Source of the DNA: an uncultured Candidatus Saccharibacteria bacterium | Lineage (GTDB): Bacteria; Patescibacteriota; Minisyncoccia; Phycocordibacterales; CSBR16-119 | Length of the DNA stretch: 64,000 bases | Direction of reading: 5' to 3' | NCBI GenBank assembly: GCA_964557535.1 | Contig: CAZLAD010000003.1 | Location: 25,671 to 89,670, forward strand | Shown: positions 1-64,000 of the stretch, piece by piece | Layout: the number at the start of each line of letters is the position of its first letter | How positions within the stretch are numbered: the stretch's first letter is position 1 | The notes under the pieces: model-generated | The model's database searches: none | What the model was told of the DNA's origin: nothing | The model's input: only the letters and a program-made list of their open reading frames with translations | Position numbers and translations under genes: made by a program

Positions 1-123
1 AATCTTGACATATTTTCTGGTTATCGCGAGTTTGAGTTTTACAACACCAAGCCCGACTTCGATCCCCATTATTACGAAAACTACAAATTCACTCCACGAA
101 AAGTAAGTGAAATATATCATCGG
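1..123 (+). CDS. C-terminal fragment of an upstream gene (partial at the window edge); no product assignable
   Basis: Frame 1 runs uninterrupted from base 1 to TAA at 121-123 (..NLDIFSGYREFEFYNTKPDFDPHYYENYKFTPRKVSEIYHR*). A bidirectional hairpin follows. Confidence 0.3.
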
Positions 124-130
124 TAAAATC

Positions 131-165
131 AAAAACTACCGAGGTTCGACCTCGGTAGTTTTTGA
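131..165. terminator. Bidirectional intrinsic terminator hairpin (aaaaaCTACCGAGGTTCGACCTCGGTAGttttt) between two converging genes
   Basis: Perfect inverted repeat with an A-run on one side and a T-run on the other. A near-identical core (ACCGAGGTTCGACCTCtGTA) recurs at 26542-26562. Confidence 0.55.
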
Positions 166-1359
166 TTATCTCACAACAATTTTCACAAACCTTCTCTTCC
201 CTACTTTTAGAATTTGATTCGAAGTTATTTCAATATCGGAATTTATTTTTTCTTCGGTTTCGGCGTTTTTGATTGCACCAGCGGTGAGAAGACGTGTAAA
301 TTCATTTCCTGATTCGACGATTTTGTTTTCTACCAAAACACTTTTTAATTTCGTTCCGTTCGCAACCATGACGGTTTCAATATCTGTCGGAATTCCGCCC
401 TTGGAAAAAGTTTCCTCCCAGGCTTCGGCCGCTTTTTCGGCATCTTTTTCCGAGTGATACATTGTTACAATCGTTTTCGCCAAAATCATTTTGATGTTTT
501 TCGGATTTTCACCATCTTCAAGTTTGTTTCGGTATTCGGCAACTTGAACAAGTGGCACACGTGTCAAAAGTTCAAAATATTTGATGACAAACTCATCTTT
601 AAGCGACATGATTTTGCCGAACATTTCATTTGCGTTATCGAGGAAATTCACTGTGTTGCCCCAGCTCGAAGACATCTTGCGGCCATCTAGGCCTTCGATT
701 AGCGGATTCATGAGAACGTTTTGCGGTTCTTGGCCAAAGTGTTTTTGTAAATCACGCCCAGCAAGCAAGTTGAATTTCTGGTCTGTTCCACCAAGCTCGA
801 CGTCGGCTTTGACCGCCACCGAATCATAGCCCTGCATAAGCGGATACATCATTTCTCGAAGTGATACTCGCTTGCCCTCGTCGAGTCGTCGACGAATATT
901 GTCTCGGGAAGCGAATTGATTTATAGAAAAAATATTAGCCTGCTCACAAATCTCGAGATATCCGAGTTTCTTTAACCATTTGGAATTGAATTTGAATTCG
1001 GCTTTGCGAACGTCAATAATTTTCCCAATTTGTTTTTTATAATTTTTCAAATTTTCTTTGATTGTTTTTCCAGAAAGCATTGGACGCTCGGAGTCTTTGT
1101 CCGAAGTATCGCCAATTACGCCAGTGAAATCGCCAACAATAAAAACAACCTTGTGGCCAAGCTCTTGAAAATCACGCAGTTTCAGAAGCGGAATCGAGCG
1201 ACCCAAATGAATGTTCGGGCTTGTCGGATCAATGCCGAGTTTGACGCGCAGTTGTTTGCCCGACAAAAGCTTTTCTTTTAAGTCTTTGGTATCAATTACT
1301 TCCTCGACTCCTCGAGACAGTAATTCGTCTATTTTTGATACGTCTTTATTTACCTGCAT
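166..1359 (-). CDS. tyrS: Tyrosyl-tRNA synthetase (class I aminoacyl-tRNA synthetase)
   Basis: 397 aa. HIGH-region 'GIDPTSPNIHLG', 'KMSSS' (KMSKS) motif, and a C-terminal S4-like RNA-binding tail. Confidence 0.9.
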   Translation of the reverse strand: MQVNKDVSKIDELLSRGVEEVIDTKDLKEKLLSGKQLRVKLGIDPTSPNIHLGRSIPLLKLRDFQELGHKVVFIVGDFTGVIGDTSDKDSERPMLSGKTIKENLKNYKKQIGKIIDVRKAEFKFNSKWLKKLGYLEICEQANIFSINQFASRDNIRRRLDEGKRVSLREMMYPLMQGYDSVAVKADVELGGTDQKFNLLAGRDLQKHFGQEPQNVLMNPLIEGLDGRKMSSSWGNTVNFLDNANEMFGKIMSLKDEFVIKYFELLTRVPLVQVAEYRNKLEDGENPKNIKMILAKTIVTMYHSEKDAEKAAEAWEETFSKGGIPTDIETVMVANGTKLKSVLVENKIVESGNEFTRLLTAGAIKNAETEEKINSDIEITSNQILKVGKRRFVKIVVR

Positions 1360-1415
1360 TAGAATACTTTATCACTTTTGGGTGGAAATGAAAAACCTGC
1401 TAATATTGAAATACT

Positions 1416-3938
1416 ATGCGTAAAATAAAAAGGTTTTTTGCTCACCACAAGCACTTGTGGCTCAATGGACTTCTTGTGATTGTGACTTTGGGTGTTTTGG
1501 CGATTGGCAGTGTCGTTATTTGGGTTTCAACTCTAAAGGTTCCTGACTTCAAGGCTTTTGAAGAGCGTCGAATCCAGAGCTCAACAAAAATTTACGATCG
1601 AACTGGCGAAATCGTCTTGTACAACATTCACCGAGACAAGAAAAAAACAATTATTCCATTTGAAGAAATGGGTGAAAACATTGCCGAAGCAACAGTTGCT
1701 ATCGAAGACGAGACTTTCTACACAAACAAAGGTGTGAGTTTAAAATCAATCATTCGCGCAATTCTCGTAAATATTCGATCCGGATCTTATTCCCAAGGAG
1801 GCTCAACTATCACCCAACAAATTGTAAAGAACGCTCTTCTAACTACGGACAAGGCTATCTCGCGAAAGATCAAAGAAATATTTTTGGCTCTAAAGATCAA
1901 TAATGAAATGACCAAAGAAGAAATTCTGGAGGTATACCTAAACGAATCACCTTATGGCGGAAGCATCTACGGCATCAGCGAAGCATCGATGTCATTTTTT
2001 GCCAAAAAACCAATCGATCTGACGCTAGCAGAAGCGGCCTATCTAGCCGCTATTCCCCAAGCACCGACCCGTTATTCGCCTTATGGCTCAAATGTTCCAC
2101 TACTCGAAGCTCGTAAAAATCTCGTGCTCGACCAAATGGCAAAAAATGGTTTCATCACCGCCGAAGAACGAGACACGGCCAAATCTGAAGTTGTGACGTT
2201 TGTTGCCCAAGACAAACTCGGTATAAAAGCCCCGCATTTTGTCTTTTATGTCAAAGATTATCTAGAAGAAAAATACGGCGTAGCAACCGTAGAATCTGGT
2301 GGGTTAAAAATTATTTCGACTCTTGATTACGAACTCCAAGAAAAAGCCGAGGAAATAGTTTTGAAAAACGCCAAGGAAAACAACGAACTCTGGGACGCCG
2401 AGAACGCCTCGCTTGTTGCTATAGACCCAAAAACTGGTCAAATATTGACAATGGTTGGATCACGCGATTATTTTGACGAGGAAATAGACGGTAAATTCAA
2501 TATTGCTCTTGCAAAACGCCAGCCGGGTTCTAGTTTCAAGCCATTTATTTATGCCACGGCTTTTACCAAAGGCTTCACACCAAACTCTGTGCTTTTTGAT
2601 GTGCCGACAGAATTTCAATCGACTTGTGATCCATACGGTCGAGCCAAAACCGGCCCTCAATCAAATTGCTATAGTCCAAACAATTACGACGGCCTCTTTG
2701 TCGGACCGATAACTCTCCGAAATGCTTTGGCCCAATCGAGAAACGTGCCGTCAGTACAACTCCTTTATCTAACAAAAATCGCGGACTCATTAAAAGTCGC
2801 CAAAAACATGGGAATAAAAACCCTAGGAACAGCCGAAACCTACGGACTCACTCTCGTGCTTGGAGGCGGTGAAGTAACACTGCTTGATATGACGTCGGCC
2901 TATGGCGTATTTGCAAACGAGGGCATCCGCTACGAACCACAGGCTGTCCTGCGTGTAGAAGATTCGAAGGGTAATGTTTTGGAGGAATTTTCTCCAAAAG
3001 GCGGACAAAGAATTCTAGACGAAAACACCGCACGACTTATTTCTGATGTTTTGTCGGACAATGTCGCCCGAACGCCACTTTTTGGTGCCAACTCTTTTGC
3101 TTATTTCGGAGCAACTTCAGTTGCTGGCAAAACCGGTACCACCAACAACAACAAAGATGCTTGGATGATGGGCTATACGCCAAACATTGCTGTCGGTGTC
3201 TGGTCTGGTAACAACGACAACACACCGATGAAAAAAGGTTCTGCTATCTCTGGACGTCTATGGCGAGAATTTATGGATGTAGCGCTCAAGAAAATTCCAC
3301 ACGATTCATTTACGCCGGGAGAAATAAACGACGACCCAAGTCTAAAGCCGGTGCTTCGTGGTATTTGGCAAGGAGGTGAATCGGTGTTCATCGACACCAT
3401 CTCTGGTAAACTCGCAACCAACCTGACTCCAGAAGAAACCAAAAAAGAACTTGTGCCCGGCAATGTTCATTCGACACTTTATTGGATAGATCGAGAAAAC
3501 ATCCTAGGCCCCGCCCCAGGTCCACAAACCAATCAACAATACATAAACTGGGAAACCGCAACCCAAGACTGGTGGCAAAAAAACAAATACAAATACAATC
3601 TCATCAATGAATCAGAAATACCAGACGATTATGACGATGTTCACACCGAAGAAAATCAGCCGGAACTTGCCATACTTTTACCAAACGACACCGACGTCTA
3701 CGACGCGGGTGAGCCGATAGAAATAGAAATTGATTACGATACACATTTTGATGTTTTGTCGTTTGATGTGTTTGTAAACGACACATATCTTGGTACACGA
3801 ACGTCTGAACAATTTAATTTCTCGTTCATTCCACGAGACATTGAAAACATCTCGGATGTAAATGAACTAAAAATAATTCTCCGCGACGAAGTCTACAACA
3901 AAACCGAAGCTGTGGTGACGTTTAGAGTTGATCTCTAG
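1416..3938 (+). CDS. Class A penicillin-binding protein (bifunctional transglycosylase/transpeptidase, PBP1A-like)
   Basis: 840 aa. N-terminal TM, GT51 motifs ('EDETFY', 'GGSTITQQ'), transpeptidase 'SGSSFKPF' (SxxK) and 'KTGT' motifs. Confidence 0.9.
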   Translation: MRKIKRFFAHHKHLWLNGLLVIVTLGVLAIGSVVIWVSTLKVPDFKAFEERRIQSSTKIYDRTGEIVLYNIHRDKKKTIIPFEEMGENIAEATVAIEDETFYTNKGVSLKSIIRAILVNIRSGSYSQGGSTITQQIVKNALLTTDKAISRKIKEIFLALKINNEMTKEEILEVYLNESPYGGSIYGISEASMSFFAKKPIDLTLAEAAYLAAIPQAPTRYSPYGSNVPLLEARKNLVLDQMAKNGFITAEERDTAKSEVVTFVAQDKLGIKAPHFVFYVKDYLEEKYGVATVESGGLKIISTLDYELQEKAEEIVLKNAKENNELWDAENASLVAIDPKTGQILTMVGSRDYFDEEIDGKFNIALAKRQPGSSFKPFIYATAFTKGFTPNSVLFDVPTEFQSTCDPYGRAKTGPQSNCYSPNNYDGLFVGPITLRNALAQSRNVPSVQLLYLTKIADSLKVAKNMGIKTLGTAETYGLTLVLGGGEVTLLDMTSAYGVFANEGIRYEPQAVLRVEDSKGNVLEEFSPKGGQRILDENTARLISDVLSDNVARTPLFGANSFAYFGATSVAGKTGTTNNNKDAWMMGYTPNIAVGVWSGNNDNTPMKKGSAISGRLWREFMDVALKKIPHDSFTPGEINDDPSLKPVLRGIWQGGESVFIDTISGKLATNLTPEETKKELVPGNVHSTLYWIDRENILGPAPGPQTNQQYINWETATQDWWQKNKYKYNLINESEIPDDYDDVHTEENQPELAILLPNDTDVYDAGEPIEIEIDYDTHFDVLSFDVFVNDTYLGTRTSEQFNFSFIPRDIENISDVNELKIILRDEVYNKTEAVVTFRVDL

Positions 3939-3970
3939 CTAGCTTGTAGTGACTAGCTTTTAGCTTATAG
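3936..3970. repeat. Copy A of a 31-nt TAG-rich repeat (TAGCTTsTAGTGACTAGyTTTTAGCTTnTAG) that begins in the PBP stop codon
   Basis: Near-identical copies at 22466-22497 and 38290-38320; see findings. Confidence 0.6.
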
Positions 3971-3978
3971 AAAGAATA

Positions 3979-4015
3979 AACAAGAAACCCCCGGACTAGC
4001 CGGGGTTTTCTTGTT
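3979..4015. terminator. Bidirectional terminator hairpin (aacaagaaaCCCCCGGACTAGCCGGGGtttcttgtt)
   Basis: GC stem flanked by complementary A/T-rich arms, between the convergent PBP and SDR genes. Confidence 0.55.
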
Positions 4016-4789
4016 TTATTTTTTTAAATTTTGTAGATAACCTCCGTCAATTGGAATCACTTGGTTTTTTATTACGTCTTGATTCGTTAACCAGTAAATA
4101 ACTTCGGCGATTTCTTCTGGTTGTAGAATTTTACTTCCTGGTGAATCTTTTAAAATTTCATGAAATTTTTCACCAAAACCGTCTCGTGCAAGTTGTGTAT
4201 CTACAAGTCCCGGAGCAACACAGTTTACTATTAACTTTTCATTATTTTTACCTATATGGGCAACAGCGCTTTCTAGGTCTTTGTGAACACGTTTTTCAAG
4301 ATTGTCTTCTAATAGAAAAGTATATAACGAACTAATTGCTAGGGCGTGTGTCGCTTCGTCTTTTTGTCCTAAAACCTCCATAATTTCTACGCCACCAAGC
4401 TTTACGTTTTCGTATTCTTGCTCATATTCCAGTGTTTTATTTTGTGAAAATATGCCAGCGCAATGAATTATTTTATTGATTTTTTCTTTTTCTAATATTT
4501 TAAGTAATTCTTCTCTACCCTCTTTTGTTGAAATATCAACTTTTATAAAACGAGTATTTTCGAGCATCGAAACAGATTTTCCCTTTTCTTCATTTCTGCC
4601 AACCACAAAGACGTCGCTTTCATTTGCAAATCTTTTTGCAGTTTCTAGACCAATGCCGGAAGTTCCTCCAAGTATTAAAATTTTGTTTTTCTTATTTTCC
4701 ATTTTTGAAAAATCTAAGTTTAATAAATTTCTCAAAAGTAGGGCCGAGACTTGCTCGGCCGCACTTCTATGTGCTGCGCTCTTAACCAC
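4016..4789 (-). CDS. Short-chain dehydrogenase/reductase (SDR) family oxidoreductase
   Basis: 257 aa. N-terminal Rossmann motif 'ILILGGTSGIGLETAKRF'; length typical of the SDR family. Confidence 0.8.
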   Translation of the reverse strand: MVKSAAHRSAAEQVSALLLRNLLNLDFSKMENKKNKILILGGTSGIGLETAKRFANESDVFVVGRNEEKGKSVSMLENTRFIKVDISTKEGREELLKILEKEKINKIIHCAGIFSQNKTLEYEQEYENVKLGGVEIMEVLGQKDEATHALAISSLYTFLLEDNLEKRVHKDLESAVAHIGKNNEKLIVNCVAPGLVDTQLARDGFGEKFHEILKDSPGSKILQPEEIAEVIYWLTNQDVIKNQVIPIDGGYLQNLKK

Positions 4790-5183
4790 GAGCCACTTTT
4801 ACTCGATCATCAATGGCGTCACCGACTTTCAGGAGAACCCACAGCATGACGTACCATACGAATGGGGCAGGTACTGCCCAGATCATTCGGGAACCGAAGA
4901 CATGGTCGCCTATGGTAGTGACAGGAATCCCTTCAAGGTGACCGAAGGCAACGATGAACATGATGCCAATCCAAGCGATCGCCAGACTCGCGAGAACTGT
5001 GCTGATACCCTGCAGGCGCTGGCTTGTAATAGCAAGGCTGGCGCCCACGAGAGAGATCCCATTCAGGCATACGACCATACCGGTCGGCATTTTCCAAGAA
5101 GGATCAGTGTAGTATTCGAGACCGAAGCCGAGAAGCACAGCGGTCAACAAGGCATACAGGCAAGGGAGGGTTGTGCGAAACAT
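4782..5183 (-). CDS. Small hypothetical membrane protein (about 4 predicted TM helices), GC-rich
   Basis: Start placed at internal Met 'MFRTTLPCLYALLTAV...' (the ORF track extends it to 5417). Hydrophobic segments throughout. The local GC is higher than in the flanks. Confidence 0.4.
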   Translation of the reverse strand: MFRTTLPCLYALLTAVLLGFGLEYYTDPSWKMPTGMVVCLNGISLVGASLAITSQRLQGISTVLASLAIAWIGIMFIVAFGHLEGIPVTTIGDHVFGSRMIWAVPAPFVWYVMLWVLLKVGDAIDDRVKVARG

Positions 5184-5391
5184 GGTGAGGGGGTTGGTTA
5201 AATTTTTGTGAATGTACAGTCCACTCTTTGAAAACTCAAACTGCTTCAAGTTCTCAAAAGTGGGGGCGAAGCGTAGCCTCGCCCACTTTGGATTGGTCGT
5301 CTCGCGACGAGCTTCAGTTTCAGGGGATCCTACTCTCCCTAACCAGAGGCTAGACTGTCTGTGACTTTGGCTAGCTTTGTTTGGGTTTTTC

Positions 5392-6471
5392 CTACGAGTC
5401 GTAGTGCCATGCCGCATCGAACACTGGTACTAGGAACTGTTTGCCAGACAATCCCCTTTTCCGTGCCATGGTGACCGCCACCGCAAATCCCGCTCTTCCA
5501 GTCCGCCCGAACTCTGCCAGCACTTCATGGTGAAAGTCATCCCATTTCACAACCCATTCACTCTTGTCCGTTGGCTTAAAGCCGACGGCATTTATGAAGT
5601 TGTTGTCAACGAAATTACTTGTCACCAGCCCCACCAAATCAAGGTGGGGTATGCAAGCTTCGAGTGCAGGAAACTGAAAAATCGGATTAGCATAGGTGGT
5701 TCCGGGCAAGTCATGTCTCGCAATAACGGCCGGGTCAGCGATTCCGAAGATTCGCTGATATTTCCCAGAGGGTTCCTCAGCCGAAACTGGGAACTTTTTT
5801 CTGTAGGCGAGAGCAGACGAAGCCACTTCAAAACCTACAACCGTTATTTCGGGAAACAACAACTTGAACCCGGTCGCCATGGGAAGCGTTGTCGTGCCAT
5901 TGCCCAGGGGACAAATGACCACATCCGGCTTGATGCCGGCCTCAACAACTTCATCGACAAAGGGCCGGAACGCATCGATCGCTGCGCCGTTGATCGTCTC
6001 CCCTCTTCCGAATATATCGCCCATTGAGTGGCCAATATACCTGGTTCCGCGATTCTTCTTTTCGGCAAGAAATCTGCGGACATATTGAGGAAATCCGTTC
6101 ACGTACGCTTCGGCCGGAGTAAGAAGTAATTCTCCTCCAGCCGCTTCGATCGCGCGTTCACGAGCCTTCTCACCCCCAGCAGGAACAGCGATCTTGATTT
6201 GGTAACCAAGCGCTGTCGCTACTGCGGCTGCGGCACGTCCACCGCTCCCAGACGTGGTTTCGAGAAGCACATCACCCGGCTTGATAATGCCGAGACACTC
6301 TTTCAAGTAGATGAGCTTCAAGAACACGCGGGAGTAGTGGCACTCACCATATGGCAACTTGTAGTCGAGCTTGAAATGGTAGGTGTTACCTTCAAACTCG
6401 ATCGTTGTCACGGGAGAGTTGCGCACTTCGGTGAACATGTTCTCGTAGAGGTGTTTGCGATTCTGGTTCAT
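5392..6471 (-). CDS. Pyridoxal-phosphate-dependent enzyme, fold type II (cysteine synthase / tryptophan synthase beta superfamily)
   Basis: 359 aa. 'ETTSGSGGRAAAAVATALGYQIKIAVP' resembles the CysK-family nucleotide-binding stretch, and there is a glycine-rich 'GNGTTT' loop. GC-rich with G/C-ending codons. Confidence 0.7.
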   Translation of the reverse strand: MNQNRKHLYENMFTEVRNSPVTTIEFEGNTYHFKLDYKLPYGECHYSRVFLKLIYLKECLGIIKPGDVLLETTSGSGGRAAAAVATALGYQIKIAVPAGGEKARERAIEAAGGELLLTPAEAYVNGFPQYVRRFLAEKKNRGTRYIGHSMGDIFGRGETINGAAIDAFRPFVDEVVEAGIKPDVVICPLGNGTTTLPMATGFKLLFPEITVVGFEVASSALAYRKKFPVSAEEPSGKYQRIFGIADPAVIARHDLPGTTYANPIFQFPALEACIPHLDLVGLVTSNFVDNNFINAVGFKPTDKSEWVVKWDDFHHEVLAEFGRTGRAGFAVAVTMARKRGLSGKQFLVPVFDAAWHYDS

Positions 6472-6651
6472 GGTGGTTATGGTTTATGTGTTGGGCCCAA
6501 TCACACAAACCGACAACCTTTTCTGAAACTGCATTTTTCGAAGATCAAATTTCTAGACATATCATAACAGGTTTTGTCAAACTTGTCAATTTATATTTTA
6601 TATTTTGCAATAAAATCGCCGTAAAGACCTTATTTTATAAGTATAAAATAC

Positions 6652-6683
6652 TGTTGACAAACACTTTACAACTTTGCTAAAAT
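6652..6683 (+). promoter_or_regulatory. Sigma70-like promoter (TTGACA-18-TAAAAT) ending 6 nt before the TrmB start codon; likely a leaderless mRNA
   Basis: Hexamers read directly from the sequence. A direct repeat TTGTCAAAC-TTGTCAA lies upstream at 6570-6586. Confidence 0.4.
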
Positions 6684-6689
6684 TTCAGA

Positions 6690-7445
6690 ATGGAAGAGAA
6701 GTTAAAACAACTAGGTCTGTCGGATAAAGAGATAAAGGTTTATCTGTGTGTTCTAGAAAACACCAAAATCACCCCCGCCCTCATAGCCCGCAAAACAGGC
6801 GTTACTCGCCCAACTGCTTATGGAGTGGGTAAATCTTTGGTAGAAAAGGGTTTTATTGAGGCTGACGAGCTAAGCCCGACTTTATACTTCGTTGCCCTAC
6901 CTCCGGAAAATATCGAGAAAATTATCAAAAAGGAAAAATTAGAAATTGAAGAAAAACTAAAAAACATACAGTCTCTAGTTTCTGAGCTTTCTTTGGTTCC
7001 AAAATCTAAAAACTACTCAATCCCAAAGGTTAAATTTATCGATGAAACACGCTTCGAAGAATTTATGTACGAAAGAGCGCCTATTTGGAATAAATCAGGT
7101 CTTGCGGGAGACGCGACGTGGTGGGGTTTCCAAGATCACAGCTTGTTAGAACAATATCCTAATTGGTTTAAATGGTATTTTGAATTTTCTGCAGGGAAAA
7201 TAAAATCAAACCTTATTACAAACGACGAAGAAAAACAAAAAATGGGAGAAGTTTTGCATGAAAAATATGAAAGGGTTGCAAAATATTGGAACGGTGATGT
7301 CGGCGTGACTTATTCTGTCTTGGGAGATTTTGTTTTTATAGCAAACACTCAATCAAAACCACACTATATTGTAGAAATAAACGACGCGGTTATCGCAGAA
7401 AATATGAGAAATATTTTCAAAGGTTTTTGGAAAATGCTTCCTTAA
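6690..7445 (+). CDS. TrmB-family transcriptional regulator (N-terminal wHTH)
   Basis: N-terminus 'LGLSDKEIKVYLCVLENTKITPALIARKTGVTRPTAYGVGKSLVEKGFI' matches the TrmB HTH architecture. Confidence 0.7.
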   Translation: MEEKLKQLGLSDKEIKVYLCVLENTKITPALIARKTGVTRPTAYGVGKSLVEKGFIEADELSPTLYFVALPPENIEKIIKKEKLEIEEKLKNIQSLVSELSLVPKSKNYSIPKVKFIDETRFEEFMYERAPIWNKSGLAGDATWWGFQDHSLLEQYPNWFKWYFEFSAGKIKSNLITNDEEKQKMGEVLHEKYERVAKYWNGDVGVTYSVLGDFVFIANTQSKPHYIVEINDAVIAENMRNIFKGFWKMLP

Positions 7446-7702
7446 AAAATATCTTTAATTCCTTTTTCCGGGAAGGCCTCTCGAAGTTTTTTGAGAATAC
7501 TCTCTTTATGAAGGTTTATTTCTGTTTTGGTGTACGGATCGGTTTTTAGATGTATATTTTGGTTTCGGTAAGAAATTTCTTCTTTTTTTAGAAAGGTTTT
7601 TGTTTCAGTAAAAACTATTTCAATAATTTTTTCTTTAAACCTTTCTTCACCCAAAAGCTTGTCTTTGAACGCTTCGAGAAAATTTCCAAGACTAAGTGTC
7701 AT
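7442..7702 (-). CDS. Small DUF721-like protein downstream of dnaN
   Basis: 86 aa, immediately downstream of dnaN (3-nt gap). Position and size are typical of DUF721/DciA-like proteins. Sequence similarity is weak. Confidence 0.4.
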   Translation of the reverse strand: MTLSLGNFLEAFKDKLLGEERFKEKIIEIVFTETKTFLKKEEISYRNQNIHLKTDPYTKTEINLHKESILKKLREAFPEKGIKDIF

Positions 7703-7704
7703 TT

Positions 7705-8805
7705 TTATCTATTCATCGGCATTATTAGATAGAGAAAGCTTTTATCGCCATTACCTTTTATAACCATTGGACGATTTACTTCGTTCATTTCGAGGACAAC
7801 CGAATCTTCATTGATCGACTGGAAGCAATCTAAAATATATTTATGATTTAGGTTCATCTCTATCGCCTCACCCTCAAAAGCGCCGTCGACAAGTGTTTTG
7901 TTCTCGCCAACATCTTTGTTGAGGGCATAGACTTCAAGTTTTTTCGCTTTTGGATCGACTTTTATTTTTATCTGATTAAATTTATCCGAAAAAATATTTG
8001 CCAAACGAATTGATTCAATAAAATCTTTTTTTAGAAGGATTGCGCGAGTTTTGTATTCCTTTGGCACGATTTGACGATAGTCCGGAAACGATCCATTTAT
8101 AAGTCTAGAGGTTAAATAAAATCCTTGTAAAACAAAAGAAATTTGATTTTTATTATAATAAATTTTCATTTCACCTTTTACGTCCGACAATAATTTGATT
8201 ATCTCTAAAATATTTTTGAATGGAATAATCAAACCTTCTACGTCAGTTGGTTTTTTGGTCTTTATACTTTTTTCTGCTAAACGAAAAGAGTCTGTGGAAA
8301 CGAAAAACAGTTGGTTTTCGTTTGAATAAATATAAACACTTGCAATCTCTGGTTTTATGTCACTGACCGCCGAACTATAAAAAACGGCTTTTATTCCCTC
8401 TATAAATTTTTCAATCTCTATTTCAAAAGAATTTCCTTCTACTGTTGGAATAATCGGAAAATCTTCTGAGGAAATACTTTTTATCGTTACTGATGTTTTT
8501 TTATTGTTCAGGAAAAGGTTTTCTTCGATTTTTTCCATTTTTACAACTTTTTCGGAAGCACCTAAATTCATCAAGGTATTACTTATAACCTCTCCTGTAA
8601 CTACAACCTCTCCTTCTTTTTCTATTTTGGCAGGCAATTCAATCTCAAGTCCAAGAGAAAGGTTGGTTGAACGAATTTTTAAACTATTTCCAGAGGCAAT
8701 AAACAAGATAGACTTTAAACTCTCTAGACTAGAAGTCTTTCCCACGATTTTATCCGCTTTACTTACAGCCTCTCTTAGTTTATCTGTTGAACATTCTATC
8801 TTCAT
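7705..8805 (-). CDS. dnaN: DNA polymerase III beta subunit (sliding clamp)
   Basis: 366 aa with a three-domain clamp pattern, directly downstream of dnaA in the conserved dnaA-dnaN arrangement. Confidence 0.9.
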   Translation of the reverse strand: MKIECSTDKLREAVSKADKIVGKTSSLESLKSILFIASGNSLKIRSTNLSLGLEIELPAKIEKEGEVVVTGEVISNTLMNLGASEKVVKMEKIEENLFLNNKKTSVTIKSISSEDFPIIPTVEGNSFEIEIEKFIEGIKAVFYSSAVSDIKPEIASVYIYSNENQLFFVSTDSFRLAEKSIKTKKPTDVEGLIIPFKNILEIIKLLSDVKGEMKIYYNKNQISFVLQGFYLTSRLINGSFPDYRQIVPKEYKTRAILLKKDFIESIRLANIFSDKFNQIKIKVDPKAKKLEVYALNKDVGENKTLVDGAFEGEAIEMNLNHKYILDCFQSINEDSVVLEMNEVNRPMVIKGNGDKSFLYLIMPMNR

Positions 8806-9039
8806 ATATTTATTTACATCTTTATTCTATATAAAACCTACTATTACTATTAACCCTGTTGATAATGTGTAAAAGTCCGGAATATATTTACTGTTAACGT
8901 TTTTTTACTAAAATCAGTCGTGTAAAACCCTCTAACTTGTCTGAATTAATTTTTAATTTTTTGATCTCATTACTTAATTCAAAAACTTATTATTTTTTCT
9001 CCGCTATATATCCCCTGTTATTTACACATCTTATTAACA

Positions 9040-10395
9040 CTATTTAAACATAACTCGAATTTGTTCAAGGTCGCGGACAAGTTTTTGATCGGATTTTAGG
9101 TCGTTTTTAATTTTAAGACATGAGTGAATAACGGTCGTATGGTCTTTTCCACCAAGTTTCTGCCCTATTAAAGGATAAGAAATATTAAAATCCTCTCGGA
9201 GAATATACATAATTAGTTGGCGCGCACGAACAATTTCTTTTCTACGAGTTTTTTCGTAAATATTATCCTCTTCCACTTCATAAAACTCACTTATTGTCTT
9301 CACAACGTTTTGAATAGAGACGTTTTTACCGGGCTTAATGTTGTTTTTTATAAGTTTTTTGACTTCTATTACAGATAAATCTCGTTTTTTGAGCTGAATT
9401 TGGCAAATTACAGTATTTAGACTTCCTTCAAGTTCTCGGATAGATCCAGAAATAGAGGTGGCGATGTATTCGATAACCTCAGGTGATAAAGAAAGACCGT
9501 TTTCGTCCAATTTAGAGCGAATTATGGCCGTTCTCGACTCAATATCAGGCTCTGTGATATCAACTATCATTCCTTGAGCGAAACGAGTTCGTAGGCGGTC
9601 TTCTAGGCCTATTATTTGGTTGGGGTGTTTGTCTGAGGAGAAGATAATTTGCTTCTGATTCTCGTGAAGCGTGTTAAATAGGTGAAAAAGCTCTTCCTGA
9701 GTCTTTTCTTTGTTGGAAATAAACTGAACGTCGTCCATGATCAAGACGTCGTATTTACGATATTTTTGTTTAAATTCGTTTGGTTTGTTGTTTCGAAGAG
9801 AATTTACATAGTCGATGGCAAACTTCTCGAGAGGAATATAGTGAATTTGTTTGTTTGGAAATTTATCCTTAATCGCGTTTCCTATTGCTTGGATAAGGTG
9901 GGTTTTTCCGAGCCCTGTTGGACCATAGATAAAGAAAGGATTGTAGTTGTGGCCAGGGTTTTTGATTATTGATTGGGCGGCCGCGTGGGCAAGTTCGTTA
10001 AAAGATCCAACGATAAAAGAATCAAACGTGTAGCGAGGGTTTAGGTTGTCTTTCCTATCGACATAGAGGTTTTTTAGAGGGAGCTCGCCGACAACAAAGC
10101 CTTCGTTTTGGCTGATTTGCCCATCCTCAGGCTTTTTACTACTAGAAAGTTTTGCGATAACAAACTCCACACTACGAATGCCTTCAGAATAGTTTCGAAG
10201 AAGTCCTAAAATAGCGGTTTTGTGTTTGGTATTTAGCCAATCACGGACGAATTCGTTTGGTACAGAGATGTAAGCGGTACCGTTTTCTTGTTTTACTAAA
10301 TTTGTGTTTTTAAACCAGGTGACAAAGTTGGCTCGAGAGAGAGTCGATTCAATCTCATCCAAACAGCTTTCCCAAATTTGTTTATTATCAACCAT
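9040..10395 (-). CDS. dnaA: Chromosomal replication initiator DnaA
   Basis: 451 aa. Walker A 'GPTGLGKTHL', AAA+ core, and a C-terminal DnaA-box-binding helix region '...DHTTVIHS...'. Confidence 0.95.
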   Translation of the reverse strand: MVDNKQIWESCLDEIESTLSRANFVTWFKNTNLVKQENGTAYISVPNEFVRDWLNTKHKTAILGLLRNYSEGIRSVEFVIAKLSSSKKPEDGQISQNEGFVVGELPLKNLYVDRKDNLNPRYTFDSFIVGSFNELAHAAAQSIIKNPGHNYNPFFIYGPTGLGKTHLIQAIGNAIKDKFPNKQIHYIPLEKFAIDYVNSLRNNKPNEFKQKYRKYDVLIMDDVQFISNKEKTQEELFHLFNTLHENQKQIIFSSDKHPNQIIGLEDRLRTRFAQGMIVDITEPDIESRTAIIRSKLDENGLSLSPEVIEYIATSISGSIRELEGSLNTVICQIQLKKRDLSVIEVKKLIKNNIKPGKNVSIQNVVKTISEFYEVEEDNIYEKTRRKEIVRARQLIMYILREDFNISYPLIGQKLGGKDHTTVIHSCLKIKNDLKSDQKLVRDLEQIRVMFK

Positions 10396-10621
10396 GGTTT
10401 TTAAATTCTTGGCTAAAGACTAATGTTCGTTATTATAATTTATTTTTGTAATGTGTGGATAATTCAAAAATTGTGTACAACCTGTGAATTACTGTGGAAA
10501 AGTCGAAGGTTCTGAGGAGCTCGAAGGATGTGTGGAGAATTATACACGACTAATATTTTTCCGCGCAATATTTTCGCACCACACATTGATTTATTTTTAT
10601 GTCTAGTGTATACTTCCCCAC
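10396..10621. promoter_or_regulatory. Putative oriC / dnaA promoter region with a cluster of DnaA boxes
   Basis: Perfect TTATCCACA (complement of tgtggataa at 10454-10462). Near-consensus boxes follow: tgtgtacaa, tgtggaaaa, tgtggagaa, ccacacatt, ccccacatg. The region is AT-rich and lies between divergent dnaA and rpmH. A further TTATCAACA-like box sits at about 8857 in the dnaN-dnaA spacer. Confidence 0.7.
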
Positions 10622-10783
10622 ATGTCACGAACATATAATCCAAAAAAGAAAAAAAGAGCCAAGACTCATGGTTTCAGAGCTCGTTCCAAGACGACCTCAG
10701 GCAAAAAGGTTCTCCTTGCCCGCCGTCGCAAAGGACGCAAGAAGTTGACCATTTCTAAACCTCGCGTTAAGTCAGCCAAATAA
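10622..10783 (+). CDS. rpmH: 50S ribosomal protein L34
   Basis: 53 aa, '[53 protein letters not shown]'. Not in the ORF track because it is under 60 aa. Classical position upstream of rnpA. Confidence 0.85.
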
Positions 10784-10790
10784 TATTCTA

Positions 10791-11120
10791 ATGATCCCGA
10801 AGACTAATAGGATAAATCGGGAAGATTTCGAGAAAGTAATGAAAAAAGGCGGGTTTTTGAACTCGTCTTTTTTCACACTTAGATTCCTTAAAAATCCAAT
10901 AAATTCAACACATTTTAGTATTGTGGTGGCGAAAAAAGTCGCCAAAACCGCGGTTTTGAGGAATAAAATTCGAAGACGAGGTTACTCAATACTTAAAAAA
11001 TCCGAAAAAACATTGAAAAATAAGGGTTTTTTGATACTTTTTGCAAAAAAAGGTGTCGAAAAGGCTACTTTTAAAGCGGTTGAGGCAGATATTCTTAAAT
11101 TACTTGAAAAACTAAAATGA
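10791..11120 (+). CDS. rnpA: Ribonuclease P protein component
   Basis: 109 aa, basic, follows rpmH. Conserved RnpA-like 'F..V.K......AV.RN..RR' pattern. Confidence 0.85.
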
Positions 11121-11338
11121 AGTACTTATTTTTAGGGCTTATTTGGCTCTATCAACACACCTTTTCCCCTCTTTTCCGTCTCTTTAGGGTAAATTGCCGG
11201 TTTTACCCAACTTGTTCACACTATACCCGCGAAGCCTTTGAAAAACATGGATTTTTAAAGGGTTTTTGGCTTTCCGCCCGGCGAATTTCCAGATGTCACC
11301 CTTGGGGCGGATCTGGAATTGATGAGGTTCCGAAATAA
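11117..11338 (+). CDS. yidD: Membrane protein insertion efficiency factor YidD
   Basis: 73 aa. '[46 protein letters not shown]' is the YidD signature. Its start overlaps the rnpA stop (ATGA). Confidence 0.85.
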
Positions 11339-11374
11339 TTTTGAAATTAAGGGTTTTTAAGATAGAATCGAGAA

Positions 11375-12130
11375 ATGTTTAATACTATTTTCGTCGAGCC
11401 TTTATATAACACCCTTGTTTTTCTGGTAAATGTTGTGCCGTGGCACGACGTCGGTATTGCCATAATTGTTCTAACTATACTGGTTAAGCTTATTTTGGCC
11501 CCATTGCACGCCAAAGCCATCCGTGGGCAATTTCAAATGAAGGCCCTCGAGCCAAAGATTCGAGAAATCAAGAAAAATTATCCCGACAAACAAGAGCAGG
11601 CTAAAAAAACTTTTGAACTCTACAAAGAATACAAAATCTCTCCCCTCGCCGGATGTTTACCGATCCTTATCCAACTCCCAATCATTTTGGCTCTTTATCG
11701 AGTTTTCTTGGGCGGATTTAATTTTGACGCGACACCACTATATGGATTTATAAATCAACCAGAACAAGTAAAACTTTTGTTTCTTGGTATCCAAGACCTG
11801 ACACAAAAATCAATCATCTTTGCCATTCTTGCTGGAGCAACACAGTATCTACAAGTTCACTTTTCTGCCGCCAGAAATCCAGTCAACGTCGATCCAAACG
11901 ATACATCAATGGCGGCTAACATGACCAAGATGATGGGTAAGCAAATGAAATATTTTTTACCAGTATTTGTGGCGATCATTTCGTATCAAATTTCCGCCGC
12001 CATCGCGCTTTATTGGGCAGTCAACAACATTTTCACTACGGTTCAGGAATATTTAATTCACAAGAAAATGATCAAGCGTGGCCAGGTCACCGAGATTAAA
12101 AATTCCTTCGACCCCGCTTTGAATAAATAA
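11375..12130 (+). CDS. yidC: YidC/Oxa1-family membrane protein insertase (short Gram-positive/CPR type)
   Basis: 251 aa, multi-TM, in the conserved rnpA-yidD-yidC-jag synteny. Confidence 0.85.
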   Translation: MFNTIFVEPLYNTLVFLVNVVPWHDVGIAIIVLTILVKLILAPLHAKAIRGQFQMKALEPKIREIKKNYPDKQEQAKKTFELYKEYKISPLAGCLPILIQLPIILALYRVFLGGFNFDATPLYGFINQPEQVKLLFLGIQDLTQKSIIFAILAGATQYLQVHFSAARNPVNVDPNDTSMAANMTKMMGKQMKYFLPVFVAIISYQISAAIALYWAVNNIFTTVQEYLIHKKMIKRGQVTEIKNSFDPALNK

Positions 12131-12133
12131 AAT

Positions 12134-12592
12134 ATGAATGAAACTGATCTCAAAAATTTAATCCAAGAATTCCTCGAGAAAACCAGTTTCAGCTTCGTGG
12201 ATATCGATGTTTCTCTCGATATGGATGATGGATCTTATTGGATCGCTGTTAGAACGAATGACTCACGGCATTTGATTGGTCAAAACGGCGAAATGATTCA
12301 GACAATCAACCACTTGTTCAAAAGAATACTCGAGGCTCGTCACAAAGAGAACACCCCACGCGTAACAGTAGACATAAACGGTTACCAGAAAGAGCACATC
12401 AATAAAATAAAAACCACCGCGCACATGATGGCCGAACGCGCACGATTTTTCAAAAGTAAAATCGAGCTTGAGCCGATGAATCCATACGAGCGCCGGATTG
12501 TGCACGATTTTGTCTCTAAACATCCAGACCTTACCTCCGAATCAACTGGCACCGGCCCAACCAGACGCGTAGTTATTTTCTACAAACACTAG
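12134..12592 (+). CDS. jag: Jag/KhpB-like RNA-binding protein (KH + R3H domains)
   Basis: 152 aa. C-terminal R3H-like 'RRIVHDFVSKHPDLTSESTGTGPTRRVVI'. Immediately follows yidC. Confidence 0.8.
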   Translation: MNETDLKNLIQEFLEKTSFSFVDIDVSLDMDDGSYWIAVRTNDSRHLIGQNGEMIQTINHLFKRILEARHKENTPRVTVDINGYQKEHINKIKTTAHMMAERARFFKSKIELEPMNPYERRIVHDFVSKHPDLTSESTGTGPTRRVVIFYKH

Positions 12593-12635
12593 AATAGTTT
12601 TTTGTTTTGCGACCCTTAAAAATCTCCGCACTAAA

Positions 12636-12745
12636 AACAAGATGTTTTGCCTTAAAAGTCCGTTCTGTTTGAGGAGTGTCTAAACACTCCGAGTTAACGG
12701 ATCTTTTTGGCTTAAAACATCTTGTTTTTAGGCTAGATTTTTTCT
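12636..12745 (+). terminator. Long interrupted hairpin (about 35-bp stem with an internal hairpin), followed by a T-run; candidate terminator of the rpmH-jag operon
   Basis: 5' arm CTAAAAACAAGATGTTTTGCCTTAAAAGTCCGTT and 3' arm AACGGATCTTTTTGGCTTAAAACATCTTGTTTTTAG, with a central hairpin GGAGTGTctaaaCACTCC, then ..gattttttct. The 450-bp jag-rny spacer is unusually long for this genome. Confidence 0.5.
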
Positions 12746-13041
12746 GGGTCAAAGGAGTTTTTGGTTACTTTTTTCTCCGTAAAAAAGTAATGGGTTGGCC
12801 TTTAAAAGAAATGTTTTGAGTTACCATTTGGGAACGTGGCCATAACCAAACCCTTTCTCATTAGACACAGGCTCCCTATTTCTGCTATATTAAAGATACC
12901 GAAATTTAATAATTTTTAGTTGAAAATCGCTTTAAATCGCTTGTTTTACACCAAAATATGTTTTTAAGAAGTTTAAAATCAGAGAGGTATCACTTAACAC
13001 GGCCATAAAACAGGCTACTAAAAGGCGATTTTAAAAATCGC

Positions 13042-14562
13042 ATGAACACAATAATTTTTGCAGTCATCGGACTTCTTGTGGGTGCGGGTGTTGGATATTA
13101 CCTACGAATGGTTGTCGCGCTTGCCAAACAGGGTTCGATGGAGCTCGATATCAAAGAGCAAATGCTCTCCGCCAAAGAAGAAGCACAAAAAATCTTGGCT
13201 GAGGCCACCAAAAAGGCCGAAGACAAGATTAGAGAAATGGAAGCCGAAGAAAAAAGTCGCCTCGAAGACGTGAAAAAAGCCGAAGATCGCGTAATCAAAA
13301 AAGAAGATACTCTTGAGGCCAAAGATCGCGAACTTCAAAAGCACGCCGACGAGTTAAATAAAAAAATCGAAGAAGTAAATAAGATAAAACTCGAAGTCGA
13401 AGAAAAGAAATTAGGGCTTGAGTCCGAACTCGAAAAGATTTCTGGACTTTCTCGTGAAGAAGCCCGCGAACAACTGTTCAAAGAGATCGAAGCCCGCTCA
13501 GAAGAAGATGTTTTGGTGCGCATGCAGAAACTAGAGAATGCTTCCAAAGAAAAGCTCGATTTGCGCGCGCGTGAGATACTTGCCTCCTCTATTCAGCGTA
13601 TGGCAAATGAGGGCGTGAGTGAATTTATGGCTACGACCGTCACTATTCCAAACGACGAAATCAAAGGAAAAATAATTGGTAAAGAGGGACGAAATATTCG
13701 TGCATTTGAACGCGCGGCCGGAGTCGAAGTCATTGTTGATGATACTCCAGGTGTTATTACCATCTCATCATTTGATCCAGTGCGAAGACAAGTTGCGCGC
13801 ATTGCTCTTGAGAATCTAATTCTCGACGGCAGAATTCAACCAGCGAAAATCGAAGAGATGGTTGAGAAAGCCAAAGAAGACATCAATAAAATCATCAAGC
13901 AAAAAGGCGAAGAAGCAGTTTACGAATGCGGAATATTCAATCTTGATCCGCGCGTCATTGCTATCCTCGGGCGACTTCATTTCCGCACAAGTTATGGGCA
14001 GAATGTTCTCGCACACTCCGTAGAAATGGCTCACGTTGGTGGAATTATCGCGGCCGAGATTGGCGCGGATGTCGCCGTGACCAAGGCCGGATGTTTGGTT
14101 CATGACATCGGCAAAGCCCTGACTCATGAGGTTCAAGGCACACACGTAGAAATCGGTATGCGTATCCTTCAGAAGTTTGGCACCGATCAGCGCATCATTG
14201 ACGCGATGAAATCTCACCACGAAGAATTTCCTTACGAAACAGTCGAGTCTCATATCGTCCAGACGGCTGACGCCATCTCTGGTGGTCGCCCAGGAGCACG
14301 CTCTGATACGGCCGAGAATTACCTAAAGCGCCTGACAGAACTAGAAACCCTCATCGATTCATTTGATGGCGTTGAAAAGTCTTATGCTATTGCTGCGGGT
14401 CGCGAAGTCCGAGTGTTTGTAAACCCAGACAACATAACAGATATGCAATCAGCCGATCTGTCTCGAGACATTGCCAAATCCATTGAGCAGGAACTTAAAT
14501 ATCCAGGAGAAATCAAGGTTATCGTTATACGCGAGAAACGAATAGTTTCTTATGCGAGGTAG
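13042..14562 (+). CDS. rny: Ribonuclease Y
   Basis: 506 aa. N-terminal TM, coiled-coil, KH domain ('IIGKEGRNIRAFERAAGVEVIVDD') and HD domain ('HSVEMAHV...VHDIGKA'). Confidence 0.9.
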   Translation: MNTIIFAVIGLLVGAGVGYYLRMVVALAKQGSMELDIKEQMLSAKEEAQKILAEATKKAEDKIREMEAEEKSRLEDVKKAEDRVIKKEDTLEAKDRELQKHADELNKKIEEVNKIKLEVEEKKLGLESELEKISGLSREEAREQLFKEIEARSEEDVLVRMQKLENASKEKLDLRAREILASSIQRMANEGVSEFMATTVTIPNDEIKGKIIGKEGRNIRAFERAAGVEVIVDDTPGVITISSFDPVRRQVARIALENLILDGRIQPAKIEEMVEKAKEDINKIIKQKGEEAVYECGIFNLDPRVIAILGRLHFRTSYGQNVLAHSVEMAHVGGIIAAEIGADVAVTKAGCLVHDIGKALTHEVQGTHVEIGMRILQKFGTDQRIIDAMKSHHEEFPYETVESHIVQTADAISGGRPGARSDTAENYLKRLTELETLIDSFDGVEKSYAIAAGREVRVFVNPDNITDMQSADLSRDIAKSIEQELKYPGEIKVIVIREKRIVSYAR

Positions 14563-14565
14563 TAA

Positions 14566-14758
14566 TACGCTCCGCAAAAACCTCCTTTTCCTTACCCTCC
14601 GGGATCGCTTCGCTAGGTCCTCGGGTTCGTAAAAGGAGGTTTTTGCTACGCTGAAAATCTATTTCCAAGCAGAGCAAAACATACATTTCTGTTTTTGAGG
14701 ACCTAGTGCAAAGACGCGCTCCCACAGAAAACAGAAATGTATGTTTTGCGGAGTGGCG
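14566..14758. ncRNA. Two tandem copies, in opposite orientations, of a conserved 80-nt hairpin element (copy 1a at 14573-14648 and copy 1b at 14672-14753), nested in an outer GCTCCGCAAAA / TTTTGCGGAG stem
   Basis: Long perfect stems (16 bp and 22 bp) enclose loops with the conserved core GAGGACCTAG(T/C)GCAAAGACGCG. Homologous elements lie at 54956-55030 and 56229-56310; the stems differ between copies while the loop is conserved. Confidence 0.5.
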
Positions 14759-14858
14759 CTTGCGTCAAAAAACCCTTGCGATATAATGGTTTCAGACATA
14801 AATCGTTTTCGGGCGACATTATCAACCTAATTCTACGTACTACTTTCTACGTACTACG

Positions 14859-15141
14859 TACTAAAATTATGAATAAAGCAGCATTGGTAGAAAATGTTCA
14901 TGGCATGCTTGGTGGAACCAAAACTCAAGCCGAGCAGGTCGTTGATGGAATCTTTGATGCCATCACAGGAGAGATGAAGAAAGGCAGCGAAGTTTCAATC
15001 TCTGGATTTGGAATCTTCTCAGCCAAGATGAGAAAAGCTCGCACGGCGCGAAATCCTCGAACTGGCGAATCCGTATCTGTTCCGGCCCAGAAGGTGCCAA
15101 AATTCCGAGCTTCAAAAGCTTTGAAGGACGCGCTCAAATAA
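14859..15141 (+). CDS. hup: HU-family nucleoid-associated DNA-binding protein
   Basis: 94 aa. 'MNKAALVENVHGMLGGTKTQAEQVVDGIFDAI...FGIFSAKMRKARTARNPRTGESVSVPAQKVPKFRASKALKDAL' is the canonical HU/IHF fold signature. The N-terminal extension in the ORF track is rejected. Confidence 0.85.
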
Positions 15142-15170
15142 TCGAAAAATTTTATAGATTCTATAAACCA

Positions 15171-15198
15171 CAAAAACCCCGCGAGGGGTTTTTGTGTT
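15171..15198 (+). terminator. Rho-independent terminator (aaaaaCCCCGCGAGGGGtttttgtgtt)
   Basis: GC hairpin plus a T-run directly after hup. Confidence 0.7.
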
Positions 15199-15207
15199 AA
15201 AAACGAA

Positions 15208-15384
15208 TCACCCCGAACTTGTCGGGGTGTCGTCCTTCGGTGGTATCTGGAAACCTTTGACCACTATGGGACCAGAAGGATTCCCTTTGTCCAGGAACAT
15301 TTCTTCCGTCTTGCGATTGATGAGTTTGTAGATCTCTTTCAAATCGCTCTCCGAAATTCCTGTCCTCTTAGAAACATTCTTCAT
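15208..15384 (-). CDS. Small hypothetical protein with a possible HTH ('SKRTGISESDLKEIYKLINRK'); N-terminus uncertain
   Basis: The ORF runs to 15621 but its 5' part overlaps tRNA-Gly and its promoter, so an internal start (Met at 15384 or an upstream GTG) is assumed. Confidence 0.25.
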   Translation of the reverse strand: MKNVSKRTGISESDLKEIYKLINRKTEEMFLDKGNPSGPIVVKGFQIPPKDDTPTSSG

Positions 15385-15584
15385 GTTCTTGGTGAAAGCG
15401 ATAAGGGACTGTAAGTGTCCTCTGTCGCCTACCCAATAGATCGTCAGGACTCCGAGCTTTTTCAGGAGCTCGTCTTCTTTGTTGTCTGGCACGGGCTCGT
15501 GAATTTGTTTGTAGATTACGCTTAAAAATATTTTTGTCAACAAGATGTAGACGCGAGAAACAATTCGTGTATAATATCCAAATC

Positions 15585-15655
15585 GCGGGATTAGTTTATC
15601 GGTAAAACAACAGTTTTCCAAACTGTGGTGAGGAGTTCGACTCTCCTATCCCGCA
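15585..15655 (+). tRNA. tRNA-Gly (anticodon TCC)
   Basis: Manual cloverleaf: acceptor GCGGGAT/ATCCCGC, D-stem GTTT/AAAC, anticodon stem ACAGT/ACTGT with loop TTTCCAA, T-arm AGGAG-TTCGACT-CTCCT, discriminator A. No encoded CCA. TATAAT at 15571-15576. Confidence 0.8.
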
Positions 15656-15710
15656 CAAAAAGCAAGAATTGCTTTTTGGCAGGATAAGGAGGCAAAAAGT
15701 TTTGCCTCTG

Positions 15711-15805
15711 TGGAGATTCGAAGGCCGGAGCGATGCCCTTTGGGCGAGCGAGGCGGGGTCGCGAGTTCGCGAAGCGAAACTTGTGACCGACTCTCCTATC
15801 CCGCA
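15711..15805 (+). repeat. tRNA-linked repeat module ending in an 18-nt direct copy of the tRNA-Gly(TCC) 3' end (cgactctcctatcccgca at 15788-15805)
   Basis: The exact 18-mer is shared with 15638-15655. The upstream part (GATTCGAAGGCCGGAGCG...GAGCGAGGCGGGGTCGC) resembles, in reverse complement, the modules at 17780-17856 and 18143-18220. Confidence 0.5.
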
Positions 15806-15888
15806 CCGCTTAAAAGCGAAAGACGAGGGTGTGTGAACAGCCATGTCTGTGTGGGGACAATAGATTTTTATAATTTGGTTTGTAGAGT

Positions 15889-15961
15889 CGGGGCGTGGTG
15901 TAACGGCTAACATGTCTGTTTTGGGAACAGATGACTCCGGGTTCGAATCCCGGCGCCCCGA
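15889..15961 (+). tRNA. tRNA-Pro (anticodon TGG)
   Basis: Acceptor CGGGGCG/CGCCCCG, anticodon stem TCTGT/ACAGA with loop TTTGGGA, T-arm CCGGG-TTCGAAT-CCCGG, discriminator A. TATAAT at 15869-15874. Confidence 0.8.
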
Positions 15962-16023
15962 CTCTCTAAAGCAAATAAAATCTATTGTCCGGAGCCTAAA
16001 TGGCTCCGAGGCCCGAAGGGAGA

Positions 16024-16053
16024 GACTCCGGGTTCGAATCCCGGCGCCCCGAC
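16024..16053 (+). repeat. 30-nt direct copy of the tRNA-Pro 3' end (gactccgggttcgaatcccggcgccccgac), 63 nt downstream of the gene
   Basis: Identical to 15932-15961. Lacks a 5' acceptor partner, so it is not a complete tRNA. Confidence 0.55.
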
Positions 16054-16093
16054 AACTTTCAATAAAAAGCTAGAGCCCCGAGTAACCGGGGCC

Positions 16094-16660
16094 CTAGTAG
16101 TAAGGTGCGACAATCTTGTCTTCGCCGACGTAGTTAACAAGGTTTCTCCAGCTATCAATACCGCTGACGACGGCCTCAATCTCCATGTGGGGGCAGAAAC
16201 CCCTGGCCACCTCAATATCACTAACTGTGTCGGTGACAAAAGATACGTCTATCACAGGGTTGTATCCTTTGCAGAGTTGCCGGAACATCTCTTTCTTGTC
16301 TCGGGTGTCATCTTGAGTAAGAATCGGCCCAAAGAGGTGTCGGATACCAGAACCCTCCAAATGGCGCTCTATCGTTTCCTTGTTGTTAAGAGACGCTATT
16401 GCGAGTGTTGTTGAGATTGATTCCCTTTCAAGTCGTAGTACATTCTCTGGTGACATTGTTTTCGAGAAATACCTACGCACAAACGCCTCATAGTAGGGTC
16501 TGACCGAAGTTTCTTCGATCATTTCTTGGGTAAAGAATCCACCTTCAGCACCAATTCTCCATAGCAACTCTTCGGGGATTTCATTTGCCATTTCCAAAAC
16601 GCAATGAGAGGGGTGCTGGAAAAGTACCCCGTCGAAGTCGTAAATTCTTAACTTTTTCAT
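16094..16660 (-). CDS. HAD-superfamily hydrolase
   Basis: Start assumed at 'MKKLRIYDFDGVLF' (DxDG motif I of HAD phosphatases), giving 188 aa. Confidence 0.65.
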   Translation of the reverse strand: MKKLRIYDFDGVLFQHPSHCVLEMANEIPEELLWRIGAEGGFFTQEMIEETSVRPYYEAFVRRYFSKTMSPENVLRLERESISTTLAIASLNNKETIERHLEGSGIRHLFGPILTQDDTRDKKEMFRQLCKGYNPVIDVSFVTDTVSDIEVARGFCPHMEIEAVVSGIDSWRNLVNYVGEDKIVAPYY

Positions 16661-16713
16661 GAGCGGGGGTTTTCGACCAGATACTAGCACACCCCTTTTA
16701 AAAAACAATAAAA

Positions 16714-17112
16714 CTAAACCACGTTTTCCATCAGAACTACCTTCCCTGCTCGCCTTATTGGATCTATGTAAACTAGTGCTAGATCTACCTGGAAGTCCGC
16801 TTCGCCTAAATCTTTGGCCAAGCGGTAATATTCGACTGTTCGGACGAACCTCGCTATTTTCTTTGGATGCATGTTTTCCTCTGGTCGAAAGCCGGATGTT
16901 TCAGATGAAACATCGTCTAGTGTTACACGGGAAACGCTTTTCACTTCGATAAAGTGCCAATTTTTAGCTTTTTTCGCCACAATGTCTATTTCCCCACACT
17001 TTTGGGTGTAATTGGTCTCTATAATCTGGAAACCGTGTTTCATGAGAAACATAACGGCCAATTTCTCGCCAATTTCCCCGATCTTCTGGGTTTTTGAGGT
17101 AAAAGTTTTCAT
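16714..17112 (-). CDS. YraN/UPF0102-family endonuclease (restriction-endonuclease-like fold)
   Basis: 132 aa. 'GEIDIVAKK...HFIEVKS' matches the YraN core. Confidence 0.75.
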   Translation of the reverse strand: MKTFTSKTQKIGEIGEKLAVMFLMKHGFQIIETNYTQKCGEIDIVAKKAKNWHFIEVKSVSRVTLDDVSSETSGFRPEENMHPKKIARFVRTVEYYRLAKDLGEADFQVDLALVYIDPIRRAGKVVLMENVV

Positions 17113-17393
17113 CCCGCTGGTGATAGGAAGCGCTTCAGCCTAGCCCTGAGATAAGCTTTGCCTTGCCCAGATTTAAGTTGTAATTCCCTAGATTTTGCGT
17201 CTTCTTGATTTCGATAACACTCATAATATATAAGCTCAAATGGGCCTCTTCCCTTGGTGTGGAAACTCTTACCATGGTTATGTTGGTAAAAGCGCTTCCG
17301 TAGGTCACTTGTAAATCCGGTATACCAATTACCATCGGTTTTACTCCGAAGTACATAAGTGTAATAGAACTTAAAATCACTATCGGGATTCAT
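17109..17393 (-). CDS. GIY-YIG nuclease-domain protein
   Basis: 94 aa. 'YYTYVLRSKTDGNWYTGFTSDLRKRFYQHN' is the GIY-YIG signature. Overlaps the YraN start by 4 nt. Confidence 0.7.
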   Translation of the reverse strand: MNPDSDFKFYYTYVLRSKTDGNWYTGFTSDLRKRFYQHNHGKSFHTKGRGPFELIYYECYRNQEDAKSRELQLKSGQGKAYLRARLKRFLSPAG

Positions 17394-17779
17394 TCCAATA
17401 TTTTATCAATAAACCCAGAAAGTTACATGTGGAACCCGCCCGAACGTGCCGTTCGGTACGGGCGGGCATTTTCTAGGGTTTTTCACCATAAATAAGTCTA
17501 AAATAGACGTTTCATATGAAACGTTTCATAGGAAACGCCTGAAACCCATTATTTTTCAACGTTTTTAATTCATAAAGGACATTATTTGGTGGAAAAATAG
17601 GGACTTATTAACGTTATAAACAGGGTTATCCACATACTGGTCCCAGAAAAGCCTTATTTTATAATACCTGGGGCGTTGAGATTTTAAAAGACAAAAGTGG
17701 ATAAAGATGTGGGTAAAGGGGATAAAGGACAAATGTCTGGATGGGAATCGGTCACGCATAAATTCTTTCAGAATTTTGT

Positions 17780-17856
17780 GCGACCCCGACTCGGCGACAA
17801 GCACTCGTTTCGCTCGTCTTGTATACCGCCTCCGTCTTTCGATTCTCTTATCGCGG
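17780..17856. repeat. Copy 1 of a 70-nt tRNA-linked repeat (GCGACCCCGACTCGGCGACAAGCACTCGTTTCGCTCGTCTTGTATACCGCCTCCGTCTTTCGATTC...)
   Basis: About 95% identical to 18143-18210. Ends in a degenerate inverted copy of the tRNA-Gly(GCC) 3' end. Confidence 0.6.
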
Positions 17857-17905
17857 TAAAACACAAAGGCCCCAACGCTAACGCGTCAGGACATTGTGTT
17901 TTATG

Positions 17906-17976
17906 TGCGAGTAAGGGGAATCGAACCCCTGCCGTCTGATTGGCAACCAGACGTTCTACCATTAAACTATACTCGC
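17906..17976 (-). tRNA. tRNA-Gly (anticodon GCC)
   Basis: Reverse complement folds as acceptor GCGAGTA/TACTCGC, anticodon stem TCTGG/TCAGA with loop TTGCCAA, and T-loop TTCGATT. Confidence 0.8.
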
Positions 17977-18142
17977 AAATGAGAAGTGAAATAAGAATAG
18001 CACATGTTCTTATTTCCTTCGAATTCTGCGATTATATGAGGTTTACGCTCTTATACTCGCAAAATTGCCTTTTTAGATTAACATATCTTGACCAGGTCCA
18101 CTAGAGGGATTCGGTCACAGCTCTTTTGCTTCGCAAAAGGCC

Positions 18143-18220
18143 GCGACCCCGACTCAGCGACAAGCACTCGCTTCGCTCGTCTTGTATACCGCCTCCGTCT
18201 TTCGAATCCCTCTGGGTGCA
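18143..18220. repeat. Copy 2 of the 70-nt tRNA-linked repeat; its last 20 nt (TTCGAATCCCTCTGGGTGCA) are an inverted copy of the tRNA-Arg 3' end 50 nt away
   Basis: Forms a 21-bp perfect inverted repeat with 18269-18290. Confidence 0.6.
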
Positions 18221-18268
18221 AAAACAATAATCATGAAAAGCTAGCGCTTTCCATTCCTTTGTTTTTTG

Positions 18269-18340
18269 TGCACCCAGAGGGATTCGAACCCCCAATAACG
18301 GTTCCGAAGACCGTTGTGATATCCATTTCACCATGGGTGC
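18269..18340 (-). tRNA. tRNA-Arg (anticodon TCG)
   Basis: Reverse complement: acceptor GCACCCA/TGGGTGC, D-stem GTGA/TCAC, anticodon stem ACGGT/ACCGT with loop CTTCGGA, T-loop TTCGAAT. Confidence 0.8.
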
Positions 18341-18399
18341 GTTTCGGCAGAGCTATTCTAGTATTGTTTGGCATAATAATCAACAAATAAGTTACAATA

Positions 18400-19875
18400 G
18401 TGATCATGAAGGAAAATTTTAATATTCCCGGAGAAGTAAAACTCGTGACCGACGGGCTTGAGAACGCGGGCTTCGAAGCCTATATTGTCGGCGGGTGTGT
18501 TCGTGATTTGTTAACGGGGAAGACGCCGAAAGATTGGGACGTGACAACGAACGCCACACCCGAACAGATCCAAGAAATTTTTCCTGACACTTTCTATGAA
18601 AATAAATTCGGCACAGTTGGTGTTGAAAATAAAACGACAGAAAATGAAAATCTAAAAGTTATCGAAGTTACGCCGTACAGATTAGAATCAGCATATTCGG
18701 ATAATCGCCATCCGGACGAAGTAGAATTTTCCAAAAACCTGGAAGATGATTTGAAGCGCCGAGATTTCACAATGAACGCCATAGCGTACCGACCATCGAG
18801 CGGGGAATTGGTAGACCTCTACGGCGGACTCGAAGCGATCAAAGACAAAATGATAAAAGCGGTTGGCAATGCCGACGAACGTTTCAAAGAAGATGCTCTC
18901 CGAATACTTCGCGCGGTGCGATTTTCAACTCAACACGGATTTGTTATTGAGCACGAGACGATGATGGCGATGATTAAAAATGCTGAATTGCTTTCGAAAA
19001 TTTCGGCCGAAAGAATTCGTGATGAATTTTTGAAAATGATTATGTCGACTGAGCCACTTGTCGGGATCACACTTTCACAGAAACTTGGAATTATGAAATA
19101 CATTTCACCGGAATTAGAAATAGGTATTGGTGTTGAGCAAAACGGGGAACACATTTACGACGTCTTCGAGCACAACCTGCGTACGATGCAACACGCGGCG
19201 GACAAAGATTGGCCACTACACATTCGTCTCGCTGGACTATTTCACGACATCGGCAAGCCGGCGACGCGTGAATGGTCAAAAGAAAAAGACGATTACACTT
19301 TCTATGGACACGATGTCGTCGGGGCAAAAATTACAAAGAAAATTTGCGAGAGACTGAAATTCGGGAACGAACTCACTGACAAAGTTACGCGACTCGTGCG
19401 CTATCATATGTTTTTTGCTGATACCGATCAGATCACGCTTTCGGCCGTGCGTAGACTCGTGGCGAAAGTCGGTGCTAATAATGTTTGGGATCTGATTGAC
19501 CTGCGTATTTGCGACCGTATCGGTATGGGTCGGCCCAAGGAAGAGCCGTATCGTTTGCGTAAATTTGAATCAATGATTGAAGAAGTCATGCGCGATCCGA
19601 TCAATGTCGGAATGCTCAAAATTGATGGAAACCGTTTGCGCGAGATGGGGGAGAGACCAGGACCGCGAATGGGCTGGGCACTTCACGCGCTTCTCGAAGA
19701 AGTTCTGGAAGACCCGACAAAAAACATGGCAGAATATTTGGAAAGCCGCGCGATAGAATTACTGAAGCTAAGTGACGAACATCTACACCAGCTCGGCGAA
19801 GCAGGGAAGTCGGCAAAAGACGAAGCGGAAGATGCCGAAGTCCAAAAAATCAGAAAGGAATATAAGGTGAAATAA
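18400..19875 (+). CDS. cca: CCA-adding tRNA nucleotidyltransferase with C-terminal HD domain
   Basis: 491 aa. 'YIVGGCVRDLLTGKTPKDWDVTT' is the polymerase-beta-type nucleotidyltransferase head. An HD motif sits around 'LFHDIGKP'. Consistent with tRNA genes lacking an encoded CCA. Confidence 0.85.
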   Translation: MIMKENFNIPGEVKLVTDGLENAGFEAYIVGGCVRDLLTGKTPKDWDVTTNATPEQIQEIFPDTFYENKFGTVGVENKTTENENLKVIEVTPYRLESAYSDNRHPDEVEFSKNLEDDLKRRDFTMNAIAYRPSSGELVDLYGGLEAIKDKMIKAVGNADERFKEDALRILRAVRFSTQHGFVIEHETMMAMIKNAELLSKISAERIRDEFLKMIMSTEPLVGITLSQKLGIMKYISPELEIGIGVEQNGEHIYDVFEHNLRTMQHAADKDWPLHIRLAGLFHDIGKPATREWSKEKDDYTFYGHDVVGAKITKKICERLKFGNELTDKVTRLVRYHMFFADTDQITLSAVRRLVAKVGANNVWDLIDLRICDRIGMGRPKEEPYRLRKFESMIEEVMRDPINVGMLKIDGNRLREMGERPGPRMGWALHALLEEVLEDPTKNMAEYLESRAIELLKLSDEHLHQLGEAGKSAKDEAEDAEVQKIRKEYKVK

Positions 19876-20003
19876 AAAGCGAAGGCCCCGATTGCTCAGG
19901 GCCTTCCACGTTCGGGCTGAATAGCCTTTCCGCGCCCATTCCACCATGACTGTGCGCTGGCGCTTATTTCATACAGAACGTTTTCCAAGAAGTTCAGTGG
20001 TCT

Positions 20004-20150
20004 TCACGTGCGGACTACTGCCCGCCTCTCGATCTCATCGATACCCCAGGTCAGTAGGGTGATCAACATGACAAGAGTTGCTCTTATGGCCAGCCAGTCG
20101 ACTATCGTCAACCGACCAAACCCTTCAATCAGTACGTTGATGATCCACAT
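20004..20150 (-). CDS. Possible 48-aa hydrophobic peptide in a GC-rich islet
   Basis: ATG..TGA ORF 'MWIINVLIEGFGRLTIVDWLAIRATLVMLITLLTWGIDEIERRAVVRT', below the ORF-track size cut-off. The codons end in G/C, like the other GC-rich islets. Confidence 0.2.
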   Translation of the reverse strand: MWIINVLIEGFGRLTIVDWLAIRATLVMLITLLTWGIDEIERRAVVRT

Positions 20151-20255
20151 GAGTGTTCTGCTTGCCTAGACAATAGCATGCCCAGACAAAAAAGTCAACC
20201 CCCTCGCTTCCTCCTACGCCAAGGCTATAGATGGACAAGCAAAGCTTCGGATGGG

Positions 20256-20651
20256 TTAAGAGCAGAAGAAAAGGATGAATTTGGGGATAAAAATGATAAG
20301 ACCCACGACGACGGCGCCGATAGAGGTCAGAAGAACTGCGCCGGCCGAGACATCTTTCGTATATTTGGCATAAGGATGATATTCGGGGGAAGTCAGATCT
20401 ATGTCGAATTCGATGGCCGTATTGAAGCATTCGGCCGCGATGACCATGGTGATGACAAGGACCAAAAAAAGCCACTCAGTTGTAGTGATGTGAAAATAAA
20501 AACCCAGATAAACAACAATGACACCAACGAAAAGATGTATCCAGGCATTGTGCGTGGTTTTTATAAAAATTTTTAGACCATTTAGCGCATGCTTGAAACT
20601 CTTGGTGCGTTTTACAATACTGAAAGCCCTCTTTTCTGATTTATGATTCAT
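20256..20651 (-). CDS. dgkA: Diacylglycerol kinase / undecaprenol kinase (DgkA family)
   Basis: Strong similarity to prokaryotic DAGK: 'SFKHALNGLK...NAWIHL...EWLFLVLVITMVIAAECFNTAIE...HPYAKYTKDVSAGAVLL'. Start assumed at 'MNHKSEKR'. Confidence 0.85.
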   Translation of the reverse strand: MNHKSEKRAFSIVKRTKSFKHALNGLKIFIKTTHNAWIHLFVGVIVVYLGFYFHITTTEWLFLVLVITMVIAAECFNTAIEFDIDLTSPEYHPYAKYTKDVSAGAVLLTSIGAVVVGLIIFIPKFILFFCS

Positions 20652-20729
20652 ATGATTTTGCATACTGTAATTATAGTACAATAGAAACACACAGTACCTT
20701 TCAATTCACACACAACAAACCCCGAAGCC

Positions 20730-21545
20730 ATGAAGAAGAAGTTGGTAATTTCGTGCGTGATGACAGTTTTTTGGCTTCACGCTTTTGGACAGATGAGTTC
20801 TGGTACGATCATTGATCTATTGCCAGATCGAAGGGATTCACTGGAAGACGTTCGCGAATTCTACTACCACGTCAGCGTTTTCGGCATGATACCTGTCGAC
20901 GAGCGCAAGAACGATTTCCAGAAAAACCGTTTGGGCGACAAACCCGAAAGGCCAAATTTCTGGCGAGGTGAAGTTCAGATGGGACTTTTCCTGCCGGGCA
21001 AGAAGAATCGCATGCTGGAACCAAATGTTTGTGTTCGCATTGACGGGATGCCGACGCACTACCTGTCGTCTTCGATTGGATTTGGAATTGTTTGTCGGCC
21101 ACTCGACTTTGGTGTCGGTGTGCGCTTCGGTCAGTACTATCGACAGGTCGCGAGCGACGGGAATTTCATAACGCGTCGAAGCAAGCAGTTCGATAATTAC
21201 CCGATGCGAAGTATTTACTTCGAGATGGCAAATCGGGAGGCGTCGTTTTTCTTCGAGGTGGCCATCGAGAAAAAGAAGACGACGCTATCTACCAGAATTG
21301 CTGGGCGGTTCGGCAACATTCTGTCGCTTGGACGAGACGAAAGCCTTCTGCGAAGTTTGGAGCTCGTGCTTGAGTCGCGCGAATTTTCTGGATCTGGCGT
21401 AGGACTTTCAGTCAAGCCGTTGTCGCTGGTTCGTCTACAAGTCCTCTGGGTTGCACCGACAAAGCTCGACAGGAACGAACAGTCTCGCCTCGGTAATGTG
21501 GTTTCTCACGGAGTGCTAGCAAGCCTCTCGGTGTGTGTGAATTAG
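20730..21545 (+). CDS. Secreted hypothetical protein (signal peptide), GC-rich
   Basis: 271 aa. N-terminal 'MKKKLVISCVMTVFWLHAFG'. No recognizable domain. About 52% GC with G/C-ending codons. Confidence 0.45.
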   Translation: MKKKLVISCVMTVFWLHAFGQMSSGTIIDLLPDRRDSLEDVREFYYHVSVFGMIPVDERKNDFQKNRLGDKPERPNFWRGEVQMGLFLPGKKNRMLEPNVCVRIDGMPTHYLSSSIGFGIVCRPLDFGVGVRFGQYYRQVASDGNFITRRSKQFDNYPMRSIYFEMANREASFFFEVAIEKKKTTLSTRIAGRFGNILSLGRDESLLRSLELVLESREFSGSGVGLSVKPLSLVRLQVLWVAPTKLDRNEQSRLGNVVSHGVLASLSVCVN

Positions 21546-21662
21546 CCAAGAACCCTCTTGGCAAACGGCCCTTTCGCGAGGGCCGTTTGCAATTCCGGGA
21601 ATAATTTTTTTATCGCGTAACATTTACTTGGACGGTCGTCCAGAAAAATGATACGCACCTTT

Positions 21663-22466
21663 TTATAGATCAACTTCTATTGAAATCGGGCAGTGATCTG
21701 ATCCGTAAATTTCTGAATGCGTCGTGAATTTTTTTATATTTTTCAAAATATTTAGCGAAGCGAAGAAGTAGTCAATACGCCAGCCGACGTTGCGCTCGCG
21801 CGCGGCGGATTTTTGATCCCAGTACGTGTAGACATCTTTTTTCGTTGGATTGAAATTTCTAAACACGTCGACGTAGCCGTCAGCGATAACTTCGTCTACC
21901 CATGCGCGTTCTTCGGGTAAAAATCCAACATGCGTTTCATTTTCTTTTGGTCTGGCGATATCAATTTCTGTATGTGCGACGTTCACATCACCGGTGAAAA
22001 TTATTCTCCTTGTCCCGCCGGAGCCTTTGGCGGAGGGGGATTGCCCTTCCTTACTTAATTTATTTACGTATTTCAAAAACGCGTCATAGAACTCGAGTTT
22101 GTATTCTAAACGTTCCGGCGCACCACCACCGTTGGGGAAGTAGCAGTTAATCAAGACGAAATCTTTGAAATGCGCCGTGACTGTCCGGCCCTCGTCGTCA
22201 TCGCCTGGCATGTCGATACCATACGTGACTTTTTCTGGCGGGACTTTGGTATAGATGGCTACACCACTATAACCTTTCTTTACTTTAGAACTAGAGAAAT
22301 ATGATGTGTATCCTTTTGGCTTCAAAATTTCATCGGAAAGTTGAGATGGCTCGGCTTTGGTTTCCTGGAGACATAGAATGTCGGGTTTCAAAGCCAAAAT
22401 TTCGGCAAAAGCGCCTTTTTTAAAATTCGCCCGGATGCCGTTTACGTTCCAACTAATGATTCGCAT
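21663..22466 (-). CDS. xth: Exodeoxyribonuclease III (AP endonuclease, EEP family)
   Basis: 267 aa. 'MRIISWNVNGIRA...LCLQETK' and a C-terminal 'GSDHCP' motif. Confidence 0.9.
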   Translation of the reverse strand: MRIISWNVNGIRANFKKGAFAEILALKPDILCLQETKAEPSQLSDEILKPKGYTSYFSSSKVKKGYSGVAIYTKVPPEKVTYGIDMPGDDDEGRTVTAHFKDFVLINCYFPNGGGAPERLEYKLEFYDAFLKYVNKLSKEGQSPSAKGSGGTRRIIFTGDVNVAHTEIDIARPKENETHVGFLPEERAWVDEVIADGYVDVFRNFNPTKKDVYTYWDQKSAARERNVGWRIDYFFASLNILKNIKKFTTHSEIYGSDHCPISIEVDL

Positions 22467-22497
22467 AGCTTCTAGTGACTAGTTTTTAGCTTCTAGC
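22466..22497. repeat. Copy B of the 31-nt TAG-rich repeat; abuts the xth start codon
   Basis: TAGCTTCTAGTGACTAGTTTTTAGCTTCTAG. Confidence 0.6.
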
Positions 22498-22626
22498 TTT
22501 ATGGATTATACAAGAAAAATTATTGCAAAATAAAGGTTTTAATGGCTTGACAATAGTAACTATATATGCTACTATTCAAATCGACAATCCTGTCACTCAA
22601 CCAGTTCCACCAAAACCAAAACCGTC

Positions 22627-23064
22627 ATGAAAAACACTGTGAGCAATTCCCAGACGACGCACATGCCGTACACCCTCTTCGTCACCCAATTGCGGGGTGT
22701 CAAGAATGCCATGTTCCTGAAGAAGGATGAGAAGATCACCACAGACCGGCTCTTCAAGTTCTTCTGTGACCGCATCGTCGGGACGATGAAGAAGGAGAAT
22801 GCCCAGAAGTTGCGCAACAGCTTCGCTGAGCCTCTCACGCGCACGGAGGCTGATGCGCAGTTCGTGAAGATGTGCATGAAAGAGGCCGTCCGGCGGTTCA
22901 TGCGTGAAGAGCTGAGGCCCGAAAAGCACCAAGCCTTCCTCCGCGATCTGGCAGAATGCCTGATGACGAGCTCCCACAGCAAGAACGTGGAGGTGATCAT
23001 GTTCGCGGACGAACTGAGGGGTCTACTCTCCGAGCGGTTCCCCGGCAGAAAGCTGGCCGCCTGA
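22627..23064 (+). CDS. Hypothetical protein, GC-rich (about 56%), with distinct codon usage
   Basis: 145 aa, no recognizable domain. Shares the upstream motif CACCAAAACCGTCAT with the gene at 23888. A terminator hairpin AGCCCTGACCTTGTCGGGGCTttgttgtttt follows at 23086-23116. Confidence 0.4.
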   Translation: MKNTVSNSQTTHMPYTLFVTQLRGVKNAMFLKKDEKITTDRLFKFFCDRIVGTMKKENAQKLRNSFAEPLTRTEADAQFVKMCMKEAVRRFMREELRPEKHQAFLRDLAECLMTSSHSKNVEVIMFADELRGLLSERFPGRKLAA

Positions 23065-23119
23065 CGTACAACCGCGCAATGCGCGAACCGAGCCCTGACC
23101 TTGTCGGGGCTTTGTTGTT

Positions 23120-23764
23120 TTAATTTTTCTGCAAAAGCGTGATAAGTAGAGTCTCTCTTTCTTTTTCTAAATAAAAAATTTCTTGTTTTACTATTTTAAA
23201 ATTTACGTCATAGACCTCGGATAATTCTTCGGGAGTAAAGAAGTGATAGAGTGCGCCATACTTTTCGTAATCACCACCCTCGGATTCTTTGGGACGGAAG
23301 TCATAGAATTGTACCGTGTCGCGTGACAAACTGACATTTAAAACATGCCCGCCGGATTTCAAAACTCTAGAAATTTCACTTTGATACTTTGGCCAATCTT
23401 CGCGATGTAGGTGTTGCAGGAGCCCGATATCGGTCACAGCGTCAAAACTCTCATCGGCAAATGATATGTCGAGCGCGTCGCCGACAATAAATTTTATTTT
23501 TCCTTCGAGGTTTTTTGCTTTGACTTCAGTGTTGTTTATTTCAACTAGATGATCGATATTTTCAAGACCGATGACGCGAAGACCCATTTCAGCCATAGCA
23601 AAGGCTAGTCGTCCGCGACCGGAGCCGAGATCAAGTGTGAGAGCGTTTCCGGGGATGAGTGCCAAGTAGCCGAGAATCTTGGACTGGTAAAATTTATCCG
23701 TCCAAATATCTGCGCCGGTATTGTAGGCAGTTTCGAAATAGTTTTTCTGATCATCGTAATTCAT
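23120..23764 (-). CDS. Class I SAM-dependent methyltransferase
   Basis: 214 aa. Motif I 'LDLGSGRGRLAFAMAEMGLRVIGLE'. Confidence 0.8.
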   Translation of the reverse strand: MNYDDQKNYFETAYNTGADIWTDKFYQSKILGYLALIPGNALTLDLGSGRGRLAFAMAEMGLRVIGLENIDHLVEINNTEVKAKNLEGKIKFIVGDALDISFADESFDAVTDIGLLQHLHREDWPKYQSEISRVLKSGGHVLNVSLSRDTVQFYDFRPKESEGGDYEKYGALYHFFTPEELSEVYDVNFKIVKQEIFYLEKERETLLITLLQKN

Positions 23765-23887
23765 TAGTTCAAGTATAGACGAGTAAGTCGTAAGTCGGAA
23801 GTCGCAAGTAGGGGATTGATTAATTTTCTAAAAGGAGTATAAAAGAAAGCGAAGACGAACCATTCACCACCAAAACCGTCATCAGCG

Positions 23888-24238
23888 ATGAACAAAACAG
23901 TGCATTCAGGAGGATACGCCACGATTGTGGTAAACAAATCAGGCGACGAAACTCGTCGGTTGATGCAAGAAGCAGGCTTGCTCGAGCGCATACGTCAACA
24001 GGGAATCGATTGCTATATCCGCGGAGATGGTGGCCTCTCTGATATGACAGCTGCTGAGCATCTGCATGTGCTACTCACAGGCAAACAGTTGGTCATTAAG
24101 CCGGGTCGTGTTCTGTGCCTGTTCTTACGTCGCTCTCATCTGAAGAACGGCGTGGAAGAAAAGCCTATCGAGACTTTTGCGGGAGAACTCGGCAAGCTGT
24201 GCGGGGTTCCCGAAGAAGTCGAAGAAGTCGCGAGGTGA
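23888..24238 (+). CDS. Hypothetical protein, GC-rich, putative paralog-context partner of 22627
   Basis: 116 aa. Same upstream motif (ACCACCAAAACCGTCATcagcgATG). G/C-ending codons. Confidence 0.35.
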   Translation: MNKTVHSGGYATIVVNKSGDETRRLMQEAGLLERIRQQGIDCYIRGDGGLSDMTAAEHLHVLLTGKQLVIKPGRVLCLFLRRSHLKNGVEEKPIETFAGELGKLCGVPEEVEEVAR

Positions 24239-24320
24239 TACATTGTGTTCAAGTGGGAGTAAAGGGTCGCCACGGTGCGACCTTTCCCTTTTTTAAAAAA
24301 CTGCTAATATCTTTCCATGA

Positions 24321-24402
24321 GCCCAGGTGGCGAAACTGGTAGACGTACTACCTTGAGGTGGTAGCGCCGAAAGGCATGGAGGTTCGAGTCCTCTCCTGGG
24401 CA
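24321..24402 (+). tRNA. tRNA-Leu (anticodon GAG), class II with a long variable arm
   Basis: Acceptor GCCCAGG/CCTGGGC, anticodon stem CTACC/GGTAG with loop TTGAGGT, and variable arm CGCCGAAAGGCATG. Confidence 0.75.
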
Positions 24403-24447
24403 CAAAAAGAAAAAGCCTTTACGGGCTTTTTCTTTTTGTGCCCAGGA
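24403..24447. terminator. 17-bp perfect palindromic terminator (CACAAAAAGAAAAAGCC tttacg GGCTTTTTCTTTTTGTG)
   Basis: Read directly from the sequence; bidirectional. Confidence 0.65.
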
Positions 24448-24562
24448 AACGAGCCAATTGCTTGGCTTATGTGAGGGAGAGAAAGGCGCAGAAATATTTT
24501 TGTTTTGCGAAGCAAAGGCAAAAATGCCGAGCTGGGGCCACCCAATATGTTAGAATATTTCC

Positions 24563-25600
24563 ATGACAATTTTTGAACAAGTCTTTTTTAATTTAGGACC
24601 AGTTATTTTTGGTTTGGCTGGACTCAGCGTCGCCAGTTACGTTTACATAAAGAAAAAAACAGCACGACCGATGGTTTGCCCACTAAACGGCGAATGCGAA
24701 GTTGTCACGACCAGTAAATATTCCAAATTCTTTGGCATCCCAGTAGAACTTCTGGGAATTTTGTATTACGGACTTATTGTTTTCGTCTATGTTTTACACA
24801 ATCTCATACCATGGCTTTTGTCTGACACTGTTTTGTTCTTCGTTGTCGGGATGACTATCGGTGCGTTTATTTTCTCTCTTTATCTAATTTTCATACAAGC
24901 TTTTGTTTTGAAAAAGTGGTGTACATGGTGTCTGTTCTCGGCGGGATTTTCGACGTTTATATTTATTACAGCTATTTTTGGAACACAGATTGATGTGGTT
25001 GGTTTCTTGGCAACTTACAAAACTCCAATTATTATCATCCACGCTCTCGCCGCCGCGGTCGGTGTCGGGACGGCGACCATAACGGATATTTTCTTCTTCA
25101 AGTTTTTGCGCGACTATAAAATTTCTGAAAGCGAGAAAAATCTTCTAGATACGCTTTCAAATGTTATTTGGTTTGCGCTTGGAATTATTATTTTGACAGG
25201 AATCGGTCTTTACTTACCGGCGTCTGAAAGACTTGCCGAATCATCTAAATTCCTAACCAAGGTCGTGGCTGTAGCTGTCGTTACGATAAACGGCGTGTTC
25301 TTAAACTTGGTCGTTTCACCGAAAATGCTCGAAATGGATTTTTCGAATTCTGAAATTTCTCAAAAATCTGGCACACGTTTCATGCGCCGACTATCGTTCG
25401 CGCTTGGCGGTATCTCGATCTCGAGTTGGTACATCATCTTCGTTTTGGGGTCTCTCAAATCGATTCCCGTATCTTTCAAAACAGCAGTGATACTCTATGG
25501 ACTAGTCTTGTGTTTCGCGGTCGTTGCGACTCAGTTGCTTGATCGCAAAATGGTGCGAAATTACCAGGTAGAACAAGATAAAAATAATTCAAATGTTTAG
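24563..25600 (+). CDS. Vitamin K epoxide reductase (VKOR)-family membrane protein with an additional C-terminal multi-TM domain
   Basis: 345 aa. The N-terminal VKOR core has the active-site 'CTWC' after TM helices. The C-terminal half is hydrophobic. Confidence 0.7.
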   Translation: MTIFEQVFFNLGPVIFGLAGLSVASYVYIKKKTARPMVCPLNGECEVVTTSKYSKFFGIPVELLGILYYGLIVFVYVLHNLIPWLLSDTVLFFVVGMTIGAFIFSLYLIFIQAFVLKKWCTWCLFSAGFSTFIFITAIFGTQIDVVGFLATYKTPIIIIHALAAAVGVGTATITDIFFFKFLRDYKISESEKNLLDTLSNVIWFALGIIILTGIGLYLPASERLAESSKFLTKVVAVAVVTINGVFLNLVVSPKMLEMDFSNSEISQKSGTRFMRRLSFALGGISISSWYIIFVLGSLKSIPVSFKTAVILYGLVLCFAVVATQLLDRKMVRNYQVEQDKNNSNV

Positions 25601-25967
25601 TTTTGGTAAAAAAGAAGGTGTTTCGAGTGATCTTGATAGGCTTGAACAAGTAAAGCCTTTTGTTAAACGTTTGGAAGAATTTATAAAAGAAGCAGAATTT
25701 TTAGAGGATAGTGAAAATTTTAAAAACAAGATGATTGATATCGAAAGTCAGTATGATCTTGTTTGCACCATGTTCAAAAAAACAATTCACGGCGCTCAGT
25801 ATTTTAGAGAAAAAGAAGGAGTGTTTCGAGACTCTTTGGAAACTTCAGAAAATATAATCAAATACATACACACACCACTTGAAGATTTTAATGTAATAGA
25901 AAAACGGTTGCAATTGTTGCGTAGGAGGCTTGAAAATAGTTTGCATGATGACAAGTATTCTGACTAG
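25593..25967 (+). CDS. Hypothetical protein (predicted helical)
   Basis: 124 aa. Its start overlaps the VKOR stop by 8 nt, suggesting translational coupling. Confidence 0.4.
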   Translation: MFSFGKKEGVSSDLDRLEQVKPFVKRLEEFIKEAEFLEDSENFKNKMIDIESQYDLVCTMFKKTIHGAQYFREKEGVFRDSLETSENIIKYIHTPLEDFNVIEKRLQLLRRRLENSLHDDKYSD

Positions 25968-26038
25968 CCGGAAGTAGATTTTATTATATGATTCTGGTAT
26001 AACATTAGGACTCCGTAAGGAGTTTTATGGTGGCTATG

Positions 26039-26111
26039 GTGTAACGGTTAACACTGGAGCTTGTGGAGCTCTCAATTCGGGTTCGATTCCCGATAGCCAC
26101 CCCGCGTCAAA
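26039..26111 (+). tRNA. tRNA-His (anticodon GTG) with encoded G-1
   Basis: G-1 then acceptor GTGGCTA/TAGCCAC, discriminator C73. Anticodon loop TTGTGGA, T-loop TTCGATT. Confidence 0.8.
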
Positions 26112-26237
26112 CGTGGGCTCGCCCCGCGGAGACGGGTCGCGTTTGACGCGACCCGTCAATATGTTTCTCCAAAGTATCGTTTCACGACAACTTTTTAGGC
26201 TACCCCTAGAGGGGATAGAACTGGTATAATCTTTGCC

Positions 26238-26537
26238 ATGGAAGGAAATATGGAAAACAAGAGAACGGGTATTGATCTTGGTAATATCAAGCTGGTCTTG
26301 GAAGGGGAAATTATGAAATGGGAAGAGGGTAGCAATACTAGATTTATTCTTGAACAAATAAGTAGATATTTTAATGAAGCAGTTAATTCAGTTAACGATA
26401 AAGAAAATCTAAGCGTCGCCCTCAAAAAACTAAAAATTTACGAGAGCAATCTCGGAGAAAAATACAGAGACACAGCAGAGGAGAAGCAATATATTGAAAC
26501 TGTAAACCAGGCCATCGAACATTTTTCTAATTTATAA
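26238..26537 (+). CDS. Hypothetical protein
   Basis: 99 aa, no recognizable domain. Followed by the CCGAGGTTCGACCTC hairpin. Confidence 0.35.
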   Translation: MEGNMENKRTGIDLGNIKLVLEGEIMKWEEGSNTRFILEQISRYFNEAVNSVNDKENLSVALKKLKIYESNLGEKYRDTAEEKQYIETVNQAIEHFSNL

Positions 26538-26563
26538 CTACCGAGGTTCGACCTCTGTAAAAA

Positions 26564-27514
26564 TTAATTATTCAGATTTGATTTGGCGGCCAAGAGTCTG
26601 TCTCGCAATTCATAAACCGAAAGAGCCGTCATTATTTTTGTTTCAGGATCATAACTATTTATTTCAAAATGAAGATGCTTGCCATGTCCGGGGCGTGAAG
26701 CTGTCAGACCAGAGTTTCCAACTCTCGCTATTGGTTCTTTTGCTCGTATCAATGTTCCGGGTTTTGGCGTTACTTCTTTGAGATGGGCATATCGATAGAA
26801 TTCTTTTTTCTTTGGGTTGTAAATGATAACGGTGTTTCCTCCGCGCGCCGAACTGGTAGAAAGTATGTCGTCTTTGTCCCAACTATTTTCTGCTAAAACG
26901 ACGACGCCGTCCGTAAAGGATTCTACAACCGAGCCCTCCTCGGTAAATATGTCGATAGCATCTAGGTGGTTTGTATCAAGCCTTGCGCTTATGCCCAAAT
27001 CTTTTAGTGGTGGTACTTCAGTTTGCGTGAATATTTCGTTTTCGTAAAGTTTTTCTAAATACGAGAGATAACCATCACGTAACTGTGGCGTTATAAGTTT
27101 GTGGAGTTTCGCAATTTTTTCTTGCTGAGGAGTTTTGTTTTTTGCCTCTGTCATTTCCTGCATACCTTTGTCTGAGTAATAGAGGGCGTAGATTAGATAC
27201 GGTCTTGAAAAATACTTTTCATAATCACGACTTTCAATCACGGCTAGGTCGTTGTCAATTTCTGTTACAGGTTCTTTGGTTATCGATTCTACAACAGGCA
27301 CAGATTCTGGTTTGTGGGTGTCGGGAGCTTTTTTCTCGGGACTTTCCGCGGGAGACTCAGGTGATTCATTGGAATTTGTGAGACTTTCGGTTATACCTTT
27401 TCCTATAACCATACCAGCTCCGACCAAGCCAAGTTTCTGGAGAAATTCCCTCCGAGAACTAGATTCTGGTCGTGTCAATGACTCGTTTGGTTTTTTGCTG
27501 GGTCTTGATTCCAT
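26564..27514 (-). CDS. M23-family (LytM-like) metallopeptidase with a twin-arginine signal
   Basis: 316 aa. N-terminal 'SRREFLQKLGLVGAGMV' (Tat-like). C-terminal 'GNSGLTASRPGHGKHLHFEI' matches the HxH metal site of M23. Confidence 0.8.
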   Translation of the reverse strand: MESRPSKKPNESLTRPESSSRREFLQKLGLVGAGMVIGKGITESLTNSNESPESPAESPEKKAPDTHKPESVPVVESITKEPVTEIDNDLAVIESRDYEKYFSRPYLIYALYYSDKGMQEMTEAKNKTPQQEKIAKLHKLITPQLRDGYLSYLEKLYENEIFTQTEVPPLKDLGISARLDTNHLDAIDIFTEEGSVVESFTDGVVVLAENSWDKDDILSTSSARGGNTVIIYNPKKKEFYRYAHLKEVTPKPGTLIRAKEPIARVGNSGLTASRPGHGKHLHFEINSYDPETKIMTALSVYELRDRLLAAKSNLNN

Positions 27515-27621
27515 GACACAATATTAACACCTCGAAGATAGCTATCAAATCTGTTTACAAAAAGGGTAAGAACTCTCATAAAACCAAAAGCAAATTTGAA
27601 TACTTTTGTTACAATGTTTTC

Positions 27622-29307
27622 ATGACTCAAGCCGAAGCGCTCAAAATTATGCAAACTGGTGTGAACGTTTACCTATCCGGTTCGGCAGGGAGCGGCAAAA
27701 CGTATTTGCTCAATCAGTACATCAAATGGCTTCGCGATCACAATATAACGGTAGCGGTCACGGCTTCGACTGGCATCGCCGCGACGCACATGGGCGGGAT
27801 GACGATCCATGGATTTTCGGGTGTTGGGATTCGCGAAAGTTTGTCGGATTACGATCTCGACACACTGACACAGAAACCCTATCTCGCGAAACGTTTTGAT
27901 GAAACAAAAGTTTTGATTATCGACGAAGTGTCGATGCTTCACGCAAAAACCTTGGATATGGTGGAACGAGTGGCGCGAGCTTTCAAGAGAAACGACTTGG
28001 CTTTTGGCGGTATGCAGGTAATTCTCTCCGGCGACTTTTTCCAGCTTCCTCCAATTTCCAAAAGTTTTAATCCCCAGTCGGATGACAACCAAGACGTCGA
28101 CGAGGTGAAAAAAGATTTCGTTTTTTATTCTGATGCTTGGGCGCGGATGAAGCCGGCGGTGTGTTATCTATCTGAACAACATCGCCAAGAAGACGATACG
28201 TACACGAGCATCTTGAACAATATTCGCGAAGGCAATGTCTACGATGAAAATTTCGGCATTCTCGAAGAGCGACTTGGTGCCGAACTACCAACTCATGTCC
28301 TGCCGACCAAACTCTACACGCACAATGCCGACGTCGACACCATAAACTTCGTCGAGCTTCAAAAAATTTCCGGGGCGGAAAAAAAGTTCGACATGTATTC
28401 CAAAGGCCGTGCCAATCTTGTCGAGATTTTGAAAAAGTCGTGTCTGGCAAGTCCGGAACTTCGGCTGAAAGTTGGGGCCAAAGTCATGTTTGTGAAAAAT
28501 AATTCTGAGAAAGGTTATGTAAATGGTACACAGGGCGAAGTGATTGGGTTTGCCGACAACGGCGATCCGATTGTCGAAACTTTAGACGGTAGAAAAATCG
28601 AAGTCAGTCATGAGTCGTGGCGAATTGATGAAGAGGGAAAAGTAAAAGCCGAAATCACGCAGTATCCGCTTCGGCTCGCCTGGGCGATCACCATACACAA
28701 AAGCCAAGGCATGAGTCTCGATTACGCCGAGATTGATCTGTCGAAAACTTTTACTTATGGCATGGGTTACGTGGCGTTGTCGCGACTTCGAAAATTAGAT
28801 GGACTACGACTCGTCGGATTCAACGCCGAAGCGTTGTCGATGGATCCACGAATTCTTGATTTTGATGAAAGTTTGCAAATCGAGTCCGATGAAAACGCTG
28901 AAATGTTTGGCAAACTTTCTGATGAAGAACACAAGAAATTGGTGAATGCTTTCATCGAGCGATCGGGTGGCACGATTGAAAAAGTTATTTTGCCTAAAAA
29001 AGAAAAACTTTCAACTTTGGAAATTACCAGGAGACTGATCGAACAGAAAAAGTCGATTGAGGAAATTATGGAAGAACGCGGACTCGTCTTCTCGACGATT
29101 GTGAATCACTTGGAACAAATTGCCGAGGAATTTCCCGAAACCGACATTGAGTATTTGCGTCCGGGAGAGAAAATGATCAAGCTGATAGGGAAGCACGTGC
29201 CGAAAAGCGATGGCCGGTTGTCATATATAAAGAGCATGCTTAAAAGAGAGGGTAACGACATGAGTTTCGAGGATATTCGCCTAGCTCGGGTTTTTGTCGA
29301 TAAATAG
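27622..29307 (+). CDS. Pif1/RecD-like superfamily 1 DNA helicase
   Basis: 561 aa. Walker A 'GSAGSGKTYLL', 'IIDEVSML' (motif II), 'GDFFQLPPI'. C-terminal HTH-like tail. Confidence 0.75.
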   Translation: MTQAEALKIMQTGVNVYLSGSAGSGKTYLLNQYIKWLRDHNITVAVTASTGIAATHMGGMTIHGFSGVGIRESLSDYDLDTLTQKPYLAKRFDETKVLIIDEVSMLHAKTLDMVERVARAFKRNDLAFGGMQVILSGDFFQLPPISKSFNPQSDDNQDVDEVKKDFVFYSDAWARMKPAVCYLSEQHRQEDDTYTSILNNIREGNVYDENFGILEERLGAELPTHVLPTKLYTHNADVDTINFVELQKISGAEKKFDMYSKGRANLVEILKKSCLASPELRLKVGAKVMFVKNNSEKGYVNGTQGEVIGFADNGDPIVETLDGRKIEVSHESWRIDEEGKVKAEITQYPLRLAWAITIHKSQGMSLDYAEIDLSKTFTYGMGYVALSRLRKLDGLRLVGFNAEALSMDPRILDFDESLQIESDENAEMFGKLSDEEHKKLVNAFIERSGGTIEKVILPKKEKLSTLEITRRLIEQKKSIEEIMEERGLVFSTIVNHLEQIAEEFPETDIEYLRPGEKMIKLIGKHVPKSDGRLSYIKSMLKREGNDMSFEDIRLARVFVDK

Positions 29308-29320
29308 GAGAAAGGGGGTT

Positions 29321-29391
29321 CACCCCCACACCAATATTTTGATAGCTCCGAAGGAGCGCGCTTTGCGCAATCAAAATATTGGTGTGGGGGT
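29321..29391 (+). terminator. Very stable three-way hairpin: a 22-bp perfect inverted repeat (CACCCCCACACCAATATTTTGAT / ATCAAAATATTGGTGTGGGGGT) enclosing two small hairpins. Either the helicase terminator or a csp 5'-UTR element.
   Basis: Read directly from the sequence. Confidence 0.5.
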
Positions 29392-29471
29392 TTACTTTCC
29401 AGCTGGATGTGCTACTATAATCCCATTAGAAATTGAGGTCGGGGTTTCTGCAAAAAATATATATCAAACAA

Positions 29472-29669
29472 ATGACTGGAACAATTAAAACTCTTACAGA
29501 CAAAGGTTTTGGATTCATTGCTCGCGAAGGCGAAGCAAAGGATTTGTTTTTTCATTCAAAGGACTTACAAGGAGTAATATACGAAGATCTTCGCGTTGGA
29601 GATGTTCTTAACTTCGATGTCGTTGAAACTGAAAAAGGCCTAAGTGCTAAGAACGTTACACGAGCATAA
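29472..29669 (+). CDS. cspA: Cold-shock protein (CspA family)
   Basis: 65 aa. 'MTGTIKTLTDKGFGFIAREGEAKDLFFHSKDL' carries the RNP1/RNP2 motifs. The terminator AAAGGCCCCGCGTTTGACGCGGGGCCTTTctgttt follows. Confidence 0.85.
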   Translation: MTGTIKTLTDKGFGFIAREGEAKDLFFHSKDLQGVIYEDLRVGDVLNFDVVETEKGLSAKNVTRA

Positions 29670-29726
29670 TTGCTTATGTCAGAAAGGCCCCGCGTTTGAC
29701 GCGGGGCCTTTCTGTTTGGCTCGGAT

Positions 29727-30467
29727 TTATTCGAGAGCAACAAGGGCGAGCATAGCCAGGATGCCAACAACGACGGCGATGATTTGATACAAAGAATGTT
29801 TGGCGCGCGTTGTCTTATGGAGTTCTGGAATGAGATCCGAAAGCGCAATGTAGATGAATCCGCCGGCAGCAACAGGGAGGACAAACATCTCAAAAGATTC
29901 TGTTGCGCCACCGATGAGTACAGCAATCACGACTCCGATTATGGCCATTAAAGCCGAGAGGAAATTGAGCCACAGCGCACGCTTTTTGGTATAGCCCGCG
30001 TGAAGCAAGACAGCGAAATCACCGATCTCTTGGGGAATTTCATGGAGGATGACGGCGACAGTTGTGGCGATTCCGACTTCGATTCCGGCAAAATAACTTG
30101 CGCCGATGATGAGGCCGTCGATTAGATTGTGAACTCCGTCAGAGATGAGTACGAGTTTGCCGACAGGGTGGACATGATGATGTTCTTGATCTTGGCCGTG
30201 ATGATGCCAGTGGAGGAATTTCTCGATGATGAAGAAGATAATAATACCGATAATGATAAGTAGGGAAATAAGCGTCGGTGAAGCGCCACTCTCGAATGTT
30301 TCGGGAATAATATGAATGAACGCATCGCCGAGCAAGGCACCGACGGCGAGAGATACAAGCATGAAAGTATATTTTCGAATACGTTCCTCTTTGAGCGATA
30401 GAGTAAATACTCCGACCAGAGACACGAGACTTACCACGATGACGCTTGCGAATGCATAAATAGCCAT
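29727..30467 (-). CDS. zupT: ZIP-family divalent metal transporter (ZupT-like)
   Basis: 246 aa, multi-TM, with a His-rich loop 'HWHHHGQDQEHHHVHP'. Confidence 0.85.
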   Translation of the reverse strand: MAIYAFASVIVVSLVSLVGVFTLSLKEERIRKYTFMLVSLAVGALLGDAFIHIIPETFESGASPTLISLLIIIGIIIFFIIEKFLHWHHHGQDQEHHHVHPVGKLVLISDGVHNLIDGLIIGASYFAGIEVGIATTVAVILHEIPQEIGDFAVLLHAGYTKKRALWLNFLSALMAIIGVVIAVLIGGATESFEMFVLPVAAGGFIYIALSDLIPELHKTTRAKHSLYQIIAVVVGILAMLALVALE

Positions 30468-30514
30468 ATAAAAAAGTTAATTTTAATATTTATACGTTAG
30501 CATGTGGGGCGGGG

Positions 30515-30535
30515 TAATGCAAGTCACTTGCATTA
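30515..30535. promoter_or_regulatory. Perfect 10-1-10 palindrome TAATGCAAGT-c-ACTTGCATTA in the divergent zupT/zur intergenic region; candidate Zur operator
   Basis: Read directly from the sequence. Overlaps the presumptive promoters of both genes (TATACT at 30552-30557, just before the zur ATG). Confidence 0.55.
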
Positions 30536-30562
30536 TAAACCCTTTCTGTTATTATACTTTTT

Positions 30563-30892
30563 ATGAAAACGAGTCAGTACAAAAAGGAAATTCTCGAAAT
30601 CTTGAATAAAAAACATCTTTTGAGTATCTCCGAAATACACAAGCTTTTAGGCACCGCTGACTACTCGACGGTCTTTCGCAACATCGAGCAACTTTTGGTT
30701 GAGAAGAAGATCAAGAAAGTCATGATTGATAACAAATCCACCGCCTATGAATCTGTCGATGAAAAACACGATCATTTTATTTGTAATGATTGTGGCAAGG
30801 TCGAAGAGATTCATCTTTCGCATGGGTCTATCAAAGGTTACAAGGTCGAAGACATCACCGTGCGTGGCAGTTGCGATAAATGTATTGAATAA
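30563..30892 (+). CDS. zur: Fur-family metalloregulator, most likely Zur
   Basis: 109 aa. 'HDHFICNDCG...CDKC' metal sites. Divergent from a ZIP transporter. Confidence 0.8.
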   Translation: MKTSQYKKEILEILNKKHLLSISEIHKLLGTADYSTVFRNIEQLLVEKKIKKVMIDNKSTAYESVDEKHDHFICNDCGKVEEIHLSHGSIKGYKVEDITVRGSCDKCIE

Positions 30893-30893
30893 C

Positions 30894-31571
30894 ATGAAAA
30901 TAGCTTTTTTAGGAAAAGGCGGATCTGGCAAGTCGACAATGGCAACAGCTTTTGTTAGAGAATTTCGTAAGCGCGGCATGAAAGTGCTTGCGATTGACGC
31001 TGATCACAACATGGATCTTTCATATAATCTCGGCGCGGAACCCTCTGTGTTTCTGGGCAGTGATCCAGAAAGAATAAAAGAATACTTAGGATTTGATCGC
31101 TCCGATAAATATTTAGATGTGCTGAAACAAGCCAAACAAACAGGAAAAGAATTTGTGGTGTTTTCTCCCGATAAATATACCGAAGAAGTAACGGTAAAAA
31201 TTGACGAAGGTTTGAGACTGCTCACTGCCGGTCCTCACACAGAGAGGGTTCGAGCCCAAGAAGCTTGCAGTCATTCGCTTGCTGCGCCACTCAAAGTGTA
31301 TGTGCCGCTACTTCGACTCAAAGAAAACGAAGCCGTTGTGATAGACGAGCGGGCAGGCACGGACCCTGTTGCTACTGGCATACTAAATGGCGTTGATTTG
31401 GCTGTAATTGTACGTGAACCGACCATAAACAGTAGTCGTGTCGCTGAACAAATTAAACAAGAACTTGTTTTGGCAAACATTCCGCATTTGGTTGTCGACA
31501 ACAAAGCGAATGGGGTCGAGAAAGACACCCTGGTTGCAGTAGAAAAAGTTTTGGGTATCCTGGCTCCTTGA
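30894..31571 (+). CDS. MinD/ParA/CooC-family P-loop ATPase, a possible metallochaperone
   Basis: Start taken at 'MKIAFLGKGGSGKSTMATAFV' (deviant Walker A), 2 nt after the zur stop. The N-terminal extension in the ORF track is rejected. A 'EACSHSL' Cys/His motif sits where CooC has CxC. Confidence 0.6.
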   Translation: MKIAFLGKGGSGKSTMATAFVREFRKRGMKVLAIDADHNMDLSYNLGAEPSVFLGSDPERIKEYLGFDRSDKYLDVLKQAKQTGKEFVVFSPDKYTEEVTVKIDEGLRLLTAGPHTERVRAQEACSHSLAAPLKVYVPLLRLKENEAVVIDERAGTDPVATGILNGVDLAVIVREPTINSSRVAEQIKQELVLANIPHLVVDNKANGVEKDTLVAVEKVLGILAP

Positions 31572-31658
31572 TGTTATCAACGGTCAGTTTTTCTTGTCAA
31601 AGTAAAATTGACCGTTGGCTGCATTGTGCGTCAACATAACTAAAACAGTTCTTTCAAC

Positions 31659-32066
31659 ATGAAGTGCGAAGATGCTAGAAAAGTCTGGTCTCACAAAGGT
31701 GGGCCCATAGAAGGTGTCAAAGAAGCGTTTCCACTTGCGTGGGAGCGTCTGGATGGTCTAGCCAAAGCATTCTCTTTGGATGGCCAGTGCCCCTTCAACG
31801 AATCTTTACAGGGGTTATTGTCAGGATCTGTGCATACGAAGTTCTACGCCGATCATGCCGATGACAAAGACCCTGTTGCTGAAGAAGTGCATGGCATCGT
31901 GGGTGACGCGGCGATGTCGCGAGAGCTGTCCCGCCATTTCACGGCCGTGTACGGACAACCGATGACGTTCGGCAACGTGTGTTGCAGCTCTTGCCTGGTC
32001 TCACATCCTTCAATCGAAGATGAAGAGGTCAGGCGCATCCAGATCGCAGCTATCCGCATCGGATGA
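31659..32066 (+). CDS. Hypothetical Cys-rich protein, GC-rich
   Basis: 135 aa, no recognizable domain, G/C-ending codons. The terminator CGAAAGCCAGCTgagaAGCTGGCTTTCC follows. Confidence 0.4.
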   Translation: MKCEDARKVWSHKGGPIEGVKEAFPLAWERLDGLAKAFSLDGQCPFNESLQGLLSGSVHTKFYADHADDKDPVAEEVHGIVGDAAMSRELSRHFTAVYGQPMTFGNVCCSSCLVSHPSIEDEEVRRIQIAAIRIG

Positions 32067-32156
32067 GCATTACGAGTAACAACGAAAGCCAGCTGAGAAG
32101 CTGGCTTTCCCTTATAATCTTTACTTAATTTTAGGAAATGTATAATAGCAAGTAAT

Positions 32157-33251
32157 ATGAAAAAAGTTTTTATTTTGGCGCTGGTTTTCTTTGGTTTTAC
32201 AGGAACGTTGTTTGCTTCGGAAAGAACGATATTGAAAGCCGAGGTTTTGGAGATTTTAGAGACCGGAGAACAAGTTTTGGTGGATGACATCACGACTTTC
32301 ACCCAAAGAGTTTCGCTTGAAATAAAAAGTGGCCCGCGCACTGGAGATGTGATTGAAATATCAAACGATTACACACCACTCCAAGCCGGGGACAAAGTTT
32401 ATCTATCTGAAGTTTTTGATGGTGAGGAATATTTTTATAATTTGTTCGAAATAGATAGAACTCCGGTAATTTTGATATTGTTGGTTGTTTTTATTGTTCT
32501 CGTTTTTGTTTTTGGCGGATGGCAGGGACTGCGAGGGCTTTTGAGTTTGGCGGGAAGTCTCTTGCTTATCGCTTTCGTTTTGCTTCCTGGAATTCTCAAG
32601 GGCTATTCGCCGGTTATGGTTAGTATTTGCGTGTCAGCGGTTATTATTGTTTTTGGTTCGTATGTCACGCACGGATTTAATCGCACGACGTCGTCGGCAG
32701 TTCTTGGGATGTTGATTACTGTCCTCGTCTCCGGCCTCATTGCTCATTTTGCCGTAGACGCCACCAGGCTTAGCGGGCTCGCCGACGAAGAATCTTTGTA
32801 TTTGAGTTTCAATCTCGGTCAAAATGTCGATGTGTTGGGTATTTTATTTAGCGGAATAATCATCGGACTTCTTGGTGTTCTATATGACACGGCCATTAGT
32901 CAGGCGATTGCCGTCGAGGAGTTGGTGCGGATTTCTCCAGAATCTTCAAAAACTCATATTTACAAGCGTGCGCTTCGCATTGGTCGGGAACATATTGGCG
33001 CTTTGGTCGACACTTTGGCAATTGCTTATATCGGTGCCTCGCTTCCACTGTTTCTTCTTTTTTACTCCGACCAATCGGTTGCGCATTCAATTAGCATCAA
33101 TAATGAAATTTTCATCGCGGAAATTATCCGTACGCTTGTGGGTAGTATCGGCATCGTGCTTGCCGTGCCGATTACAACCTTCCTCTCGGTACAAATGCTT
33201 TATGGCCGGAAATTCAAAGGCGAAGGCCACGGCCACGCGCATTTTCACTAA
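32157..33251 (+). CDS. YibE/F-like integral membrane protein (signal peptide, extracytoplasmic N-domain, then a multi-TM region)
   Basis: 364 aa. The architecture matches the YibE/F family; the assignment rests on topology and pattern only. Confidence 0.5.
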   Translation: MKKVFILALVFFGFTGTLFASERTILKAEVLEILETGEQVLVDDITTFTQRVSLEIKSGPRTGDVIEISNDYTPLQAGDKVYLSEVFDGEEYFYNLFEIDRTPVILILLVVFIVLVFVFGGWQGLRGLLSLAGSLLLIAFVLLPGILKGYSPVMVSICVSAVIIVFGSYVTHGFNRTTSSAVLGMLITVLVSGLIAHFAVDATRLSGLADEESLYLSFNLGQNVDVLGILFSGIIIGLLGVLYDTAISQAIAVEELVRISPESSKTHIYKRALRIGREHIGALVDTLAIAYIGASLPLFLLFYSDQSVAHSISINNEIFIAEIIRTLVGSIGIVLAVPITTFLSVQMLYGRKFKGEGHGHAHFH

Positions 33252-33278
33252 TAAGCCCTCAGGTAGTAGAATGGGGCC

Positions 33279-33746
33279 ATGATAAAAGTTGGATCAAAAG
33301 CAAAAGCTTTTGCGTTGCCGGACCAAAACGGCAAGATGCATGCACTCAAAGATTATTTAGGTTCCTGGGTATTGCTTTATTTTTATCCCAAAGACGACAC
33401 GCCTGGTTGTACCAAAGAAGCCTGTAGTATTCGCGACGACTTTCATAATTTCAAGAAATTAAAGTGTAAAGTCTTGGCAGTCTCCGCTGACACGGTTAAA
33501 AGCCATAAAAAGTTTGAAGAAAAATATGATTTGCCATTTCCAATACTCGCCGACACAGAGAAAGAAGTCTTGAAGAAATACGAAGCACTTGGTGAAAAAT
33601 CCATGTACGGCAAAAAATACATTGGAATTCTTCGCACGTCGTATCTCATCGATCCAGTCGGGAAAATTAAAAAGATTTATAAAAACGTGAAACCAGAAAC
33701 TCATGCAAATGAAGTCCTGGAGGATTTAAAAAGTTTTAGGAAATAA
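33279..33746 (+). CDS. bcp: Peroxiredoxin (Bcp/PrxQ, AhpC-TSA family)
   Basis: 155 aa. 'WVLLYFYPKDDTPGCTKEA' is the peroxidatic Cys motif. Confidence 0.85.
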   Translation: MIKVGSKAKAFALPDQNGKMHALKDYLGSWVLLYFYPKDDTPGCTKEACSIRDDFHNFKKLKCKVLAVSADTVKSHKKFEEKYDLPFPILADTEKEVLKKYEALGEKSMYGKKYIGILRTSYLIDPVGKIKKIYKNVKPETHANEVLEDLKSFRK

Positions 33747-33747
33747 A

Positions 33748-35526
33748 ATGGAAAAAGAAAAGAAAGAAAAATCGAAAGTGAAATTTTTTACGGTGCTGAA
33801 ATATTTTTGGCCGGCAATGAAAAGATATAAATTATCTATATTTTTAGTCTTTTTAGGAAGTACTGTCGCTGTTTTACTAGGCATTGTTTATCAGCCAGTC
33901 ATCTACAAAAATATTATTGACGCAATTTCATCTGCTCCGGTTAGAGGATTTAATTCAGAAATAATACACTGGTTCGTTATTTTAATTTTAACTTCCATTG
34001 GTAATTTGGTTGCTTGGAGGATTTCTGATTTCGCTTCGGTTTATACCAAAACGAAAGTCACAAAGTTTCTTGCCGACGATGCTTTATTGCGCACAATCAA
34101 GCACTCGAGAACATTTTTTACGAATAATTTCGCTGGAGCTATTGTGGCGAAACACGCGAGATTTACAGGTGCGCTCACGACAATGTTTGAACTAATGGTC
34201 TTTAGTTTCTGGCTGACTATTGTCTCGCTCGTTGGTATTTTGATTGTTTTGTTTAATCAAAATGTAATCTTGGGATTTGTTTTTCTAGCATGGACAATTC
34301 TTTATACAATCCTTTCTGTGTTTTTTGCTAAATATAAGATTCCCTTTGACGAAAGACGAGCCGCAGCAAATTCGAGAACAACAGGATTGTTGTCTGATGT
34401 TTTAGTAAATATTTTGAACATAAAAATTTTTTCTGCTTCAAAAACAGAAACGACAAATTATTTTACAAAAACCGACGAAGAAGAAATTCTTAGAAGGAGG
34501 GCTGGAAATGTGGCCACATTCCAAAAGATAATCCAGCACGGCATGCTGATCTTGCTTGAGGTCGTGGGAATCTATGTAGTATTGAGTCTGTGGGTAAAAG
34601 GGTTGGTGGATGTTGGTTTCGTGGTTTTGGTCCAGGTTTATATTGCTCAACTTGATATGGTTATATGGAGTTTGGGAAATTCAATTATTTCAATGCAGTC
34701 ATCAATCTCGGACACCAAAGAAATGGTAGAAATTTTCGAAACGCCGATTGATATCAAAGATCCAGAAAAGCCAGAGAAATGCAAAATCAAAGACGGAAAT
34801 ATTTTATTCGACAATGTGAGTTTCGAATACAAAGACGGCAAAGATGTTTTCAAGAAATTTAAATTAGAAATTCCGGCCGGACAAAAAGTTGGTTTCGTTG
34901 GACATTCCGGTTCGGGGAAGACGACGATTACAAACCTTCTTCTGCGTTTCGAAGACGTTCAGTCTGGTGCGATAAAAATTGATGGTCAAGACATCAGAAA
35001 TATTACGCAGGACGATTTGCGACGAAATATTTCTTATGTGCCACAAGAACCAGCACTATTTCACAGAACCCTCGAAGAAAACATCATGTATGGCGACCCA
35101 AAGGCTTCGAAACTCGCCATGCTTGAAGCTTCGAAGAAAGCTCATGCCGATGAATTTATCCAAGAGTTTAAAGATGGTTACGAGACTCTTGTTGGTGAAC
35201 GCGGAGTGAAACTTTCTGGTGGACAGCGCCAACGCGTGGCGATTGCTCGTGTCATGCTCAAAGACGCACCGATACTTATCCTCGATGAGGCAACCTCAAG
35301 TCTCGACTCTATTAGCGAAAACTTGATCCAGAAAGCTTTTGACGAAGTCATGAAGGGACGTACAACTCTCGTCATCGCCCACCGACTTTCAACTGTACAG
35401 AAAATGGATCGCATCGTCGTTCTCGACAAAGGTAAAATCGTCGAAGACGGTACTCATACAGAACTTTTGGCTAAAGAGGGTTACTATTTCAAACTCTGGC
35501 AAGCCCAGAAAGACGGCGTGATATAA
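33748..35526 (+). CDS. ABC transporter, fused permease and ATPase exporter (MsbA/ABCB-type)
   Basis: 592 aa. Six-TM N-domain, Walker A 'GHSGSGKTT', signature 'LSGGQRQRVAIAR', Walker B 'ILILDEATS'. Confidence 0.9.
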   Translation: MEKEKKEKSKVKFFTVLKYFWPAMKRYKLSIFLVFLGSTVAVLLGIVYQPVIYKNIIDAISSAPVRGFNSEIIHWFVILILTSIGNLVAWRISDFASVYTKTKVTKFLADDALLRTIKHSRTFFTNNFAGAIVAKHARFTGALTTMFELMVFSFWLTIVSLVGILIVLFNQNVILGFVFLAWTILYTILSVFFAKYKIPFDERRAAANSRTTGLLSDVLVNILNIKIFSASKTETTNYFTKTDEEEILRRRAGNVATFQKIIQHGMLILLEVVGIYVVLSLWVKGLVDVGFVVLVQVYIAQLDMVIWSLGNSIISMQSSISDTKEMVEIFETPIDIKDPEKPEKCKIKDGNILFDNVSFEYKDGKDVFKKFKLEIPAGQKVGFVGHSGSGKTTITNLLLRFEDVQSGAIKIDGQDIRNITQDDLRRNISYVPQEPALFHRTLEENIMYGDPKASKLAMLEASKKAHADEFIQEFKDGYETLVGERGVKLSGGQRQRVAIARVMLKDAPILILDEATSSLDSISENLIQKAFDEVMKGRTTLVIAHRLSTVQKMDRIVVLDKGKIVEDGTHTELLAKEGYYFKLWQAQKDGVI

Positions 35527-35545
35527 GTTTTGGTATAATGAATTT

Positions 35546-36202
35546 ATGTTTCAAAATTCTTCACGATTAGGAATTCTCGCAGATGGAATTTTCGCCATCG
35601 TTATGACGCTTTTGGTTTTGGAAATAAAAGTTCCGGTGATTAGATTTGCTACCAATGAATCTATTATCCAAGCTCTCTTGGATTCATACCCATTATTTTT
35701 GTCTTATTTGCTATCTTTTGTAACGCTCTTTACTTACTGGCGCGGGTATCACGCTGTGGCTTCGGATTTCGCCAAGACTTATAATCACAATTTTGAAAAT
35801 CTATCAGCAGCGTTTCTGTTTTTTGTGGCGCTCGTGCCATTCTCATCCCATTTGTTGGGGCTTTACTCTAAAGTACCGACCGGCGTTATTGTTTTTGCAG
35901 GAAATATTCTCGTAATCGGCCTTTTGCTTTTTTCTATGCGCGAATATGCATATAGATCCAAGGAAATAAAAAACAAAAAGCTGACCGAGGTCGAAAAGCG
36001 TCATATTCATATGCGTATTGCGATACCGATCATTTTTTCTATACTGGCAATTCCACTTTCTTTTGTAAACACTGACCTTGCTTTGGCGGTGTTGACTATC
36101 GCCATCGTTTTCAATTTGTTGAAAACTAGCACTAGAACGCTCGAAAAAATGATCGAACCTATAACCTCAGCCGAACAGCTCATCAGCGACAAGAAACTCT
36201 AG
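35546..36202 (+). CDS. DUF1211/TMEM175-family membrane protein (putative K+ channel)
   Basis: 218 aa. N-terminal 'RLGILADGIFAIVMTLLVLEI' is the signature of the family. Confidence 0.65.
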   Translation: MFQNSSRLGILADGIFAIVMTLLVLEIKVPVIRFATNESIIQALLDSYPLFLSYLLSFVTLFTYWRGYHAVASDFAKTYNHNFENLSAAFLFFVALVPFSSHLLGLYSKVPTGVIVFAGNILVIGLLLFSMREYAYRSKEIKNKKLTEVEKRHIHMRIAIPIIFSILAIPLSFVNTDLALAVLTIAIVFNLLKTSTRTLEKMIEPITSAEQLISDKKL

Positions 36203-36283
36203 TCTTTGTTGAAAAGCACTCTTGGTAAAACCAAAAAGATGTTACGATTTGTTTATTACTAATCTAACGGCGTTTATTTTTCT

Positions 36284-37849
36284 ATGCAAAAAACAAATTC
36301 AATCAAAACAGTTCATAAACATGTTTTTGCAATGGTGGTGATTGCCGGACTTGTCTGTCTTTGGACATTTGTCATTTATCCTAAAATTGCGCTTGGTGTT
36401 GAGACGCCAAGAAGACTCGTTGCAACAGCTGGCGATGGCGAAGTGTCTCTTGAGTGGCAAGAACCAGTACAAGTCGAGCCCATAACTGGTTATCGAATTT
36501 ATTATTCATCAGACAAAATGGCAGAGGATTCCGTTGACACGCTTAGTACGGATCTTTCGTACATTGTTACCGGTCTGGAAAATGGTTCAGAGTATACTTT
36601 TGAGGTTACTACTTTATCTGATGAGTTAGAAAGTGGTCGATCTGAATCCGCGACGGCAACCCCGACAGCTCGTGACGGAGGACGTGATCCTGTTGCTCTG
36701 TCTGGTGAACCAGAAGTTTTGACAACATCAACAACTGCCGTAATTTCATGGACGACTACAACAAATGCTTCTTCACAGGTTTTCTATGGTCCGACGGAAG
36801 ATTTTAGTGGTAATACAGAAGAGTATAATACTGAAGCTAGAACGACGGACCACTCGGTTGAGATTTTGAATCTTACGCCGTGTGCTGGATATTGGTACAA
36901 AGTTTTGTCTCGCGACGCAGAAGAAAATCTCGTTCAGAGTGCTGGCGGAGAATTCAAAACAACTGGATGTAAGGGTGGTTCAGAAATTATTGTTTACGAA
37001 GCTGCTAAATCTACGACGAGTCTCGGGACAACTGTCTCAGCAAAAGTTTCTGGACGAGGGCTGGAGGCCGTCGTTCCGGCGAATTTAAAGAGTGGACTGT
37101 CTGAGGTTGGGATTGAAGCCTTGAAGTTAGAGAAAAATAGAGTTCAAAGTGAGATTTCTACCCCTTCGAATAAGGAATGGGTAGGCCAGGCATATTCGTT
37201 GAAAGCTTTTGAAGATGAGAAAACTGAATTAGATGAAAATTTTGATGCTCCAGTTGAGGTAACGATTGATTATACCGCTGACGATGTCGTGGGGCTTGAT
37301 CCAGATAGTCTCCGGATTTATCACTACACAGATGGGATTGGTTGGGAAGTTCTTTCAAATTGTTTAACAAATAAGTCTGAAATGACGGTTACGTGCGAGA
37401 CGACCTCATTTTCTATCTTTGCGGTTTTCGGCAACCCTCCGTCAGGTGGTGTTTCTGGAAATAATCCATCACAGACACAGAGTCCTGTTGTTACGGTAGA
37501 AGATGTTGTTGAACCAACAATTCAAACTCCGGTTCCAGTTTCTACACCAAACGAGATTACAAATCCTAATACAGTAAAAACAATCTTCAATAAAAATCTT
37601 TGGCGTGGAATGAAAGATTCGGAAGTGCAATTACTCCAAAAGTTTTTGAATCAGAATGGATTCGTGCTTACTTTACAGGGTGCTGGTTCGCCTGGATTCG
37701 AAACCGACTTTTTCGGACCACTTACATTTACAGCGTTGATAAAATTCCAAGAAGCTCATAAAAATGAAATTTTGACGCCGTATGGTCTAGTTTCTGGTAC
37801 TGGATTTTTCGGTCCGAAAACACGCGCATTTATAAATTATCTAAAATAA
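36284..37849 (+). CDS. Secreted protein with fibronectin type III-like domains and a C-terminal peptidoglycan-binding (PG_binding_1-like) domain
   Basis: 521 aa. N-terminal TM/signal, FN3-like blocks ('WTTTTNASSQVFYGP...'), C-terminal 'LQKFLNQNGF...FGPLTFTALIKFQEAH'. Confidence 0.6.
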   Translation: MQKTNSIKTVHKHVFAMVVIAGLVCLWTFVIYPKIALGVETPRRLVATAGDGEVSLEWQEPVQVEPITGYRIYYSSDKMAEDSVDTLSTDLSYIVTGLENGSEYTFEVTTLSDELESGRSESATATPTARDGGRDPVALSGEPEVLTTSTTAVISWTTTTNASSQVFYGPTEDFSGNTEEYNTEARTTDHSVEILNLTPCAGYWYKVLSRDAEENLVQSAGGEFKTTGCKGGSEIIVYEAAKSTTSLGTTVSAKVSGRGLEAVVPANLKSGLSEVGIEALKLEKNRVQSEISTPSNKEWVGQAYSLKAFEDEKTELDENFDAPVEVTIDYTADDVVGLDPDSLRIYHYTDGIGWEVLSNCLTNKSEMTVTCETTSFSIFAVFGNPPSGGVSGNNPSQTQSPVVTVEDVVEPTIQTPVPVSTPNEITNPNTVKTIFNKNLWRGMKDSEVQLLQKFLNQNGFVLTLQGAGSPGFETDFFGPLTFTALIKFQEAHKNEILTPYGLVSGTGFFGPKTRAFINYLK

Positions 37850-37854
37850 ATATT

Positions 37855-38292
37855 ATGATTGATAAAATTGATTATTCAATTATTCATTTTTTCCGACGAG
37901 CTTTCTTGCCATCCGCGAGAATTGGATTATTTGTCGTCTTTTTTTGGTTTGGAATTTTAAAAGTTATTGGATTGTCACCAGCAAGTGGGGTAGTTCAAAG
38001 ACTTTTTGAAAACACAATTCCATTTATGAACTTCACGACATTTTTAGTTCTATTTGGACTATTTGAGTGTTTGATTGGAATTTTGTTTCTCGTCAAAGGC
38101 GCGGAGCGTATCGTTATCCCGCTTCTTTTCATTCACATGATTACCACATTTGGCCCGCTCGTTTATTTGCCGTCTGAAACATGGCAGAAATTTATGGTGC
38201 CAACACTCGAGGGTCAATACATCATCAAAAACGTTGTGCTCATCGCGGCCACTATCGGCATCGCGGCGCATTTGCATCCGATGAAGAAGTAG
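37855..38292 (+). CDS. Hypothetical integral membrane protein (about 4 TM helices)
   Basis: 145 aa, hydrophobic. Its stop codon is the first TAG of repeat copy C. Confidence 0.4.
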   Translation: MIDKIDYSIIHFFRRAFLPSARIGLFVVFFWFGILKVIGLSPASGVVQRLFENTIPFMNFTTFLVLFGLFECLIGILFLVKGAERIVIPLLFIHMITTFGPLVYLPSETWQKFMVPTLEGQYIIKNVVLIAATIGIAAHLHPMKK

Positions 38293-38320
38293 CTTCTAGT
38301 GACTAGCTTTTAGCTTGTAG
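38290..38320. repeat. Copy C of the 31-nt TAG-rich repeat (TAGCTTCTAGTGACTAGCTTTTAGCTTGTAG)
   Basis: Followed by the terminator AAGGCCCCGCttgtcGCGGGGCCTT at 38329-38353. Confidence 0.6.
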
Positions 38321-38374
38321 GAAAAGCAAGGCCCCGCTTGTCGCGGGGCCTTGGCGCTCCAGGTGCTGTCCGGA

Positions 38375-38545
38375 TCAGTTGATCTTTCTTCGATCGCTGG
38401 GCGTGTATTTCTCCAGATGTCCGGCGCATTTTTCACACACGCCACACATGTCTGGGTCATCTCCTTGTATGTGCATACAGGAGACGCATTGCCAGGTTGT
38501 TACAACGTCCGTGTTCTTTGTGGTCTGGGTGTCGGTTTCGGGCAT
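38375..38545 (-). CDS. Possible 56-aa zinc-ribbon protein (two CxxC pairs), GC-rich
   Basis: 'MPETDTQTTKNTDVVTTWQCVSCMHIQGDDPDMCGVCEKCAGHLEKYTPSDRRKIN'. Below the ORF-track size cut-off. G/C-ending codons. Confidence 0.35.
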   Translation of the reverse strand: MPETDTQTTKNTDVVTTWQCVSCMHIQGDDPDMCGVCEKCAGHLEKYTPSDRRKIN

Positions 38546-38630
38546 GGCGTCATTTTTCTTGTATCTTAAGTCAAAAATCTCTTTTTATCAATCTTTTTCG
38601 AAAACAAGTCTTGTGATACGATAGAAACCT

Positions 38631-38714
38631 ATGGATCCCGATAGTGATCGCGGTCGCTGCGGGGAATTTTCTGGAGGTTATTATTTTTAAAGACCGCGAC
38701 CTATCACTATCGGG
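38631..38714 (+). promoter_or_regulatory. thrS leader: 19/23-nt inverted repeat (CCCGATAGTGATCGCGGTC ... GACCGCGAcCTATCACTATCGGG) whose 3' arm ends at the thrS AUG. The only GGAGG lies in the 35-nt loop, and there is a 19-codon uORF (MDPDSDRGRCGEFSGGYYF).
   Basis: Read directly from the sequence. No T-box consensus found. Confidence 0.45.
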
Positions 38715-40454
38715 ATGGAACTAAGCGATATTTCGAAAAAAAGACATACTTTGGCCCACCTACTCGCGGCGGCGGTTCTTGCAGAGTATCCAGACACCAA
38801 ACTAACTCTTGGTCCGGCGATTGATACCGGCTTTTATTACGATATGGAATTTGCCGAGCCTTTGACCGATGCAGAGCTCCCAAAAATAGAGAAAGCCATG
38901 CGAAAAATCCTGCCGAAGTGGACAGAATTCACTCACAAGGAAGTTTCAGCTGATGAAGCCAAGGAAATTTTTGCTGGAAATCCTTATAAACTCGAACTAA
39001 TTTCCGAAATTGCCGAAAAAGGGGAGAAAATCACTCTATATACATGCGGCGGATTCACTGATCTGTGCCGAGGCGGGCATTCTGACAATCCGGCCAAGGA
39101 AATCGATCCAGAGTCATTCAAACTCGACAAAATTGCTGGTGCCTACTGGCGTGGAGACGAAAAAAACAAAATGTTGACTCGAATTTACGGTTTGGCCTTT
39201 GAAAACAAGGCGGAATTAGAAAATCATGTAAAAATGATGAACGAAGCCAAAGAGCGAGATCACCGAAAACTTGGGAAAGAGCTTGATTTGTTTACTTTTT
39301 CTGATCTGGTCGGTCCAGGTTTGCCACTTTTTACTCCCAAAGGAACAATTATTCGTGATTTGATCATCGAAAAGATCCAAGGAATCCAAAAACGCTTTGG
39401 TTATCAGAAAGTTGCGATTCCTCATATAACCAAAGCAGAACTCTATAAAATATCAGGCCATTATGACAAATATGGTGACGATTTGTTCAAGGTGTACGGC
39501 CGTGGCGACACAGAATTCTGCATGAAACCGATGAATTGCCCTCATCATACCCAGATTTATGCTTCAAAACCTCGAAGTTACAAGGATTTGCCAATTCGTT
39601 ACATGGAAACGGGTGTTGTGTATCGTGACGAACAGGCTGGAGAGCTGATGGGGCTTGCTCGTGTTCGAGCAATCTCTCAAGACGACGGCCATTTGTTCGT
39701 CACGCCAGAACAAATAGAAGAAGAAATTTCTAATATTGTTTCTATTATCAAGGAATTTTACACATCTTTAGGAATGTGGAAGGAAGGGGGTTTTTGGGTA
39801 TCGCTCTCAGTTCGTGATTCAAATGCACTCGAAAATTACCTCGGAGACACTGAAACATGGGAAATTGCCGAAAAAGCCTTGGAAAATATAGCTCAAAAGA
39901 ATAATTTGCCTTACAAACGAGTCGAAGGAGAGGCTGCTTTTTATGGTCCGAAGCTCGATTTTATGTTCTTCGATGCTCTAGGACGAGAACGCCAGCTTGG
40001 TACTGCGCAGCTAGATTTCAATATGCCAAAGCGTTTCGAACTCGAATATACTGACAAAGATGGTATCAAAAAGACACCGGTTATGATTCACCGTGCCGTT
40101 GCCGGGTCTTTGGAAAGATTCATGGCTTTAGCTATAGAACACTTCAACGGCCAATTTCCATTCTGGCTTGCGCCAGTTCAATTGGCCATAGTTCCTATAA
40201 AAGAAGACATTCATGGAGAATTTGCGAGCGCAATCTACGCAAAAATGATTGAAAACGGCATTCGTGCCGAACTTATGACGGCAGGACTTGGCAAAAGCGT
40301 ACGCGAAGCCAAATCGCAAAAAGTTCCGTTCATCATGGTTATCGGTGACAAAGAAATCGAATCAAACAAATTTAAACTCGAAGGCGTTGAAGAAATTACA
40401 GATGTGTCTATCGAAGACATTCTCGAGAAATTTTCGAATCTAAATAAAATTTAA
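38715..40454 (+). CDS. thrS: Threonyl-tRNA synthetase (lacking the N-terminal TGS domain)
   Basis: 579 aa. Starts in the editing/SAD domain ('HTLAHLLAAAVL'), then the class II core ('FCMKPMNCPHH', 'RVRAISQDDGHLF') and a C-terminal anticodon-binding domain. Confidence 0.9.
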   Translation: MELSDISKKRHTLAHLLAAAVLAEYPDTKLTLGPAIDTGFYYDMEFAEPLTDAELPKIEKAMRKILPKWTEFTHKEVSADEAKEIFAGNPYKLELISEIAEKGEKITLYTCGGFTDLCRGGHSDNPAKEIDPESFKLDKIAGAYWRGDEKNKMLTRIYGLAFENKAELENHVKMMNEAKERDHRKLGKELDLFTFSDLVGPGLPLFTPKGTIIRDLIIEKIQGIQKRFGYQKVAIPHITKAELYKISGHYDKYGDDLFKVYGRGDTEFCMKPMNCPHHTQIYASKPRSYKDLPIRYMETGVVYRDEQAGELMGLARVRAISQDDGHLFVTPEQIEEEISNIVSIIKEFYTSLGMWKEGGFWVSLSVRDSNALENYLGDTETWEIAEKALENIAQKNNLPYKRVEGEAAFYGPKLDFMFFDALGRERQLGTAQLDFNMPKRFELEYTDKDGIKKTPVMIHRAVAGSLERFMALAIEHFNGQFPFWLAPVQLAIVPIKEDIHGEFASAIYAKMIENGIRAELMTAGLGKSVREAKSQKVPFIMVIGDKEIESNKFKLEGVEEITDVSIEDILEKFSNLNKI

Positions 40455-40554
40455 TAATTTATAAGTTTTAAACACTTTTACACATTGACAATATCTTATT
40501 GTGTTTTTTTACTTTATAATAAACTCATTAAAACTTTATAATTATTATCATTGT

Positions 40555-43500
40555 ATGAAATTACAAAGAGCATTTTTTTTGGTTATCGCACTCGCTTTCG
40601 TTGTGTCGCTCGGAACTCTCCTCACCGGCGGAGATAATCAAAAAGCTCAAGTCGTAAGTGGAACGAATTCCATCGCCTTGACCGCTCCCGCTTCGGGAAC
40701 AACCGTGTCCGTTGGACAAACTCTACCGATGACATGTCAGGCTGAAGTTGCGCAGGGATATGGGCTATCAAGACTCAAGTTTTCATGGTTTCAAAACAAC
40801 GGAGCCGAGGCAGGCGATCTCAAGGATAACCAATATGACCCATATATGTCCTCGGGCACTTTCACTGAAAATGTCACCATCCCAAACATAACACCAGGAT
40901 CTAATTTCAAACTACAGTGTGTTGGCTACTACAAGGATTTGAGCGATCTTTCTATTCCAGCAATTTCCAAAACTCAAAGTCTCACAATGAACCTGGTTAC
41001 GGTTCCAGTCTCTGTCCCTGGTTGTATGGATCCGTTGGCTACAAACTACAACCAAAATGCAACATTAGATGATGGCTCATGTATATATCCGGTAGTCGAC
41101 ACAACAGCTCCGTCAGTTCCAACAAGTTTGACGGCGGCTTTGCCAACCTCGAGCGCCATTCGTATAAACTGGTCAGCCTCGACAGACAATGTAGCTGTTG
41201 CTGGATATAAGATTTATCGAAATGATGGTGGAAATACACCAATGAATTTAACAACCCCAATAGCTACAGTTATCGCACCTTCAACAACATTTTTGAATCA
41301 GGGCCTTGTTGCCAACAGAAAATATAAATACCAGATTCGTGCATATGATGCCGCCGGCAATGACTCAGGTCTTTCAAGTGCAATCACGGTGACAACTAGA
41401 TCTGTATCGACACCGACAAATGTAGCTGTAACTTCTCCAACAACTGTTTCTTTGACAGTTTCTTGGACTCCACCATCAGCTTCAAATACTTTTAGCTACA
41501 AAATTTATTCCAATCATGCAAATGGTGGAGGAACTTCTACTATAAATACGACAACGCCAGTCGGAGAAGTTTTTGTTTCGAGCGGATCAAACATGTTTGT
41601 ATTCGGCGACAACGATCCAGCTACCCCAATGCCACAATTGGCACCAAACACTCAATATCGTTTCAGAGTAGCTGCTGTTGATGACGCCAACAACAGATCA
41701 ACACTAATGCCAAACGTTTCTTCGGGTGTTTCTGGAACGACTCTTGGCAATACGACTCCGCCACCATCAGCACCTTCTGGGCTAAATGTCGTTACTACCG
41801 GATCGACAACCGCCACAGCTACATGGACAGACAACTCAAACAACGAAACAGGATTTACTTTGCAGAGGGCTACGAATTCCGGATTTAGTTCTAATTTAGT
41901 TACAATCTCTAGTACGATTTCTGCAAATTCCCAATCTTTTGGTGTAACTGGTCTTTCTGCGGGATCAACATATTATTTCCGTGTACAGGCAAATGCCTCG
42001 ACACCTTCAGCTTGGGCAACTTTTGGACCGCTTACATTGCCTGTTGCCGACACAACTGCACCAACAGCAACTATCACCGCGCCGACAGCAGGCCAGGTTT
42101 TGCCAGCGGGAACAGCCAGTACGACTTTGGCTGTCACGACAAACGAAAACGCCACTTGTAAATGGAATAGCACAGATGCCTCATATTCTTCTATGACTGG
42201 TTCTATGGCTGGTACAGGAACAATGTCACACACAGCAACACTCACAGGACTTGTAAATGGTACTAGTTATACACGATATGTACGATGCCAAGACGTAGCA
42301 GGTAACCCAATGACCACAAGTCAGTCCAGGACGTTTAGTGTTGCCGTGCCGGCTGATACAACAGCTCCAGCTATTCCAACACTTTCAGTTGGAACAATTA
42401 CTTCGGAAACCGTTGCGCTTTCTTGGAATGCTGTTACTGACCCATCTTCACCAGTTTCGTACAAGATTTACCGCAATGGCACTTATATTGGTTCTCCAAT
42501 TTCTGGCACTTCTACAACCGATTCTGGTTTAGTCGCCGGAACACTTTATTCATACACAATCTCTGCTTGCGACAATGCACCAACGCAAAACTGCTCCGCT
42601 CAATCAACCACAGTTACAGCGACAACAACCGCTATTCCAACAATAGTTTCATCTCTTCAGGTTGTTCAAACAAACGGAACAGTAGTCTCTACTCTTACGA
42701 GCGGACAACAACTAAACGTTGGCTCCCAAACAAACGCTACGTATCCACCACTTAATGGAGCTTTCTCTGTAAAGGCCAACCCAGGCACACCGGCTCCAAC
42801 AAGCATCAAGTTTGAATTGACAGGCCCTTCAGGATTTACGGCATACACTCAGTGCGAAAGTGCTTCGCCGTTCGCAATGTATGGCGATGCCTCTGGAACA
42901 TACACTTCATGGCCAACAGCTACTCAGATTTTGGGTGCGTACACGTTAACCGTAACTCCATACGCTGCCACTACTTGTACTGGGGCGGCGGGTACACCGA
43001 TTGTAAGCCAATTCATCTTGGCGAACTTTGATGACTTAACCAACCCGACAAATCCTTCACAAGCCAATGCCACATATAGATCGTCTGGAGAAATCAGGCT
43101 TTCTTGGACGGCTTCATCTGATTCGAGTGGAATTAGTCATTACAACGTTACGCGAACGCCGGGTGGTATTGTAAATGTCGGTAATCAAACAACATATGTA
43201 GACACGAATGGCTTAAATGGAACGACAGGATACACATATACTGTTACCGCAGTTGATAATGTCGGAAATTCTTCTGGTGTTTCAAATGCCGTTGTTTCGC
43301 CTACGCTTTCGACGACATTTAGTAATGCCGATCTGGTCCAAACAAACGAGGCCAGTGTAGAGGTAAAAGCTTCTCCAGACGCGCCTAATGGTATTGGTTT
43401 TCAAACAAATCCAAACTCCGCAGGTACTATTACAAACGCCCCAACATCTCCGACAAATCCAGTCTGGGTAAAAAATGAGGGCGATTATTGGTATGTAAAC

Positions 43501-46500
43501 TTTAACTCCGGACTCGATGGATGGGTAAACGAATCTAAAATTGATGCATTTGTTCCACAACCTCCAACCGCAAATATTACCGCACCAACCGCTGGACAAG
43601 TTCTCGCTTCTGGTACAACAACGGTAACTCTATACGTAACAACAAACGAAGCTGCTACTTGTAAATGGGCAACAACAGACATGGCTTATGCTTCTATGAC
43701 GAATACCTTTACCGGCTCTGGATCGACTTCTCACAACTATCCGTTACTTGGATTGACCGATGGAACACAATACACGCGATATGTTCGTTGTGCGGATACC
43801 GATGGTAATCAGATGACATCAAGCGTAAGTGTTTCGTTTAGTGTTGCGACAAGTGTGCCGACCGGCGATCCTGTCGTAAATACTACATGTCCAGCGACGA
43901 TGCCTACTATTGAGTACGATGCTCGAAACGCAGCGAGACTAACTGTTCAACTTTGTGCTCAGATCTCGGAAAGCTCTACACCAAAAACGATCACGCTTAA
44001 GTGGGCAAATGTTACAGGAAGAACGGTAAGTAGCATTACAATTTATCGAAAAACAGAAACTGGTTCATGGACAAGCGTCGGCACGCCGGCTGCTTCATCA
44101 ACAAGTTGGACAGACACAAATGTTACCGCTGGTACTTACTATGAATACAAAGTTCAAATGGTCACTGGTGGCTCAGAGGGAACAGTCTATGGATACATTG
44201 CTTCGGGTATAAAAGTTCCTCAAGAATCTTATCGAGGAAGACTGGTTTTGGTTGTTGATAACACCAAAGCTAACGGACTAAACGGTTCTGCTCCAACTTC
44301 TGGTCCACTCGCAACACAAGTTAGCCAGCTCATAAATGAATTAACTGGCGATAAATGGATCGTATCCCCTGTGTATGTTAGTCAGAGCGCAACACCAGCA
44401 ACAGTTAGAGCCTTGATAAAAGGATACTACGATACAGACGCGGGCGATGGTAATTCAAATACAAATACAAAAGCAGTATATATCTTTGGTCATGTTCCGG
44501 TTGCGGGTATAGGTAATCTAAATCCAGATGGACACGGAGGAAGAGGAATTTCAAGTGACGTAATTTATAGTGAAATGACTTCGACTTGGAACACGGGCTC
44601 CGTTGGATCATCGGCCGGTTATGGTGTGTCAGCAGGTTTCACTATGCCAAGTACTCATACTTATAACAATCCAACTCCAGACGCGGGAGAGCTACAGGTT
44701 GGACGTGTCGATATGTATAATCTTCCTGGTATGCCGGGGACCGAAAATGAAAAACTTACTAACTATCTTGCAAAGGCAACAAATTTCAAAAAACGACTAT
44801 ATACGCCAACTGACACGATGTATCTAAGAGCTAGAACTCCTTTCACATCTTCGGGTATGGCCGGCTGGAGTAGTACAGCCTCTGTGGTCGGACCTCAAAA
44901 CGTGACTCACGATAGAACAGCAAGCGACCTTTGGACAAACTTGGGTCAAAATCATCTCTTTGTTCTAGGTTACGGACAAAGCGGTGGCGTGTTGGCGGTA
45001 GACAAGATTCCTCAGCCAGGGCTATGTATTTCTGGATGCGGTTCAAACAACTTGACGAGTGTTAGCTGGGGTGGAGTATTTAACGCCCTCAGTTCAAGTT
45101 ATATCGTTGAATGGAACGATACAAACTCAATCCTGCGATCTATTTTGGCCGATGAAGGAAAATCACTTACTATGTCATACGGCATAGATAACCATTGGTA
45201 TTTCCACCACATGGGAATGGGCAAGACCGTCGGGTATTCGGCGCTTAGCTCGCTAAACAACAATACGAACTTGTATTATCCACGAGGCATGACAGGTGAT
45301 TGGAATAATTCAAGCAATGGAAACAATGCATACGGTCACATGGCACTCCTTGGAGACCCAACTCTTCGTGCTCACTATGTTGGTATGCCGACAGGAAATC
45401 TCTCTATTACAAACAGTGGCGGATTGGCAGCGTTTTCATGGGGTGCGTCGAGCGATTCACCGCTTGGATATAACCTCTACGAGATTCAGACGAATACGAT
45501 TAGAAAAGTAAATTCAAATATTATTTCTGGAACTTCATATACTTCTTCTGATAGCTATGATGCAAATAGAAAGTATATGGTAACGGCGGTTAAAGTGAGG
45601 GCTGGTAATAGCGGAACATACTACAATGAATCCCTAGGACTTATTGGTGGAGGTGACGGAGGCGGTGTACTCTTGGGCGATCTCGATAACCCAACATGGT
45701 CTGGAGGAACATCGAATCTCACGGTTACTTCACCAACTGCAACTTCTCTCGCTACTTCGTGGAACACTGCAACAGACGCGACACAACCTGTAACTTACAA
45801 ACTTCAAAGAAGAGCGAGCGGAGGATCATTTGCCGAAGTGTATAGCGGAACAGCAACGTCTTTCTCAAATACAGGACTTGTCGCAGGGACAACCTATGAA
45901 TTTCAAGTGAGAGCTTGTGATGGCGTAGGAATTCCAAACTGCACCAGCTGGTCTTCGACGGTTTCAGGCACAACAACAGCAAACGACACTACATCACCAA
46001 CAACTCCGGGCGCTCCGACATCTACTGGCATAACAGCTTCATCGATCAGTCTTTCTTGGACTGCGTCGACTGACGCCGTAGGCGTAACAGGCTACAAGAT
46101 TTACAGAAGCGCAACAGCTGGTGGAACTTACTCAGAAATCGGAACTTCGGCAACGAATTCCTATACAGACACTGGACTTTCGGCAAGTACATCGTATTAC
46201 TATAAAATTTCCGCATACGACGCTGCTGCGAATAATTCTGCTCAATCAAGTGCTTCTGCTGCGATCACAACTAGCCAAGCTCAAAGTGGGGGACAGACAG
46301 TCTCTGGTATCAATGGTCCAGTTGGTCCGAGCTTAACGACAAATCAAACCTCTTGTACCAATCCTTCCGGTGGAACGATTTACTACGTAGATGCTGTAAA
46401 TGGAAATGATTCAAACAACGGAACGTCAGTTAGTACAGCTTGGAAAACAATCACCAAGGTCAACAACTCGATGTCTAGTATCAACGCCGGAATGATGCTT

Positions 46501-48453
46501 TGTTTCAAGAGGGGCCAGACACATCGCGGTAAACTTTCATTCATAAAATCTGGAACATCAACATCTCCAATTATTATCGATGCATATGGAACAGGTTCTG
46601 CACCAGTTATCTCTGGTAATGTTCTTGTGACAAATTGGACCCAACACTCTGGAAATATTTGGAAAGCAACACTTTCTAGTGCACCGGTAACTCCACCAAA
46701 ATATTTGTTCGTCAATAGTGATTATCAAACAATGGCGCGTCAACCAAACACTGGTTGGTATTACACAGAAGCTCGTGCCGCGAACTCTCTAACGGACACA
46801 AATAACTCTTGGCTTTCTTCACAATCTGCTAACTCTTTGACTGGCGCAAATATCTTCATGAGAGGAACACCTTGGTCAAGTTCAGTTATTCTTGTAACGG
46901 GCAATTCAGGTTCTACTATAAACGGTGAACGCTGGGATGACCTTACGCCAGGAGTCGTGTCAGGCACGCCAACAGCTATTAAATACGGTACGACATGGTC
47001 TGATCTTGCATGGGGATATTTCCTCCGAAACAAGGTTTCCTTCATCGACACACCAGGCGAATGGGCATTTGATTCGGCCACAAACACTGTCTATTTATGG
47101 GCACCAGGAAGTGCAAATCCAAACAACCTGACAGTAGAGCTTTCTTCAGAAGCAGAGGGCATCTACTTGAATACAGCAAGTTATGTCAAAGTTAGAAACT
47201 TGATTGTCGAAGGCCAAACAACCTACGCCATTCGTATGAGTTCTAATCGTGGTGTGACGCTTGAAAACAATGAAATTAGAAATGCTTACATTGGAGTTCA
47301 CCAATATTTCACGTCTTCTAGTTACACTACCCCAAACTTATTCTCCAATAACCACATTCATGACATAAACACAGCTGGTCTTTCTTTGAACGTGTCAGGT
47401 TCTGGAGATGTTGTAGAGGGCAACGTTGTCGAAAATATCTCAACCGTCGAAGACAGAATATTCTCTTCGGACATGACACATATCGGTATCTTGCCTCCGA
47501 ACAACAATGGAATCACCAGAAGAAACATTATTCGAGATATTGGATGGTCTGGAATCGCGGCAAGTGGATCTGGCCTTATCACCGAAAACTTGATTGAACG
47601 AACGATGAAGATTCACACTGACGGTGCCGGTATTACATTTGACAATACTGACGGCTTGGTGATGAGTAAAAATATCGTCAAAGATACGGGGGTTGGTTCT
47701 GGTCAATACGCAGGAACAACTGCAGGACCAGGAGCAACGACCAACATGGTTTCAATGCCTCTTATTTACAATGGTTATTCGGCAAAAGACAAGGCTTTCT
47801 ATGTCGGAGATAGTTCAGCCGGCGGTCCACCAAAAAATTACACAATCGATGGAAACATTATCATCAATGCCACCGACGGTGTTTGGATGGATCATCCAAA
47901 CGGTGTAATCAATAATAAAGTAACCAATAACGTAATCTACGATTTCAATCGGGCAGGTATCGGAATAACGAATTATTCGATGAATCGATCGACAACCTGT
48001 GATCCGGCAGAAAATAGTGCGTGCTTTAGAAATTTTGACGACACGATTACCGGAAATAAGATTTATGGCGTTGCTTCTTATCAAAACCCACTTTATTCTC
48101 TCCAGTCATGGAGTAATGGCGCGGGAGCGGTAGTTGATTGGGGAACGATTAACAATAACTACTACTACAATCCGTTCAGAACTGGCAAGATTTATGAAGT
48201 TAGAAACTTTGGTACAGGCGAAAATCAATGGACATTGGCTCAGTGGCAAGCAGCACGTAGTGAAGATCTCAATTCCACATCTTCGAACTATACTTTGACC
48301 AATACAAACCAAAAAGCCCAAATCTTCTATAATGCGACTGGTTCACCGATCACTCAATCAGTAAATGGATGTAATGCTAATGGTACACCTCTAACAGGTA
48401 ACCAGACGATTCAACCATTTACCGCGCTAGTAGTAGAATATGGAAATTGTTAA
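40555..48453 (+). CDS. Giant secreted or surface protein (about 2630 aa). Signal peptide, one GCMDPxATNYN...DDGSC Cys-motif, multiple fibronectin type III-like domains, a duplicated 95-aa 'CKW' module, and C-terminal right-handed parallel beta-helix (pectate-lyase-like) repeats.
   Basis: ATG at 40555 precedes 'MKLQRAFFLVIALAFVVSLGTLLTG'; the GTG at 40501 is rejected. Many FN3 blocks ('SAIRINWSASTDNVAVAGYKIYRN', 'SWNAVTDPSSPVSYKIYRN'). Two homologous modules around 42050-42340 and 43560-43850 ('TNE[NA]ATCKW...TRYVRC'). PbH1-type repeats from about 47150 to 48100 ('NNEIRNAYIGV', 'GNVVENIS', 'NIIRDIGWSGIAAS', 'KNIVKDTGVGSG'). Confidence 0.8.
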   Translation: MKLQRAFFLVIALAFVVSLGTLLTGGDNQKAQVVSGTNSIALTAPASGTTVSVGQTLPMTCQAEVAQGYGLSRLKFSWFQNNGAEAGDLKDNQYDPYMSSGTFTENVTIPNITPGSNFKLQCVGYYKDLSDLSIPAISKTQSLTMNLVTVPVSVPGCMDPLATNYNQNATLDDGSCIYPVVDTTAPSVPTSLTAALPTSSAIRINWSASTDNVAVAGYKIYRNDGGNTPMNLTTPIATVIAPSTTFLNQGLVANRKYKYQIRAYDAAGNDSGLSSAITVTTRSVSTPTNVAVTSPTTVSLTVSWTPPSASNTFSYKIYSNHANGGGTSTINTTTPVGEVFVSSGSNMFVFGDNDPATPMPQLAPNTQYRFRVAAVDDANNRSTLMPNVSSGVSGTTLGNTTPPPSAPSGLNVVTTGSTTATATWTDNSNNETGFTLQRATNSGFSSNLVTISSTISANSQSFGVTGLSAGSTYYFRVQANASTPSAWATFGPLTLPVADTTAPTATITAPTAGQVLPAGTASTTLAVTTNENATCKWNSTDASYSSMTGSMAGTGTMSHTATLTGLVNGTSYTRYVRCQDVAGNPMTTSQSRTFSVAVPADTTAPAIPTLSVGTITSETVALSWNAVTDPSSPVSYKIYRNGTYIGSPISGTSTTDSGLVAGTLYSYTISACDNAPTQNCSAQSTTVTATTTAIPTIVSSLQVVQTNGTVVSTLTSGQQLNVGSQTNATYPPLNGAFSVKANPGTPAPTSIKFELTGPSGFTAYTQCESASPFAMYGDASGTYTSWPTATQILGAYTLTVTPYAATTCTGAAGTPIVSQFILANFDDLTNPTNPSQANATYRSSGEIRLSWTASSDSSGISHYNVTRTPGGIVNVGNQTTYVDTNGLNGTTGYTYTVTAVDNVGNSSGVSNAVVSPTLSTTFSNADLVQTNEASVEVKASPDAPNGIGFQTNPNSAGTITNAPTSPTNPVWVKNEGDYWYVNFNSGLDGWVNESKIDAFVPQPPTANITAPTAGQVLASGTTTVTLYVTTNEAATCKWATTDMAYASMTNTFTGSGSTSHNYPLLGLTDGTQYTRYVRCADTDGNQMTSSVSVSFSVATSVPTGDPVVNTTCPATMPTIEYDARNAARLTVQLCAQISESSTPKTITLKWANVTGRTVSSITIYRKTETGSWTSVGTPAASSTSWTDTNVTAGTYYEYKVQMVTGGSEGTVYGYIASGIKVPQESYRGRLVLVVDNTKANGLNGSAPTSGPLATQVSQLINELTGDKWIVSPVYVSQSATPATVRALIKGYYDTDAGDGNSNTNTKAVYIFGHVPVAGIGNLNPDGHGGRGISSDVIYSEMTSTWNTGSVGSSAGYGVSAGFTMPSTHTYNNPTPDAGELQVGRVDMYNLPGMPGTENEKLTNYLAKATNFKKRLYTPTDTMYLRARTPFTSSGMAGWSSTASVVGPQNVTHDRTASDLWTNLGQNHLFVLGYGQSGGVLAVDKIPQPGLCISGCGSNNLTSVSWGGVFNALSSSYIVEWNDTNSILRSILADEGKSLTMSYGIDNHWYFHHMGMGKTVGYSALSSLNNNTNLYYPRGMTGDWNNSSNGNNAYGHMALLGDPTLRAHYVGMPTGNLSITNSGGLAAFSWGASSDSPLGYNLYEIQTNTIRKVNSNIISGTSYTSSDSYDANRKYMVTAVKVRAGNSGTYYNESLGLIGGGDGGGVLLGDLDNPTWSGGTSNLTVTSPTATSLATSWNTATDATQPVTYKLQRRASGGSFAEVYSGTATSFSNTGLVAGTTYEFQVRACDGVGIPNCTSWSSTVSGTTTANDTTSPTTPGAPTSTGITASSISLSWTASTDAVGVTGYKIYRSATAGGTYSEIGTSATNSYTDTGLSASTSYYYKISAYDAAANNSAQSSASAAITTSQAQSGGQTVSGINGPVGPSLTTNQTSCTNPSGGTIYYVDAVNGNDSNNGTSVSTAWKTITKVNNSMSSINAGMMLCFKRGQTHRGKLSFIKSGTSTSPIIIDAYGTGSAPVISGNVLVTNWTQHSGNIWKATLSSAPVTPPKYLFVNSDYQTMARQPNTGWYYTEARAANSLTDTNNSWLSSQSANSLTGANIFMRGTPWSSSVILVTGNSGSTINGERWDDLTPGVVSGTPTAIKYGTTWSDLAWGYFLRNKVSFIDTPGEWAFDSATNTVYLWAPGSANPNNLTVELSSEAEGIYLNTASYVKVRNLIVEGQTTYAIRMSSNRGVTLENNEIRNAYIGVHQYFTSSSYTTPNLFSNNHIHDINTAGLSLNVSGSGDVVEGNVVENISTVEDRIFSSDMTHIGILPPNNNGITRRNIIRDIGWSGIAASGSGLITENLIERTMKIHTDGAGITFDNTDGLVMSKNIVKDTGVGSGQYAGTTAGPGATTNMVSMPLIYNGYSAKDKAFYVGDSSAGGPPKNYTIDGNIIINATDGVWMDHPNGVINNKVTNNVIYDFNRAGIGITNYSMNRSTTCDPAENSACFRNFDDTITGNKIYGVASYQNPLYSLQSWSNGAGAVVDWGTINNNYYYNPFRTGKIYEVRNFGTGENQWTLAQWQAARSEDLNSTSSNYTLTNTNQKAQIFYNATGSPITQSVNGCNANGTPLTGNQTIQPFTALVVEYGNC

Positions 48454-48470
48454 TAGTTTAATAAAAAATC

Positions 48471-48692
48471 ATGAAAGTATTAACTTGGATCATAATATTG
48501 GCGGTTATTGTCGGGGGATATCTTCTTGTTACAAGAAGTAACAACATGGGCATAAACAAGACTCCAAATATCGCTGAATTAGAAAGGAAATCCGCCGCCG
48601 AACCAACGGCTGAAGAACTAATAGATCAACAATTTGGCATTCCTGAAGATGAAGCCGAAGCTCGTTACGCCGCCGAGATGAAACAGCAATAG
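48471..48692 (+). CDS. Small membrane-anchored hypothetical protein
   Basis: 73 aa, N-terminal TM 'VLTWIIILAVIVGGYLLV'. The terminator AAAAACCGCCTTCGGGCGGTTTTTGTG follows. Confidence 0.35.
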   Translation: MKVLTWIIILAVIVGGYLLVTRSNNMGINKTPNIAELERKSAAEPTAEELIDQQFGIPEDEAEARYAAEMKQQ

Positions 48693-48750
48693 AAAAACAC
48701 AAAAACCGCCTTCGGGCGGTTTTTGTGTTTTGTGGTATACTCTCGTAACT

Positions 48751-49179
48751 ATGAAGAAAACAGTTTCTCCAGAAGTTAAAAAAAATTTTAAAATAATCCG
48801 TGCCCAAAAGGGTTCTGGTATGGGACTTATGGCCATGCGGGATTTCAAAAAAGGTGAGCGGATTATTGAATATACGGGTATAATTAAAAAAACCAAAGAT
48901 GTCGAAGATGATACGACCAAATATCTCTTTGAAATTAACAAAAGCTTTACGATAGACGGTTCGCCCAGATGGAACTTGGCTCGTTACATTAATCACTCCT
49001 GCGCCCCAAACGCTGAGTCGGTGGTGACCAAAGGTCAAGTTTTCATTGACGCCATCAAACCAATCAAGGCCGGCGACGAGATTACATATGATTACGGCAA
49101 AGAGTATTTCAATGAATTTATAAAACCGGTTGGCTGCAAGTGTGTTAAATGTTTAACCAAAAATAAAAATGGAAAATAA
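48751..49179 (+). CDS. SET-domain protein (putative protein lysine methyltransferase)
   Basis: 'RYINHSCAPNAE' (NHSCxPN) plus 'GDEITYDYG' and a C-terminal Cys cluster 'CKCVKC' (post-SET). Start taken at 'MKKTVSPEV', preceded by TATACT. Confidence 0.7.
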   Translation: MKKTVSPEVKKNFKIIRAQKGSGMGLMAMRDFKKGERIIEYTGIIKKTKDVEDDTTKYLFEINKSFTIDGSPRWNLARYINHSCAPNAESVVTKGQVFIDAIKPIKAGDEITYDYGKEYFNEFIKPVGCKCVKCLTKNKNGK

Positions 49180-49861
49180 CGAAATAAAAGAAGAAACAAT
49201 AACTGCCACCAAACAAAGACTTAATATTCCCTCCGCGATTGTTTTGGCTGGGGTAATTATTGCAGCGGCGGTGTTTTTAAAGGGGGCACAGCCAGCCGCG
49301 AAAGCTACAACTGATAGTGGGGACAAACTCGATCTGGTAGCTGAAGTCACAGAAGATGATTTTGTCAGGGGAGAAAAAAGTGCGCCCGTAACGCTTATCG
49401 AGTATGCCGACTTTTCATGTCATTTCTGTGCAGATTTTCAGTTGACGCTTAAAAAGCTCGTCGATGAATCGGCTGGTAAAATCAAGTGGGTTTATCGACA
49501 TTTGCCAATTTTTAACATTGAGGCGGCCGTTGCGAGTACTTGCGTTGGACGTCTTGGCGGAGATGATGCTTTTTGGCAATACGCCGACACGTTGTTTACA
49601 AATAGAGACAAATTTGGAACCTCGTATTATAAAAAACTGGCCATAGATTTAAACATTAAAGAATCCGAATACGATGAATGTGTAAATAATCCAGAAACAG
49701 AAAGAGTGATCAAGGCCGACTTTACCCAGAAAAGAACCCTTCTTGGCTTTAATGGCACACCACACATGGTTTTGATTGACAAAAATGGCAAAAAGTTTTC
49801 TATTACGGGAGCTTTGCAGTACGAAGAGCTAAAATCAGTAATTGATTCGCTCGATAATTAG
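49169..49861 (+). CDS. DsbA-family thiol:disulfide oxidoreductase (membrane-anchored)
   Basis: 230 aa. N-terminal TM, thioredoxin-fold active site 'FSCHFCADF' (CxxC). Confidence 0.75.
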   Translation: MENNEIKEETITATKQRLNIPSAIVLAGVIIAAAVFLKGAQPAAKATTDSGDKLDLVAEVTEDDFVRGEKSAPVTLIEYADFSCHFCADFQLTLKKLVDESAGKIKWVYRHLPIFNIEAAVASTCVGRLGGDDAFWQYADTLFTNRDKFGTSYYKKLAIDLNIKESEYDECVNNPETERVIKADFTQKRTLLGFNGTPHMVLIDKNGKKFSITGALQYEELKSVIDSLDN

Positions 49862-49906
49862 TCGAATGTTATAATGTGCTAACTTTATTAATAATATAAG
49901 CGAAAT

Positions 49907-50395
49907 ATGAAATCAATGTACGCAATCATCATAGTTTTAGTGGCAATTGTCGCGGTATTCTTTCTTCTAAAGAGAGATGTTCCTGTTGAACCTGCGCTCG
50001 AAGTTTCTACAGCTGAAACTATTACAACTAACGAAACATCAAATATGACAACAGAGAATACTAGCACAGCTTCTGAGCTTACAATGACAACAACTAAAGA
50101 GGGGGCTGGCGCTTCAGCCAAAGACGGAGATTTACTGGCCGTTCATTACACTGGTTATTTGGCCGACGGAACAAAATTTGATTCAAGCGTTGATCGTGGT
50201 TCACCTTTTGAATTTACTTTGGGAACAGGTATGGTTATTCAGGGTTGGGACATTGGTGTTCGGGGTATGAAAGTTGGCGAAGCTCGCAGACTCGTGATTC
50301 CAGCCAAATATGCTTATGGTGAACAAGGTTTCCCAGGTGTAATCCCAGAGAACGCGACACTTACATTTGATGTCGAGCTTGTTGAAATAAAATAA
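49907..50395 (+). CDS. FKBP-type peptidyl-prolyl cis-trans isomerase (membrane-anchored or secreted)
   Basis: 162 aa. 'LAVHYTGYLADGTKFDSSVDRGSPFEFTLGTGMVIQGWDIGVRGMKVGEARRLVIPA' is the canonical FKBP core. Confidence 0.85.
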   Translation: MKSMYAIIIVLVAIVAVFFLLKRDVPVEPALEVSTAETITTNETSNMTTENTSTASELTMTTTKEGAGASAKDGDLLAVHYTGYLADGTKFDSSVDRGSPFEFTLGTGMVIQGWDIGVRGMKVGEARRLVIPAKYAYGEQGFPGVIPENATLTFDVELVEIK

Positions 50396-50400
50396 AAAGA

Positions 50401-51057
50401 ATGACAAATTGGAAAAATAAAGAGCTACTCCAGATTGGCTGGAATAAAACGAGAGAAAACTTTTGGTTTTTGTTGACGATACTGGTTTGTGCTCAAATTT
50501 TAAGTTTCGTCGGACAAAAGATTCATATTGGGTTTGTTGTAGATATTTTTACTTCTTTTGTTTTGACCGGAGTGTTCTTGCAAATAGCTCGTGACAAAAA
50601 GGTTGATTATAAAAATCTATTCGATTCAGTTTCTGTGGCAAAAATTTTCCAGTATTTTCTTGCAACCATTATCGCTTCGGTATTTTTGGTTGTCGGACTT
50701 GCGCTTTTTATTGTTCCAGGGATTATCGTCGGACTATCGCTTGCGTTTCTCGCCTATATTTTGATAGACGAGGATAAAAATATTTACTGGAAAAGTCTGG
50801 CGTTTTGGCGAGCAATCAAGAAGAGCTTCTCTATGACCAAGGGAATCCGATGGAAATTGTTTGGTTTTTTTCTTGTATTGCTTGGTCTAAATATTCTCGG
50901 AGCACTTGCCTTTGTCATCGGGCTTCTCGTTACTATTCCGGTGTCAGGCATGGCAATGGCTGTACTTTATGACAGACTGAGAAATCGCGTGGTAGAAACT
51001 ACGACCGTGGTAGCGGGTAATATTTCCGAGATTGTACCGTCAGAAATAGCGAATTAA
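50401..51057 (+). CDS. Hypothetical integral membrane protein (DUF975-like topology)
   Basis: 218 aa with several TM helices and no catalytic motifs. Confidence 0.4.
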   Translation: MTNWKNKELLQIGWNKTRENFWFLLTILVCAQILSFVGQKIHIGFVVDIFTSFVLTGVFLQIARDKKVDYKNLFDSVSVAKIFQYFLATIIASVFLVVGLALFIVPGIIVGLSLAFLAYILIDEDKNIYWKSLAFWRAIKKSFSMTKGIRWKLFGFFLVLLGLNILGALAFVIGLLVTIPVSGMAMAVLYDRLRNRVVETTTVVAGNISEIVPSEIAN

Positions 51058-51080
51058 CAATTATTTATTAAAAAATTTAT

Positions 51081-51845
51081 ATGGAAAAAACACTACAAGA
51101 TTTGGCAAAAGTGGCAACAATCGTTCTGGTACTAGTGGCCGTTTTTGTCGGTATACAAGTCGTCAAAGGGCTCAAGACGGCTGATGTAAATGCCGAGAAC
51201 ACCATTACCGTTGACGGCGACTTCGAAGTTTTTGCGGCACCGGATATTGCAACTATTTCGTTTGGTGCATCATCGACGATGAAAGAGCTCAAAGATGCTC
51301 AGGCGGAAGTCGAGAAAAATTCTTCGACAGCCATTTCAGCCGTGAAAGCTCTCGGTATAGACGAAAAAGACATCCAGACGACATATTACAACGCTTATCC
51401 GCAGTATGACTATCGTTGCGGACAATTTGGTTGTCCTGGTGGAAGTGGCACTTTGACCGGCTACCAAGTTAGTCAGACGACCACTGTAAAAGTCCGCGAT
51501 CTTGATAAAGTCGGACAAATACTTTCAGCCGTTGGTGGCGCCAAAGTTTCTGATATCCAAGGACCAAACTTTGATATTGAAAACAAAGACGCTCTCCAGA
51601 CCGAAGCTCGCAAAGAGGCGATTAAGGAAGCCAAAGAAAAGGCTAAAGTCTTGGCTGATCAGCTCGGAGTTAGACTTGGAAGAATCGTTTCATTCAACGA
51701 GGGTGGATATGGCGGACCGATTATGTATGCCAAGGCCGAAATGGCCATGGATTCTACTGGAGGAAACACCGCGCCTACGCCAACCATCGAAACCGGACAA
51801 AATAGGATTTACTCAAGCGTCTCGATTGTTTATCGGGTTAAATAG
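51081..51845 (+). CDS. SIMPL/DUF541-family protein (secreted)
   Basis: 254 aa. N-terminal TM, then 'ITVDGDFEVFAAPDIATISFGASS...' typical of SIMPL / 26-kDa periplasmic immunogenic protein family members. Confidence 0.65.
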   Translation: MEKTLQDLAKVATIVLVLVAVFVGIQVVKGLKTADVNAENTITVDGDFEVFAAPDIATISFGASSTMKELKDAQAEVEKNSSTAISAVKALGIDEKDIQTTYYNAYPQYDYRCGQFGCPGGSGTLTGYQVSQTTTVKVRDLDKVGQILSAVGGAKVSDIQGPNFDIENKDALQTEARKEAIKEAKEKAKVLADQLGVRLGRIVSFNEGGYGGPIMYAKAEMAMDSTGGNTAPTPTIETGQNRIYSSVSIVYRVK

Positions 51846-51898
51846 AAAACCAGATAGCGAAAGTCCCCAGGAATGGGGATTTTTGCTACAATAAAGCC

Positions 51899-52591
51899 AT
51901 GCAAGAAATTACGATATTTACTGATGGGAGTTCGATGGGAAACCCGGGTCCTGGTGGCTGGGCGGCGATTATTTCTGACAAAAAGACGGCGACCGAGCTT
52001 GGTGGATTTAACCCCAAAACGACGAATAATCGCATGGAAATGACGGCCGCGATCGAGGCAATCAATTATATTTCCGAAAAGGATTTGTCCGAAGCTGAAA
52101 TTACCGTCTACACCGATTCGGAATATCTTATTAACGGCATTACCAAATGGGTTTTTGGTTGGGAAGAGCGTGGCTGGGTGACAGCCAACAAAAAAACGGT
52201 TTTAAACAAAGATCTGTGGCAACTTTTGTCGGCCAAGGTTCGAGATATGGAAATCGAATGGCGTTACGTCGAGGGTCACGCTGGAATTGCTGGAAATGAA
52301 AGAGTCGATACTATCGCCACTGAATTTGCTGCCGGGAAATCTCCAAAACTTTTTAACGGTGACGCCAAGGAATATTCTGTAGACATCAGAAATCTTGCCC
52401 CAGCCTATGGTAAATCAAGTGGCCAAAAAACTGAAAAAGTATATTCATATCTGTCGATGGTAGATGGCGAAATTAAAACTCATAAGACCTGGAAAGAATG
52501 TGAAGCCAGAGTCAAAGGCAAAAAGGCGAGATTCAAAAAAACATTTTCCAAAGCTGACGAAGAAAAAATTATAAAATCGTGGCTTGAGTAA
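51899..52591 (+). CDS. rnhA: Ribonuclease HI with a C-terminal RNA/DNA hybrid-binding-like (caulimovirus VI-type) extension
   Basis: 230 aa. 'IFTDGSSMGNPGPGGWAAI...EMTAAIEAI...TDSEYLINGITKW' is the RNase H core. The C-terminal 70 aa, 'VYSYLSMVDGEIKTHKTWKECEARVKGKKARFKKTFSKADEEKI', fits the hybrid-binding domain (HBD) pattern. Confidence 0.8.
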   Translation: MQEITIFTDGSSMGNPGPGGWAAIISDKKTATELGGFNPKTTNNRMEMTAAIEAINYISEKDLSEAEITVYTDSEYLINGITKWVFGWEERGWVTANKKTVLNKDLWQLLSAKVRDMEIEWRYVEGHAGIAGNERVDTIATEFAAGKSPKLFNGDAKEYSVDIRNLAPAYGKSSGQKTEKVYSYLSMVDGEIKTHKTWKECEARVKGKKARFKKTFSKADEEKIIKSWLE

Positions 52592-52603
52592 TCTATAATT
52601 CGC

Positions 52604-54097
52604 ATGTCGCAAAACATATTTCTCTCAACTATCTTCGGATTTTTGACAGGAGTATTGTTGGCTTCAGTTTTTAACACAAGTCTGGCTTGGGTATATTTTA
52701 GTTTTACCGTTTCGATTTGTTTTTTGTTTACGGCCAAATTTCATCTGGCGTCTAGAAAGCCGTTTTTGATCATCGCTTTATTTTTATTGTTTGTATCAAT
52801 TGGGATATTGAGATTTTATGTAAAAGATTCTGGGCAGTTAAAAAATCAATTAGATAATTTTGTTGATCAACAAGTCGAAGTCGAGGGAATTATCAAATCC
52901 GAAGTCGATGTTCGTGAAGCGAGTCAGCGTATAAAACTTTCGGCTGAAAAAATTGTTTTCCGAGGCACAGAATATGTGATTGATCAAAATATTCTTGTAT
53001 CGACCGAAACGTTTCCGGAGTATTTATATGGTGATTTGGTTAAAGTATCAGGCCAATTAAAAACACCAGAAAATTTTATAACTGACGTTGGTAAAGAATT
53101 TGATTATATTTCCTATCTCAAGAAAGATTCGATTTTCTATACCATGTCTTTTGCCAAAGTTTCTGTGATTGAACGTGGTCAGGGCAACAAAATCAAAGCT
53201 GGAATTTTGTTTGTAAAACAGCGTTTTTTAGATTCGATAAGCACAATAATTCCCGCACCAGAATCGGCGCTTTTGGGCGGACTTTTGCTTGGGACGAAAC
53301 AATCGCTTGGTGAGAAATTGCAACAAGCGTTTGTTGATACTGGACTTGTTCATATCATTGTTCTTTCTGGATATAACGTTACGATTATTGCGGAGGCTTT
53401 GATCAAAATGTTTTCGTTTTTATCAGTTTCTGCCGGCATATATTTTGGCGGATTAGCGATTGTGTTATTTGTCATTATGACTGGGGCCGGCGCGACAATC
53501 GTACGCGCCGGCATCATGGCAATCCTTGCCCTGGTTGCTCGAGCTACCGGCAGGACTTCAGATATTACTCGGGCGCTACTTTTGGCGGCGGCGCTTATGA
53601 TTTTACATAACCCATACATTTTATTTTTTGACATCTCTTTTCAGCTATCATTCCTTGCGACTCTTGGTCTTATATACATGTCGCCAATATTTGCTAAATG
53701 GTTTAAATTTATTCCGGAAAGATTTGGTTTACGCGAAGTTATCTCAGCGACGATTGGTGTCCAAGCATTTGTTTTACCATTTATCCTTTACAAGATGGGA
53801 AACTTATCGATCGTAGCACCCATCACCAATACGCTCGTTTTGCCCCTTATCCCAGCTACGATGTTTTTTGGATTTATAAGTGGATTGCTTGGTTTAATTT
53901 CCAATATTTTAGCTATGCCATTTGGGTTTGTTACTTATCTTTTGCTTAAATTTGAAATATCGGTAGTTGAAATATTTTCACGACTATCTTTTGCCACCAT
54001 TAAAATATCTTATTTACCGTTTATAATTGTTTTGGTTTTTTATGTCGTGATTGGTTGGAAACTTTATCGCTATTATCAAAAACATGAAAGCAGATAA
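52604..54097 (+). CDS. comEC: ComEC/Rec2 competence channel, membrane part (DUF4131 + competence domain)
   Basis: 497 aa, polytopic. 'GLVHIIVLSGYNV' is the ComEC core motif. Confidence 0.8.
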   Translation: MSQNIFLSTIFGFLTGVLLASVFNTSLAWVYFSFTVSICFLFTAKFHLASRKPFLIIALFLLFVSIGILRFYVKDSGQLKNQLDNFVDQQVEVEGIIKSEVDVREASQRIKLSAEKIVFRGTEYVIDQNILVSTETFPEYLYGDLVKVSGQLKTPENFITDVGKEFDYISYLKKDSIFYTMSFAKVSVIERGQGNKIKAGILFVKQRFLDSISTIIPAPESALLGGLLLGTKQSLGEKLQQAFVDTGLVHIIVLSGYNVTIIAEALIKMFSFLSVSAGIYFGGLAIVLFVIMTGAGATIVRAGIMAILALVARATGRTSDITRALLLAAALMILHNPYILFFDISFQLSFLATLGLIYMSPIFAKWFKFIPERFGLREVISATIGVQAFVLPFILYKMGNLSIVAPITNTLVLPLIPATMFFGFISGLLGLISNILAMPFGFVTYLLLKFEISVVEIFSRLSFATIKISYLPFIIVLVFYVVIGWKLYRYYQKHESR

Positions 54098-54944
54098 CAA
54101 GACATTTTATTTTCTAGGAGGGCTATTCTTGATAAATGTTTTTATTTGGTCTTTTTGTCGGTCTGTCTCACCAAAAGATATTATGAAAGTTTATTTCTTG
54201 GATGTCGGACAAGGCGATGCAATTTTGGTCAAAGCTCCAAACGGTAGAAAAATTTTAATAGACGGCGGAGCAGATTCGGGAGTTTTGCGAGAGCTTGGTC
54301 GTGTGCTCGGATTTTTTAATCGTTCGATTGACATTGTTCTTGGAACTCATCCAGACCAAGACCATATCGGAGGATTACCGTTTGTCCTAGAACGTTACCG
54401 GGTCTCAAATTTTATCGATTCGCTTGCTGACTCTGATACAAATTCCTACAAAAAATTAAAATCTTTGGCAAAAGAGAAAAATATAAAAACCTATTTCGGT
54501 GAGCGGGGAATGATTGTCATTCTTGATCACAAAAATGGCGTTTATTTGCATGTGCTTTATCCAGAACCAGACGATTTTAAAATCGCTGATACAAATGACA
54601 TGTCTATTGTCACGAAGTTAGTCTATGGCGATACCTCGATAATTTTAACTGGCGATGCGCCGAAAATTGTCGAGTCCCAGCTTGTTTCAACCGATGGGAA
54701 TTACCTCAAAAGCTCAATTTTGAAGGCCGGTCACCACGGATCCAAAACCTCGACCAGTCGGGCGTTTGTCGACATGGTTGATCCGAGCTTCGCCATCATC
54801 TCGGCTGGGGCAGATAACCGTTACGGTCATCCAAACATTGAGACGATGAATATTTTGAATGATTTTCCTCTGGAAATTCTTGAGACCTCCAAAGAGGGAA
54901 CGATAGAATTTCATAGCAACGGAATTGATATTTGGCAAAAATAA
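54084..54944 (+). CDS. ComEC C-terminal metallo-beta-lactamase domain as a separate ORF (split ComEC)
   Basis: Start ATG at 54084 overlaps the upstream stop by 14 nt. 'FLDVGQGDAILV...HPDQDHIGG' is the MBL HxHxDH motif. Confidence 0.75.
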   Translation: MKADNKTFYFLGGLFLINVFIWSFCRSVSPKDIMKVYFLDVGQGDAILVKAPNGRKILIDGGADSGVLRELGRVLGFFNRSIDIVLGTHPDQDHIGGLPFVLERYRVSNFIDSLADSDTNSYKKLKSLAKEKNIKTYFGERGMIVILDHKNGVYLHVLYPEPDDFKIADTNDMSIVTKLVYGDTSIILTGDAPKIVESQLVSTDGNYLKSSILKAGHHGSKTSTSRAFVDMVDPSFAIISAGADNRYGHPNIETMNILNDFPLEILETSKEGTIEFHSNGIDIWQK

Positions 54945-54955
54945 AAGGATGCTAC

Positions 54956-55030
54956 GCAAAATAAAAGATTTCATTTCCTGCGGGATCGTGTCTTTGCGCT
55001 ATGTCCTCAGAAATGAAATCTTGTGTTTTG
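54956..55030. ncRNA. Copy 2 of the conserved 80-nt hairpin element; its loop reads GAGGACATAGCGCAAAGACACGATCCCG on the minus strand, sense to rpmB
   Basis: Stem CAAAATAAAAGATTTCATTTCCTG / CAGAAATGAAATCTTGTGTTTTG. Followed by a second hairpin TTGCTCCGCTT...AAGCGGAGCAA. Confidence 0.5.
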
Positions 55031-55190
55031 CTCCGCTTTAAGAATCATCTCCAAGCGGAGCAAATATATCTCTTTGAAAAGGCTCGCCGGAGGATTTTTG
55101 TTTACAAAAAAATCCGAGGCGGAAGAAAATCCGCCCTTTTGAAGGAGCGGATTATTCTGGTCTTTTTGAAGAGGTCTATTTGCGGAGCGT

Positions 55191-55433
55191 CTAGATTACG
55201 CCAGCTTTTTTGAGTGTCTTGTAGGCGCCACGTTTGTTGATAGTTTTGATACCTTTGGTTGAAAGGGATAGACGGATAGATTTGCCGATTTCGGCGACAT
55301 AAATCGTCTTTTTCTGCATATTTGGGCGTTGTTTGCGCTTGCCTGTCGGGTTGAACTGGGTAGCACGAACACGGTTGGAGTATCCGCCGGCCACATTTAC
55401 GCGTTTATTGGTAATTGGACATGTTTTTGACAT
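55191..55433 (-). CDS. rpmB: 50S ribosomal protein L28
   Basis: 80 aa from 'MSKTCPITNKRVNVAGGYSNRVRATQFNPTGKRKQRPNMQKKTIYV...'. The longer ORF-track N-terminus is rejected. Confidence 0.8.
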   Translation of the reverse strand: MSKTCPITNKRVNVAGGYSNRVRATQFNPTGKRKQRPNMQKKTIYVAEIGKSIRLSLSTKGIKTINKRGAYKTLKKAGVI

Positions 55434-55585
55434 ATGCGGTATGCTATCATGGTATTTATAAATATGCAATCCCGTTAGGGATTTGTTGTTAAGATTAGTC
55501 AAAAAGCATAAAAACACAATGGTCGTAAATTACTTACAAAATAATAAGCCGGATATGCAAACAAAAGTTTGTTATTTCTAATGAA

Positions 55586-56215
55586 ATGCCAGAAATAAGC
55601 CCAGTTTTTTATGTTTTAATCTTGATCATTTCGGTGATTATTCATGAGATAGCCCATGGCTATGCGGCGCTTCGCTTTGGCGACCACACGGCCGAATATC
55701 AAGGCAGACTTACGTTAAATCCGCTAAAACATCTAGATATTTACGGCTCGGTTTTGCTACCGCTTCTTTTGGTTGTAACTCAAGCCCCATTTCTTATTGG
55801 TTGGGCCAAGCCAGTTCCGTATAACCCAGAAAATTTCGAACCGGCGAAGAGGAAAATCGCTACTTTGTGGGTGGCTTCAGCTGGAATTCTGACCAATCTC
55901 GTCATCGCGGTTCTGTTTAGTGTAATTATTCGTTTTGCTTCATCGGGAATACTTTTCCCGGAAAGCTTCATTCCTTTTTGTGGAGTTATCGTGTTTTTGA
56001 ATATTGTTTTGGCGATTTTCAATCTCATGCCAATTCCGCCACTTGATGGATCAAAGATACTTTTTAGTCTCGGTGGTTATAGCATGTTAAAAATCGAGAG
56101 ATTTTTTGAGAAATACTCTCTAGTTTTACTGGTATTGTTTATTTTTTTCTTGTGGCAATTTGTCACGCCTGCAATCTTCTTTCTATTCAACATTTTCACC
56201 GGACTGCCTGTTTAG
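55586..56215 (+). CDS. Site-2 protease-family (M50) intramembrane zinc metalloprotease, small form
   Basis: 209 aa. 'HEIAHGYAA' is the HExxH in TM1; downstream there is an 'LNLMPIPPLDG' (LDG) motif. Confidence 0.8.
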   Translation: MPEISPVFYVLILIISVIIHEIAHGYAALRFGDHTAEYQGRLTLNPLKHLDIYGSVLLPLLLVVTQAPFLIGWAKPVPYNPENFEPAKRKIATLWVASAGILTNLVIAVLFSVIIRFASSGILFPESFIPFCGVIVFLNIVLAIFNLMPIPPLDGSKILFSLGGYSMLKIERFFEKYSLVLLVLFIFFLWQFVTPAIFFLFNIFTGLPV

Positions 56216-56228
56216 CTCATCCCCCAAG

Positions 56229-56310
56229 CAAAACAAAACACAAAATTTCATTTACGAGGACCTGGTGCGTAGACACGATTCGACAGGAAATGAAATTTGT
56301 GTTTTGTGGA
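56229..56310 (+). ncRNA. Copy 3 of the conserved 80-nt hairpin element, directly after the M50 gene
   Basis: Stem CAAAACACAAAATTTCATTT / AAATGAAATTTGTGTTTTG. Loop ACGAGGACCTGGTGCGTAGACACGATTCGACAGG. Confidence 0.5.
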
Positions 56311-56406
56311 GCGCCCCTTTATCCACAATAAATGTCTTTTTAAAACCTTTTTCTAGACCCGGGTGATATAATTGTGGCGTATTAACAATTCACTCATTTA
56401 AATATT

Positions 56407-56691
56407 ATGGAACCAAAATCTCATAAGAGCAGAAACATATTGATAATTATCTTAATTATCGTCGTTGTCATCTTTTTGATAGCAAAAAAGAAAGCCCCAT
56501 CAGACCAATTAACTGAGGAGCAAAAACAAGCCATCATCGAGGAATTGAACAGAAACTACGTTCCGTCAAACTTAACCGAAGAAGATAAAAACAACATCTT
56601 AATCGAGGTGAAATCCCAATCTTCTAGCACGAACAATATATCAGAAGAACAAAAAACCGGTATTTTAAATCAAGTAAAGAAAAACAATTAA
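56407..56691 (+). CDS. Small membrane-anchored low-complexity protein
   Basis: 94 aa, TM 'ILIIILIIVVVIFLIA'. Lies 4 nt upstream of the next gene. Confidence 0.35.
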   Translation: MEPKSHKSRNILIIILIIVVVIFLIAKKKAPSDQLTEEQKQAIIEELNRNYVPSNLTEEDKNNILIEVKSQSSSTNNISEEQKTGILNQVKKNN

Positions 56692-56694
56692 TCT

Positions 56695-58434
56695 ATGACG
56701 TCGGTCGCCAAAATAAAAACAACAAAAAAATTTTTCGCAGTCTTTTTCTTGGTTGTTGCGGGTATTTTGGTTGGTTTTAATTTAGCGTCATCCCAAGAAC
56801 CAAGCCCTTTTGAGCTGGGCGATGTTTACGGTAACGCTTGGATGGGAACTCATATTGAAAATATGGGCATGAGCGAAGGCGGGGGAGGCTGGCTTCGTTT
56901 TAATTGTTTGCCAGATAACTGCGACAGTACTATTGGTGAATGGGGTGTCAAAATTGACGCTGATCAAAACAGTCCAGGTTACGGTGAGTTTGCTGGCTAT
57001 GCATGGAGTTCAAACTATGGTTGGTTTAGCTTAAATCCTGGCGATGTCGCAACTTGTTGGATGCAAAATCCAGACGTTACTTCGACCAGCGTGGCCAAAG
57101 CCCTCCTTGGTCAAAGTAGCGACGTCGAGGTGCCGGTTGTCGGTTGGGGTAAATTTCTAGCTGGTGACGATGTCTATGATGATGGTTGGGACGGGTGTGT
57201 CGCCTTTGGTGGTTTCAATAATTCAGTTCGATTAAACAGAGAAGACGGCGCCCTAAAAGGTTGGGCGTGGGGAGGAGAAGTTGTCGGTTGGGTAAGTTTC
57301 CAAAATCCAGAATGTCCGTTTTGTGATACTACAGTTGTTCTAGACAGAATCGTCGGTTGTATGGATCCAAATGCAACCAATTATAATCCTTTGGCCACAG
57401 TCCCTGGCAGATGCAGTTATGGGCCACCAGTTGTGGGTTGTATGGATCCAAACGCCACAAACTATAACCCACTTGCCACCGTCCCGGGTAGATGTAGCTA
57501 TGGTCCTCCGGTTCGTGGTTGTACCGACTCAACAGCTACAAACTACAACCCATTGGCAACAATAGACGATGGAAGTTGTACATATGGTCCGGTAGATCCA
57601 GATGGTGATCCTCGCCCAACACTTAATCTTCAGGCTACTCCAAATACTCTATACGTTGGAAGCTTAAATTACACGACGGGGCTAACATGGACATCGGATC
57701 AGCCGTCAGAACTTTCTGGTTGTGTCGGAAGTTTGACCGGTACAAACGTTTTGGATCTAGGCAATCAGACTAACTGGGATGGTCCACGAAGTTCTCCAAA
57801 CATTACTACTCCATTTGACGTAAACCTCGCACCGTATGCATCGACGGCTGTCTCTGGAAATCAATATACCTTTAGATTAACGTGTAATTTGTCTGGCGGA
57901 GGAATAATATTCGACACTGCCGTGGTTAACATGATCGATCAAATAAATCCAACCGAACCACCTCTTATCTCACTTCAAATTATCTATCCGAACATCGATA
58001 GTAATTTGGCTACAGAAAATATTGCGCCTTGGAATCCAATAACGCTGTCCGGAGGTATGGATCCAGTAACACTTAGGTGGCAGGCCCTAAACGTTGTTGA
58101 TGGATCATGTGTTGGTACTTCCAAAGTATTTAATACGCCGACATCTACTGGCGATGGCCCGAACTTGGCTCCAAGTACATATCCAGGACAGGCGGCTTGG
58201 GATAGTTTGGCACTATTGCTTGACGGTGGAGGTTATGGACAACTTAACCTAAATGTCACAAATCCAAACTATATTAAAAACACTAAATTCCAGATTAGTT
58301 GCGAGCCGTTAAATAATCCAGGAACTACGATCAGGGCACAAGTTTGTCTGGGTGTCGAGGGTCAACAGTTCCCACAATCTCAGTGTCAAGCAGGAAATAG
58401 CATAAATCGTCCACCAGGTTACAAAGAAATTTAA
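56695..58434 (+). CDS. Secreted protein with three tandem copies of the 26-aa Cys-motif (GCMDPNATNYNPLATVPGRCSYGPPV x2, GCTDSTATNYNPLATIDDGSCTYGP)
   Basis: 579 aa with an N-terminal TM/signal. The tandem 78-nt DNA repeats at about 57355-57590 differ at many synonymous sites although the amino acids are identical. A palindromic terminator CATAGCGCGTAG-aaaatt-CTACGCGCTATG follows at 58458-58487. Confidence 0.6.
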   Translation: MTSVAKIKTTKKFFAVFFLVVAGILVGFNLASSQEPSPFELGDVYGNAWMGTHIENMGMSEGGGGWLRFNCLPDNCDSTIGEWGVKIDADQNSPGYGEFAGYAWSSNYGWFSLNPGDVATCWMQNPDVTSTSVAKALLGQSSDVEVPVVGWGKFLAGDDVYDDGWDGCVAFGGFNNSVRLNREDGALKGWAWGGEVVGWVSFQNPECPFCDTTVVLDRIVGCMDPNATNYNPLATVPGRCSYGPPVVGCMDPNATNYNPLATVPGRCSYGPPVRGCTDSTATNYNPLATIDDGSCTYGPVDPDGDPRPTLNLQATPNTLYVGSLNYTTGLTWTSDQPSELSGCVGSLTGTNVLDLGNQTNWDGPRSSPNITTPFDVNLAPYASTAVSGNQYTFRLTCNLSGGGIIFDTAVVNMIDQINPTEPPLISLQIIYPNIDSNLATENIAPWNPITLSGGMDPVTLRWQALNVVDGSCVGTSKVFNTPTSTGDGPNLAPSTYPGQAAWDSLALLLDGGGYGQLNLNVTNPNYIKNTKFQISCEPLNNPGTTIRAQVCLGVEGQQFPQSQCQAGNSINRPPGYKEI

Positions 58435-58604
58435 GTACGAGTACGTAGTACATAGCGCGTAGAAAATTCTACGCGCTATGTCATTTCTACGAACTACGCA
58501 TTACGCTCCAATCAAGGTTTTCCACATTACTGTTTCGCTTCGTCAAATTAAAACTTGCGAAGGTGATATTATATAAAGAGCTTTATAAATTTATTATCAA
58601 AACT

Positions 58605-61600
58605 ATGCGTAATTTATTATCAAAACTTTTTCTATCTTTTTTTATTCTTTTGTTTGCAACTCCGGCTCAACTTTTGGCCCAAGAGAATACATGGACTGCT
58701 CCAGCCGGCAACGCTCCTGGATTTAACGTCGCGGCGCCTGTAAACATCGGTCCTCTCACTCAAACCAAGAAAGGTCCACTTATAATCGAAAACCGATTTT
58801 TGGGTGGTGCGGTAACGAATCCGTCTAACAACCAAACGATTAGTGCACTCGAAACAATGGCTGGGTCAACAACGACTCGAGGAGCCACGATCTTTGATGC
58901 GTATCCGGCTGGATCGTCGATGGAATCTTCGCCAGCTTTTTTCTTGTCTTTTGTGAGGTCTATATTTGCCAATCACGTTCAGATTGGTGATCAGTCACCT
59001 AGTATGGGCGGTAGAAATTTGAAACTTTTTGGTAATTTCCAATACATCCCTACAAACGAAGAAGATGGTACTCCGGCAAACAATCAGCCAATGCCGGGCT
59101 ATGCTCTAACAGCGCTAGATACTCAGGGAAACACCGGCTGGCGACCAGCTCTTCCAAACGGTGGGAATGATGGCGATACCCTTATATGGGATGTAGATTG
59201 TCAGTGTTGGGTTGTTGGACCAGTAACAAACACAAACGGCGGTACTCTTCCATCAGGTGCACAGGGTCAGACTCTGTGGTACAGCGCGCCGAACGTTTTG
59301 CAAGCAACAAATCAGATAAGACATGGAATTGGCCCTGATGGCACCACCACAACGACTGTTTTAGAAAATGAAGACATAACCATAGGTGCAGCTGGAGGAG
59401 CTATGGGTGCTGGTATAACTAGAATTATGACTCCAAATACTGGTATCTTAGGTTACGGAACCATCGATATTGGTGTCAATACAGACGGGCAAACAAATAT
59501 CAATTCACAACAAGTAACATTTACTGAACCAGCGGGTAACAATTTCTTCCAGACAGTTGACGTTAAGTCTAAATATGTAAATTTTACAGCTCCACCATCG
59601 GGTGCGGATAGCCAGGTTGTTGATTTTGCTTCGAAGACGGTGAATTTTGACGACGGCGCTGGTCAGATAGCTGACTATCAAACAGTCAATGTAAAATCCG
59701 GCAACACAAATTTCGTTGGTCCTACTGTTAGTTTCCAGGACGCCAACGGTCAGCCTTCAGATTATCAAACCGTCAATGTAAAATCTGGCAATGTTAATTT
59801 TGCTGCACAAGATGATGGAGGAAATCAGACCGTTACTTTTGAGTCAGATACTGTTAAGTTTAGAAATATCGACATGAATCCTGGCCAGGGAAGAATCCCT
59901 TATGCCATGGATGATGAAGGACGTTTTGTGTGGAATAAAAACTTTGTTTATAACCAGCAAGACGTTCCAGGAGTCGGGCTTGTAAACGAACTTCGATTGA
60001 AAAACGATCAAGTCGGCCAAGGTCAAACAGCTACTCCAAGCGTTCTTACCAATGAAGGATTGACTCTACTTCAAGATGACGTGTTTGTGGATGGCGGAGA
60101 TTTGGCAGTGACAGATCAAGGAGATCTCTATCTCGAGGGCTTAGCACAAGCTTCAGTATTAGAGATTAGTCAAAATCAGGTAAGACAACTTTGTTACGTA
60201 GAGAATACCAAAAAAATAGTGAGTTGCAATACAGTTGTCCCGGGTAGCGGCACTAATCCATCCTTGGAACCAGTGTACGAGACAGATTACGAAGTTTTCA
60301 GAACAGCTGAGAATAACACAGGACCTCTCAGTAGTTATACATTCAACTCTAACCAAGCCGTAGATCTTAAATTCTGTGGTGGAGGCGGCGGTGGAGGCGG
60401 AGGCGGAGGTGGTATTCTTGGAAAAGGAGGCGGCGGTGGAGGCGGCGGTGGAGCCGGGCCTTGTCAGATTTTAGAGGGTTTTCCTGTTAGCGTTGGAGAT
60501 GTTTTGAGTTGGAATATTGGTGATGGTGGGGAGGGGGGTCTTGGAGCTAAAAAACAAGAGGGTCAACCAAATATTAATACATTAGCTTCTGATGGTTTAA
60601 ATGGCTTCCCCACAAGTGTGTTTATTGACTACGCAAACGATTCTTTGGGCCCTATTCAAATCGGTCAAACTCAACAGGGTGGTTTTGGTGGTAAAAAGGG
60701 TCAAGGATTTAATAACCCGAATAGTTGTGTTTATAATGCTGCTGTTACTGGATCGGCTGGTGGAAAAGGTGGTAATGATTCTTTAAGTGGGTATGAAGGT
60801 AATGAAGATTGTGCTGATTTGATACTGGTTATTCCAACATGGCACGACGGTCAAACAGGTTGTCTTGGAAATACTGGTGGCGGAATTCAAAATTGTTCTG
60901 TAAACAGTGACCTTGGTGGTTATGGTGGTGACGGAGAAAATCCAGTAGGATCAGTTTTGCCGCCCATATCTGGAACAGCAAATAGTGCCGGAGGTAATCC
61001 TGGTATAGATGATTATGCAGAAACGATGACGTCAGACCATTTAGCTAATAGAACTGGTGGTCCTGGTTATGCTGGTTCGCCTGGTAATGGAGGAGGAGGT
61101 GGAGGAGGAGGATTCGGTAGTGCAGAATACACCAACGTTGAAGCTGGTGTTATAACCGGCGTATCTCCGCTCGTGTCGTGGACAAAATGGCCTGGTGGTG
61201 GTAATGGTGGAAAGGGTGGAAGTGGATATGTTCAAGTTACCGGAATCTTAAATAATACATCTGGTACAAATGCCGTAGAATTTACAATACCTTCGACCAA
61301 CACTCCTTTTGCCGTGAACGCTATTCCTGTGGCAGTTAATACTGTAACTATCGAGGTGTGGGGCGCATCCGGAGGAGGAGGAGGAGTAAAAACTGGACTC
61401 TTTGCTGATAGAATTGCTGGTGGTGGAGGAGCGGGCGGTTATATAAAGGTTGAGGATGTTCTAAAAACTCAACTTGGAACAGGAAACATGTTGATAAAAG
61501 TTGGCAGTGCTGGTTCTGCCGGAAATTCGTCTGGTGATTCTAGCGAAGTTACAAATGGCGGTAATGGCTCTGATTCTTGGATTAAAAAATCAGATGGTAC

Positions 61601-61898
61601 CGTTATTGTGTCAGCTTCTGGTGGGTCGGGTGGACCAAAAGATATAACTAGTAGCACAGACTCAATTTATCCAAACGGTGGGCTTGGTGGAGGATTTTCA
61701 ACACCTTCAGTTGCTGGAACAGTAACATCTTCACAGGGTCTGAGTGGATTGGGCGGTAGCAATGGCGGCGGCGGAGGAACCAACTCTATTGGAGGAAATA
61801 TTAATAACGGAGGATCAGGAGCTTCAACAAATACTTGGGCTGGCTTGAGTAACCAGTCGACAGGAGGTCAAAACGGAAAAGTCAGAATCTCTTGGTAA
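58605..61898 (+). CDS. Large (about 1100 aa) secreted glycine-rich protein with poly-Gly tracts
   Basis: Signal peptide 'MRNLLSKLFLSFFILLFATPAQLLAQEN'. Runs 'GGGGGGGGGGGILGKGGGGGGGGGAGP', 'GNGGGGGGGGFGS', 'SGGGGGVK', 'GGGGAGGYIKV'. No catalytic motifs recognized. Confidence 0.6.
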   Translation: MRNLLSKLFLSFFILLFATPAQLLAQENTWTAPAGNAPGFNVAAPVNIGPLTQTKKGPLIIENRFLGGAVTNPSNNQTISALETMAGSTTTRGATIFDAYPAGSSMESSPAFFLSFVRSIFANHVQIGDQSPSMGGRNLKLFGNFQYIPTNEEDGTPANNQPMPGYALTALDTQGNTGWRPALPNGGNDGDTLIWDVDCQCWVVGPVTNTNGGTLPSGAQGQTLWYSAPNVLQATNQIRHGIGPDGTTTTTVLENEDITIGAAGGAMGAGITRIMTPNTGILGYGTIDIGVNTDGQTNINSQQVTFTEPAGNNFFQTVDVKSKYVNFTAPPSGADSQVVDFASKTVNFDDGAGQIADYQTVNVKSGNTNFVGPTVSFQDANGQPSDYQTVNVKSGNVNFAAQDDGGNQTVTFESDTVKFRNIDMNPGQGRIPYAMDDEGRFVWNKNFVYNQQDVPGVGLVNELRLKNDQVGQGQTATPSVLTNEGLTLLQDDVFVDGGDLAVTDQGDLYLEGLAQASVLEISQNQVRQLCYVENTKKIVSCNTVVPGSGTNPSLEPVYETDYEVFRTAENNTGPLSSYTFNSNQAVDLKFCGGGGGGGGGGGGILGKGGGGGGGGGAGPCQILEGFPVSVGDVLSWNIGDGGEGGLGAKKQEGQPNINTLASDGLNGFPTSVFIDYANDSLGPIQIGQTQQGGFGGKKGQGFNNPNSCVYNAAVTGSAGGKGGNDSLSGYEGNEDCADLILVIPTWHDGQTGCLGNTGGGIQNCSVNSDLGGYGGDGENPVGSVLPPISGTANSAGGNPGIDDYAETMTSDHLANRTGGPGYAGSPGNGGGGGGGGFGSAEYTNVEAGVITGVSPLVSWTKWPGGGNGGKGGSGYVQVTGILNNTSGTNAVEFTIPSTNTPFAVNAIPVAVNTVTIEVWGASGGGGGVKTGLFADRIAGGGGAGGYIKVEDVLKTQLGTGNMLIKVGSAGSAGNSSGDSSEVTNGGNGSDSWIKKSDGTVIVSASGGSGGPKDITSSTDSIYPNGGLGGGFSTPSVAGTVTSSQGLSGLGGSNGGGGGTNSIGGNINNGGSGASTNTWAGLSNQSTGGQNGKVRISW

Positions 61899-62000
61899 AT
61901 TAAAAAGAGAAAACAAAAACGCCGAAAGGCGTTTTTGTTTTTGGTGTATTTGTTCCGAATGGTATAATAAAAACAAGTTTTATTCGTTAATTTGTTTATT

Positions 62001-62903
62001 ATGAAATTAAGAAAACATCTAAATCTAAAAAGTGAAAAAGTTCTGCTTGTTTTGTTCGCGCTTTTGTTTGCCACGACATCTCTTCAGACTCTAGCTATTG
62101 TTAAAAGCTACAAAAACAACAATATAAATACCAATCAGTCCGCTCAGGTTATTGGCAAATATCCATCTACTTCAAGTACACTTCCTTACAATAATTGTGT
62201 TACGGTACTTGATCACAAATACAATCAGATATTTTCAAGCCCTCTTGAGCCAGTCAATCTAAATCCAAATGGTAATACAAATGACACCGATTATACCTAC
62301 GAAGTTTACTTCAATGTTAAAAACAACTGTGACAGGCCGATTAGCATCATAGATCCTTCGAGTATGTCTTCGCCATACAAAGGAAATCCCGGATTTTATA
62401 CTATCAATTCCTTCGCGCTCGAATTAAATAGCCTACCTTCTCCAACGGACATCTCTCTTGCTCCGCCAGCTTCTAGTTTTGTCGATGCGGCGCGCGAGGA
62501 GGGAGATTGTGTAAATTGTGCTCCGACAGATTTGGCTTTCAGGGTGTCGCCGGCTGGTACACTCAATTATCAGGGCAATGATACCAATTTGCGAATGTAC
62601 AACATCCCAGCTGGTCAGACCAGAATTGTGAGTTTCGTTTTGCAAATAGGGCGACCTTATCCTACTTTCGGCATTAGTCATTTCCTTAGAGCAAAATTAA
62701 AATCATTCAAATGGACTTATACGAATTCTTACATCAGTGGTGGAATTGTCTCCGCGGACGAGATATTTACAACAACTCTATCGGCTAGCCAGCAACAATC
62801 TTTTGCGACAGATTTCGCAAATATCTATCAAGATGGTAATCCAAATTGCTCGAGTGGCGGAACTTTAGGTATCAATAGTGACGGTGTCCCAGTTTGTCAG
62901 TAA
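62001..62903 (+). CDS. Secreted hypothetical protein
   Basis: About 300 aa. Signal 'MKLRKHLNLKSEKVLLVLFALLFATTSLQTLA'. A bidirectional terminator GAGAAAGCGCGGCCggatGGCCGCGCTTTCTC follows. Confidence 0.5.
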   Translation: MKLRKHLNLKSEKVLLVLFALLFATTSLQTLAIVKSYKNNNINTNQSAQVIGKYPSTSSTLPYNNCVTVLDHKYNQIFSSPLEPVNLNPNGNTNDTDYTYEVYFNVKNNCDRPISIIDPSSMSSPYKGNPGFYTINSFALELNSLPSPTDISLAPPASSFVDAAREEGDCVNCAPTDLAFRVSPAGTLNYQGNDTNLRMYNIPAGQTRIVSFVLQIGRPYPTFGISHFLRAKLKSFKWTYTNSYISGGIVSADEIFTTTLSASQQQSFATDFANIYQDGNPNCSSGGTLGINSDGVPVCQ

Positions 62904-62967
62904 GACTAAAAATAGAAAACGAGAAAGCGCGGCCGGATGGCCGCGCTTTCTCATTCAGCGAATATGA

Positions 62968-63954
62968 CTAATCGCGAATGAGTTTGGTCGTCCTTGTCCC
63001 TTTTTCGGACTCGACGACAAGATGGTACAACCCTTTGGACTGAGTGGAGACTAGCTCCGTTAGCCCTGTCTCGGTAACTTGACCAGATGCGACTAGACGC
63101 CCTGCGGCATCCAAGAGGCGATATTCCTCTTTGGCGTTTGCCTGGAAGAATAGTCTGTCGCCGTCCCATGGGTTTGGGTAAACGATCAGGGCAGGTTGAT
63201 TCGTTGGTTCCACATGTGTGGAGATACTTTGGACAGTCTGGCAGACTTCCTCAGTACCGAGGTTGATCACGTGAGGATCAAATAGTGGCGTGTCGCCAGT
63301 GTCCATCCATGCGAGAGTCGCTTGGGCACACACTTCGATCGCTGGTCCGTCGTAAACCCATGCATGTTCGTGGACAATGTCCGTCCACGAATTATGGAGT
63401 TCTGCAACGAAAGTCTCAAGAACCTCACCCTCGCCATCAACGATCTCGACGGTTTGGAGAAGTTCCTGTTCCGCGCAACGCCCGACCAATTCGGCCGGAA
63501 GTCCCCAGAAGGGACCAGTTGTTACTCGAAGTCGGAACTCCGAAGTACTACCGGAAATATTCTCAATCGTAACCTCCGGAGTCTCTTCCCAGACGTGAAT
63601 CGAGTTTATTCCGATTGGTTCACAAGTCTCGACGTTGCCGTCGAAAATCCCGATCACCACTTGGTGCTCTTGTAGGAGCGTCGTCACGACCTCGTTGTAT
63701 TCCACCATGAAGATTCCTCCTCCGGTGGGTACGGATAGGGTGTGATGGGGGCTACCGTCAAGGTAGCACGCCAAAGTCCTCGGGCCGGAAGTCTCGACTT
63801 CCACCCGCACGGTGATGTTGCCCGGCTTGCTCGAAAACCAAGCCAAGGATTGCCCGTTGTCGCAATGACACGGGCTTAGCGCTATCTGATCTTGCGCCTT
63901 TGCCAAGACAGGCAAAAGCAGAAGGGTTAAAACGACAAGGAGCGGTTGTTTCAT
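62968..63954 (-). CDS. Secreted protein with a Bacteroidetes-type type IX secretion (T9SS / Por) C-terminal sorting domain; GC-rich (about 55%)
   Basis: Signal 'MKQPLLVVLTLLLLPVLAKAQ'. The C-terminal 'LIVYPNPWDGDRLFF...YRLLDAAGRLVASGQV...KGLYHLVVESEKGTRTTKLIRD' fits the T9SS C-terminal domain pattern (YPNP...GR.V......GxY.L.V.....K.I). Its GC content and codon bias differ strongly from the rest of the window. Confidence 0.6.
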   Translation of the reverse strand: MKQPLLVVLTLLLLPVLAKAQDQIALSPCHCDNGQSLAWFSSKPGNITVRVEVETSGPRTLACYLDGSPHHTLSVPTGGGIFMVEYNEVVTTLLQEHQVVIGIFDGNVETCEPIGINSIHVWEETPEVTIENISGSTSEFRLRVTTGPFWGLPAELVGRCAEQELLQTVEIVDGEGEVLETFVAELHNSWTDIVHEHAWVYDGPAIEVCAQATLAWMDTGDTPLFDPHVINLGTEEVCQTVQSISTHVEPTNQPALIVYPNPWDGDRLFFQANAKEEYRLLDAAGRLVASGQVTETGLTELVSTQSKGLYHLVVESEKGTRTTKLIRD

Positions 63955-64000
63955 GGCAGGTTTGGGTTTTTTGTAGTTTATCATAGAAGTAGACGATTGT

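Follow-up and report, generated by a model that had tools for sequence, protein, structure and literature searches.

The window analysed here, a stretch of 64,000 nt taken as a whole, belongs to a Patescibacteria bacterium and includes oriC (dnaA, dnaN, rnpA). Three gene borders in it are touched by a TAG-rich 31-mer: the 3' end of the PBP1A gene (copy 1), the start of xth (copy 2) and the 3' end of a 145-aa open reading frame, ORF 37855-38292 (copy 3). The 31-nt pattern matched the plus strand exactly three times, at 3940-3970, 22466-22496 and 38290-38320, and never in 100 shuffles of the window. With pairwise identities of 28-29 of 31 positions, the three near-identical copies described in an earlier, sequence-only reading were borne out. 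The host is essentially free of Shine-Dalgarno sites, an SD-like tetramer being present in 2 of 44 genes. A strict -10 hexamer was located 6-7 nt before the start of 27 % of the genes, compared with 2.4 % of random positions having one at 5-9 nt, and the host promoters are mostly of the leaderless type.

Each copy presents five tandem heptads, TAG(C)NNN, with a TAG that hardly changes and three variable positions at the end. TRF confirmed the direct heptad repeat (period 7, 4.9 copies at 22466-22499), and TAG-N4-TAG-N4-TAG occurred 13 times in the window against 0.07 expected. The five in-phase TAGs of all three copies, at offsets 0, 7, 14, 21 and 28, close the three forward frames, as had been claimed; the reverse strand of copies 2 and 3 has no open frame either. 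The 31-mer is unstructured (-5.2 kcal/mol, z = 0.38), neither palindromic nor endowed with an inverted-repeat structure, and the similarity between the copies stops at its edges. The TAG at both ends can be read as a 3-nt target duplication of a MITE-like element, yet equally as just the repeat unit. Restriction-site avoidance or clustering was rejected, the observed/expected ratios of AGCT, CTAG, TAGC and GCTA being 0.98-1.11.

The sequence was also found in three independent assemblies (Logan SRR12487045, Logan SRR12022136, ENA ERZ4208449), therefore an engineered sequence or an assembly or vector artefact, an objection raised together with the earlier reading, was rejected. A motif common elsewhere was rejected as well, with no match in 185,579 species representatives and none in viral contigs. 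The single JGI match (L002) was a 14-nt tandem duplication on a non-coding, microsatellite-rich contig without similarity to the window and was taken as chance. The Rfam search returned tRNAs alone and no known RNA family matching the repeat.

Gene borders carrying the 31-mer

The features are listed in Table 1. The first TAG of the motif had been described as the stop codon of two upstream genes. This is correct for copy 3, but the stop codon of PBP1A precedes the 31-mer of copy 1 by four bases and forms a partial extra unit (TAGC). In relatives with a PBP1A of 83-85 % identity the hairpin gaaaaccccggacYagccggggttttc was kept and the motif was missing: L083, L084 and L085 have the hairpin without the motif, and copy 1 is missing at this position in L083-L086. 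Copy 1 is thus a recent insertion, and the PBP1A terminator is ancestral and lies outside the repeat.

Table 1. Heptad arrays and adjoining signals in the window
Feature	Position	Strand	Description
Copy 1, family-A array	3936..3970	+	PBP1A stop TAG 3936-3938, C, then 31-mer TAGCTTG TAGTGAC TAGCTTT TAGCTTA TAG
Terminator hairpin, bidirectional	3978..4016		common to PBP1A (+) and convergent SDR gene 4016-4789 (-)
Family-B array, HU leader	14833..14863	+	CTACGTA CTACTTT CTACGTA CTACGTA CTA
Copy 2	22466..22500	-	fills xth leader from -10 box to ATG
TATAAT -10 box of xth	22505..22510	-	38 nt before ATG
Family-C array	23783..23809	-	minus-strand ACTTGCG ACTTCCG ACTTACG ACTTAC
Copy 3	38290..38320	+	TAGCTTC TAGTGAC TAGCTTT TAGCTTG TAG
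GC hairpin	38327..38353		between copy 3 and convergent 56-aa Cys-rich ORF 38375-38545 (-)
Family-B array after stop codon	58432..58462	+	TAAGTAC GAGTACG TAGTACA TAGCGCG TAG
Degenerate complementary arm	58469..58500	+	CTACGCG CTATGTC ... CTACGAA CTACGCA

Copy 3 was identical in an independent contig (L090) and missing after the orthologous gene in L004 and L008. The GC hairpin terminators claimed for all three copies were found as described at copy 1 only: the hairpin behind copy 3 has a T-tract solely on the minus strand, and no terminator-like site was found at copy 2. The hairpins of copies 1 and 3 show no sequence relation to each other. An ancestral hairpin at PBP1A, none at copy 2 and unrelated hairpins leave the 31-mer alone as the repeated unit, which disposes of the portable stop-plus-terminator cassette suggested earlier.

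On the minus strand copy 2 reads AAAGCTAGAAGCTAAAAACTAGTCACTAGAAGCTA-TG and shares one base with the xth start codon, in agreement with the position reported before. In the relative L087 xth is leaderless, with TATAAT-6 nt-ATG and no array. Orthologous xth arrays in L081, L080 and L088 have kept position and period while the sequence is drifting; their length differs between species from 3 to 5 units, the array of L080 being short with about 3 units. A recent insertion at xth was ruled out by this occurrence in four lineages. The xth leader array is an old resident, and the copies at PBP1A and ORF 37855-38292 are recent, with the same composite sequence in the opposite orientation.

The GC-rich islets noticed near two copies are real, with 56.6 % GC at 22627-23064 and 50.9 % at 38375-38545 versus 42.7 % in the window. 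The gene of the first islet, near copy 2, is missing from relatives. The small Cys-rich gene of the second was present next to ThrRS in L004 and L005, thus this islet is not foreign DNA.

A family of outward-reading heptad arrays

Further arrays were observed in the window; together with those of the 31-mer, the units are TAGCTTN, TAGTGAC, TAGTACG and AAGTCGN. Between the HU array and the HU start codon (14869) there are 5 nt; the array has its TAG-N4 register on the minus strand and is missing from the HU leaders of L086, L087 and L088. The array at 58432 starts with the TAA stop of ORF 56695-58434 and pairs with the following arm as a long composite hairpin (-31.6 kcal/mol, z = -4.96). The family-C array, separated by 4 nt from the downstream TATACT -10 box that serves a methyltransferase gene (23120-23764), has its nAG register (AAGTCGN) on the plus strand. 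In L084 and L086 its unit recurs ahead of a gene for 67 aa, and the site orthologous to that of the methyltransferase gene carries a different unit in L080 and none in L087. AAGCTGG arrays at an Uhrbacteria locus follow the same rules of position and orientation. In L088 an array at rny, upstream of a -10 box and in the same sense as the xth leader, is identical in 29 of 31 positions to the xth array of that genome. In L089 inverted family-A arrays stand on both sides of a 23S_rRNA_IVP gene that separates ruvB from yebC, and one of these arrays supplies the ruvB stop codon; ruvB and yebC are adjacent in L083 and L086. Inverted array pairs were also seen in L030, L027 and L069. The heptad-array family was found in one sub-clade of Paceibacteria-like Patescibacteria, and one relative has, at several of its genes, a homogenised version particular to that genome.

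Read 5' to 3' outward from the touched gene, the arrays give nAG-N4. Arrays at 3' ends are in TAG sense (PBP1A, ORF 37855-38292, ORF 56695-58434, ruvB of L089), those at 5' ends in CTA sense (xth in four lineages, HU, ruvC and yebC of L089, rny of L088, the methyltransferase gene); the count amounts to some 10 independent events and was in part made by eye. The arrays lie between a coding sequence and its own signal (stop codon and terminator, or ATG and -10 box) or immediately precede the -10 box. Their length is narrow, 3.6-5.3 units with the exception of the L080 xth array, and typically 4-5 units or 28-35 nt. Over 10 family-A arrays the unit positions were occupied by T in 46/47, A in 45/47, G in 47/47 and C in 39/47 cases and positions 5-7 were nearly free, although orthologous and same-genome arrays entered as separate rows, not all independent, so that the position-specific conservation is overstated. 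A kept TAG beside free positions 5-7 is unlike the pattern that fresh slippage or uniform decay would be expected to leave. Unit numbers were unchanged in strains of 97.5 % (L079) and 99 % (L090) nucleotide identity. Orthologous sites in relatives lack copy 1, copy 3 and the HU array.

Other signals known from chromosomes were considered. The arrays keep no single orientation relative to the replichores, and a replication-oriented signal was rejected. There was no resemblance to the parS centromere, a palindromic 16-mer related to TGTTNCACGTGAAACA and found near the origin; three parS-like 16-mers with 2 mismatches each are clustered at 16897-17051, separate from the arrays. A DNA uptake sequence was considered, ComEC being present, and is improbable: the copies are far too sparse, and their sequence is particular to the species.

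Attachment sites or other ends of inserted cassettes, either recombination sites or terminal inverted repeats, of which the solo copies would be remnants, are a rather improbable explanation. The inverted arrays exactly flanking the 23S_rRNA_IVP gene of L089, the inverted pairs of the other genomes, the GC-rich and relative-absent gene bordered by copy 2 and the gene slots beside PBP1A and xth, which differ in every relative, would be in line with it. However, copies 1 and 2 and the HU array are parted from the variable DNA by the conserved terminator or promoter of the gene itself, the 31-mer is no inverted repeat, and no partner arrays were found at the far side of the neighbouring gene slots. 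Transposase, RAYT, integrase and reverse transcriptase genes were absent among the about 57 open reading frames of the window, which is part of the genome. The border of inserted DNA proposed in the sequence-only reading fits the flanks in L089 and the GC-rich neighbour of copy 2, but not the placement of copies 1 and 2 and the HU array between a gene and its own signal.

The closure of all frames, the second feature stressed in that reading, is true and provides the stop codons of two genes, but is probably incidental; sister arrays of AAGTCGN and AAGCTGG contain no stop codons, hence the stops are probably a side effect. A translational stop in all frames, combined with a terminator and guarding against read-through, is very improbable. 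Besides the TAG in three frames, it could invoke the stop codons given by arrays to ORF 37855-38292, ORF 56695-58434 and ruvB of L089. The terminator lies outside the repeat, however, copy 2 and the HU array stand upstream of start codons, and the AAGTCGN and AAGCTGG families obey the same rules. It is the triplet TAG, in 45-47 of 47 units, and not any stop codon that is conserved; the arrays are not confined to 3' ends, nor are TAA, TGA and TAG used interchangeably in them.

Candidate readers of the seven-nucleotide register

A site for a DNA- or RNA-binding factor, also among the earlier suggestions, is the candidate reading favoured by the analysis. We tentatively regard the arrays as strand-specific pads for putative protein binding in a seven-nucleotide register, with a probability of roughly 0.35. 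Each subunit of an oligomeric protein would contact one nAG of a single-stranded nucleic acid, which gives the 7-nt register. As it leaves the gene, either the RNA or the displaced non-template strand would present the pads to the protein, much as HutP reads XAG-N4 repeats beside a terminator. At the 3' copies, where 6-7 nt separate the pad from the hairpin that follows, an influence on termination or on the stability of the 3' end would be conceivable. At xth the array DNA makes a leaderless gene one with a 38-nt leader, and the pad would be read on the opposite strand. The nAG register of the 5' arrays is antisense, thus a reading at the RNA level would there require antisense or divergent transcripts. 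Against such pads count the convergent genes that follow copies 1 and 3, where an antitermination purpose is not obvious, and the single XAG site in place of the two flanking sites of the hut terminator. HutP, TRAP and ribbon-helix-helix proteins were not found among the about 57 open reading frames of the window, itself a part of the genome; its RNA binders are general ones only, i.e., a cold-shock protein (~29475-29669), Jag/KhpB and RNase Y.

The protein could also bind double-stranded DNA. The ribbon-helix-helix protein omega binds runs of 7-bp heptads, and omega-type operators consist of at least two consecutive 7-bp heptads overlapping the promoter. Operators for a comparable heptad-binding repressor, acting by promoter occlusion or as a roadblock, are nevertheless improbable. 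Copy 2, between the xth -10 box and ATG, and two further arrays that precede a -10 box by 1-6 bp (family C and rny of L088) occupy classical operator positions, and a reader at the DNA level would see both orientations. Heptads are found at the promoter in copy 2 and the methyltransferase array, whereas copies 1 and 3, as well as the array at 58432, are at 3' ends, where an operator would find no promoter. Operators would account for the orientation rule only if the block were polar, and a ribbon-helix-helix gene was not among the window's open reading frames.

A third kind of reader would be another transcript. The 3' untranslated regions of PBP1A and ORF 37855-38292 might act in trans as antisense RNAs masking the xth start, and that of ORF 56695-58434 might pair with the HU leader. 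The predicted duplexes (-41.4, -44.9 and -34.9 kcal/mol versus about -11 kcal/mol for shuffles) reach the start codon, an unstructured seed is followed by a hairpin as in small RNAs derived from 3' untranslated regions, and two independent families each possess one 3' and one 5' member. Yet complementarity arises automatically from inverted copies of one repeat, the hairpin of copy 3 has no U-tract on the plus strand, and the second copy of L088 shares the sense of the xth leader, lies ahead of a -10 box and is thereby no antisense partner. Such a regulation seems to us quite improbable.

Finally, the arrays may have no reader. A selfish or neutral heptanucleotide microsatellite, arising easily by slippage, copied or homogenised between loci by gene conversion or copy-paste and surviving without function in the few dispensable bases between genes and their signals, is possible, if unlikely. 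Seven was the commonest short period in all fetched loci, of relatives and non-relatives, which agrees with the prevalence of this period that PMC4679880 cites from Mrazek 2007. Copy 1, copy 3 and the array at HU are gains specific to a lineage, the xth array is missing in L087, the copies within a genome are nearly identical, and the motif was not encountered in the 185,579 species representatives; a selfish or neutral repeat would be just as likely to show rapid gain and loss and near-identical copies. The conserved TAG beside three free positions, the narrow array length, the consistent outward orientation of about 10 independent arrays, the retention at xth in four lineages and the lack of unit-number polymorphism between strains at 97.5-99 % identity speak against neutrality.

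An extension of the binding pads to a gene-boundary code is doubtful. In Patescibacteria, and perhaps in other phyla with inverted array pairs around terminators, 4-5 nAG-N4 heptads, always outward, would be bound by a putative ring or filament protein in a 7-nt register and mark the exit of the transcript from the gene; copy-paste spread would give each genome its own homogenised version.

Relation to known repeats and significance

The kind of repeat is known from other bacteria; heptamers beside start codons have been on record for years in Beggiatoaceae and cyanobacteria. REP/BIME, Correia and ERIC elements, short and dispersed, likewise occur at gene ends, in many cases where convergent genes meet and a terminator is close by. 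The inverted pairs of L030, L027 and L069 and of the window (58432-58500) resemble these palindromes; however, the 31-mer itself is neither palindromic nor folding, the arms are tandem heptads, and the window holds no RAYT or transposase. The cyanobacterial STRR are tandem heptanucleotide repeats dispersed in non-coding DNA, and heptamer repeats of Nostoc occur near promoters or overlap the first bases of the start codon, as copy 2 does. Heptamers are the commonest class among prokaryotic long simple sequence repeats (LSSR; Mrazek 2007, as cited in PMC4679880), which share the tandem heptanucleotides dispersed in non-coding DNA. In contrast to LSSR and STRR, the arrays have a near-fixed number of 4-5 units, no copy-number change between strains, and units that differ within an array at set positions.

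According to MacGregor 2015 (PMC4679880), TAACTGA heptamers are present in marine Beggiatoaceae, cyanobacteria and Bacteroidetes as 2-6 intergenic units, mostly a few bases upstream of starts, in one orientation, and at genes without Shine-Dalgarno sites. Their phylogenetic distribution is described there as patchy and no function as established. Copy 2 and the HU array, near starts, both in CTA sense and in an SD-poor host, are similar to what is reported there. Unlike the fixed TAACTGA heptamer, the units here are TAG(C)NNN with three variable positions, members also follow stop codons in the opposite orientation, and a composite 31-mer was copied nearly unchanged between loci in a host of the leaderless-type Patescibacteria. 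A position at stop codons, as of copies 1 and 3, is not mentioned for TAACTGA repeats in the abstract and the consulted sections of MacGregor 2015 (PMC4679880).

At the hut terminator of Bacillus subtilis, HutP reads the A and G of XAG triplets at 4-nt spacing (PMC2425495). The single-stranded site lies past a stop codon and immediately ahead of the terminator stem, which is rich in G-C. A site comprises three triplets, two sites flank the stem with a linker of 12-17 nt, and the regulated genes are located behind the terminator on the same strand (PMC2425495). Each copy of the 31-mer presents five UAG at 7-nt spacing, where at least three XAG are needed, and the 3' arrays share the placement directly ahead of a hairpin. 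Unlike the HutP site, they form one run of five, no XAG run being present within or behind the stem of copies 1 and 3, the next genes (SDR 4016-4789 and ORF 38375-38545, both on the minus strand) are convergent, half of the arrays have the opposite sense, and no hutP gene was among the open reading frames of the window.

A literature search for heptad repeats in Patescibacteria found nothing. To the known heptamer repeats the present arrays add the outward nAG-N4 polarity, the near-constant 4-5 units and the position-specific conservation of the unit, and gain, loss and copying between close relatives are clear, in a host where any leader is exceptional. The question has become testable by a search for a protein that tracks the arrays across Paceibacteria genomes and by binding to the defined 31-mer. 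If there is no reader, the arrays would be a clean case of a tiny repeat filling the only free bases of a compact genome, whose spread gives a leader to a gene that had none. Should a reader protein exist, it would mean a new level of control at gene ends, in a bacterial branch that is very large and poorly understood.

The 31-mer as a run of heptads

Three near-identical copies of a TAG-rich 31-mer had been described in the sequence-only reading, and all three were present: the pattern had three exact matches in the window and none in 100 shuffles, with 28-29 of 31 bases identical among the copies. The likeness was confined to the 31-mer, the flanks were dissimilar. Since the copies recurred in contigs of two Logan runs and in one ENA assembly, an assembly or vector artefact is excluded. 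The motif consisted of a run of heptads (TAGCTTS / TAGTGAC / TAGYTTT / TAGCTTN / TAG), and TAG-N4-TAG-N4-TAG occurred 13 times in the window versus 0.07 expected. Further arrays with other units were located at the HU gene, at a methyltransferase gene and after an ORF at 56695-58434, the last pairing with a degenerate complementary arm. In all arrays of the window, the strand running 5' to 3' away from the touched gene reads nAG-N4, a triplet ending in AG followed by four spacer bases. A table of 47 units from 10 arrays, not all independent, had T in 46, A in 45, G in 47 and C in 39 units, with heptad positions 5-7 nearly free.

Heptad arrays and origin genes in the window
Feature	Position	Strand	Remark
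Copy 1	3940-3970	+	31-nt pattern match
Copy 2	22466-22496	+	31-nt pattern match
Copy 3	38290-38320	+	31-nt pattern match
HU leader array	14833-14863		CTACGTA-type units; ends 5 nt before HU start codon
Array 3' of ORF 56695-58434	58432-58462		TAAGTAC GAGTACG TAGTACA TAGCGCG TAG; begins with ORF stop codon
Methyltransferase promoter array	23783-23809	-	ACTTNCG units; 4 nt upstream of the gene's -10 box
dnaN	7705-8805	-	origin region
dnaA	9040-10395	-	origin region

The first TAG had been taken as the stop codon of the upstream gene at two copies. This applies to copy 3, where the first TAG terminates a 145-aa ORF, and not to copy 1, where the stop TAG of PBP1A (1416-3938) lies four bases 5' of the 31-mer. 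Both copies have convergent genes on either side, at copy 3 a 56-aa Cys-rich ORF (38375-38545). Copy 2 lies, as described, at the start of xth on the opposite strand, sharing one base with the ATG, and is followed by a divergent 145-aa ORF (22627-23064). Of the G-C hairpin terminators assigned to every copy, a terminator-like hairpin on both strands was found 3' of copy 1; the hairpin at copy 3 has a T-tract on the minus strand only, and copy 2 had no terminator-like site.

Host, gene starts and other features of the window

The best relatives of ThrRS, Xth and PBP1A were metagenome-assembled genomes labelled Paceibacterota, Nomurabacteria or "Saccharibacteria", i.e. Patescibacteria. The replication origin region, with dnaA, dnaN, rnpA, yidC, jag, rny and HU, lies in the window; the stretch 7705-12592 includes rnpA, yidC and jag, and cumulative GC skew is lowest near 9 kb. 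Three parS-like 16-mers with two mismatches each (TGTTTCAGATGAAACA, TGTTACACGGGAAACG, TGTTTCATGAGAAACA) cluster at 16897-17051 inside a UPF0102 gene, some 6 kb away from the origin and separate from the heptad arrays. Because Shine-Dalgarno sites are almost absent (an SD-like tetramer in 2 of 44 genes) and a strict -10-like hexamer precedes the start codon by 6-7 nt in 27% of genes (2.4% of random positions at 5-9 nt), we infer that most mRNAs of the host are probably leaderless. Under any reading, the array lengthens the xth leader to 38 nt in a genome with rare leaders.

Other repeats were observed. A long inverted repeat, CCCGATAGTGATCGCGGTC ... GACCGCGACCTATCACTATCGGG (38637-38714), extends right up to the ThrRS start codon; it had no Rfam match and is possibly a leader for autoregulation. 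ATCACTATCGGGAT recurs, as a third copy, where a GIY-YIG gene begins (17376-17389). The same terminator-like hairpin (AACTACCGAGGTTCGACCTCGGTAGTT) follows the unrelated TyrRS and M23 peptidase genes (127-169 and 26529-26571), and a 105-nt direct repeat (17780-17884 and 18143-18247; 80% identical, 34-nt identical core) adjoins tRNA-Gly and tRNA-Arg. A 2650-aa ORF (40501-48453) and ORF 56695-58434 have GC(M/T)D..ATNYN..DDGSC-type repeats in common (41014-41088 and 57352-57585). A 1111-aa Gly-rich ORF is located at 58563-61898, and 62968-63984 matched Por_Secre_tail, a type IX secretion sorting domain unexpected in the phylum, barely above cutoff. ComEC (52604-54097), adjoining a metallo-beta-lactamase-fold protein, fits natural uptake of DNA in the host group.

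Gain and loss of arrays among relatives

In a same-species strain (L079, 97.5% nucleotide identity), the xth and HU arrays were unchanged and the methyltransferase array differed in one base. At PBP1A, relatives (83-85% protein identity) had TAA followed by an A-rich spacer and the same hairpin terminator, without the motif, so copy 1 is, by sequence comparison, an insertion of some 35 nt, specific to the lineage, between stop codon and ancestral terminator. Copy 3 was not found after the orthologous gene in two related loci (L004, L008), nor the HU array in L086, L087 and L088, with the HU promoter conserved in L086 and L087 despite the missing array. The xth leader array is older than copies 1 and 3: L081 reads TATAAT ... 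AGCTAAC GGCCAAT GGCTAAA AGCTACC CT-ATG, L088 reads AGCTATA AGCTAAC CGCTATA CGCTAAA AGCT-ATG, L080 has three units, and L087 presents the plain leaderless form, TATAAT-taaggc-ATG, lacking the array. Genomes of the L087 type seem devoid of arrays, and those of the L088 type have many. The genome comprising L088 and L089 carries an array before the -10 box of rny that matches the xth array of the same genome in 29/31 bases; further members of the family abut the ruvC ATG, precede yebC and contain the ruvB stop codon. Among 90 loci fetched, four in-phase TAGs were restricted to this species, the L088/L089 genome and an unrelated contig (L002).

These comparisons bear on the proposal of a portable all-frame stop plus terminator. 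The terminator was rejected as part of the repeat, given copy 2 and the ancestral PBP1A hairpin. The all-frame stop is a side effect, since sister families without stops are placed alike and within the family the triplet is TAG, not just any stop codon. With the hairpin outside the repeat, a stop-plus-terminator cassette is very improbable.

The copies had also been suspected to border inserted DNA. Such a border is seen in L089, where ruvB and yebC, neighbours in L083 and L086, are separated by an inserted 23S_rRNA_IVP (Avd-like) gene (1416-1865) bounded exactly by inverted heptad arrays, the left one supplying the ruvB stop codon. At copies 1 and 2 and the HU array, a conserved signal of the gene itself stands between array and variable DNA, thus a border role cannot be general, and cassette ends are an improbable explanation of the arrays. 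Of the GC-rich islets pointed out near the copies, the one at 38375 is a native gene; the 145-aa gene at 22627-23064 (56.6% GC) is missing from the slot between xth and the methyltransferase gene in relatives. It has a leader, CACCAAAACCGTC(ATG), in common with another GC-rich small gene, 23888-24238 (22615-22628 and 23868-23882); a third copy of a 13-mer from this leader is inside an SDR gene (4171-4183). The stretch between PBP1A and TrmB/dnaN (4016-6680) holds different genes in each of L083, L084 and L089 and none in L086; it is a hot spot next to the origin where genes are gained and lost.

A putative binding register and known heptamer repeats

We tentatively consider the arrays as putative pads for an oligomeric protein, with a probability of roughly 0.35; the protein would bind in a 7-nt register on whichever strand runs outward from the gene. 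The arrays may instead be selfish or neutral repeats, but a triplet that is conserved while its spacer positions vary freely, an array length fixed at 4-5 units, the polarity and the stability between strains argue for unit-by-unit recognition over neutral slippage. Antisense pairing between the 3'UTR copies and the leaders of xth and HU was predicted to form duplexes of -35 to -45 kcal/mol; such duplexes are, however, automatic for inverted copies, and this explanation is quite doubtful. A heptad operator read as double-stranded DNA is unlikely. The window contained no transposase or candidate binding protein, Rfam no family matching the motif, and a tetranucleotide bias was not found.

The protein pad is favoured by the code of HutP, which reads nAG plus four spacer bases, single-stranded, past a stop codon and directly before a G-C hairpin (PMC2425495). 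The triplet code is alike, but the two-site hut terminator architecture and the hut gene arrangement are missing at the arrays, and no hutP gene was seen in the window. The resemblance is a lead, not membership.

According to PMC4679880, heptamers form the commonest class of long simple repeats in prokaryotes, in agreement with our own count, and occur near start codons in Beggiatoaceae, cyanobacteria and Bacteroidetes. In Nostoc, heptamer repeats are close to start codons. Similar arrays, often inverted pairs around terminators, were present in Uhrbacteria, Peribacteria and Chloroflexia loci as judged by eye. The Uhrbacteria locus L030 has five inverted pairs (L030 positions 1627-1706, 9900-9965, 15155-15305, 18700-18778 and 20788-20861) with the units AAGCGGG, GAAGCTG and AGTCRYG, which surround terminators or lie between divergent genes; such pairs are also in L027 (Peribacteria) and L069 (Chloroflexia). 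We found no paper on heptad arrays in Patescibacteria. The arrays are a variant of a known yet unexplained kind of repeat.

Follow-up and report, generated by a model that had tools for sequence, protein, structure and literature searches.

GC-rich islets of mixed origin in the oriC region of a Patescibacteria chromosome

How do short GC-rich genes come to sit among the housekeeping genes of an AT-leaning chromosome, and have they come from elsewhere? The window, that is the whole stretch of 64 kb that was analysed, corresponds to the oriC region of a chromosome of Paceibacteria type (Patescibacteria) and has a GC content of 42.7%. A reading made from the sequence alone had picked out eight GC-rich segments, and per-ORF GC and GC3 confirm all eight where it placed them, with the correction that the ORF of islet 8 ends at 63984 and not at 63954. 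The islets have a GC content of 50-57% and a GC3 of 0.52-0.82, with the backbone at a GC3 of 0.386 (40 ORFs), and encode the following products:

4782..5417, minus strand: islet 1a, small multi-pass membrane protein, start probably Met79 (5183), about 133 aa; GC 0.519, GC3 0.57-0.59
5392..6471, minus strand: islet 1b, fold-type II PLP enzyme (PALP; PF00291 at 76 bits, cutoff 35); GC 0.523, GC3 0.578
20004..20150, minus strand: islet 2, 48-aa single-pass membrane peptide, immediately downstream of DAGK; GC3 0.667
20730..21545, plus strand: islet 3, secreted protein, predicted 12-stranded outer-membrane-type β-barrel (AlphaFold2 pLDDT 85.8, pTM 0.79); GC 0.504, GC3 0.574
22627..23064, plus strand: islet 4, helical protein of 145 aa, in composition the most extreme of the window; GC 0.566, GC3 0.815
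23888..24238, plus strand: islet 5, 116-aa protein adjoining tRNA-Leu (24321-24403); GC 0.519, GC3 0.521
31659..32066, plus strand: islet 6, 135-aa Cys-rich protein; GC 0.532, GC3 0.559
38375..38545, minus strand: islet 7, zinc-ribbon-like protein of 56 aa (CxxC...CxxC), running antisense to the genes beside it; GC3 0.607
62968..63984, minus strand: islet 8, protein of 338 aa, probably secreted, its C-terminus a T9SS sorting domain of type A (TIGR04183, PF18962); GC 0.529, GC3 0.578

It is apparent that composition and codon usage set the islets apart from the backbone, as had been proposed. Segments of 300 bp with at least 50% GC make up 9.0% of the total against 0.8% under a first-order Markov null, and the observed maximum is 0.617 where the null has a mean maximum of 0.530. 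At third positions the backbone has a C/(C+T) of 0.39 and a G/(G+A) of 0.33, the islets 0.59 and 0.57 respectively, and the relative synonymous codon usage (RSCU) of the islets has a correlation of -0.10 with that of the window's own backbone, whilst its likeness to GC-rich sister genomes only follows GC3. The suggestion that the codons are strongly G/C-ending is only partly upheld, GC3 being above the backbone in all islets but strongly so in islet 4 alone. GC1 and GC2 are higher too, protein evolution is faster, and the islet proteins contain more Arg, His and Cys and fewer Asn, Tyr, Ile and Lys than those of the backbone. GC3 forms a continuum in the window, with PIF1, ZIP and HAD at about 0.50-0.51, and there are AT-rich extremes as well (SDR 0.233, DnaN 0.286). 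Two segments of similar GC-richness had gone unlisted, 13886-14384 within RNase Y and 15594-16348 in a tRNA cluster.

Such segments might stem from chimeric assembly or contamination, or might be GC-rich genes for structured RNA and not for protein, a reading that only the contrast in composition favours. At islets 2-5 and 8 the same junctions are seen in ENA ERZ4208449 and in three Logan assemblies (SRR12487045, DRR685533, DRR685535), and as these assemblies are independent those islets are not chimeras, which settles there the doubt about contig integrity that had been raised at the outset. A scan against Rfam found tRNAs only, even at E<=1, islets 1b, 3 and 5 show coding constraint, and islets 2 and 4 have protein homologues. 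Junctions, constraint and homology refute the chimera or structured-RNA reading for islets 1b-5 and 8, and for the islets as a whole its probability is close to nil.

Islets 2-5 and 8 are carried by a conspecific strain at 97-99.6% nucleotide identity, with islets 1, 6 and 7 outside the aligned stretches; the islet 6 protein has an identical copy in 4 contigs, that of the ENA strain among them. As islets 2-5 and 8 are found in this strain, and 2-4 have orthologues in the corresponding slots of sister species, the islets are no recent arrivals. Between the two conspecific strains the divergence of the islets is no greater than that of the backbone, and the islets are not recombination hot spots, the mosaic look belonging to the backbone.

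The islets form autonomous transcription units among conserved housekeeping genes, often antisense to their neighbours, and the 48-aa and zinc-ribbon ORFs are both on the minus strand. Hairpin terminators had been noted at the islets and are present 3' of seven of the eight:

4742..4760, minus strand: hairpin resembling an intrinsic terminator, 3' to the operon of islet 1, 7 pairs (6/7 G-C) then a T-run, at which GC steps from 0.33 to 0.54
6561..6589, minus strand: promoter-like site upstream of PALP, TTGACA-17-TATGAT, 11/12 matches, extended TG
19881..19906, minus strand: hairpin terminator common to CCA (plus strand) and the 48-aa ORF (minus strand), 11 pairs (7/11 G-C)
22547..22575, plus strand: promoter-like site upstream of islet 4, TTGACA-17-TACTAT with TG, 10/12 matches
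23090..23112, plus strand: terminator 3' of islet 4, 10 pairs (6/10 G-C)
24262..24285, plus strand: terminator 3' of islet 5, 9 pairs
32084..32109, unstranded: hairpin 3' of islet 6, 11 pairs
38327..38353, minus strand: terminator 3' of islet 7, usable in both directions and also placed after orf145, 11 pairs (9/11 G-C)
62917..62956, minus strand: terminator 3' of islet 8, 18 pairs (10/18 G-C)

Small ORFs mostly without known function, a hairpin after each, and a TAG-rich repeat near two of them could suggest a single family of integron-like or other site-specific mobile gene cassettes; a family of mobile gene cassettes was one of the two origins put forward in the sequence-only reading. The repeat does adjoin two islets, 4 and 7, but it is limited to this species and one copy in the related locus L063. 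The hairpins have no sequence in common and end in T-runs, as ordinary terminators do, and housekeeping genes are followed by similar ones; the islet borders show no common end sequences, attC-like repeats or flanking direct repeats, the ORFs scanned in the window include no integrase or transposase, and the proteins are unrelated. Unlike integron gene cassettes, where an integrase accompanies an array of ORFs each with its attC, the islets are scattered over 59 kb without forming an array. The cassette explanation is therefore highly improbable.

The origin of islet 1b can be followed much further. PALP is transcribed divergently from a TrmB regulator gene (6690-7445), and the TrmB/PALP pair is kept in L089, L091, L093, L119 and L120. 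Its product has 86% amino-acid identity to those of the sister lineages L119 and L120, with 60% of codons identical where 24-26% are expected (p 3e-21 and 6e-20) and a dS of 0.73 to L119, whereas the genes nearby (TrmB, DnaA, DnaN, PBP1, RNase Y) are saturated, with 20-32% identical codons. The synonymous similarity of PALP to these GC-richer lineages is thus in excess of that of the backbone, and the breakpoint lies before TrmB. With flanking genes saturated and 60% of PALP codons identical, the allele common to L119 and L120 shows, as judged at synonymous sites, an intra-phylum horizontal replacement, and the horizontal acquisition first proposed is in this case an exchange with GC-richer relatives. 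In L119, with a GC content of about 50%, PALP fits its genome (GC3 0.54 in a background of 0.56-0.74), and in L091 and L093 (0.30) and L089 (0.57) it also follows the background. At least one islet has been exchanged for the allele of a GC-richer relative, a case of ordinary horizontal gene flow.

The adjoining membrane protein of islet 1a is without a Pfam match and has a counterpart in the same position in L120, shortened to 55 aa and 38% identical over the aligned N-terminal stretch. PALP was considered as a CysK/CysM equivalog and rejected, the best score of 52.6 bits being far below the cutoff of 394, so it belongs to the general PALP superfamily only. It resembles the cysteine synthase/cystathionine β-synthase family in its PF00291 match and weak CysK and CysM matches, but differs in forming a Patescibacteria family by itself, of about 85 clusters, in which a TrmB regulator is always paired.

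On balance it is probable, if by no wide measure, that the islets are accessory genes which entered this AT-leaning Paceibacteria chromosome horizontally or were repeatedly replaced there. Each islet would be transcribed as a separate unit, from a promoter-like site to an intrinsic terminator, between conserved housekeeping genes, and the source would mainly be a gene pool common to related Patescibacteria with genomes of about 38-52% GC, such that an allele from a GC-richer lineage would appear here as a GC-rich islet. The converse is also seen, with an AT-rich SDR gene in a GC-rich sister genome. The likeliest way in would be uptake of DNA and then homologous recombination in the conserved genes on either side, and ComEC is encoded in the window at 52604-54097. 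That the same process produced islets 2-8, the route of uptake and the direction of transfer are what we infer from this. In sister genomes the order of the backbone is kept, and at the islet slots the ORFs are absent, unrelated or highly diverged and GC-rich. Of the transfers detected in 125 Patescibacteria genomes, 83% have been attributed to exchange within the Patescibacteria, mostly not recent (PMC12455944). A host or neighbour as donor had been suggested; none was found, every homologue with a readable context lying in a Patescibacteria or Patescibacteria-like contig. The data support horizontal transfer; they show neither a single cassette family nor a host donor.

The origins of the islets are, however, mixed, with 1b replaced, 2-4 resident for longer and 5-8 without detected homologues outside the species. 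Islets 2-4 are found only in the nearest sister species, with orthologues at the same slots. At the position of islet 2, L085 has a homologue of 44 aa (EGFGRLT..DW..LLTWGI) and L089 an ORF of 50 aa; islet 3 has orthologues in the DAGK/xth slot of L085 (72%) and L088 (46%). The plus-strand product of islet 4 is homologous to L063 11228-11689 (E 9e-11), in a slot that differs from that of the window, and through the L063 protein is linked to L088 5136-5570 and L085 9778-10218 at 19-33% identity. By their placement islets 2-4 are evidently older residents, fast-evolving and still GC-rich. Among close relatives the islets are thus patchily distributed: 2-4 are present in the nearest sister species, and for 5-8 no homologue was detected outside the species or in the fetched loci. 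In L085 and L088 the slot of islet 5 is occupied by GC-rich ORFs that are unrelated to it. Within the species islet 5 has 7 synonymous and 3 nonsynonymous differences, family searches with islet 6 and the Pfam search with islet 7 were without a match, and no donor allele was found for any of islets 5-8.

The history of islet 3 looks different from that of PALP. With a dN/dS of about 0.1, and 9 synonymous to 1 nonsynonymous differences within the species, it is by all indications under purifying selection. Between the window and L085 41% of its codons are identical, as are 40-44% in the backbone, and with no excess similarity it looks vertically inherited, having co-diverged with the backbone. 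Its GC3 is still 0.56-0.62 in three genomes, and of its polarised third-position changes 17 go from AT to GC and 9 from GC to AT, the backbone counts being 85 and 107 (Fisher p=0.058, a small test). A GC excess without any sign of decay toward the background was not foreseen in the sequence-only reading. The islet 4 family is likewise GC-rich in four genomes regardless of background. These two observations, the strain-level divergence no greater than that of the backbone, the want of a donor for islets 5-8 and an RSCU likeness to GC-rich sister genomes that only follows GC3 are points against a horizontal explanation.

It could be that a local process favours G/C at fast-evolving loci, by GC-biased gene conversion or by selection on mRNA or codons, in which case the GC excess would not be a donor signature. 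GC-biased gene conversion was reportedly described in bacteria by Lassalle et al. in 2015. In keeping with such a process the families of islets 3 and 4 are GC-rich in every genome examined, with backbones at a GC3 of 0.21-0.59, AT-to-GC changes in islet 3 are at least as many as the reverse, GC1 and GC2 are raised, and the islets share with gene conversion a raised GC3 in both C- and G-ending codons and faster protein change, islet 4 being 19-27% identical where backbone genes are about 70-92%. PALP nevertheless adopts the background composition in L091 and L093, the GC3 of the barrel gene in L099 has fallen to 0.356, the islets give no evidence of recombining more than the backbone, orphan ORFs at 59 Patescibacteria loci have no GC excess on average (mean difference 0.000), and the polarisation test is marginal. 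Maintenance of GC in place is thus distinctly unlikely as a general account, and horizontal entry or replacement is retained as the preferred one.

Further intrigue is provided by islets 3 and 8. The AlphaFold2 model of islet 3 is predicted to form a closed antiparallel barrel of 12 long strands with a signal peptide, and the best 50 Foldseek matches in the PDB are all β-barrel proteins, nearly all of the outer membrane (OmpF, OMPLA, the intimin β-domain, OmpG), at a probability of about 1 and TM-scores of 0.3-0.5. It is confidently predicted to be an outer-membrane-type β-barrel. In islet 8 the sorting domain occupies residues 268-336 of 338 (TIGR04183 37.9 bits, cutoff 23; PF18962 28.6, cutoff 27), and the N-terminus, MKQPLLVVLTLLLLPVLAKA followed by QD, is signal-peptide-like by inspection. 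In three other assemblies islet 8 is also a single-gene islet with AT-rich genes on either side. Patescibacteria are generally regarded as lacking an outer membrane, so that a predicted barrel of this type and a protein with a T9SS sorting domain are together unexpected, the organism being expected to have neither outer membrane nor T9SS. The T9SS is described as limited to Bacteroidetes (PMC11611037), and neither the 64-kb window nor the 10 kb beyond it encodes T9SS machinery or outer-membrane genes.

In a small-genome, Patescibacteria-like lineage (L097, L098, L099) a T9SS-domain protein gene is followed directly by a barrel gene, the pair being GC-rich, hypervariable homologues of islets 8 and 3, whilst in the window these are 42 kb apart and in L085 and L088 the barrel is without a T9SS-domain neighbour. 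L097 and L099 have a left flank with 96.8% nucleotide and 99-100% amino-acid identity, yet the T9SS-domain proteins are 45% and the barrels 40% identical; here, in another lineage, strains that are nearly identical have had the alleles of a homologous gene pair replaced outright.

Partner barrels of the PorP/SprF type are encoded next to their cargo in Bacteroidota and go with domains of type B rather than type A. Islet 8 is like a Bacteroidota type A cargo in its domain above cutoff and its YPNP, GxY and K-x-x-K-like motifs, its N-terminus being signal-peptide-like, and in L097-L099, though not in the window, a T9SS-domain protein has a predicted barrel next to it; the differences are the Patescibacterium host, the missing machinery in the window and the barrel, since islet 3 is without an NCBIfam match to PorP/SprF and none of 33 members of its family matches PorP/SprF or an outer-membrane family of Pfam at E<=1. 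Islets 3 and 8 at least might then derive from a diderm host or neighbour, Bacteroidota-like in its GC and envelope logic, and have later been passed among Patescibacteria. The curated domain, the predicted fold and the adjacency of both gene types would fit this, as would the report of Bacteroidota among the commoner donors from outside the Patescibacteria (PMC12455944). However, a search of 5.8 billion proteins gives islet 8 no relatives outside its C-terminal domain, the islet 3 family numbers only 34 cluster representatives among 1.84 billion, and the five readable contexts (L085, L088, L097, L098, L099) are all small-genome, Patescibacteria-like contigs. The glutamine after the signal-peptide cleavage site is present in AT-rich native surface proteins too and is therefore not diagnostic of foreign origin. 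A diderm donor is unlikely. More doubtful again is the idea that a Patescibacteria clade keeps a hypervariable two-gene module, of a T9SS type A protein and a 12-stranded barrel, under purifying selection for use on a diderm host, its GC-richness actively maintained and not a fading donor signature; such a module would act, for example, by placing the barrel in the outer membrane of the host or by making use of the host's T9SS.

For the islets as accessory genes gained or replaced horizontally, the wider meaning is that islets of atypical composition in a Patescibacteria MAG can be genuine, reproducible chromosomal features and not errors of binning or assembly, and that they may mark accessory genes moving between related lineages. 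For the PLP enzyme, the test at synonymous sites provides a clean, datable case of allele replacement inside a conserved neighbourhood. If the barrel and the T9SS-domain protein act on a host envelope, they would be candidate host-interaction determinants of uncultured episymbionts.

Amongst known systems there are genomic islands of flexible or hypervariable content, for instance glycotype and surface-antigen loci, that are replaced by homologous recombination through conserved flanks. The islets are like these in their conserved slots with divergent or unrelated contents, many of the products being surface or secreted proteins, and in the L097/L099 alleles at 40-45% identity between flanks of 97-100%; they are unlike them in being far smaller, and those of the window are stable between the two conspecific strains compared. 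The horizontally acquired genes and genomic islands of groundwater Patescibacteria (PMC12455944) share with the islets an atypical composition, exchange mostly within the Patescibacteria and mostly not recent, and accessory and hypothetical cargo, whereas the islets are single genes or pairs of 0.15-1.7 kb without mobility genes, set among oriC-proximal housekeeping genes, with one case here shown by synonymous-site similarity and not by a detection tool.

The genes carried by the window include those for DnaA, DnaN, a small YidC, RNase Y, HU, the CCA-adding enzyme, PBP1, ThrRS and ComEC, along with six tRNAs and giant fn3/β-helix surface proteins, and its overall GC content is 42.7%. When genomes were scanned with the exonuclease III protein, its nearest relatives turned out to be in MAGs carrying the labels Paceibacterota, Yonathbacteria, Nomurabacteria or 'Saccharibacteria', the closest at 77-86% identity. 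From this gene content and these relatives it follows that the window is the part of the chromosome near oriC in a Paceibacteria-type Patescibacterium. An 81-nt module encoding GCMDPNATNYNP... occurs as tandem copies in a 579-aa protein and is present in a 2650-aa fn3/β-helix protein as well (57352-57513, 57511-57585 and 41014-41088). A bAvd gene, which marks diversity-generating retroelements, is present in sister genomes, and in one of them a faint LAGLIDADG-like ORF is found at the place of the window's methyltransferase (loci L119 18320-18679 and L085 10825-11505).

Eight segments had been picked out as GC-rich in the sequence-only reading, and all eight are:

4782-6471: islet 1, a small membrane protein (1a) and a fold-type II PLP enzyme (1b, PALP; 5392-6471, minus strand) far under the CysK and CysM equivalog cutoffs
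20004-20150: islet 2, a membrane peptide of 48 aa that is encoded downstream of DAGK and conserved in sister genome L085
20730-21545: islet 3, a predicted β-barrel
22627-23064: islet 4, plus strand, no family match
23888-24238: islet 5, no family match
31659-32066: islet 6, no family match
38375-38545: islet 7, a 56-aa protein with CxxC...CxxC
62968-63984: islet 8, a T9SS-domain protein

The islet ORFs have 50-57% GC and a GC3 of 0.52-0.82, compared with a GC3 of 0.386 for the backbone (40 ORFs). Codons ending in C and in G are both increased, with C/(C+T) rising from 0.39 in the backbone to 0.59 in the islets and G/(G+A) from 0.33 to 0.57; CTG, CGG, GGG and CCC are rare in the backbone and common in the islets, whose proteins are richer in Arg, His and Cys and poorer in Asn, Tyr, Ile and Lys. 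The RSCU of the pooled islets has a correlation of -0.10 with that of the window's own long ORFs and 9.0% of 300-bp windows reach at least 50% GC, where a Markov null gives 0.8%, so the GC heterogeneity is genuine and much larger than chance would produce. Ten segments peak at 0.53 GC or higher, namely the eight islets, a stretch inside RNase Y and the tRNA cluster. The codons were also described as strongly G/C-ending; GC3 is indeed raised in the islets, but only islet 4 is extreme and GC3 forms a continuum, with PIF1, ZIP and HAD near 0.50 and AT-rich outliers at the other end. One such outlier is the SDR gene beside islet 1 (4016-4702, minus strand; GC3 0.233), the mirror image of the GC-rich islets, which is AT-rich in L120 too (0.234) and likewise in L089 (0.305), a GC-rich genome. 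That orphan ORFs are as a rule GC-richer across the phylum is rejected, the mean GC3 difference over 59 loci being 0.000, and assigning donors by RSCU is uninformative because RSCU merely follows GC3. Some 8.5 kb beyond the end of the window lies a GC-rich gene for a PQQ-like β-propeller (L082 1-1468; GC 0.52, GC3 0.575), therefore the islets continue along the chromosome past position 64000.

Islets 2-5 and 8 are genuine and not assembly chimeras, as independent assemblies have exactly the same junctions. Islet 8 and both its AT-rich flanks are identical in an ENA assembly and in two Logan assemblies from other samples, and islets 2-5 were found again in another Logan contig as well as in the ENA strain, which is conspecific. 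Along the stretches aligned with that strain, which exclude islets 1, 6 and 7, the islets are collinear at 96.9-99.5% identity, a divergence not above that of the backbone, where identity is patchy (93.6-100%). The pattern is a mosaic (10545-31543 against the ENA strain, L095), with the genes for CCA (93.6%), xth (94.7%) and HU (94.8%) beside stretches of 100%, and suggests homologous recombination in backbone genes. When 52955-64000 is compared with L082 the region from 53 to 64 kb is 99.6% identical.

The islets do not encode structured RNA, as the six tRNAs were the only Rfam matches in the window at gathering thresholds and at E<=1, and no RNA family was found within an islet. Coding constraint is seen in islet 3, with a dN/dS of ~0.1 and 9 synonymous to 1 nonsynonymous difference within the species, and in islet 5 (7 to 3). 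Islet 4 is overlapped by antisense ORFs of 126 and 135 aa (22597-22977, minus strand), the shorter of which is the one annotated when genes were called publicly for the identical Logan contig; it is the plus-strand ORF that has homologues and GC3 periodicity. A phage or defence origin is rejected, since PHROGs matched PALP alone and PADLOC gave nothing significant; three scans of IMG/VR returned no relatives.

The clearest history is that of the PLP enzyme. Its family of ~85 clusters is divergently paired with a TrmB regulator (6690-7445 in the window) in every context read, and in distant relatives its GC3 is that of the background (0.30 in L091 and L093, 0.57 in L089). The sister genomes L119 and L120 are syntenic with the window, and L119 has 49.8% GC and a backbone GC3 of 0.56-0.74; in this GC-rich genome the composition of PALP is native. 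The window allele is 86% identical to those of L119 and L120 and shares with them 60% identical codons at conserved degenerate residues, where 24-26% are expected (p ~1e-20), with a dS of 0.73 against L119, whereas TrmB, DnaA, DnaN, PBP1 and RNase Y are saturated against the sisters at 20-32% identical codons. The allele thus has an ancestor in common with the L119/L120 lineages that is much younger than that of the chromosomes, and a breakpoint lies between PALP and TrmB. It is direct evidence, at the level of codons, for a horizontal allele replacement and points to a GC-richer Patescibacterium as donor; for this gene the proposed acquisition from a higher-GC source is supported.

Islets 2-5 lie in slots, or gaps between conserved genes, that the window has in common with two close relatives, L085 and L088, whose backbone proteins are 70-92% (mostly >80%) and 71-90% identical to its own. 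Orthologues of islet 3 are found between DAGK and xth at 72% (L085) and 46% (L088) identity. The islet 4 family is found 3' of xth in both at merely 19-24% identity, linked through transitive BLASTP via a copy at another slot in L063, and at the slot of islet 5 there are GC-rich ORFs that are unrelated to it. In every genome the ORFs at the slots of islets 3-5 are GC-rich (GC3 0.56-0.82; backbone ~0.30-0.55). In L089 (5737-8529) a TrmB-PALP-SDR module occupies the DAGK/xth slot where the window has islet 3, which makes this slot an insertion hot spot in the clade.

The residual codon identity of islet 3 to L085 is 0.41, within the 0.40-0.44 of the backbone, and it has co-diverged with the backbone instead of arriving recently. 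Polarised third-position changes number 17 AT-to-GC and 9 GC-to-AT, against 85 and 107 in the backbone, a marginal difference (p=0.058) with no AT-ward drift. Given this co-divergence and lack of drift, plain acquisition followed by amelioration does not obviously fit islet 3, and it is possible that GC-rich alleles convert it repeatedly or that a local process favours G and C.

Islet 3 is predicted with confidence to encode a signal peptide and a 12-stranded β-barrel (pLDDT 85.8, pTM 0.79); the best 50 Foldseek PDB matches listed are all β-barrel proteins, nearly all from outer membranes, and fold matches in BFVD are generic outer-membrane barrels. Among 1.84 billion proteins its family profile matches just 34 cluster representatives, all ~265 aa. 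The protein of islet 8 combines a signal-peptide-like N-terminus with a C-terminal domain of T9SS type A that scores over curated cutoffs, its AlphaFold2 model from single sequence being unusable (pLDDT 47.5); PDB sequence searches with islet 8 and with the islet 3 profile found nothing. In L097, L098 and L099, a small-genome Patescibacteria-like lineage with a backbone GC3 of 0.2-0.3, a member of the islet 3 family directly follows the gene for a protein of 335-345 aa that carries this T9SS domain, and in L097 both are GC-rich (GC3 0.67 and 0.50). Between L097 and L099 identity is 96.8% in nucleotides over the left flank of the pair and 99-100% for DnaE, RNase HII and TruB, compared with 45% for the T9SS-domain protein, in which the sorting domain alone is conserved, and 40% for the barrel; this is an allele replacement at a hypervariable locus. 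In the window 42 kb lies between the barrel gene and the gene for the T9SS-domain protein, so that a module of the two is inferred from their co-occurrence and from this adjacency in other genomes. For islets 3 and 8, and only as their remote origin, a diderm donor (for instance a Bacteroidota-like organism) is plausible, but no homologue supports it. The Bacteroidetes rule of a glutamine after the signal peptide is rejected as a donor marker because AT-rich native surface proteins show the glutamine too.

The islets were also described as typically bounded by hairpin terminators, and several of them as having native-looking promoters. Strong terminator-like hairpins do lie 3' of seven of the eight and promoter-like sites upstream of several; housekeeping genes have comparable hairpins as well. 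Repeats in the window are as follows:

3940-3973, plus strand: TAG-rich repeat
22466-22499, plus strand: TAG-rich repeat
38290-38323, plus strand: TAG-rich repeat
15789-15806: copy of the 3' end of tRNA-Gly(TCC)
16024-16053: copy of the 3' end of tRNA-Pro (30/30 nt)
17780-17884 and 18143-18247: direct repeat of 105 nt, 80% identity, beside tRNA-Gly(GCC) and tRNA-Arg(TCG)

The TAG-rich repeat (TAGCTTCTAGTGACTAGCTTTTAGCTT, 27-34 nt) has TAG in all three frames, and no copies are expected by chance; in two places it overlaps a stop codon, in each case that of a gene on the plus strand, in the third it abuts the start codon of xth, and the one copy seen beyond this species is in L063. As a general islet border it is rejected, and no cassette ends common to the islets were found, so the suggestion of a family of mobile cassettes falls. 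In the tRNA region (15585-16053), which is as GC-rich as the listed islets, tRNA-Gly(TCC) and tRNA-Pro are each followed by the copy of their own 3' end, and the 91-bp unit following tRNA-Pro is absent from the conspecific ENA strain; the copies look like a polymorphic integration or excision footprint.

The reading with the best support is that the islets are accessory genes that have moved by horizontal exchange, chiefly within the Patescibacteria gene pool; one family of cassettes, an integron, an origin in phages and RNA genes are all rejected. The members of this pool vary widely in GC, and genes of this kind sit between conserved genes as autonomous units; DNA might be taken up by transformation, as ComEC in the window suggests, and the conserved flanks would allow homologous replacement. 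Horizontal exchange also explains the converse case, the AT-rich SDR gene retained in the GC-rich L089. What is unusual is an outer-membrane-type barrel, under purifying selection, and a T9SS-domain protein in a presumed monoderm, and that several fast-evolving families stay GC-rich regardless of genome background, both of which are explained only in part. As a class the islets are a further example of a known phenomenon, and their reading as horizontally exchanged genes is in line with a published survey: of the transfers into Patescibacteria that it detected, 83% had other Patescibacteria as their source, and most were not recent (PMC12455944).

Follow-up and report, generated by a model that had tools for sequence, protein, structure and literature searches.

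A candidate REP/MITE-like family of hairpin repeats in terminator positions of a narrow CPR lineage

The ends of IS200/IS605-type elements and PATEs are substrates of HUH single-strand transposition, and some MITEs serve as terminators or as RNase III substrates. The attC sites conserve structure more than sequence, with RYYYAAC / GTTRRRY as the consensus of their core sites R''/R'. The d(GXA)/d(GYA) motif is a sheared G·A 'zipper'. Closest to the elements described below are the short, non-coding, lineage-specific palindromes of the REP/BIME/REPIN-RAYT type, which reside in gene-end spacers (PMC3116915, PMC3337134), and the bacterial MITEs (Correia/NEMIS, RUP, ERIC), non-autonomous repeats of intergenic regions, which measure about 100-150 bp and give long hairpins once transcribed (PMC10969869). 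Furthermore, TIGR stem-loop arrays were described in CPR bacteria (PMC12045711), and GCGNAGC is an extraordinarily stable DNA mini-hairpin motif (PMC13037366). In the full-text literature, we found no description of intergenic repeats such as those reported here from CPR/Patescibacteria.

The window, that is, the whole 64-kb stretch of DNA that was analysed, contains at least six related elements, three on the plus and three on the minus strand, for which a new REP/MITE-like family in terminator positions is our best reading. Four hairpin copies with a shared core had been proposed in an initial annotation; they are real, and their extents fall within 2-6 nt of those given there. Missed at that stage were the flanking GCGNAGC direct repeats and at least two further elements, at 55055-55188 (plus strand) and at about 12624-12734 (minus strand).

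A common chassis with exchangeable interiors

The features of the window are listed below, each unit extending from its left 7-mer flank through its right 7-mer flank.

12624 to 12734 (approximate), minus strand: T1-related long hairpin, 3' of khpB/jag and upstream of the rny promoter
14569 to 14651, minus strand: unit A, T1 with a short apex (GCGAAGC, GAA triloop), model R1 85 bits
14652 to 14668, no strand: A/B linker of the divergent pair (TGAAAATCTATTTCCAA), resembling the linker at 55037 to 55054
14669 to 14754, plus strand: unit B, T1, model R1 95 bits
54951 to 55036, minus strand: unit C, T1, model R1 91 bits
55037 to 55054, no strand: linker C/T2, which with the adjacent 7-mers gives the hairpin GCTCCGCTT...AAGCGGAGC
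55055 to 55188, plus strand: T2 element, chassis GCGGAGC-AAATA...TATTT-GCGGAGC around two inner hairpins
56223 to 56312, plus strand: unit D, T1, model R1 84.5 bits, between the M50 protease gene and the promoter that follows it

Read on what we term the G strand, the chassis is GCGNAGC-AAAA-variable stem-interior-stem'-TTTT-GCGNAGC. Its two 7-mers are direct repeats, which pair GC/GC around a 3x3 GNA/GNA loop; from outside to inside, a short outer helix is thus followed by the symmetric GNA/GNA loop, an A4/T4 step, a copy-specific stem of 12-20 bp and an exchangeable interior. At each element end 11 nt are conserved (GCGNAGCAAAA / TTTTGCGNAGC), of which 9 are complementary, with systematic G/A versus T/C mismatches. 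Among the 3x3 loops found at the base of hairpins in the clade, GNA/GNA is the most frequent, and both flanks as well as the short apex show the sequence of the d(GCGNAGC) mini-hairpin / GNA-GNA zipper motif. The flanks read GCGTAGC / GCGGAGC in unit A (minus strand) and GCAGAGC / GCGGAGT in unit B, while unit D combines a degenerate left 7-mer (CCCAAGC) with GTGGAGC on the right. Only a single flank (CTCCGC on the plus strand) remains at the 12624-12734 element. Its stem (12631-12648/12714-12731) consists of 18-bp perfect arms with a predicted fold of -52 kcal/mol, its model R1 score is 21.8 bits (E=0.007), and its apex GGAGUG-UUUAGA-CACUCC corresponds to P2 plus P3 of the T1 core, with the internal loop missing.

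Unrelated interiors are found on this one chassis: T1 with its GAGGAC... core, T2 and T3, which are cassettes with ordinary bidirectional terminators, and other sequences. The T3 interior is present in L211, L218 and L219 (L numbers denote loci outside the window). T2/T3 cassettes are homologous at non-orthologous loci (rpmB versus khpB; rny versus MBL-rpmB), and the interior of the 55055-55188 element is homologous to L212 9693-9825. On the minus strand, the inner hairpins of the 55055-55188 element have the form of canonical terminators of rpmB, the stop codon of which is 2 nt off, and a terminator scan found one classic terminator inside T2, on the rpmB strand. The stem of unit D is related to the stems of unit C and L216. 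A pattern of conserved loops on variable stems, as initially described, applies to the T1 copies, but at the M50 site the stem is kept and the interior differs.

GCGNAGC occurs 36 times in the window (17 ± 4 expected). The idea of a DNA uptake sequence was rejected: the motif is enriched, but stays below uptake-sequence density, and the elements themselves supply much of the excess. Several plain terminators of the window, judged by reading the sequences, have GNRA or UUCG loops.

Folding and covariation of the T1 core

The T1 core can be written as GA-GGA-CMUA-GYG-loop-CRC-GM-UYC-SRSA-G. Models R1/R2 retrieved 11 distinct T1 copies from the window lineage and two MAGs, with scores of 45-102 bits. 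In an alignment of 13 T1 copies, 96.4% of the cells are paired, a value that none of 500 shuffles reached and that compares with 38-55% in slid controls, and double changes were found in 21 of 28 pairs. The outer helix covaries (G-C to A-U, C-G to U-A), in support of paired flanks, and the G and A of the loop are fixed. Even the small P3 helix varies between U-A (five copies), C-G (four), G-C (one) and U-G (one). Conservation extends to the unpaired core residues GA, CMUA, GM and SRSA, and mean pairwise identity is 0.76-0.80 in the core, 0.69-0.77 in the flanks and 0.45-0.50 in the stems. Units A-D fold far better than shuffled sequence (z -2.8 to -6.9).

Several structural claims of the initial annotation can be assessed on this basis. 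Its reading of the hairpins as selected structures is borne out by the strong covariation, and the further copies whose absence would have spoken against it were found. So was the larger outer helix at the rny locus, where the predicted GCUCCGC/GCGGAG pairing is present and the whole locus reaches z = -8.8. The core, thought to be common to all four copies, matches a degenerate pattern without mismatch in units B, C and D (three matches, none expected from 100 shuffles); unit A is without 6 nt of it and carries in their place a GCGAAGC cap with GAA triloop, as do L053 and L126. The loop of about 30 nt is conserved as claimed, but it is internally structured by the helices GGA/UYC and GYG/CRC, of which the latter covaries. 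Perfect stems hold for unit B with its 23 bp, whereas unit C contains two A·C mismatches and one C·U, and an internal loop interrupts unit A as well as L053 and L088.

Wobbles favour the G strand (13 G·U versus 3 A·C), which is the stabler strand in 12 of 17 elements; unit C is the sole unit with a more stable fold on the complementary strand. Folding predictions thus show that the elements would fold as single strands, preferentially as the G strand.

The Rfam comparison proposed earlier gave no relevant match: nothing but six tRNAs reached the gathering score in the window, and at E<=10 the best models for 14540-14790 were snoRNA/miRNA models with 22-27 bits against thresholds of 48-90. In a by-eye comparison neither the K-turn nor loop E, the tetraloop receptor or the hammerhead fitted the core. 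A match of 7 nt to the sarcin-ricin loop (GAGGACC) does not exceed chance expectation.

Position, turnover and distribution

All elements are extragenic. They lie at gene ends in short spacers, frequently with 1-7 nt between them and the stop codon; some copies occupy 5' or divergent spacers (L088, L214). Both single elements and doublets are found, and all five doublets (A/B, C/T2, L053, L061, L211) are divergent, with partners that differ in their stems and sometimes in interior type. At eight of nine independent loci the 'GAGGAC' strand of the gene-proximal copy is antisense to the gene, so that the mRNA would contain the complement, a rule that rests on a small sample and to which three bracket hairpins of distant relatives may be exceptions. 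Unit A begins 6 nt past the stop codon of rny, whose mRNA would hold the complement of the unit (R orientation). Unit C, likewise in R orientation, begins 6 nt past the stop codon of an MBL-fold (ComEC C-terminal-like) gene. Unit D is the only gene-proximal copy in G orientation. The initial view that every sense copy lies just downstream of a gene on its own strand is correct for unit D only: unit A intervenes between rny and unit B, and unit C is separated from rpmB by a 134-nt element and adjoins the MBL-fold gene in opposite orientation.

Promoters directly follow units B and D, the end of unit B being about 9 nt from the -35 box of the HU promoter. No Rho-independent terminator was detected in units A-D by a scan for a GC-rich stem, a 3-8-nt loop and at least 5 U in 8, and beyond rny, the MBL-fold gene and M50 the terminator scan found no other terminator. 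The two units of L053 have a canonical terminator between them, and the G-strand form is therefore expected to be transcribed rarely there. Since T2/T3 interiors hold terminators, transcription would stop short of the 3' arm of the outer stem. With their 17-34 nt, the linkers are too short to accommodate conserved promoters, and the idea of independent promoters within them was rejected, as the -10-like hexamers are not conserved between loci. A replication-strand bias was rejected too, with three elements on the plus and three on the minus strand on one side of dnaA.

Among close relatives, elements have been gained, lost and collapsed, and their interiors swapped. The rny-HU spacer holds the T1 pair in the window, other brackets in L211, one diverged T1 without a U tract in L126, a core-less hairpin in L125 and plain terminators in L128 and L214. 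The khpB-rny spacer is filled in L212 and has a single 7-mer in L211. At the M50 site, an element is present in the window, L216 and L218 (the L218 copy is collapsed) and missing from L217 and L219. Elements thus replace plain terminators of relatives at the same positions. This orthologous-site polymorphism has either gain or loss as its direction, and the empty sites are accounted for equally well by loss, through a deletion between the direct repeats. Near-identical strains differ by 0-3 substitutions per unit (L122/L124 at 97-98%; L209/L210 at 99.8-99.9%). Identity between the copies of one genome amounts to only about 50-75%, which indicates no recent burst and was counted against a REP/MITE-like family.

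The family is confined to one narrow lineage of CPR/Patescibacteria. No T1 was found in 0.94 Mb from more distant relatives (Rny 57-76% identical), and a strict bracket scan gave 10 matches in 0.25 Mb of the close clade versus one in those 0.94 Mb. The strict core pattern had no match in metagenome contigs, and searches of viral contigs with the T1 long core, the T1 short core and the T2 hairpin returned four chance matches in GC-rich coding DNA. A loose core pattern hit at least 117 loci in genome contigs, nearly all of them chance matches in high-GC genomes; among the matches listed, only L053, L061 and L088 are genuine, and L031, which lies within a gene, seems fortuitous.

In the window, Pfam revealed neither a transposase nor a RAYT or Nop gene. 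Neither was a RAYT-like ORF found in 288 kb of clade loci by phmmer and the HUH...Y motif, a weak test with an approximate query on partial genomes, nor did any pair of chassis ends in the same partial genomes enclose an ORF, as an autonomous element or parent IS would. There is no target-site duplication: the flanking 7-mers are one motif at every locus, differing mostly at N, and no further duplicated flank was seen beside them.

Interpretation and relation to known systems

We give about even chances to the view that the hairpins are a lineage-specific, non-coding, REP/MITE-like palindromic repeat family on one chassis that turns over as DNA. Mobile, single-strand-folding DNA is more likely than a small-RNA gene. 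Of the options named in the initial annotation, the REP/MITE-like one is favoured by the narrow clade, the site turnover and the unrelated interiors on one chassis, whereas the small-RNA or 3'-UTR-motif reading is not supported, given the antisense position at most loci, the short linkers and the terminators in two interiors. In a REP/MITE-like family, the elements would spread or turn over as DNA, and the conserved termini and the T1 core may be determinants for some enzyme or host protein. Recognition would probably take place on single-stranded DNA, as with REP/RAYT or IS200/IS605 ends. The host might tolerate or even use the elements, because a transcript in either direction would give a long hairpin plus UUUU or carry a terminator, which makes them possible terminators or 3'-end protectors between transcription units. 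Against this reading stand the failure to find a mobilising enzyme or a true target-site duplication, doublet partners that do not pair, the core being more conserved than the stems, and the negative result of T1 in a simple terminator scan.

Alternatively, the hairpins might be a cis-acting structured RNA module in 3' UTRs that works as RNA and has its functional site in the T1 core, for instance as a platform for an RNA-binding protein or RNase or as a stabiliser against 3' exonucleases. The location at gene ends, the strong helix covariation, P3 included, the retention of unpaired core residues and the higher conservation of the core than of the stems would fit. Nevertheless, we consider such a module unlikely: the strand bearing the wobbles and G·A pairs is antisense to the adjacent gene at eight of nine independent loci, the L053 terminator lies between the units, T2/T3 terminators lie upstream of the 3' arm, and the distribution is very narrow, with turnover of orthologous sites and no Rfam relative. 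In addition, GNA triloops and GNA/GNA loops are DNA-favoured motifs (PMC13037366). Improbable as well, in our opinion, are locally evolved, unusually long bidirectional intrinsic terminators that are not mobile and resemble each other through common constraints or gene conversion. The units do stand where relatives have plain terminators, further terminators are absent behind rny, the MBL-fold gene and M50, A4...U4 steps accompany the stem in both orientations, and promoters directly follow. However, T1 fails the classic criteria with its 30-45-nt interior, AT-rich stems and only four U, and the L126 copy is without a U tract. Constraint alone is moreover insufficient to explain why one asymmetric core of 30 nt and one GNA/GNA clamp recur at unrelated loci and in different genomes; homologous T2/T3 cassettes at non-orthologous loci and the copies in 5' or divergent spacers (L088, L214) argue in the same direction. 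Guide-RNA-like or recombination-site arrays (TIGR stem-loops, integron attC, CRISPR-like repeats) hardly come into question. Variable palindromic stems around conserved short motifs superficially recall TIGR stem-loop arrays, and attC sites are likewise conserved in structure rather than in sequence. Yet the units form no tandem arrays, being dispersed singly or in pairs after housekeeping genes, their interior is conserved instead of consisting of variable spacers, and the window contains no Nop/Tas, integrase or Cas gene. On the grounds of dispersed units, conserved interior and missing Nop-domain gene in the window, TIGR-Tas arrays were rejected; the ends GCAAAAC/GTTTTGC fall outside the attC consensus RYYYAAC/GTTRRRY.

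Returning to a REP/MITE-like family, one might go further and envision a new small mobile DNA of CPR bacteria, a GNA/GNA-clamped single-strand 'bracket', often GCGAAGC-capped, with exchangeable cargo and moved by an enzyme that reads the G strand, although we regard this as rather doubtful. The cargo would be terminator cassettes or the conserved T1 module, the candidate enzyme would probably be HUH-like or host-encoded, and the T1 module might be its recognition site or a new protein-binding fold. If the strand-specific, G·A-clamped chassis is indeed read as single-stranded DNA, this would indicate a mobilisation or recombination activity that has gone unrecognised in the lineage. In the small, gene-dense genomes of CPR/Patescibacteria, a dense and structured repeat family with fast turnover would mark ongoing genome dynamics in these episymbionts. 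The family offers a handle on the insulation of transcription units in very compact genomes, its T1 core of about 30 conserved nt with two small helices is a candidate protein-binding motif, and annotators should take these hairpins neither for sRNA genes nor for ordinary terminators.

Compared to the described systems, the elements share with REP sequences and REPINs their non-coding, palindromic nature in the gene-end spacers of one lineage, frequent inverted doublets with a short linker, a strand-asymmetric hairpin with a conserved purine-rich foot motif (GNAG here, GTAG in E. coli REPs) and the presumed action as single-stranded DNA. In contrast to REPs, the units measure 83-150 nt instead of 20-40 nt, both sides carry the foot motif, as a direct repeat pairing through G·A, the interior is modular, and the sequence examined here contains no RAYT gene. 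REPIN partners are near-identical and pair, whereas the doublet partners here have unrelated stems and even different interiors, which makes a REPIN hairpin between them impossible. With bacterial MITEs, the elements have in common the non-autonomous intergenic type, the size, the long hairpins once transcribed and the presence/absence polymorphism between relatives. However, MITEs possess conserved terminal inverted repeats and random target-site duplications, while here only 11 nt per end are conserved, the remaining stem is copy-specific, and neither target-site duplication nor parent IS was found. Like IS200/IS605 ends and PATEs, the elements would be recognised by the structure of one strand, carry a short motif on the same strand at both boundaries and leave one motif copy at the 'empty' site. 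Unlike those, which have two separate subterminal hairpins and are mobilised by TnpA, they form one long-range bracket, the sequence examined here contains no TnpA, and their orientation is without replication-strand bias in the window. Finally, the d(GCGNAGC) mini-hairpin and the d(GXA)/d(GYA) zipper are motifs of physical chemistry and not genetic elements. The paired flanks are predicted to give a GNA/GNA loop as in the zipper, and in sequence the 7-mer flanks and the short-apex T1 GCGAAGC exactly match the mini-hairpin consensus (PMC13037366).

Hairpin units and their common chassis

The four hairpin units with a common interior that the initial annotation read at three loci do exist. The degenerate core GAGGACMTRGYGCRWAGACRCG matches units B, C and D at 0 mismatches where 0 matches are expected (100 dinucleotide shuffles), and the folds of all units are far more stable than those of shuffled sequences (z = -2.8 to -6.9), so the earlier observation stands. 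The rny locus as a whole folds as two hairpins and a small linker hairpin within an outer helix (z = -8.8). Some details had to be revised: the core is intact in B, C and D, but unit A shares only its ends and has an apex 6 nt shorter (GAGGACCTAGCGAAGCGATCCCGG); the stems are not all perfect; the placement was corrected, and a common chassis had been overlooked. On the G strand, the one that reads GAGGAC (its complement is the R strand), direct GCGNAGC repeats bracket every unit as GCGNAGC-AAAA-stem...stem'-TTTT-GCGNAGC. A bracket script recovered all four units and one further element. Interiors with the GAGGAC core are called T1, those with ordinary terminators T2 and T3.

Members of the element family in the window (units A to D from left to right 7-mer flank)
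14569-14651, (-) strand: unit A, at rny
14669-14754, (+) strand: unit B, at rny
54951-55036, (-) strand: unit C, at the MBL-fold gene/rpmB
56223-56312, (+) strand: unit D, at the M50 protease gene
55055-55188, (+) strand: T2 element, fifth in the window, found by the bracket script; perfect GCGGAGC flanks, long stem
~12624-12734, (-) strand: sixth, more diverged member, after khpB/jag

The 100-nt interior of the T2 element consists of two hairpins that read as canonical terminators for rpmB on the (-) strand, and the apex of the sixth member, GGAGUG-UUUAGA-CACUCC, is the T1 apex without its internal loop. According to RNAalifold and pair counts, the two 7-mers pair antiparallel as G-C, C-G, a 3x3 loop GNA/GNA, G-C and C-G, followed by an A4/U4 step. 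The outer-helix pairs covary (G-C to A-U in loci L061 and L214 from other genomes, C-G to U-A in L053), and the G and A of the loop are essentially invariant. Two more small hairpins with a GCGAAGC cap (GAA triloop closed by C-G) lie at 24490-24530 and 18120-18140, namely ATTTTTGTTTT-GCGAAGC-AAAGGCAAAAAT and CTTTTGC-GAA-GCAAAAG on the (-) strand, suggesting a general liking of this genome for the cap.

T1 interior and the folding strand

The supposed 30-nt loop is not a loop: an alignment of 13 T1 copies (11 non-redundant) reveals a structured interior with the consensus GA / GGA / CMUA / GYG / apical loop / CRC / GM / UYC / SRSA / G. Helix GGA/UYC is almost invariant and helix GYG/CRC covaries (U-A five times, C-G four times, G-C and U-G once each). 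The apical loop is either long (YNNAGA) or a short GAA triloop (GCGAAGC; unit A, L053 right unit, L126), and carries a 35-nt insert in L214. Copies agree best in the core (mean pairwise identity 0.76-0.80), then in the flanks (0.69-0.77) and least in the stems (0.45-0.50). The expected signature of changing yet still-paired stems was recovered: pairing holds in 96.4% of cells, and both partners have changed in 21 of 28 pairs, a level reached by 0 of 500 shuffles, and sliding the partner by 1-3 columns lowers pairing to 38-55%. Since the model guided the alignment and all copies are paralogues, these figures show that hairpin potential is maintained, be it at the RNA or at the DNA level.

Several observations bear on which of these levels matters. 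T1 helices contain 13 wobble pairs if read on the G strand against three on the R strand, two of the latter in unit C (two-sided probability ~0.02, in an alignment that leans slightly toward the model). In 12 of 17 elements the G strand folds more stably than its complement, with an advantage of 6-18 kcal/mol in L053 right, L126, L214, L211b, L216 and the T2 and T3 elements. Conserved G·A oppositions of the clamp become pyrimidine mismatches on the other strand, and GCGNAGC is the published consensus of an extraordinarily stable DNA mini-hairpin (PMC13037366). Furthermore, the mRNA strand is usually not the G strand, a canonical terminator separates the two units of L053, and T2 and T3 carry terminators upstream of their own 3' arm. 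Consequently, a purely RNA-level role of the chassis is unlikely; these features point to a chassis that, as in REP/RAYT or IS200/IS605 systems, may fold as single-stranded DNA. Read by eye, loops of the RNA-type GNRA or UUCG kind (GCGA, GAAA, UUCG) cap several of the window's plain terminators.

Position, distribution and turnover

Elements mostly start 1-7 nt past a stop codon (rny, MBL-fold gene, rpmB, both genes each at L053 and L061, L211, L212, L219), and no classical terminator besides the units follows rny, the MBL-fold gene or the M50 gene. The HU promoter directly follows unit B, and the promoter beyond M50 directly follows unit D. All five doublets (A/B, C/T2, L053, L061, L211) are divergent relative to the G strand, therefore a transcript from either side copies the R strand first. 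At eight of nine independent loci, the element nearest the gene has the R orientation (one-sided binomial probability ~0.02), the M50 site being the exception. Copies L088 and L214 lie in 5' or divergent spacers, not at 3' ends, and distant L133 and L138 have G-type flanks on the same strand as the ORF ending just upstream (read by eye). The dnaN-dnaA (-) and rpmH-rnpA-yidC-jag/khpB (+) clusters face apart at ~7400-12600; thus the replication origin is probably near 10.4-10.6 kb, just 2-4 kb from the rny-locus elements.

Rfam, searched with the window, holds no family for these elements, and a full-text literature search on Saccharibacteria, Patescibacteria and CPR gave nothing relevant on them. 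Further copies do exist beyond the window, in orthologous regions of relatives and in genome contigs. There, a loose core pattern matched at least 117 loci, being too loose; among the matches listed, true copies come from two MAGs titled 'uncultured Candidatus Saccharibacteria' (L053 and L061, each with a doublet, from one; L088 from the other). Two contigs encode the window's exact RNase Y protein: a Logan contig that is 100% identical to 12761-15614, and ENA contig ERZ4208449 NODE_16 (223,756 bp), which is 97-98% identical. Orthologous regions of relatives at graded distance were fetched via RNase Y and the MBL-fold protein. Models R1 and R2 found 11 T1 copies in 0.27 Mb of the close clade and 0 in the 0.94 Mb of a distant set (80 metagenome loci, RNase Y 57-76% identical), and a strict bracket scan gave 10 matches versus one. 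GNA/GNA is the commonest 3x3 loop at long-hairpin bases in the clade but occurs at such bases just two or three times in the distant set (L133, L138, L151). Given this concentration of T1 and brackets in the close clade and the absence of T1 from the distant set, the family is young and narrow, with the clamp motif sporadic further out.

Orthologous spacers differ strongly. Between rny and HU, the window and its strains carry the T1 pair. L211 (Rny 91% identical) shows the same arrangement, but its two brackets enclose larger and quite different interiors. L126 (89%) has a single T1 whose core has diverged and whose lower stem is GC-rich and unrelated; the hairpin of L125 (89%) is bracket-like but lacks the core, and L128 and L214 (84-85%) have plain terminators. 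Between khpB and rny, L212 reads ...TTTAAAA-GCTTCGC-[T2 element]-GCTCCGC-TTTACC... and L211 ...TTTAAAAATAC-GCTCCGC-TTACC..., a single 7-mer and no element; the window's T2, at the non-orthologous rpmB site, has an interior homologous to that of L212. The MBL-rpmB spacer holds C and T2 in the window, a plain bidirectional terminator in L217 and L216 (there next to rpmB, with two extra genes intervening), and a T3 bracket (GUAAACA-loop hairpin plus terminator) in L218 and L219, in the latter after an intervening 900-aa gene, not after the MBL-fold gene. Unit D, a T1, fills the M50 site in the window; L216 has a related stem there around a different interior, and L218 a collapsed copy, GCCGAGC-AAAAGATAAAATTATGTTTT-GCGAAGC; L217 and L219 are empty. 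Thus stems can persist while interiors change, and vice versa. Turnover of this sort characterises a modular repeat or mobile family, not a conserved RNA gene, so the suggested sRNA was not borne out. Filled and empty sites may reflect insertion, or deletion between the direct repeats; both fit.

Besides hairpin elements, the same spacers in relatives hold extra genes without informative Pfam domains: L126 7944-9760 (277 and 287 aa), L216 10988-15191 (616 and 755 aa, the 755-aa one with DUF5122) and L219 10914-13616 (900 aa). Insertions in general seem to favour such spacers at gene ends. A 34-nt repeat, TAGCTTCTAGTGACTAGCTTTTAGCTTNTAG (3940-3973, 22466-22499, 38290-38323; 82-91% identity), is dense in TAG/TGA stop codons in several frames and looks like a multi-frame stop cassette, a family separate from the hairpin elements. 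Its copy at 38290 overlaps the stop codon of ORF 37855-38292, and a plain terminator hairpin follows the copies at 3940 and 38290. Just past the former begins a strain-variable island (4010-7442, 3.4 kb), replaced by ~1.4 kb in strain L122 (its 2993-4401). An exact 30-nt duplication of the tRNA-Pro 3' end (15933-15962 and 16024-16053) encloses a 61-nt insert with a small hairpin; the BLAST alignment to L122 (97-98% identical) breaks there, which suggests a single copy in that strain, and the duplication could be a scar of integration or excision at the tRNA. A ~105-nt direct repeat, 80% identical (17780-17884 and 18143-18247), lies just 3' of tRNA-Gly(gcc) and tRNA-Arg(tcg) on the (-) strand, and an inverted copy of the 3' half of tRNA-Arg adjoins that gene (18201-18230 versus 18259-18288); ARAGORN found no extra tRNA there. 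Two long ORFs are both probably large surface proteins: one of 2650 aa (40501-48453), with fn3 and beta-helix domains in its homologues from relatives, and one of 1111 aa (58563-61898) with GGAGGCGGCGG-type glycine-rich repeats, at a position where relatives have a Gly_rich_2 protein.

Likely role and comparison with known systems

A clade-specific modular palindromic family with rapid turnover holds the place of terminators between transcription units. The elements are real, larger and more interesting than four hairpins and, as far as can be told from the databases and literature searched, not previously described. We infer that some enzyme mobilises or exchanges them as DNA, or did so in the past; no transposase, RAYT, integrase or Nop/Tas genes were found in the window. 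The host might tolerate or exploit them because either orientation offers an embedded terminator or a long hairpin with UUUU after it, and selection may keep the T1 core as a recognition site. What most deserves experimental attention is the T1 core, the GNA/GNA clamp and the orientation rule.

Neither an integron attC site nor a plain intrinsic terminator fits these elements. TIGR stem-loop arrays also occur in CPR bacteria, with variable palindromes around short conserved motifs, but their units are arranged in tandem, with variable spacers, beside tas genes (PMC12045711), which does not fit. The elements are best filed with the REP/MITE kind, one of the options that had been proposed, given their turnover and narrow range, although they depart from its known members. 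MITEs (Correia, RUP, ERIC) are alike in size, hairpin RNA and insertion polymorphism but have conserved TIRs and random target duplications, whereas here conservation extends over just 11 nt per end. REP systems have RAYT, while no RAYT-like ORF emerged from a weak search of 288 kb from the clade; the two members of a REPIN pair with one another, which the doublet partners here do not, and the present units are three times longer than those of REP/BIME/REPIN. Nevertheless, REP/BIME/REPIN are the closest match: both are extragenic, lineage-specific and strand-asymmetric, form inverted doublets and carry a purine foot motif.
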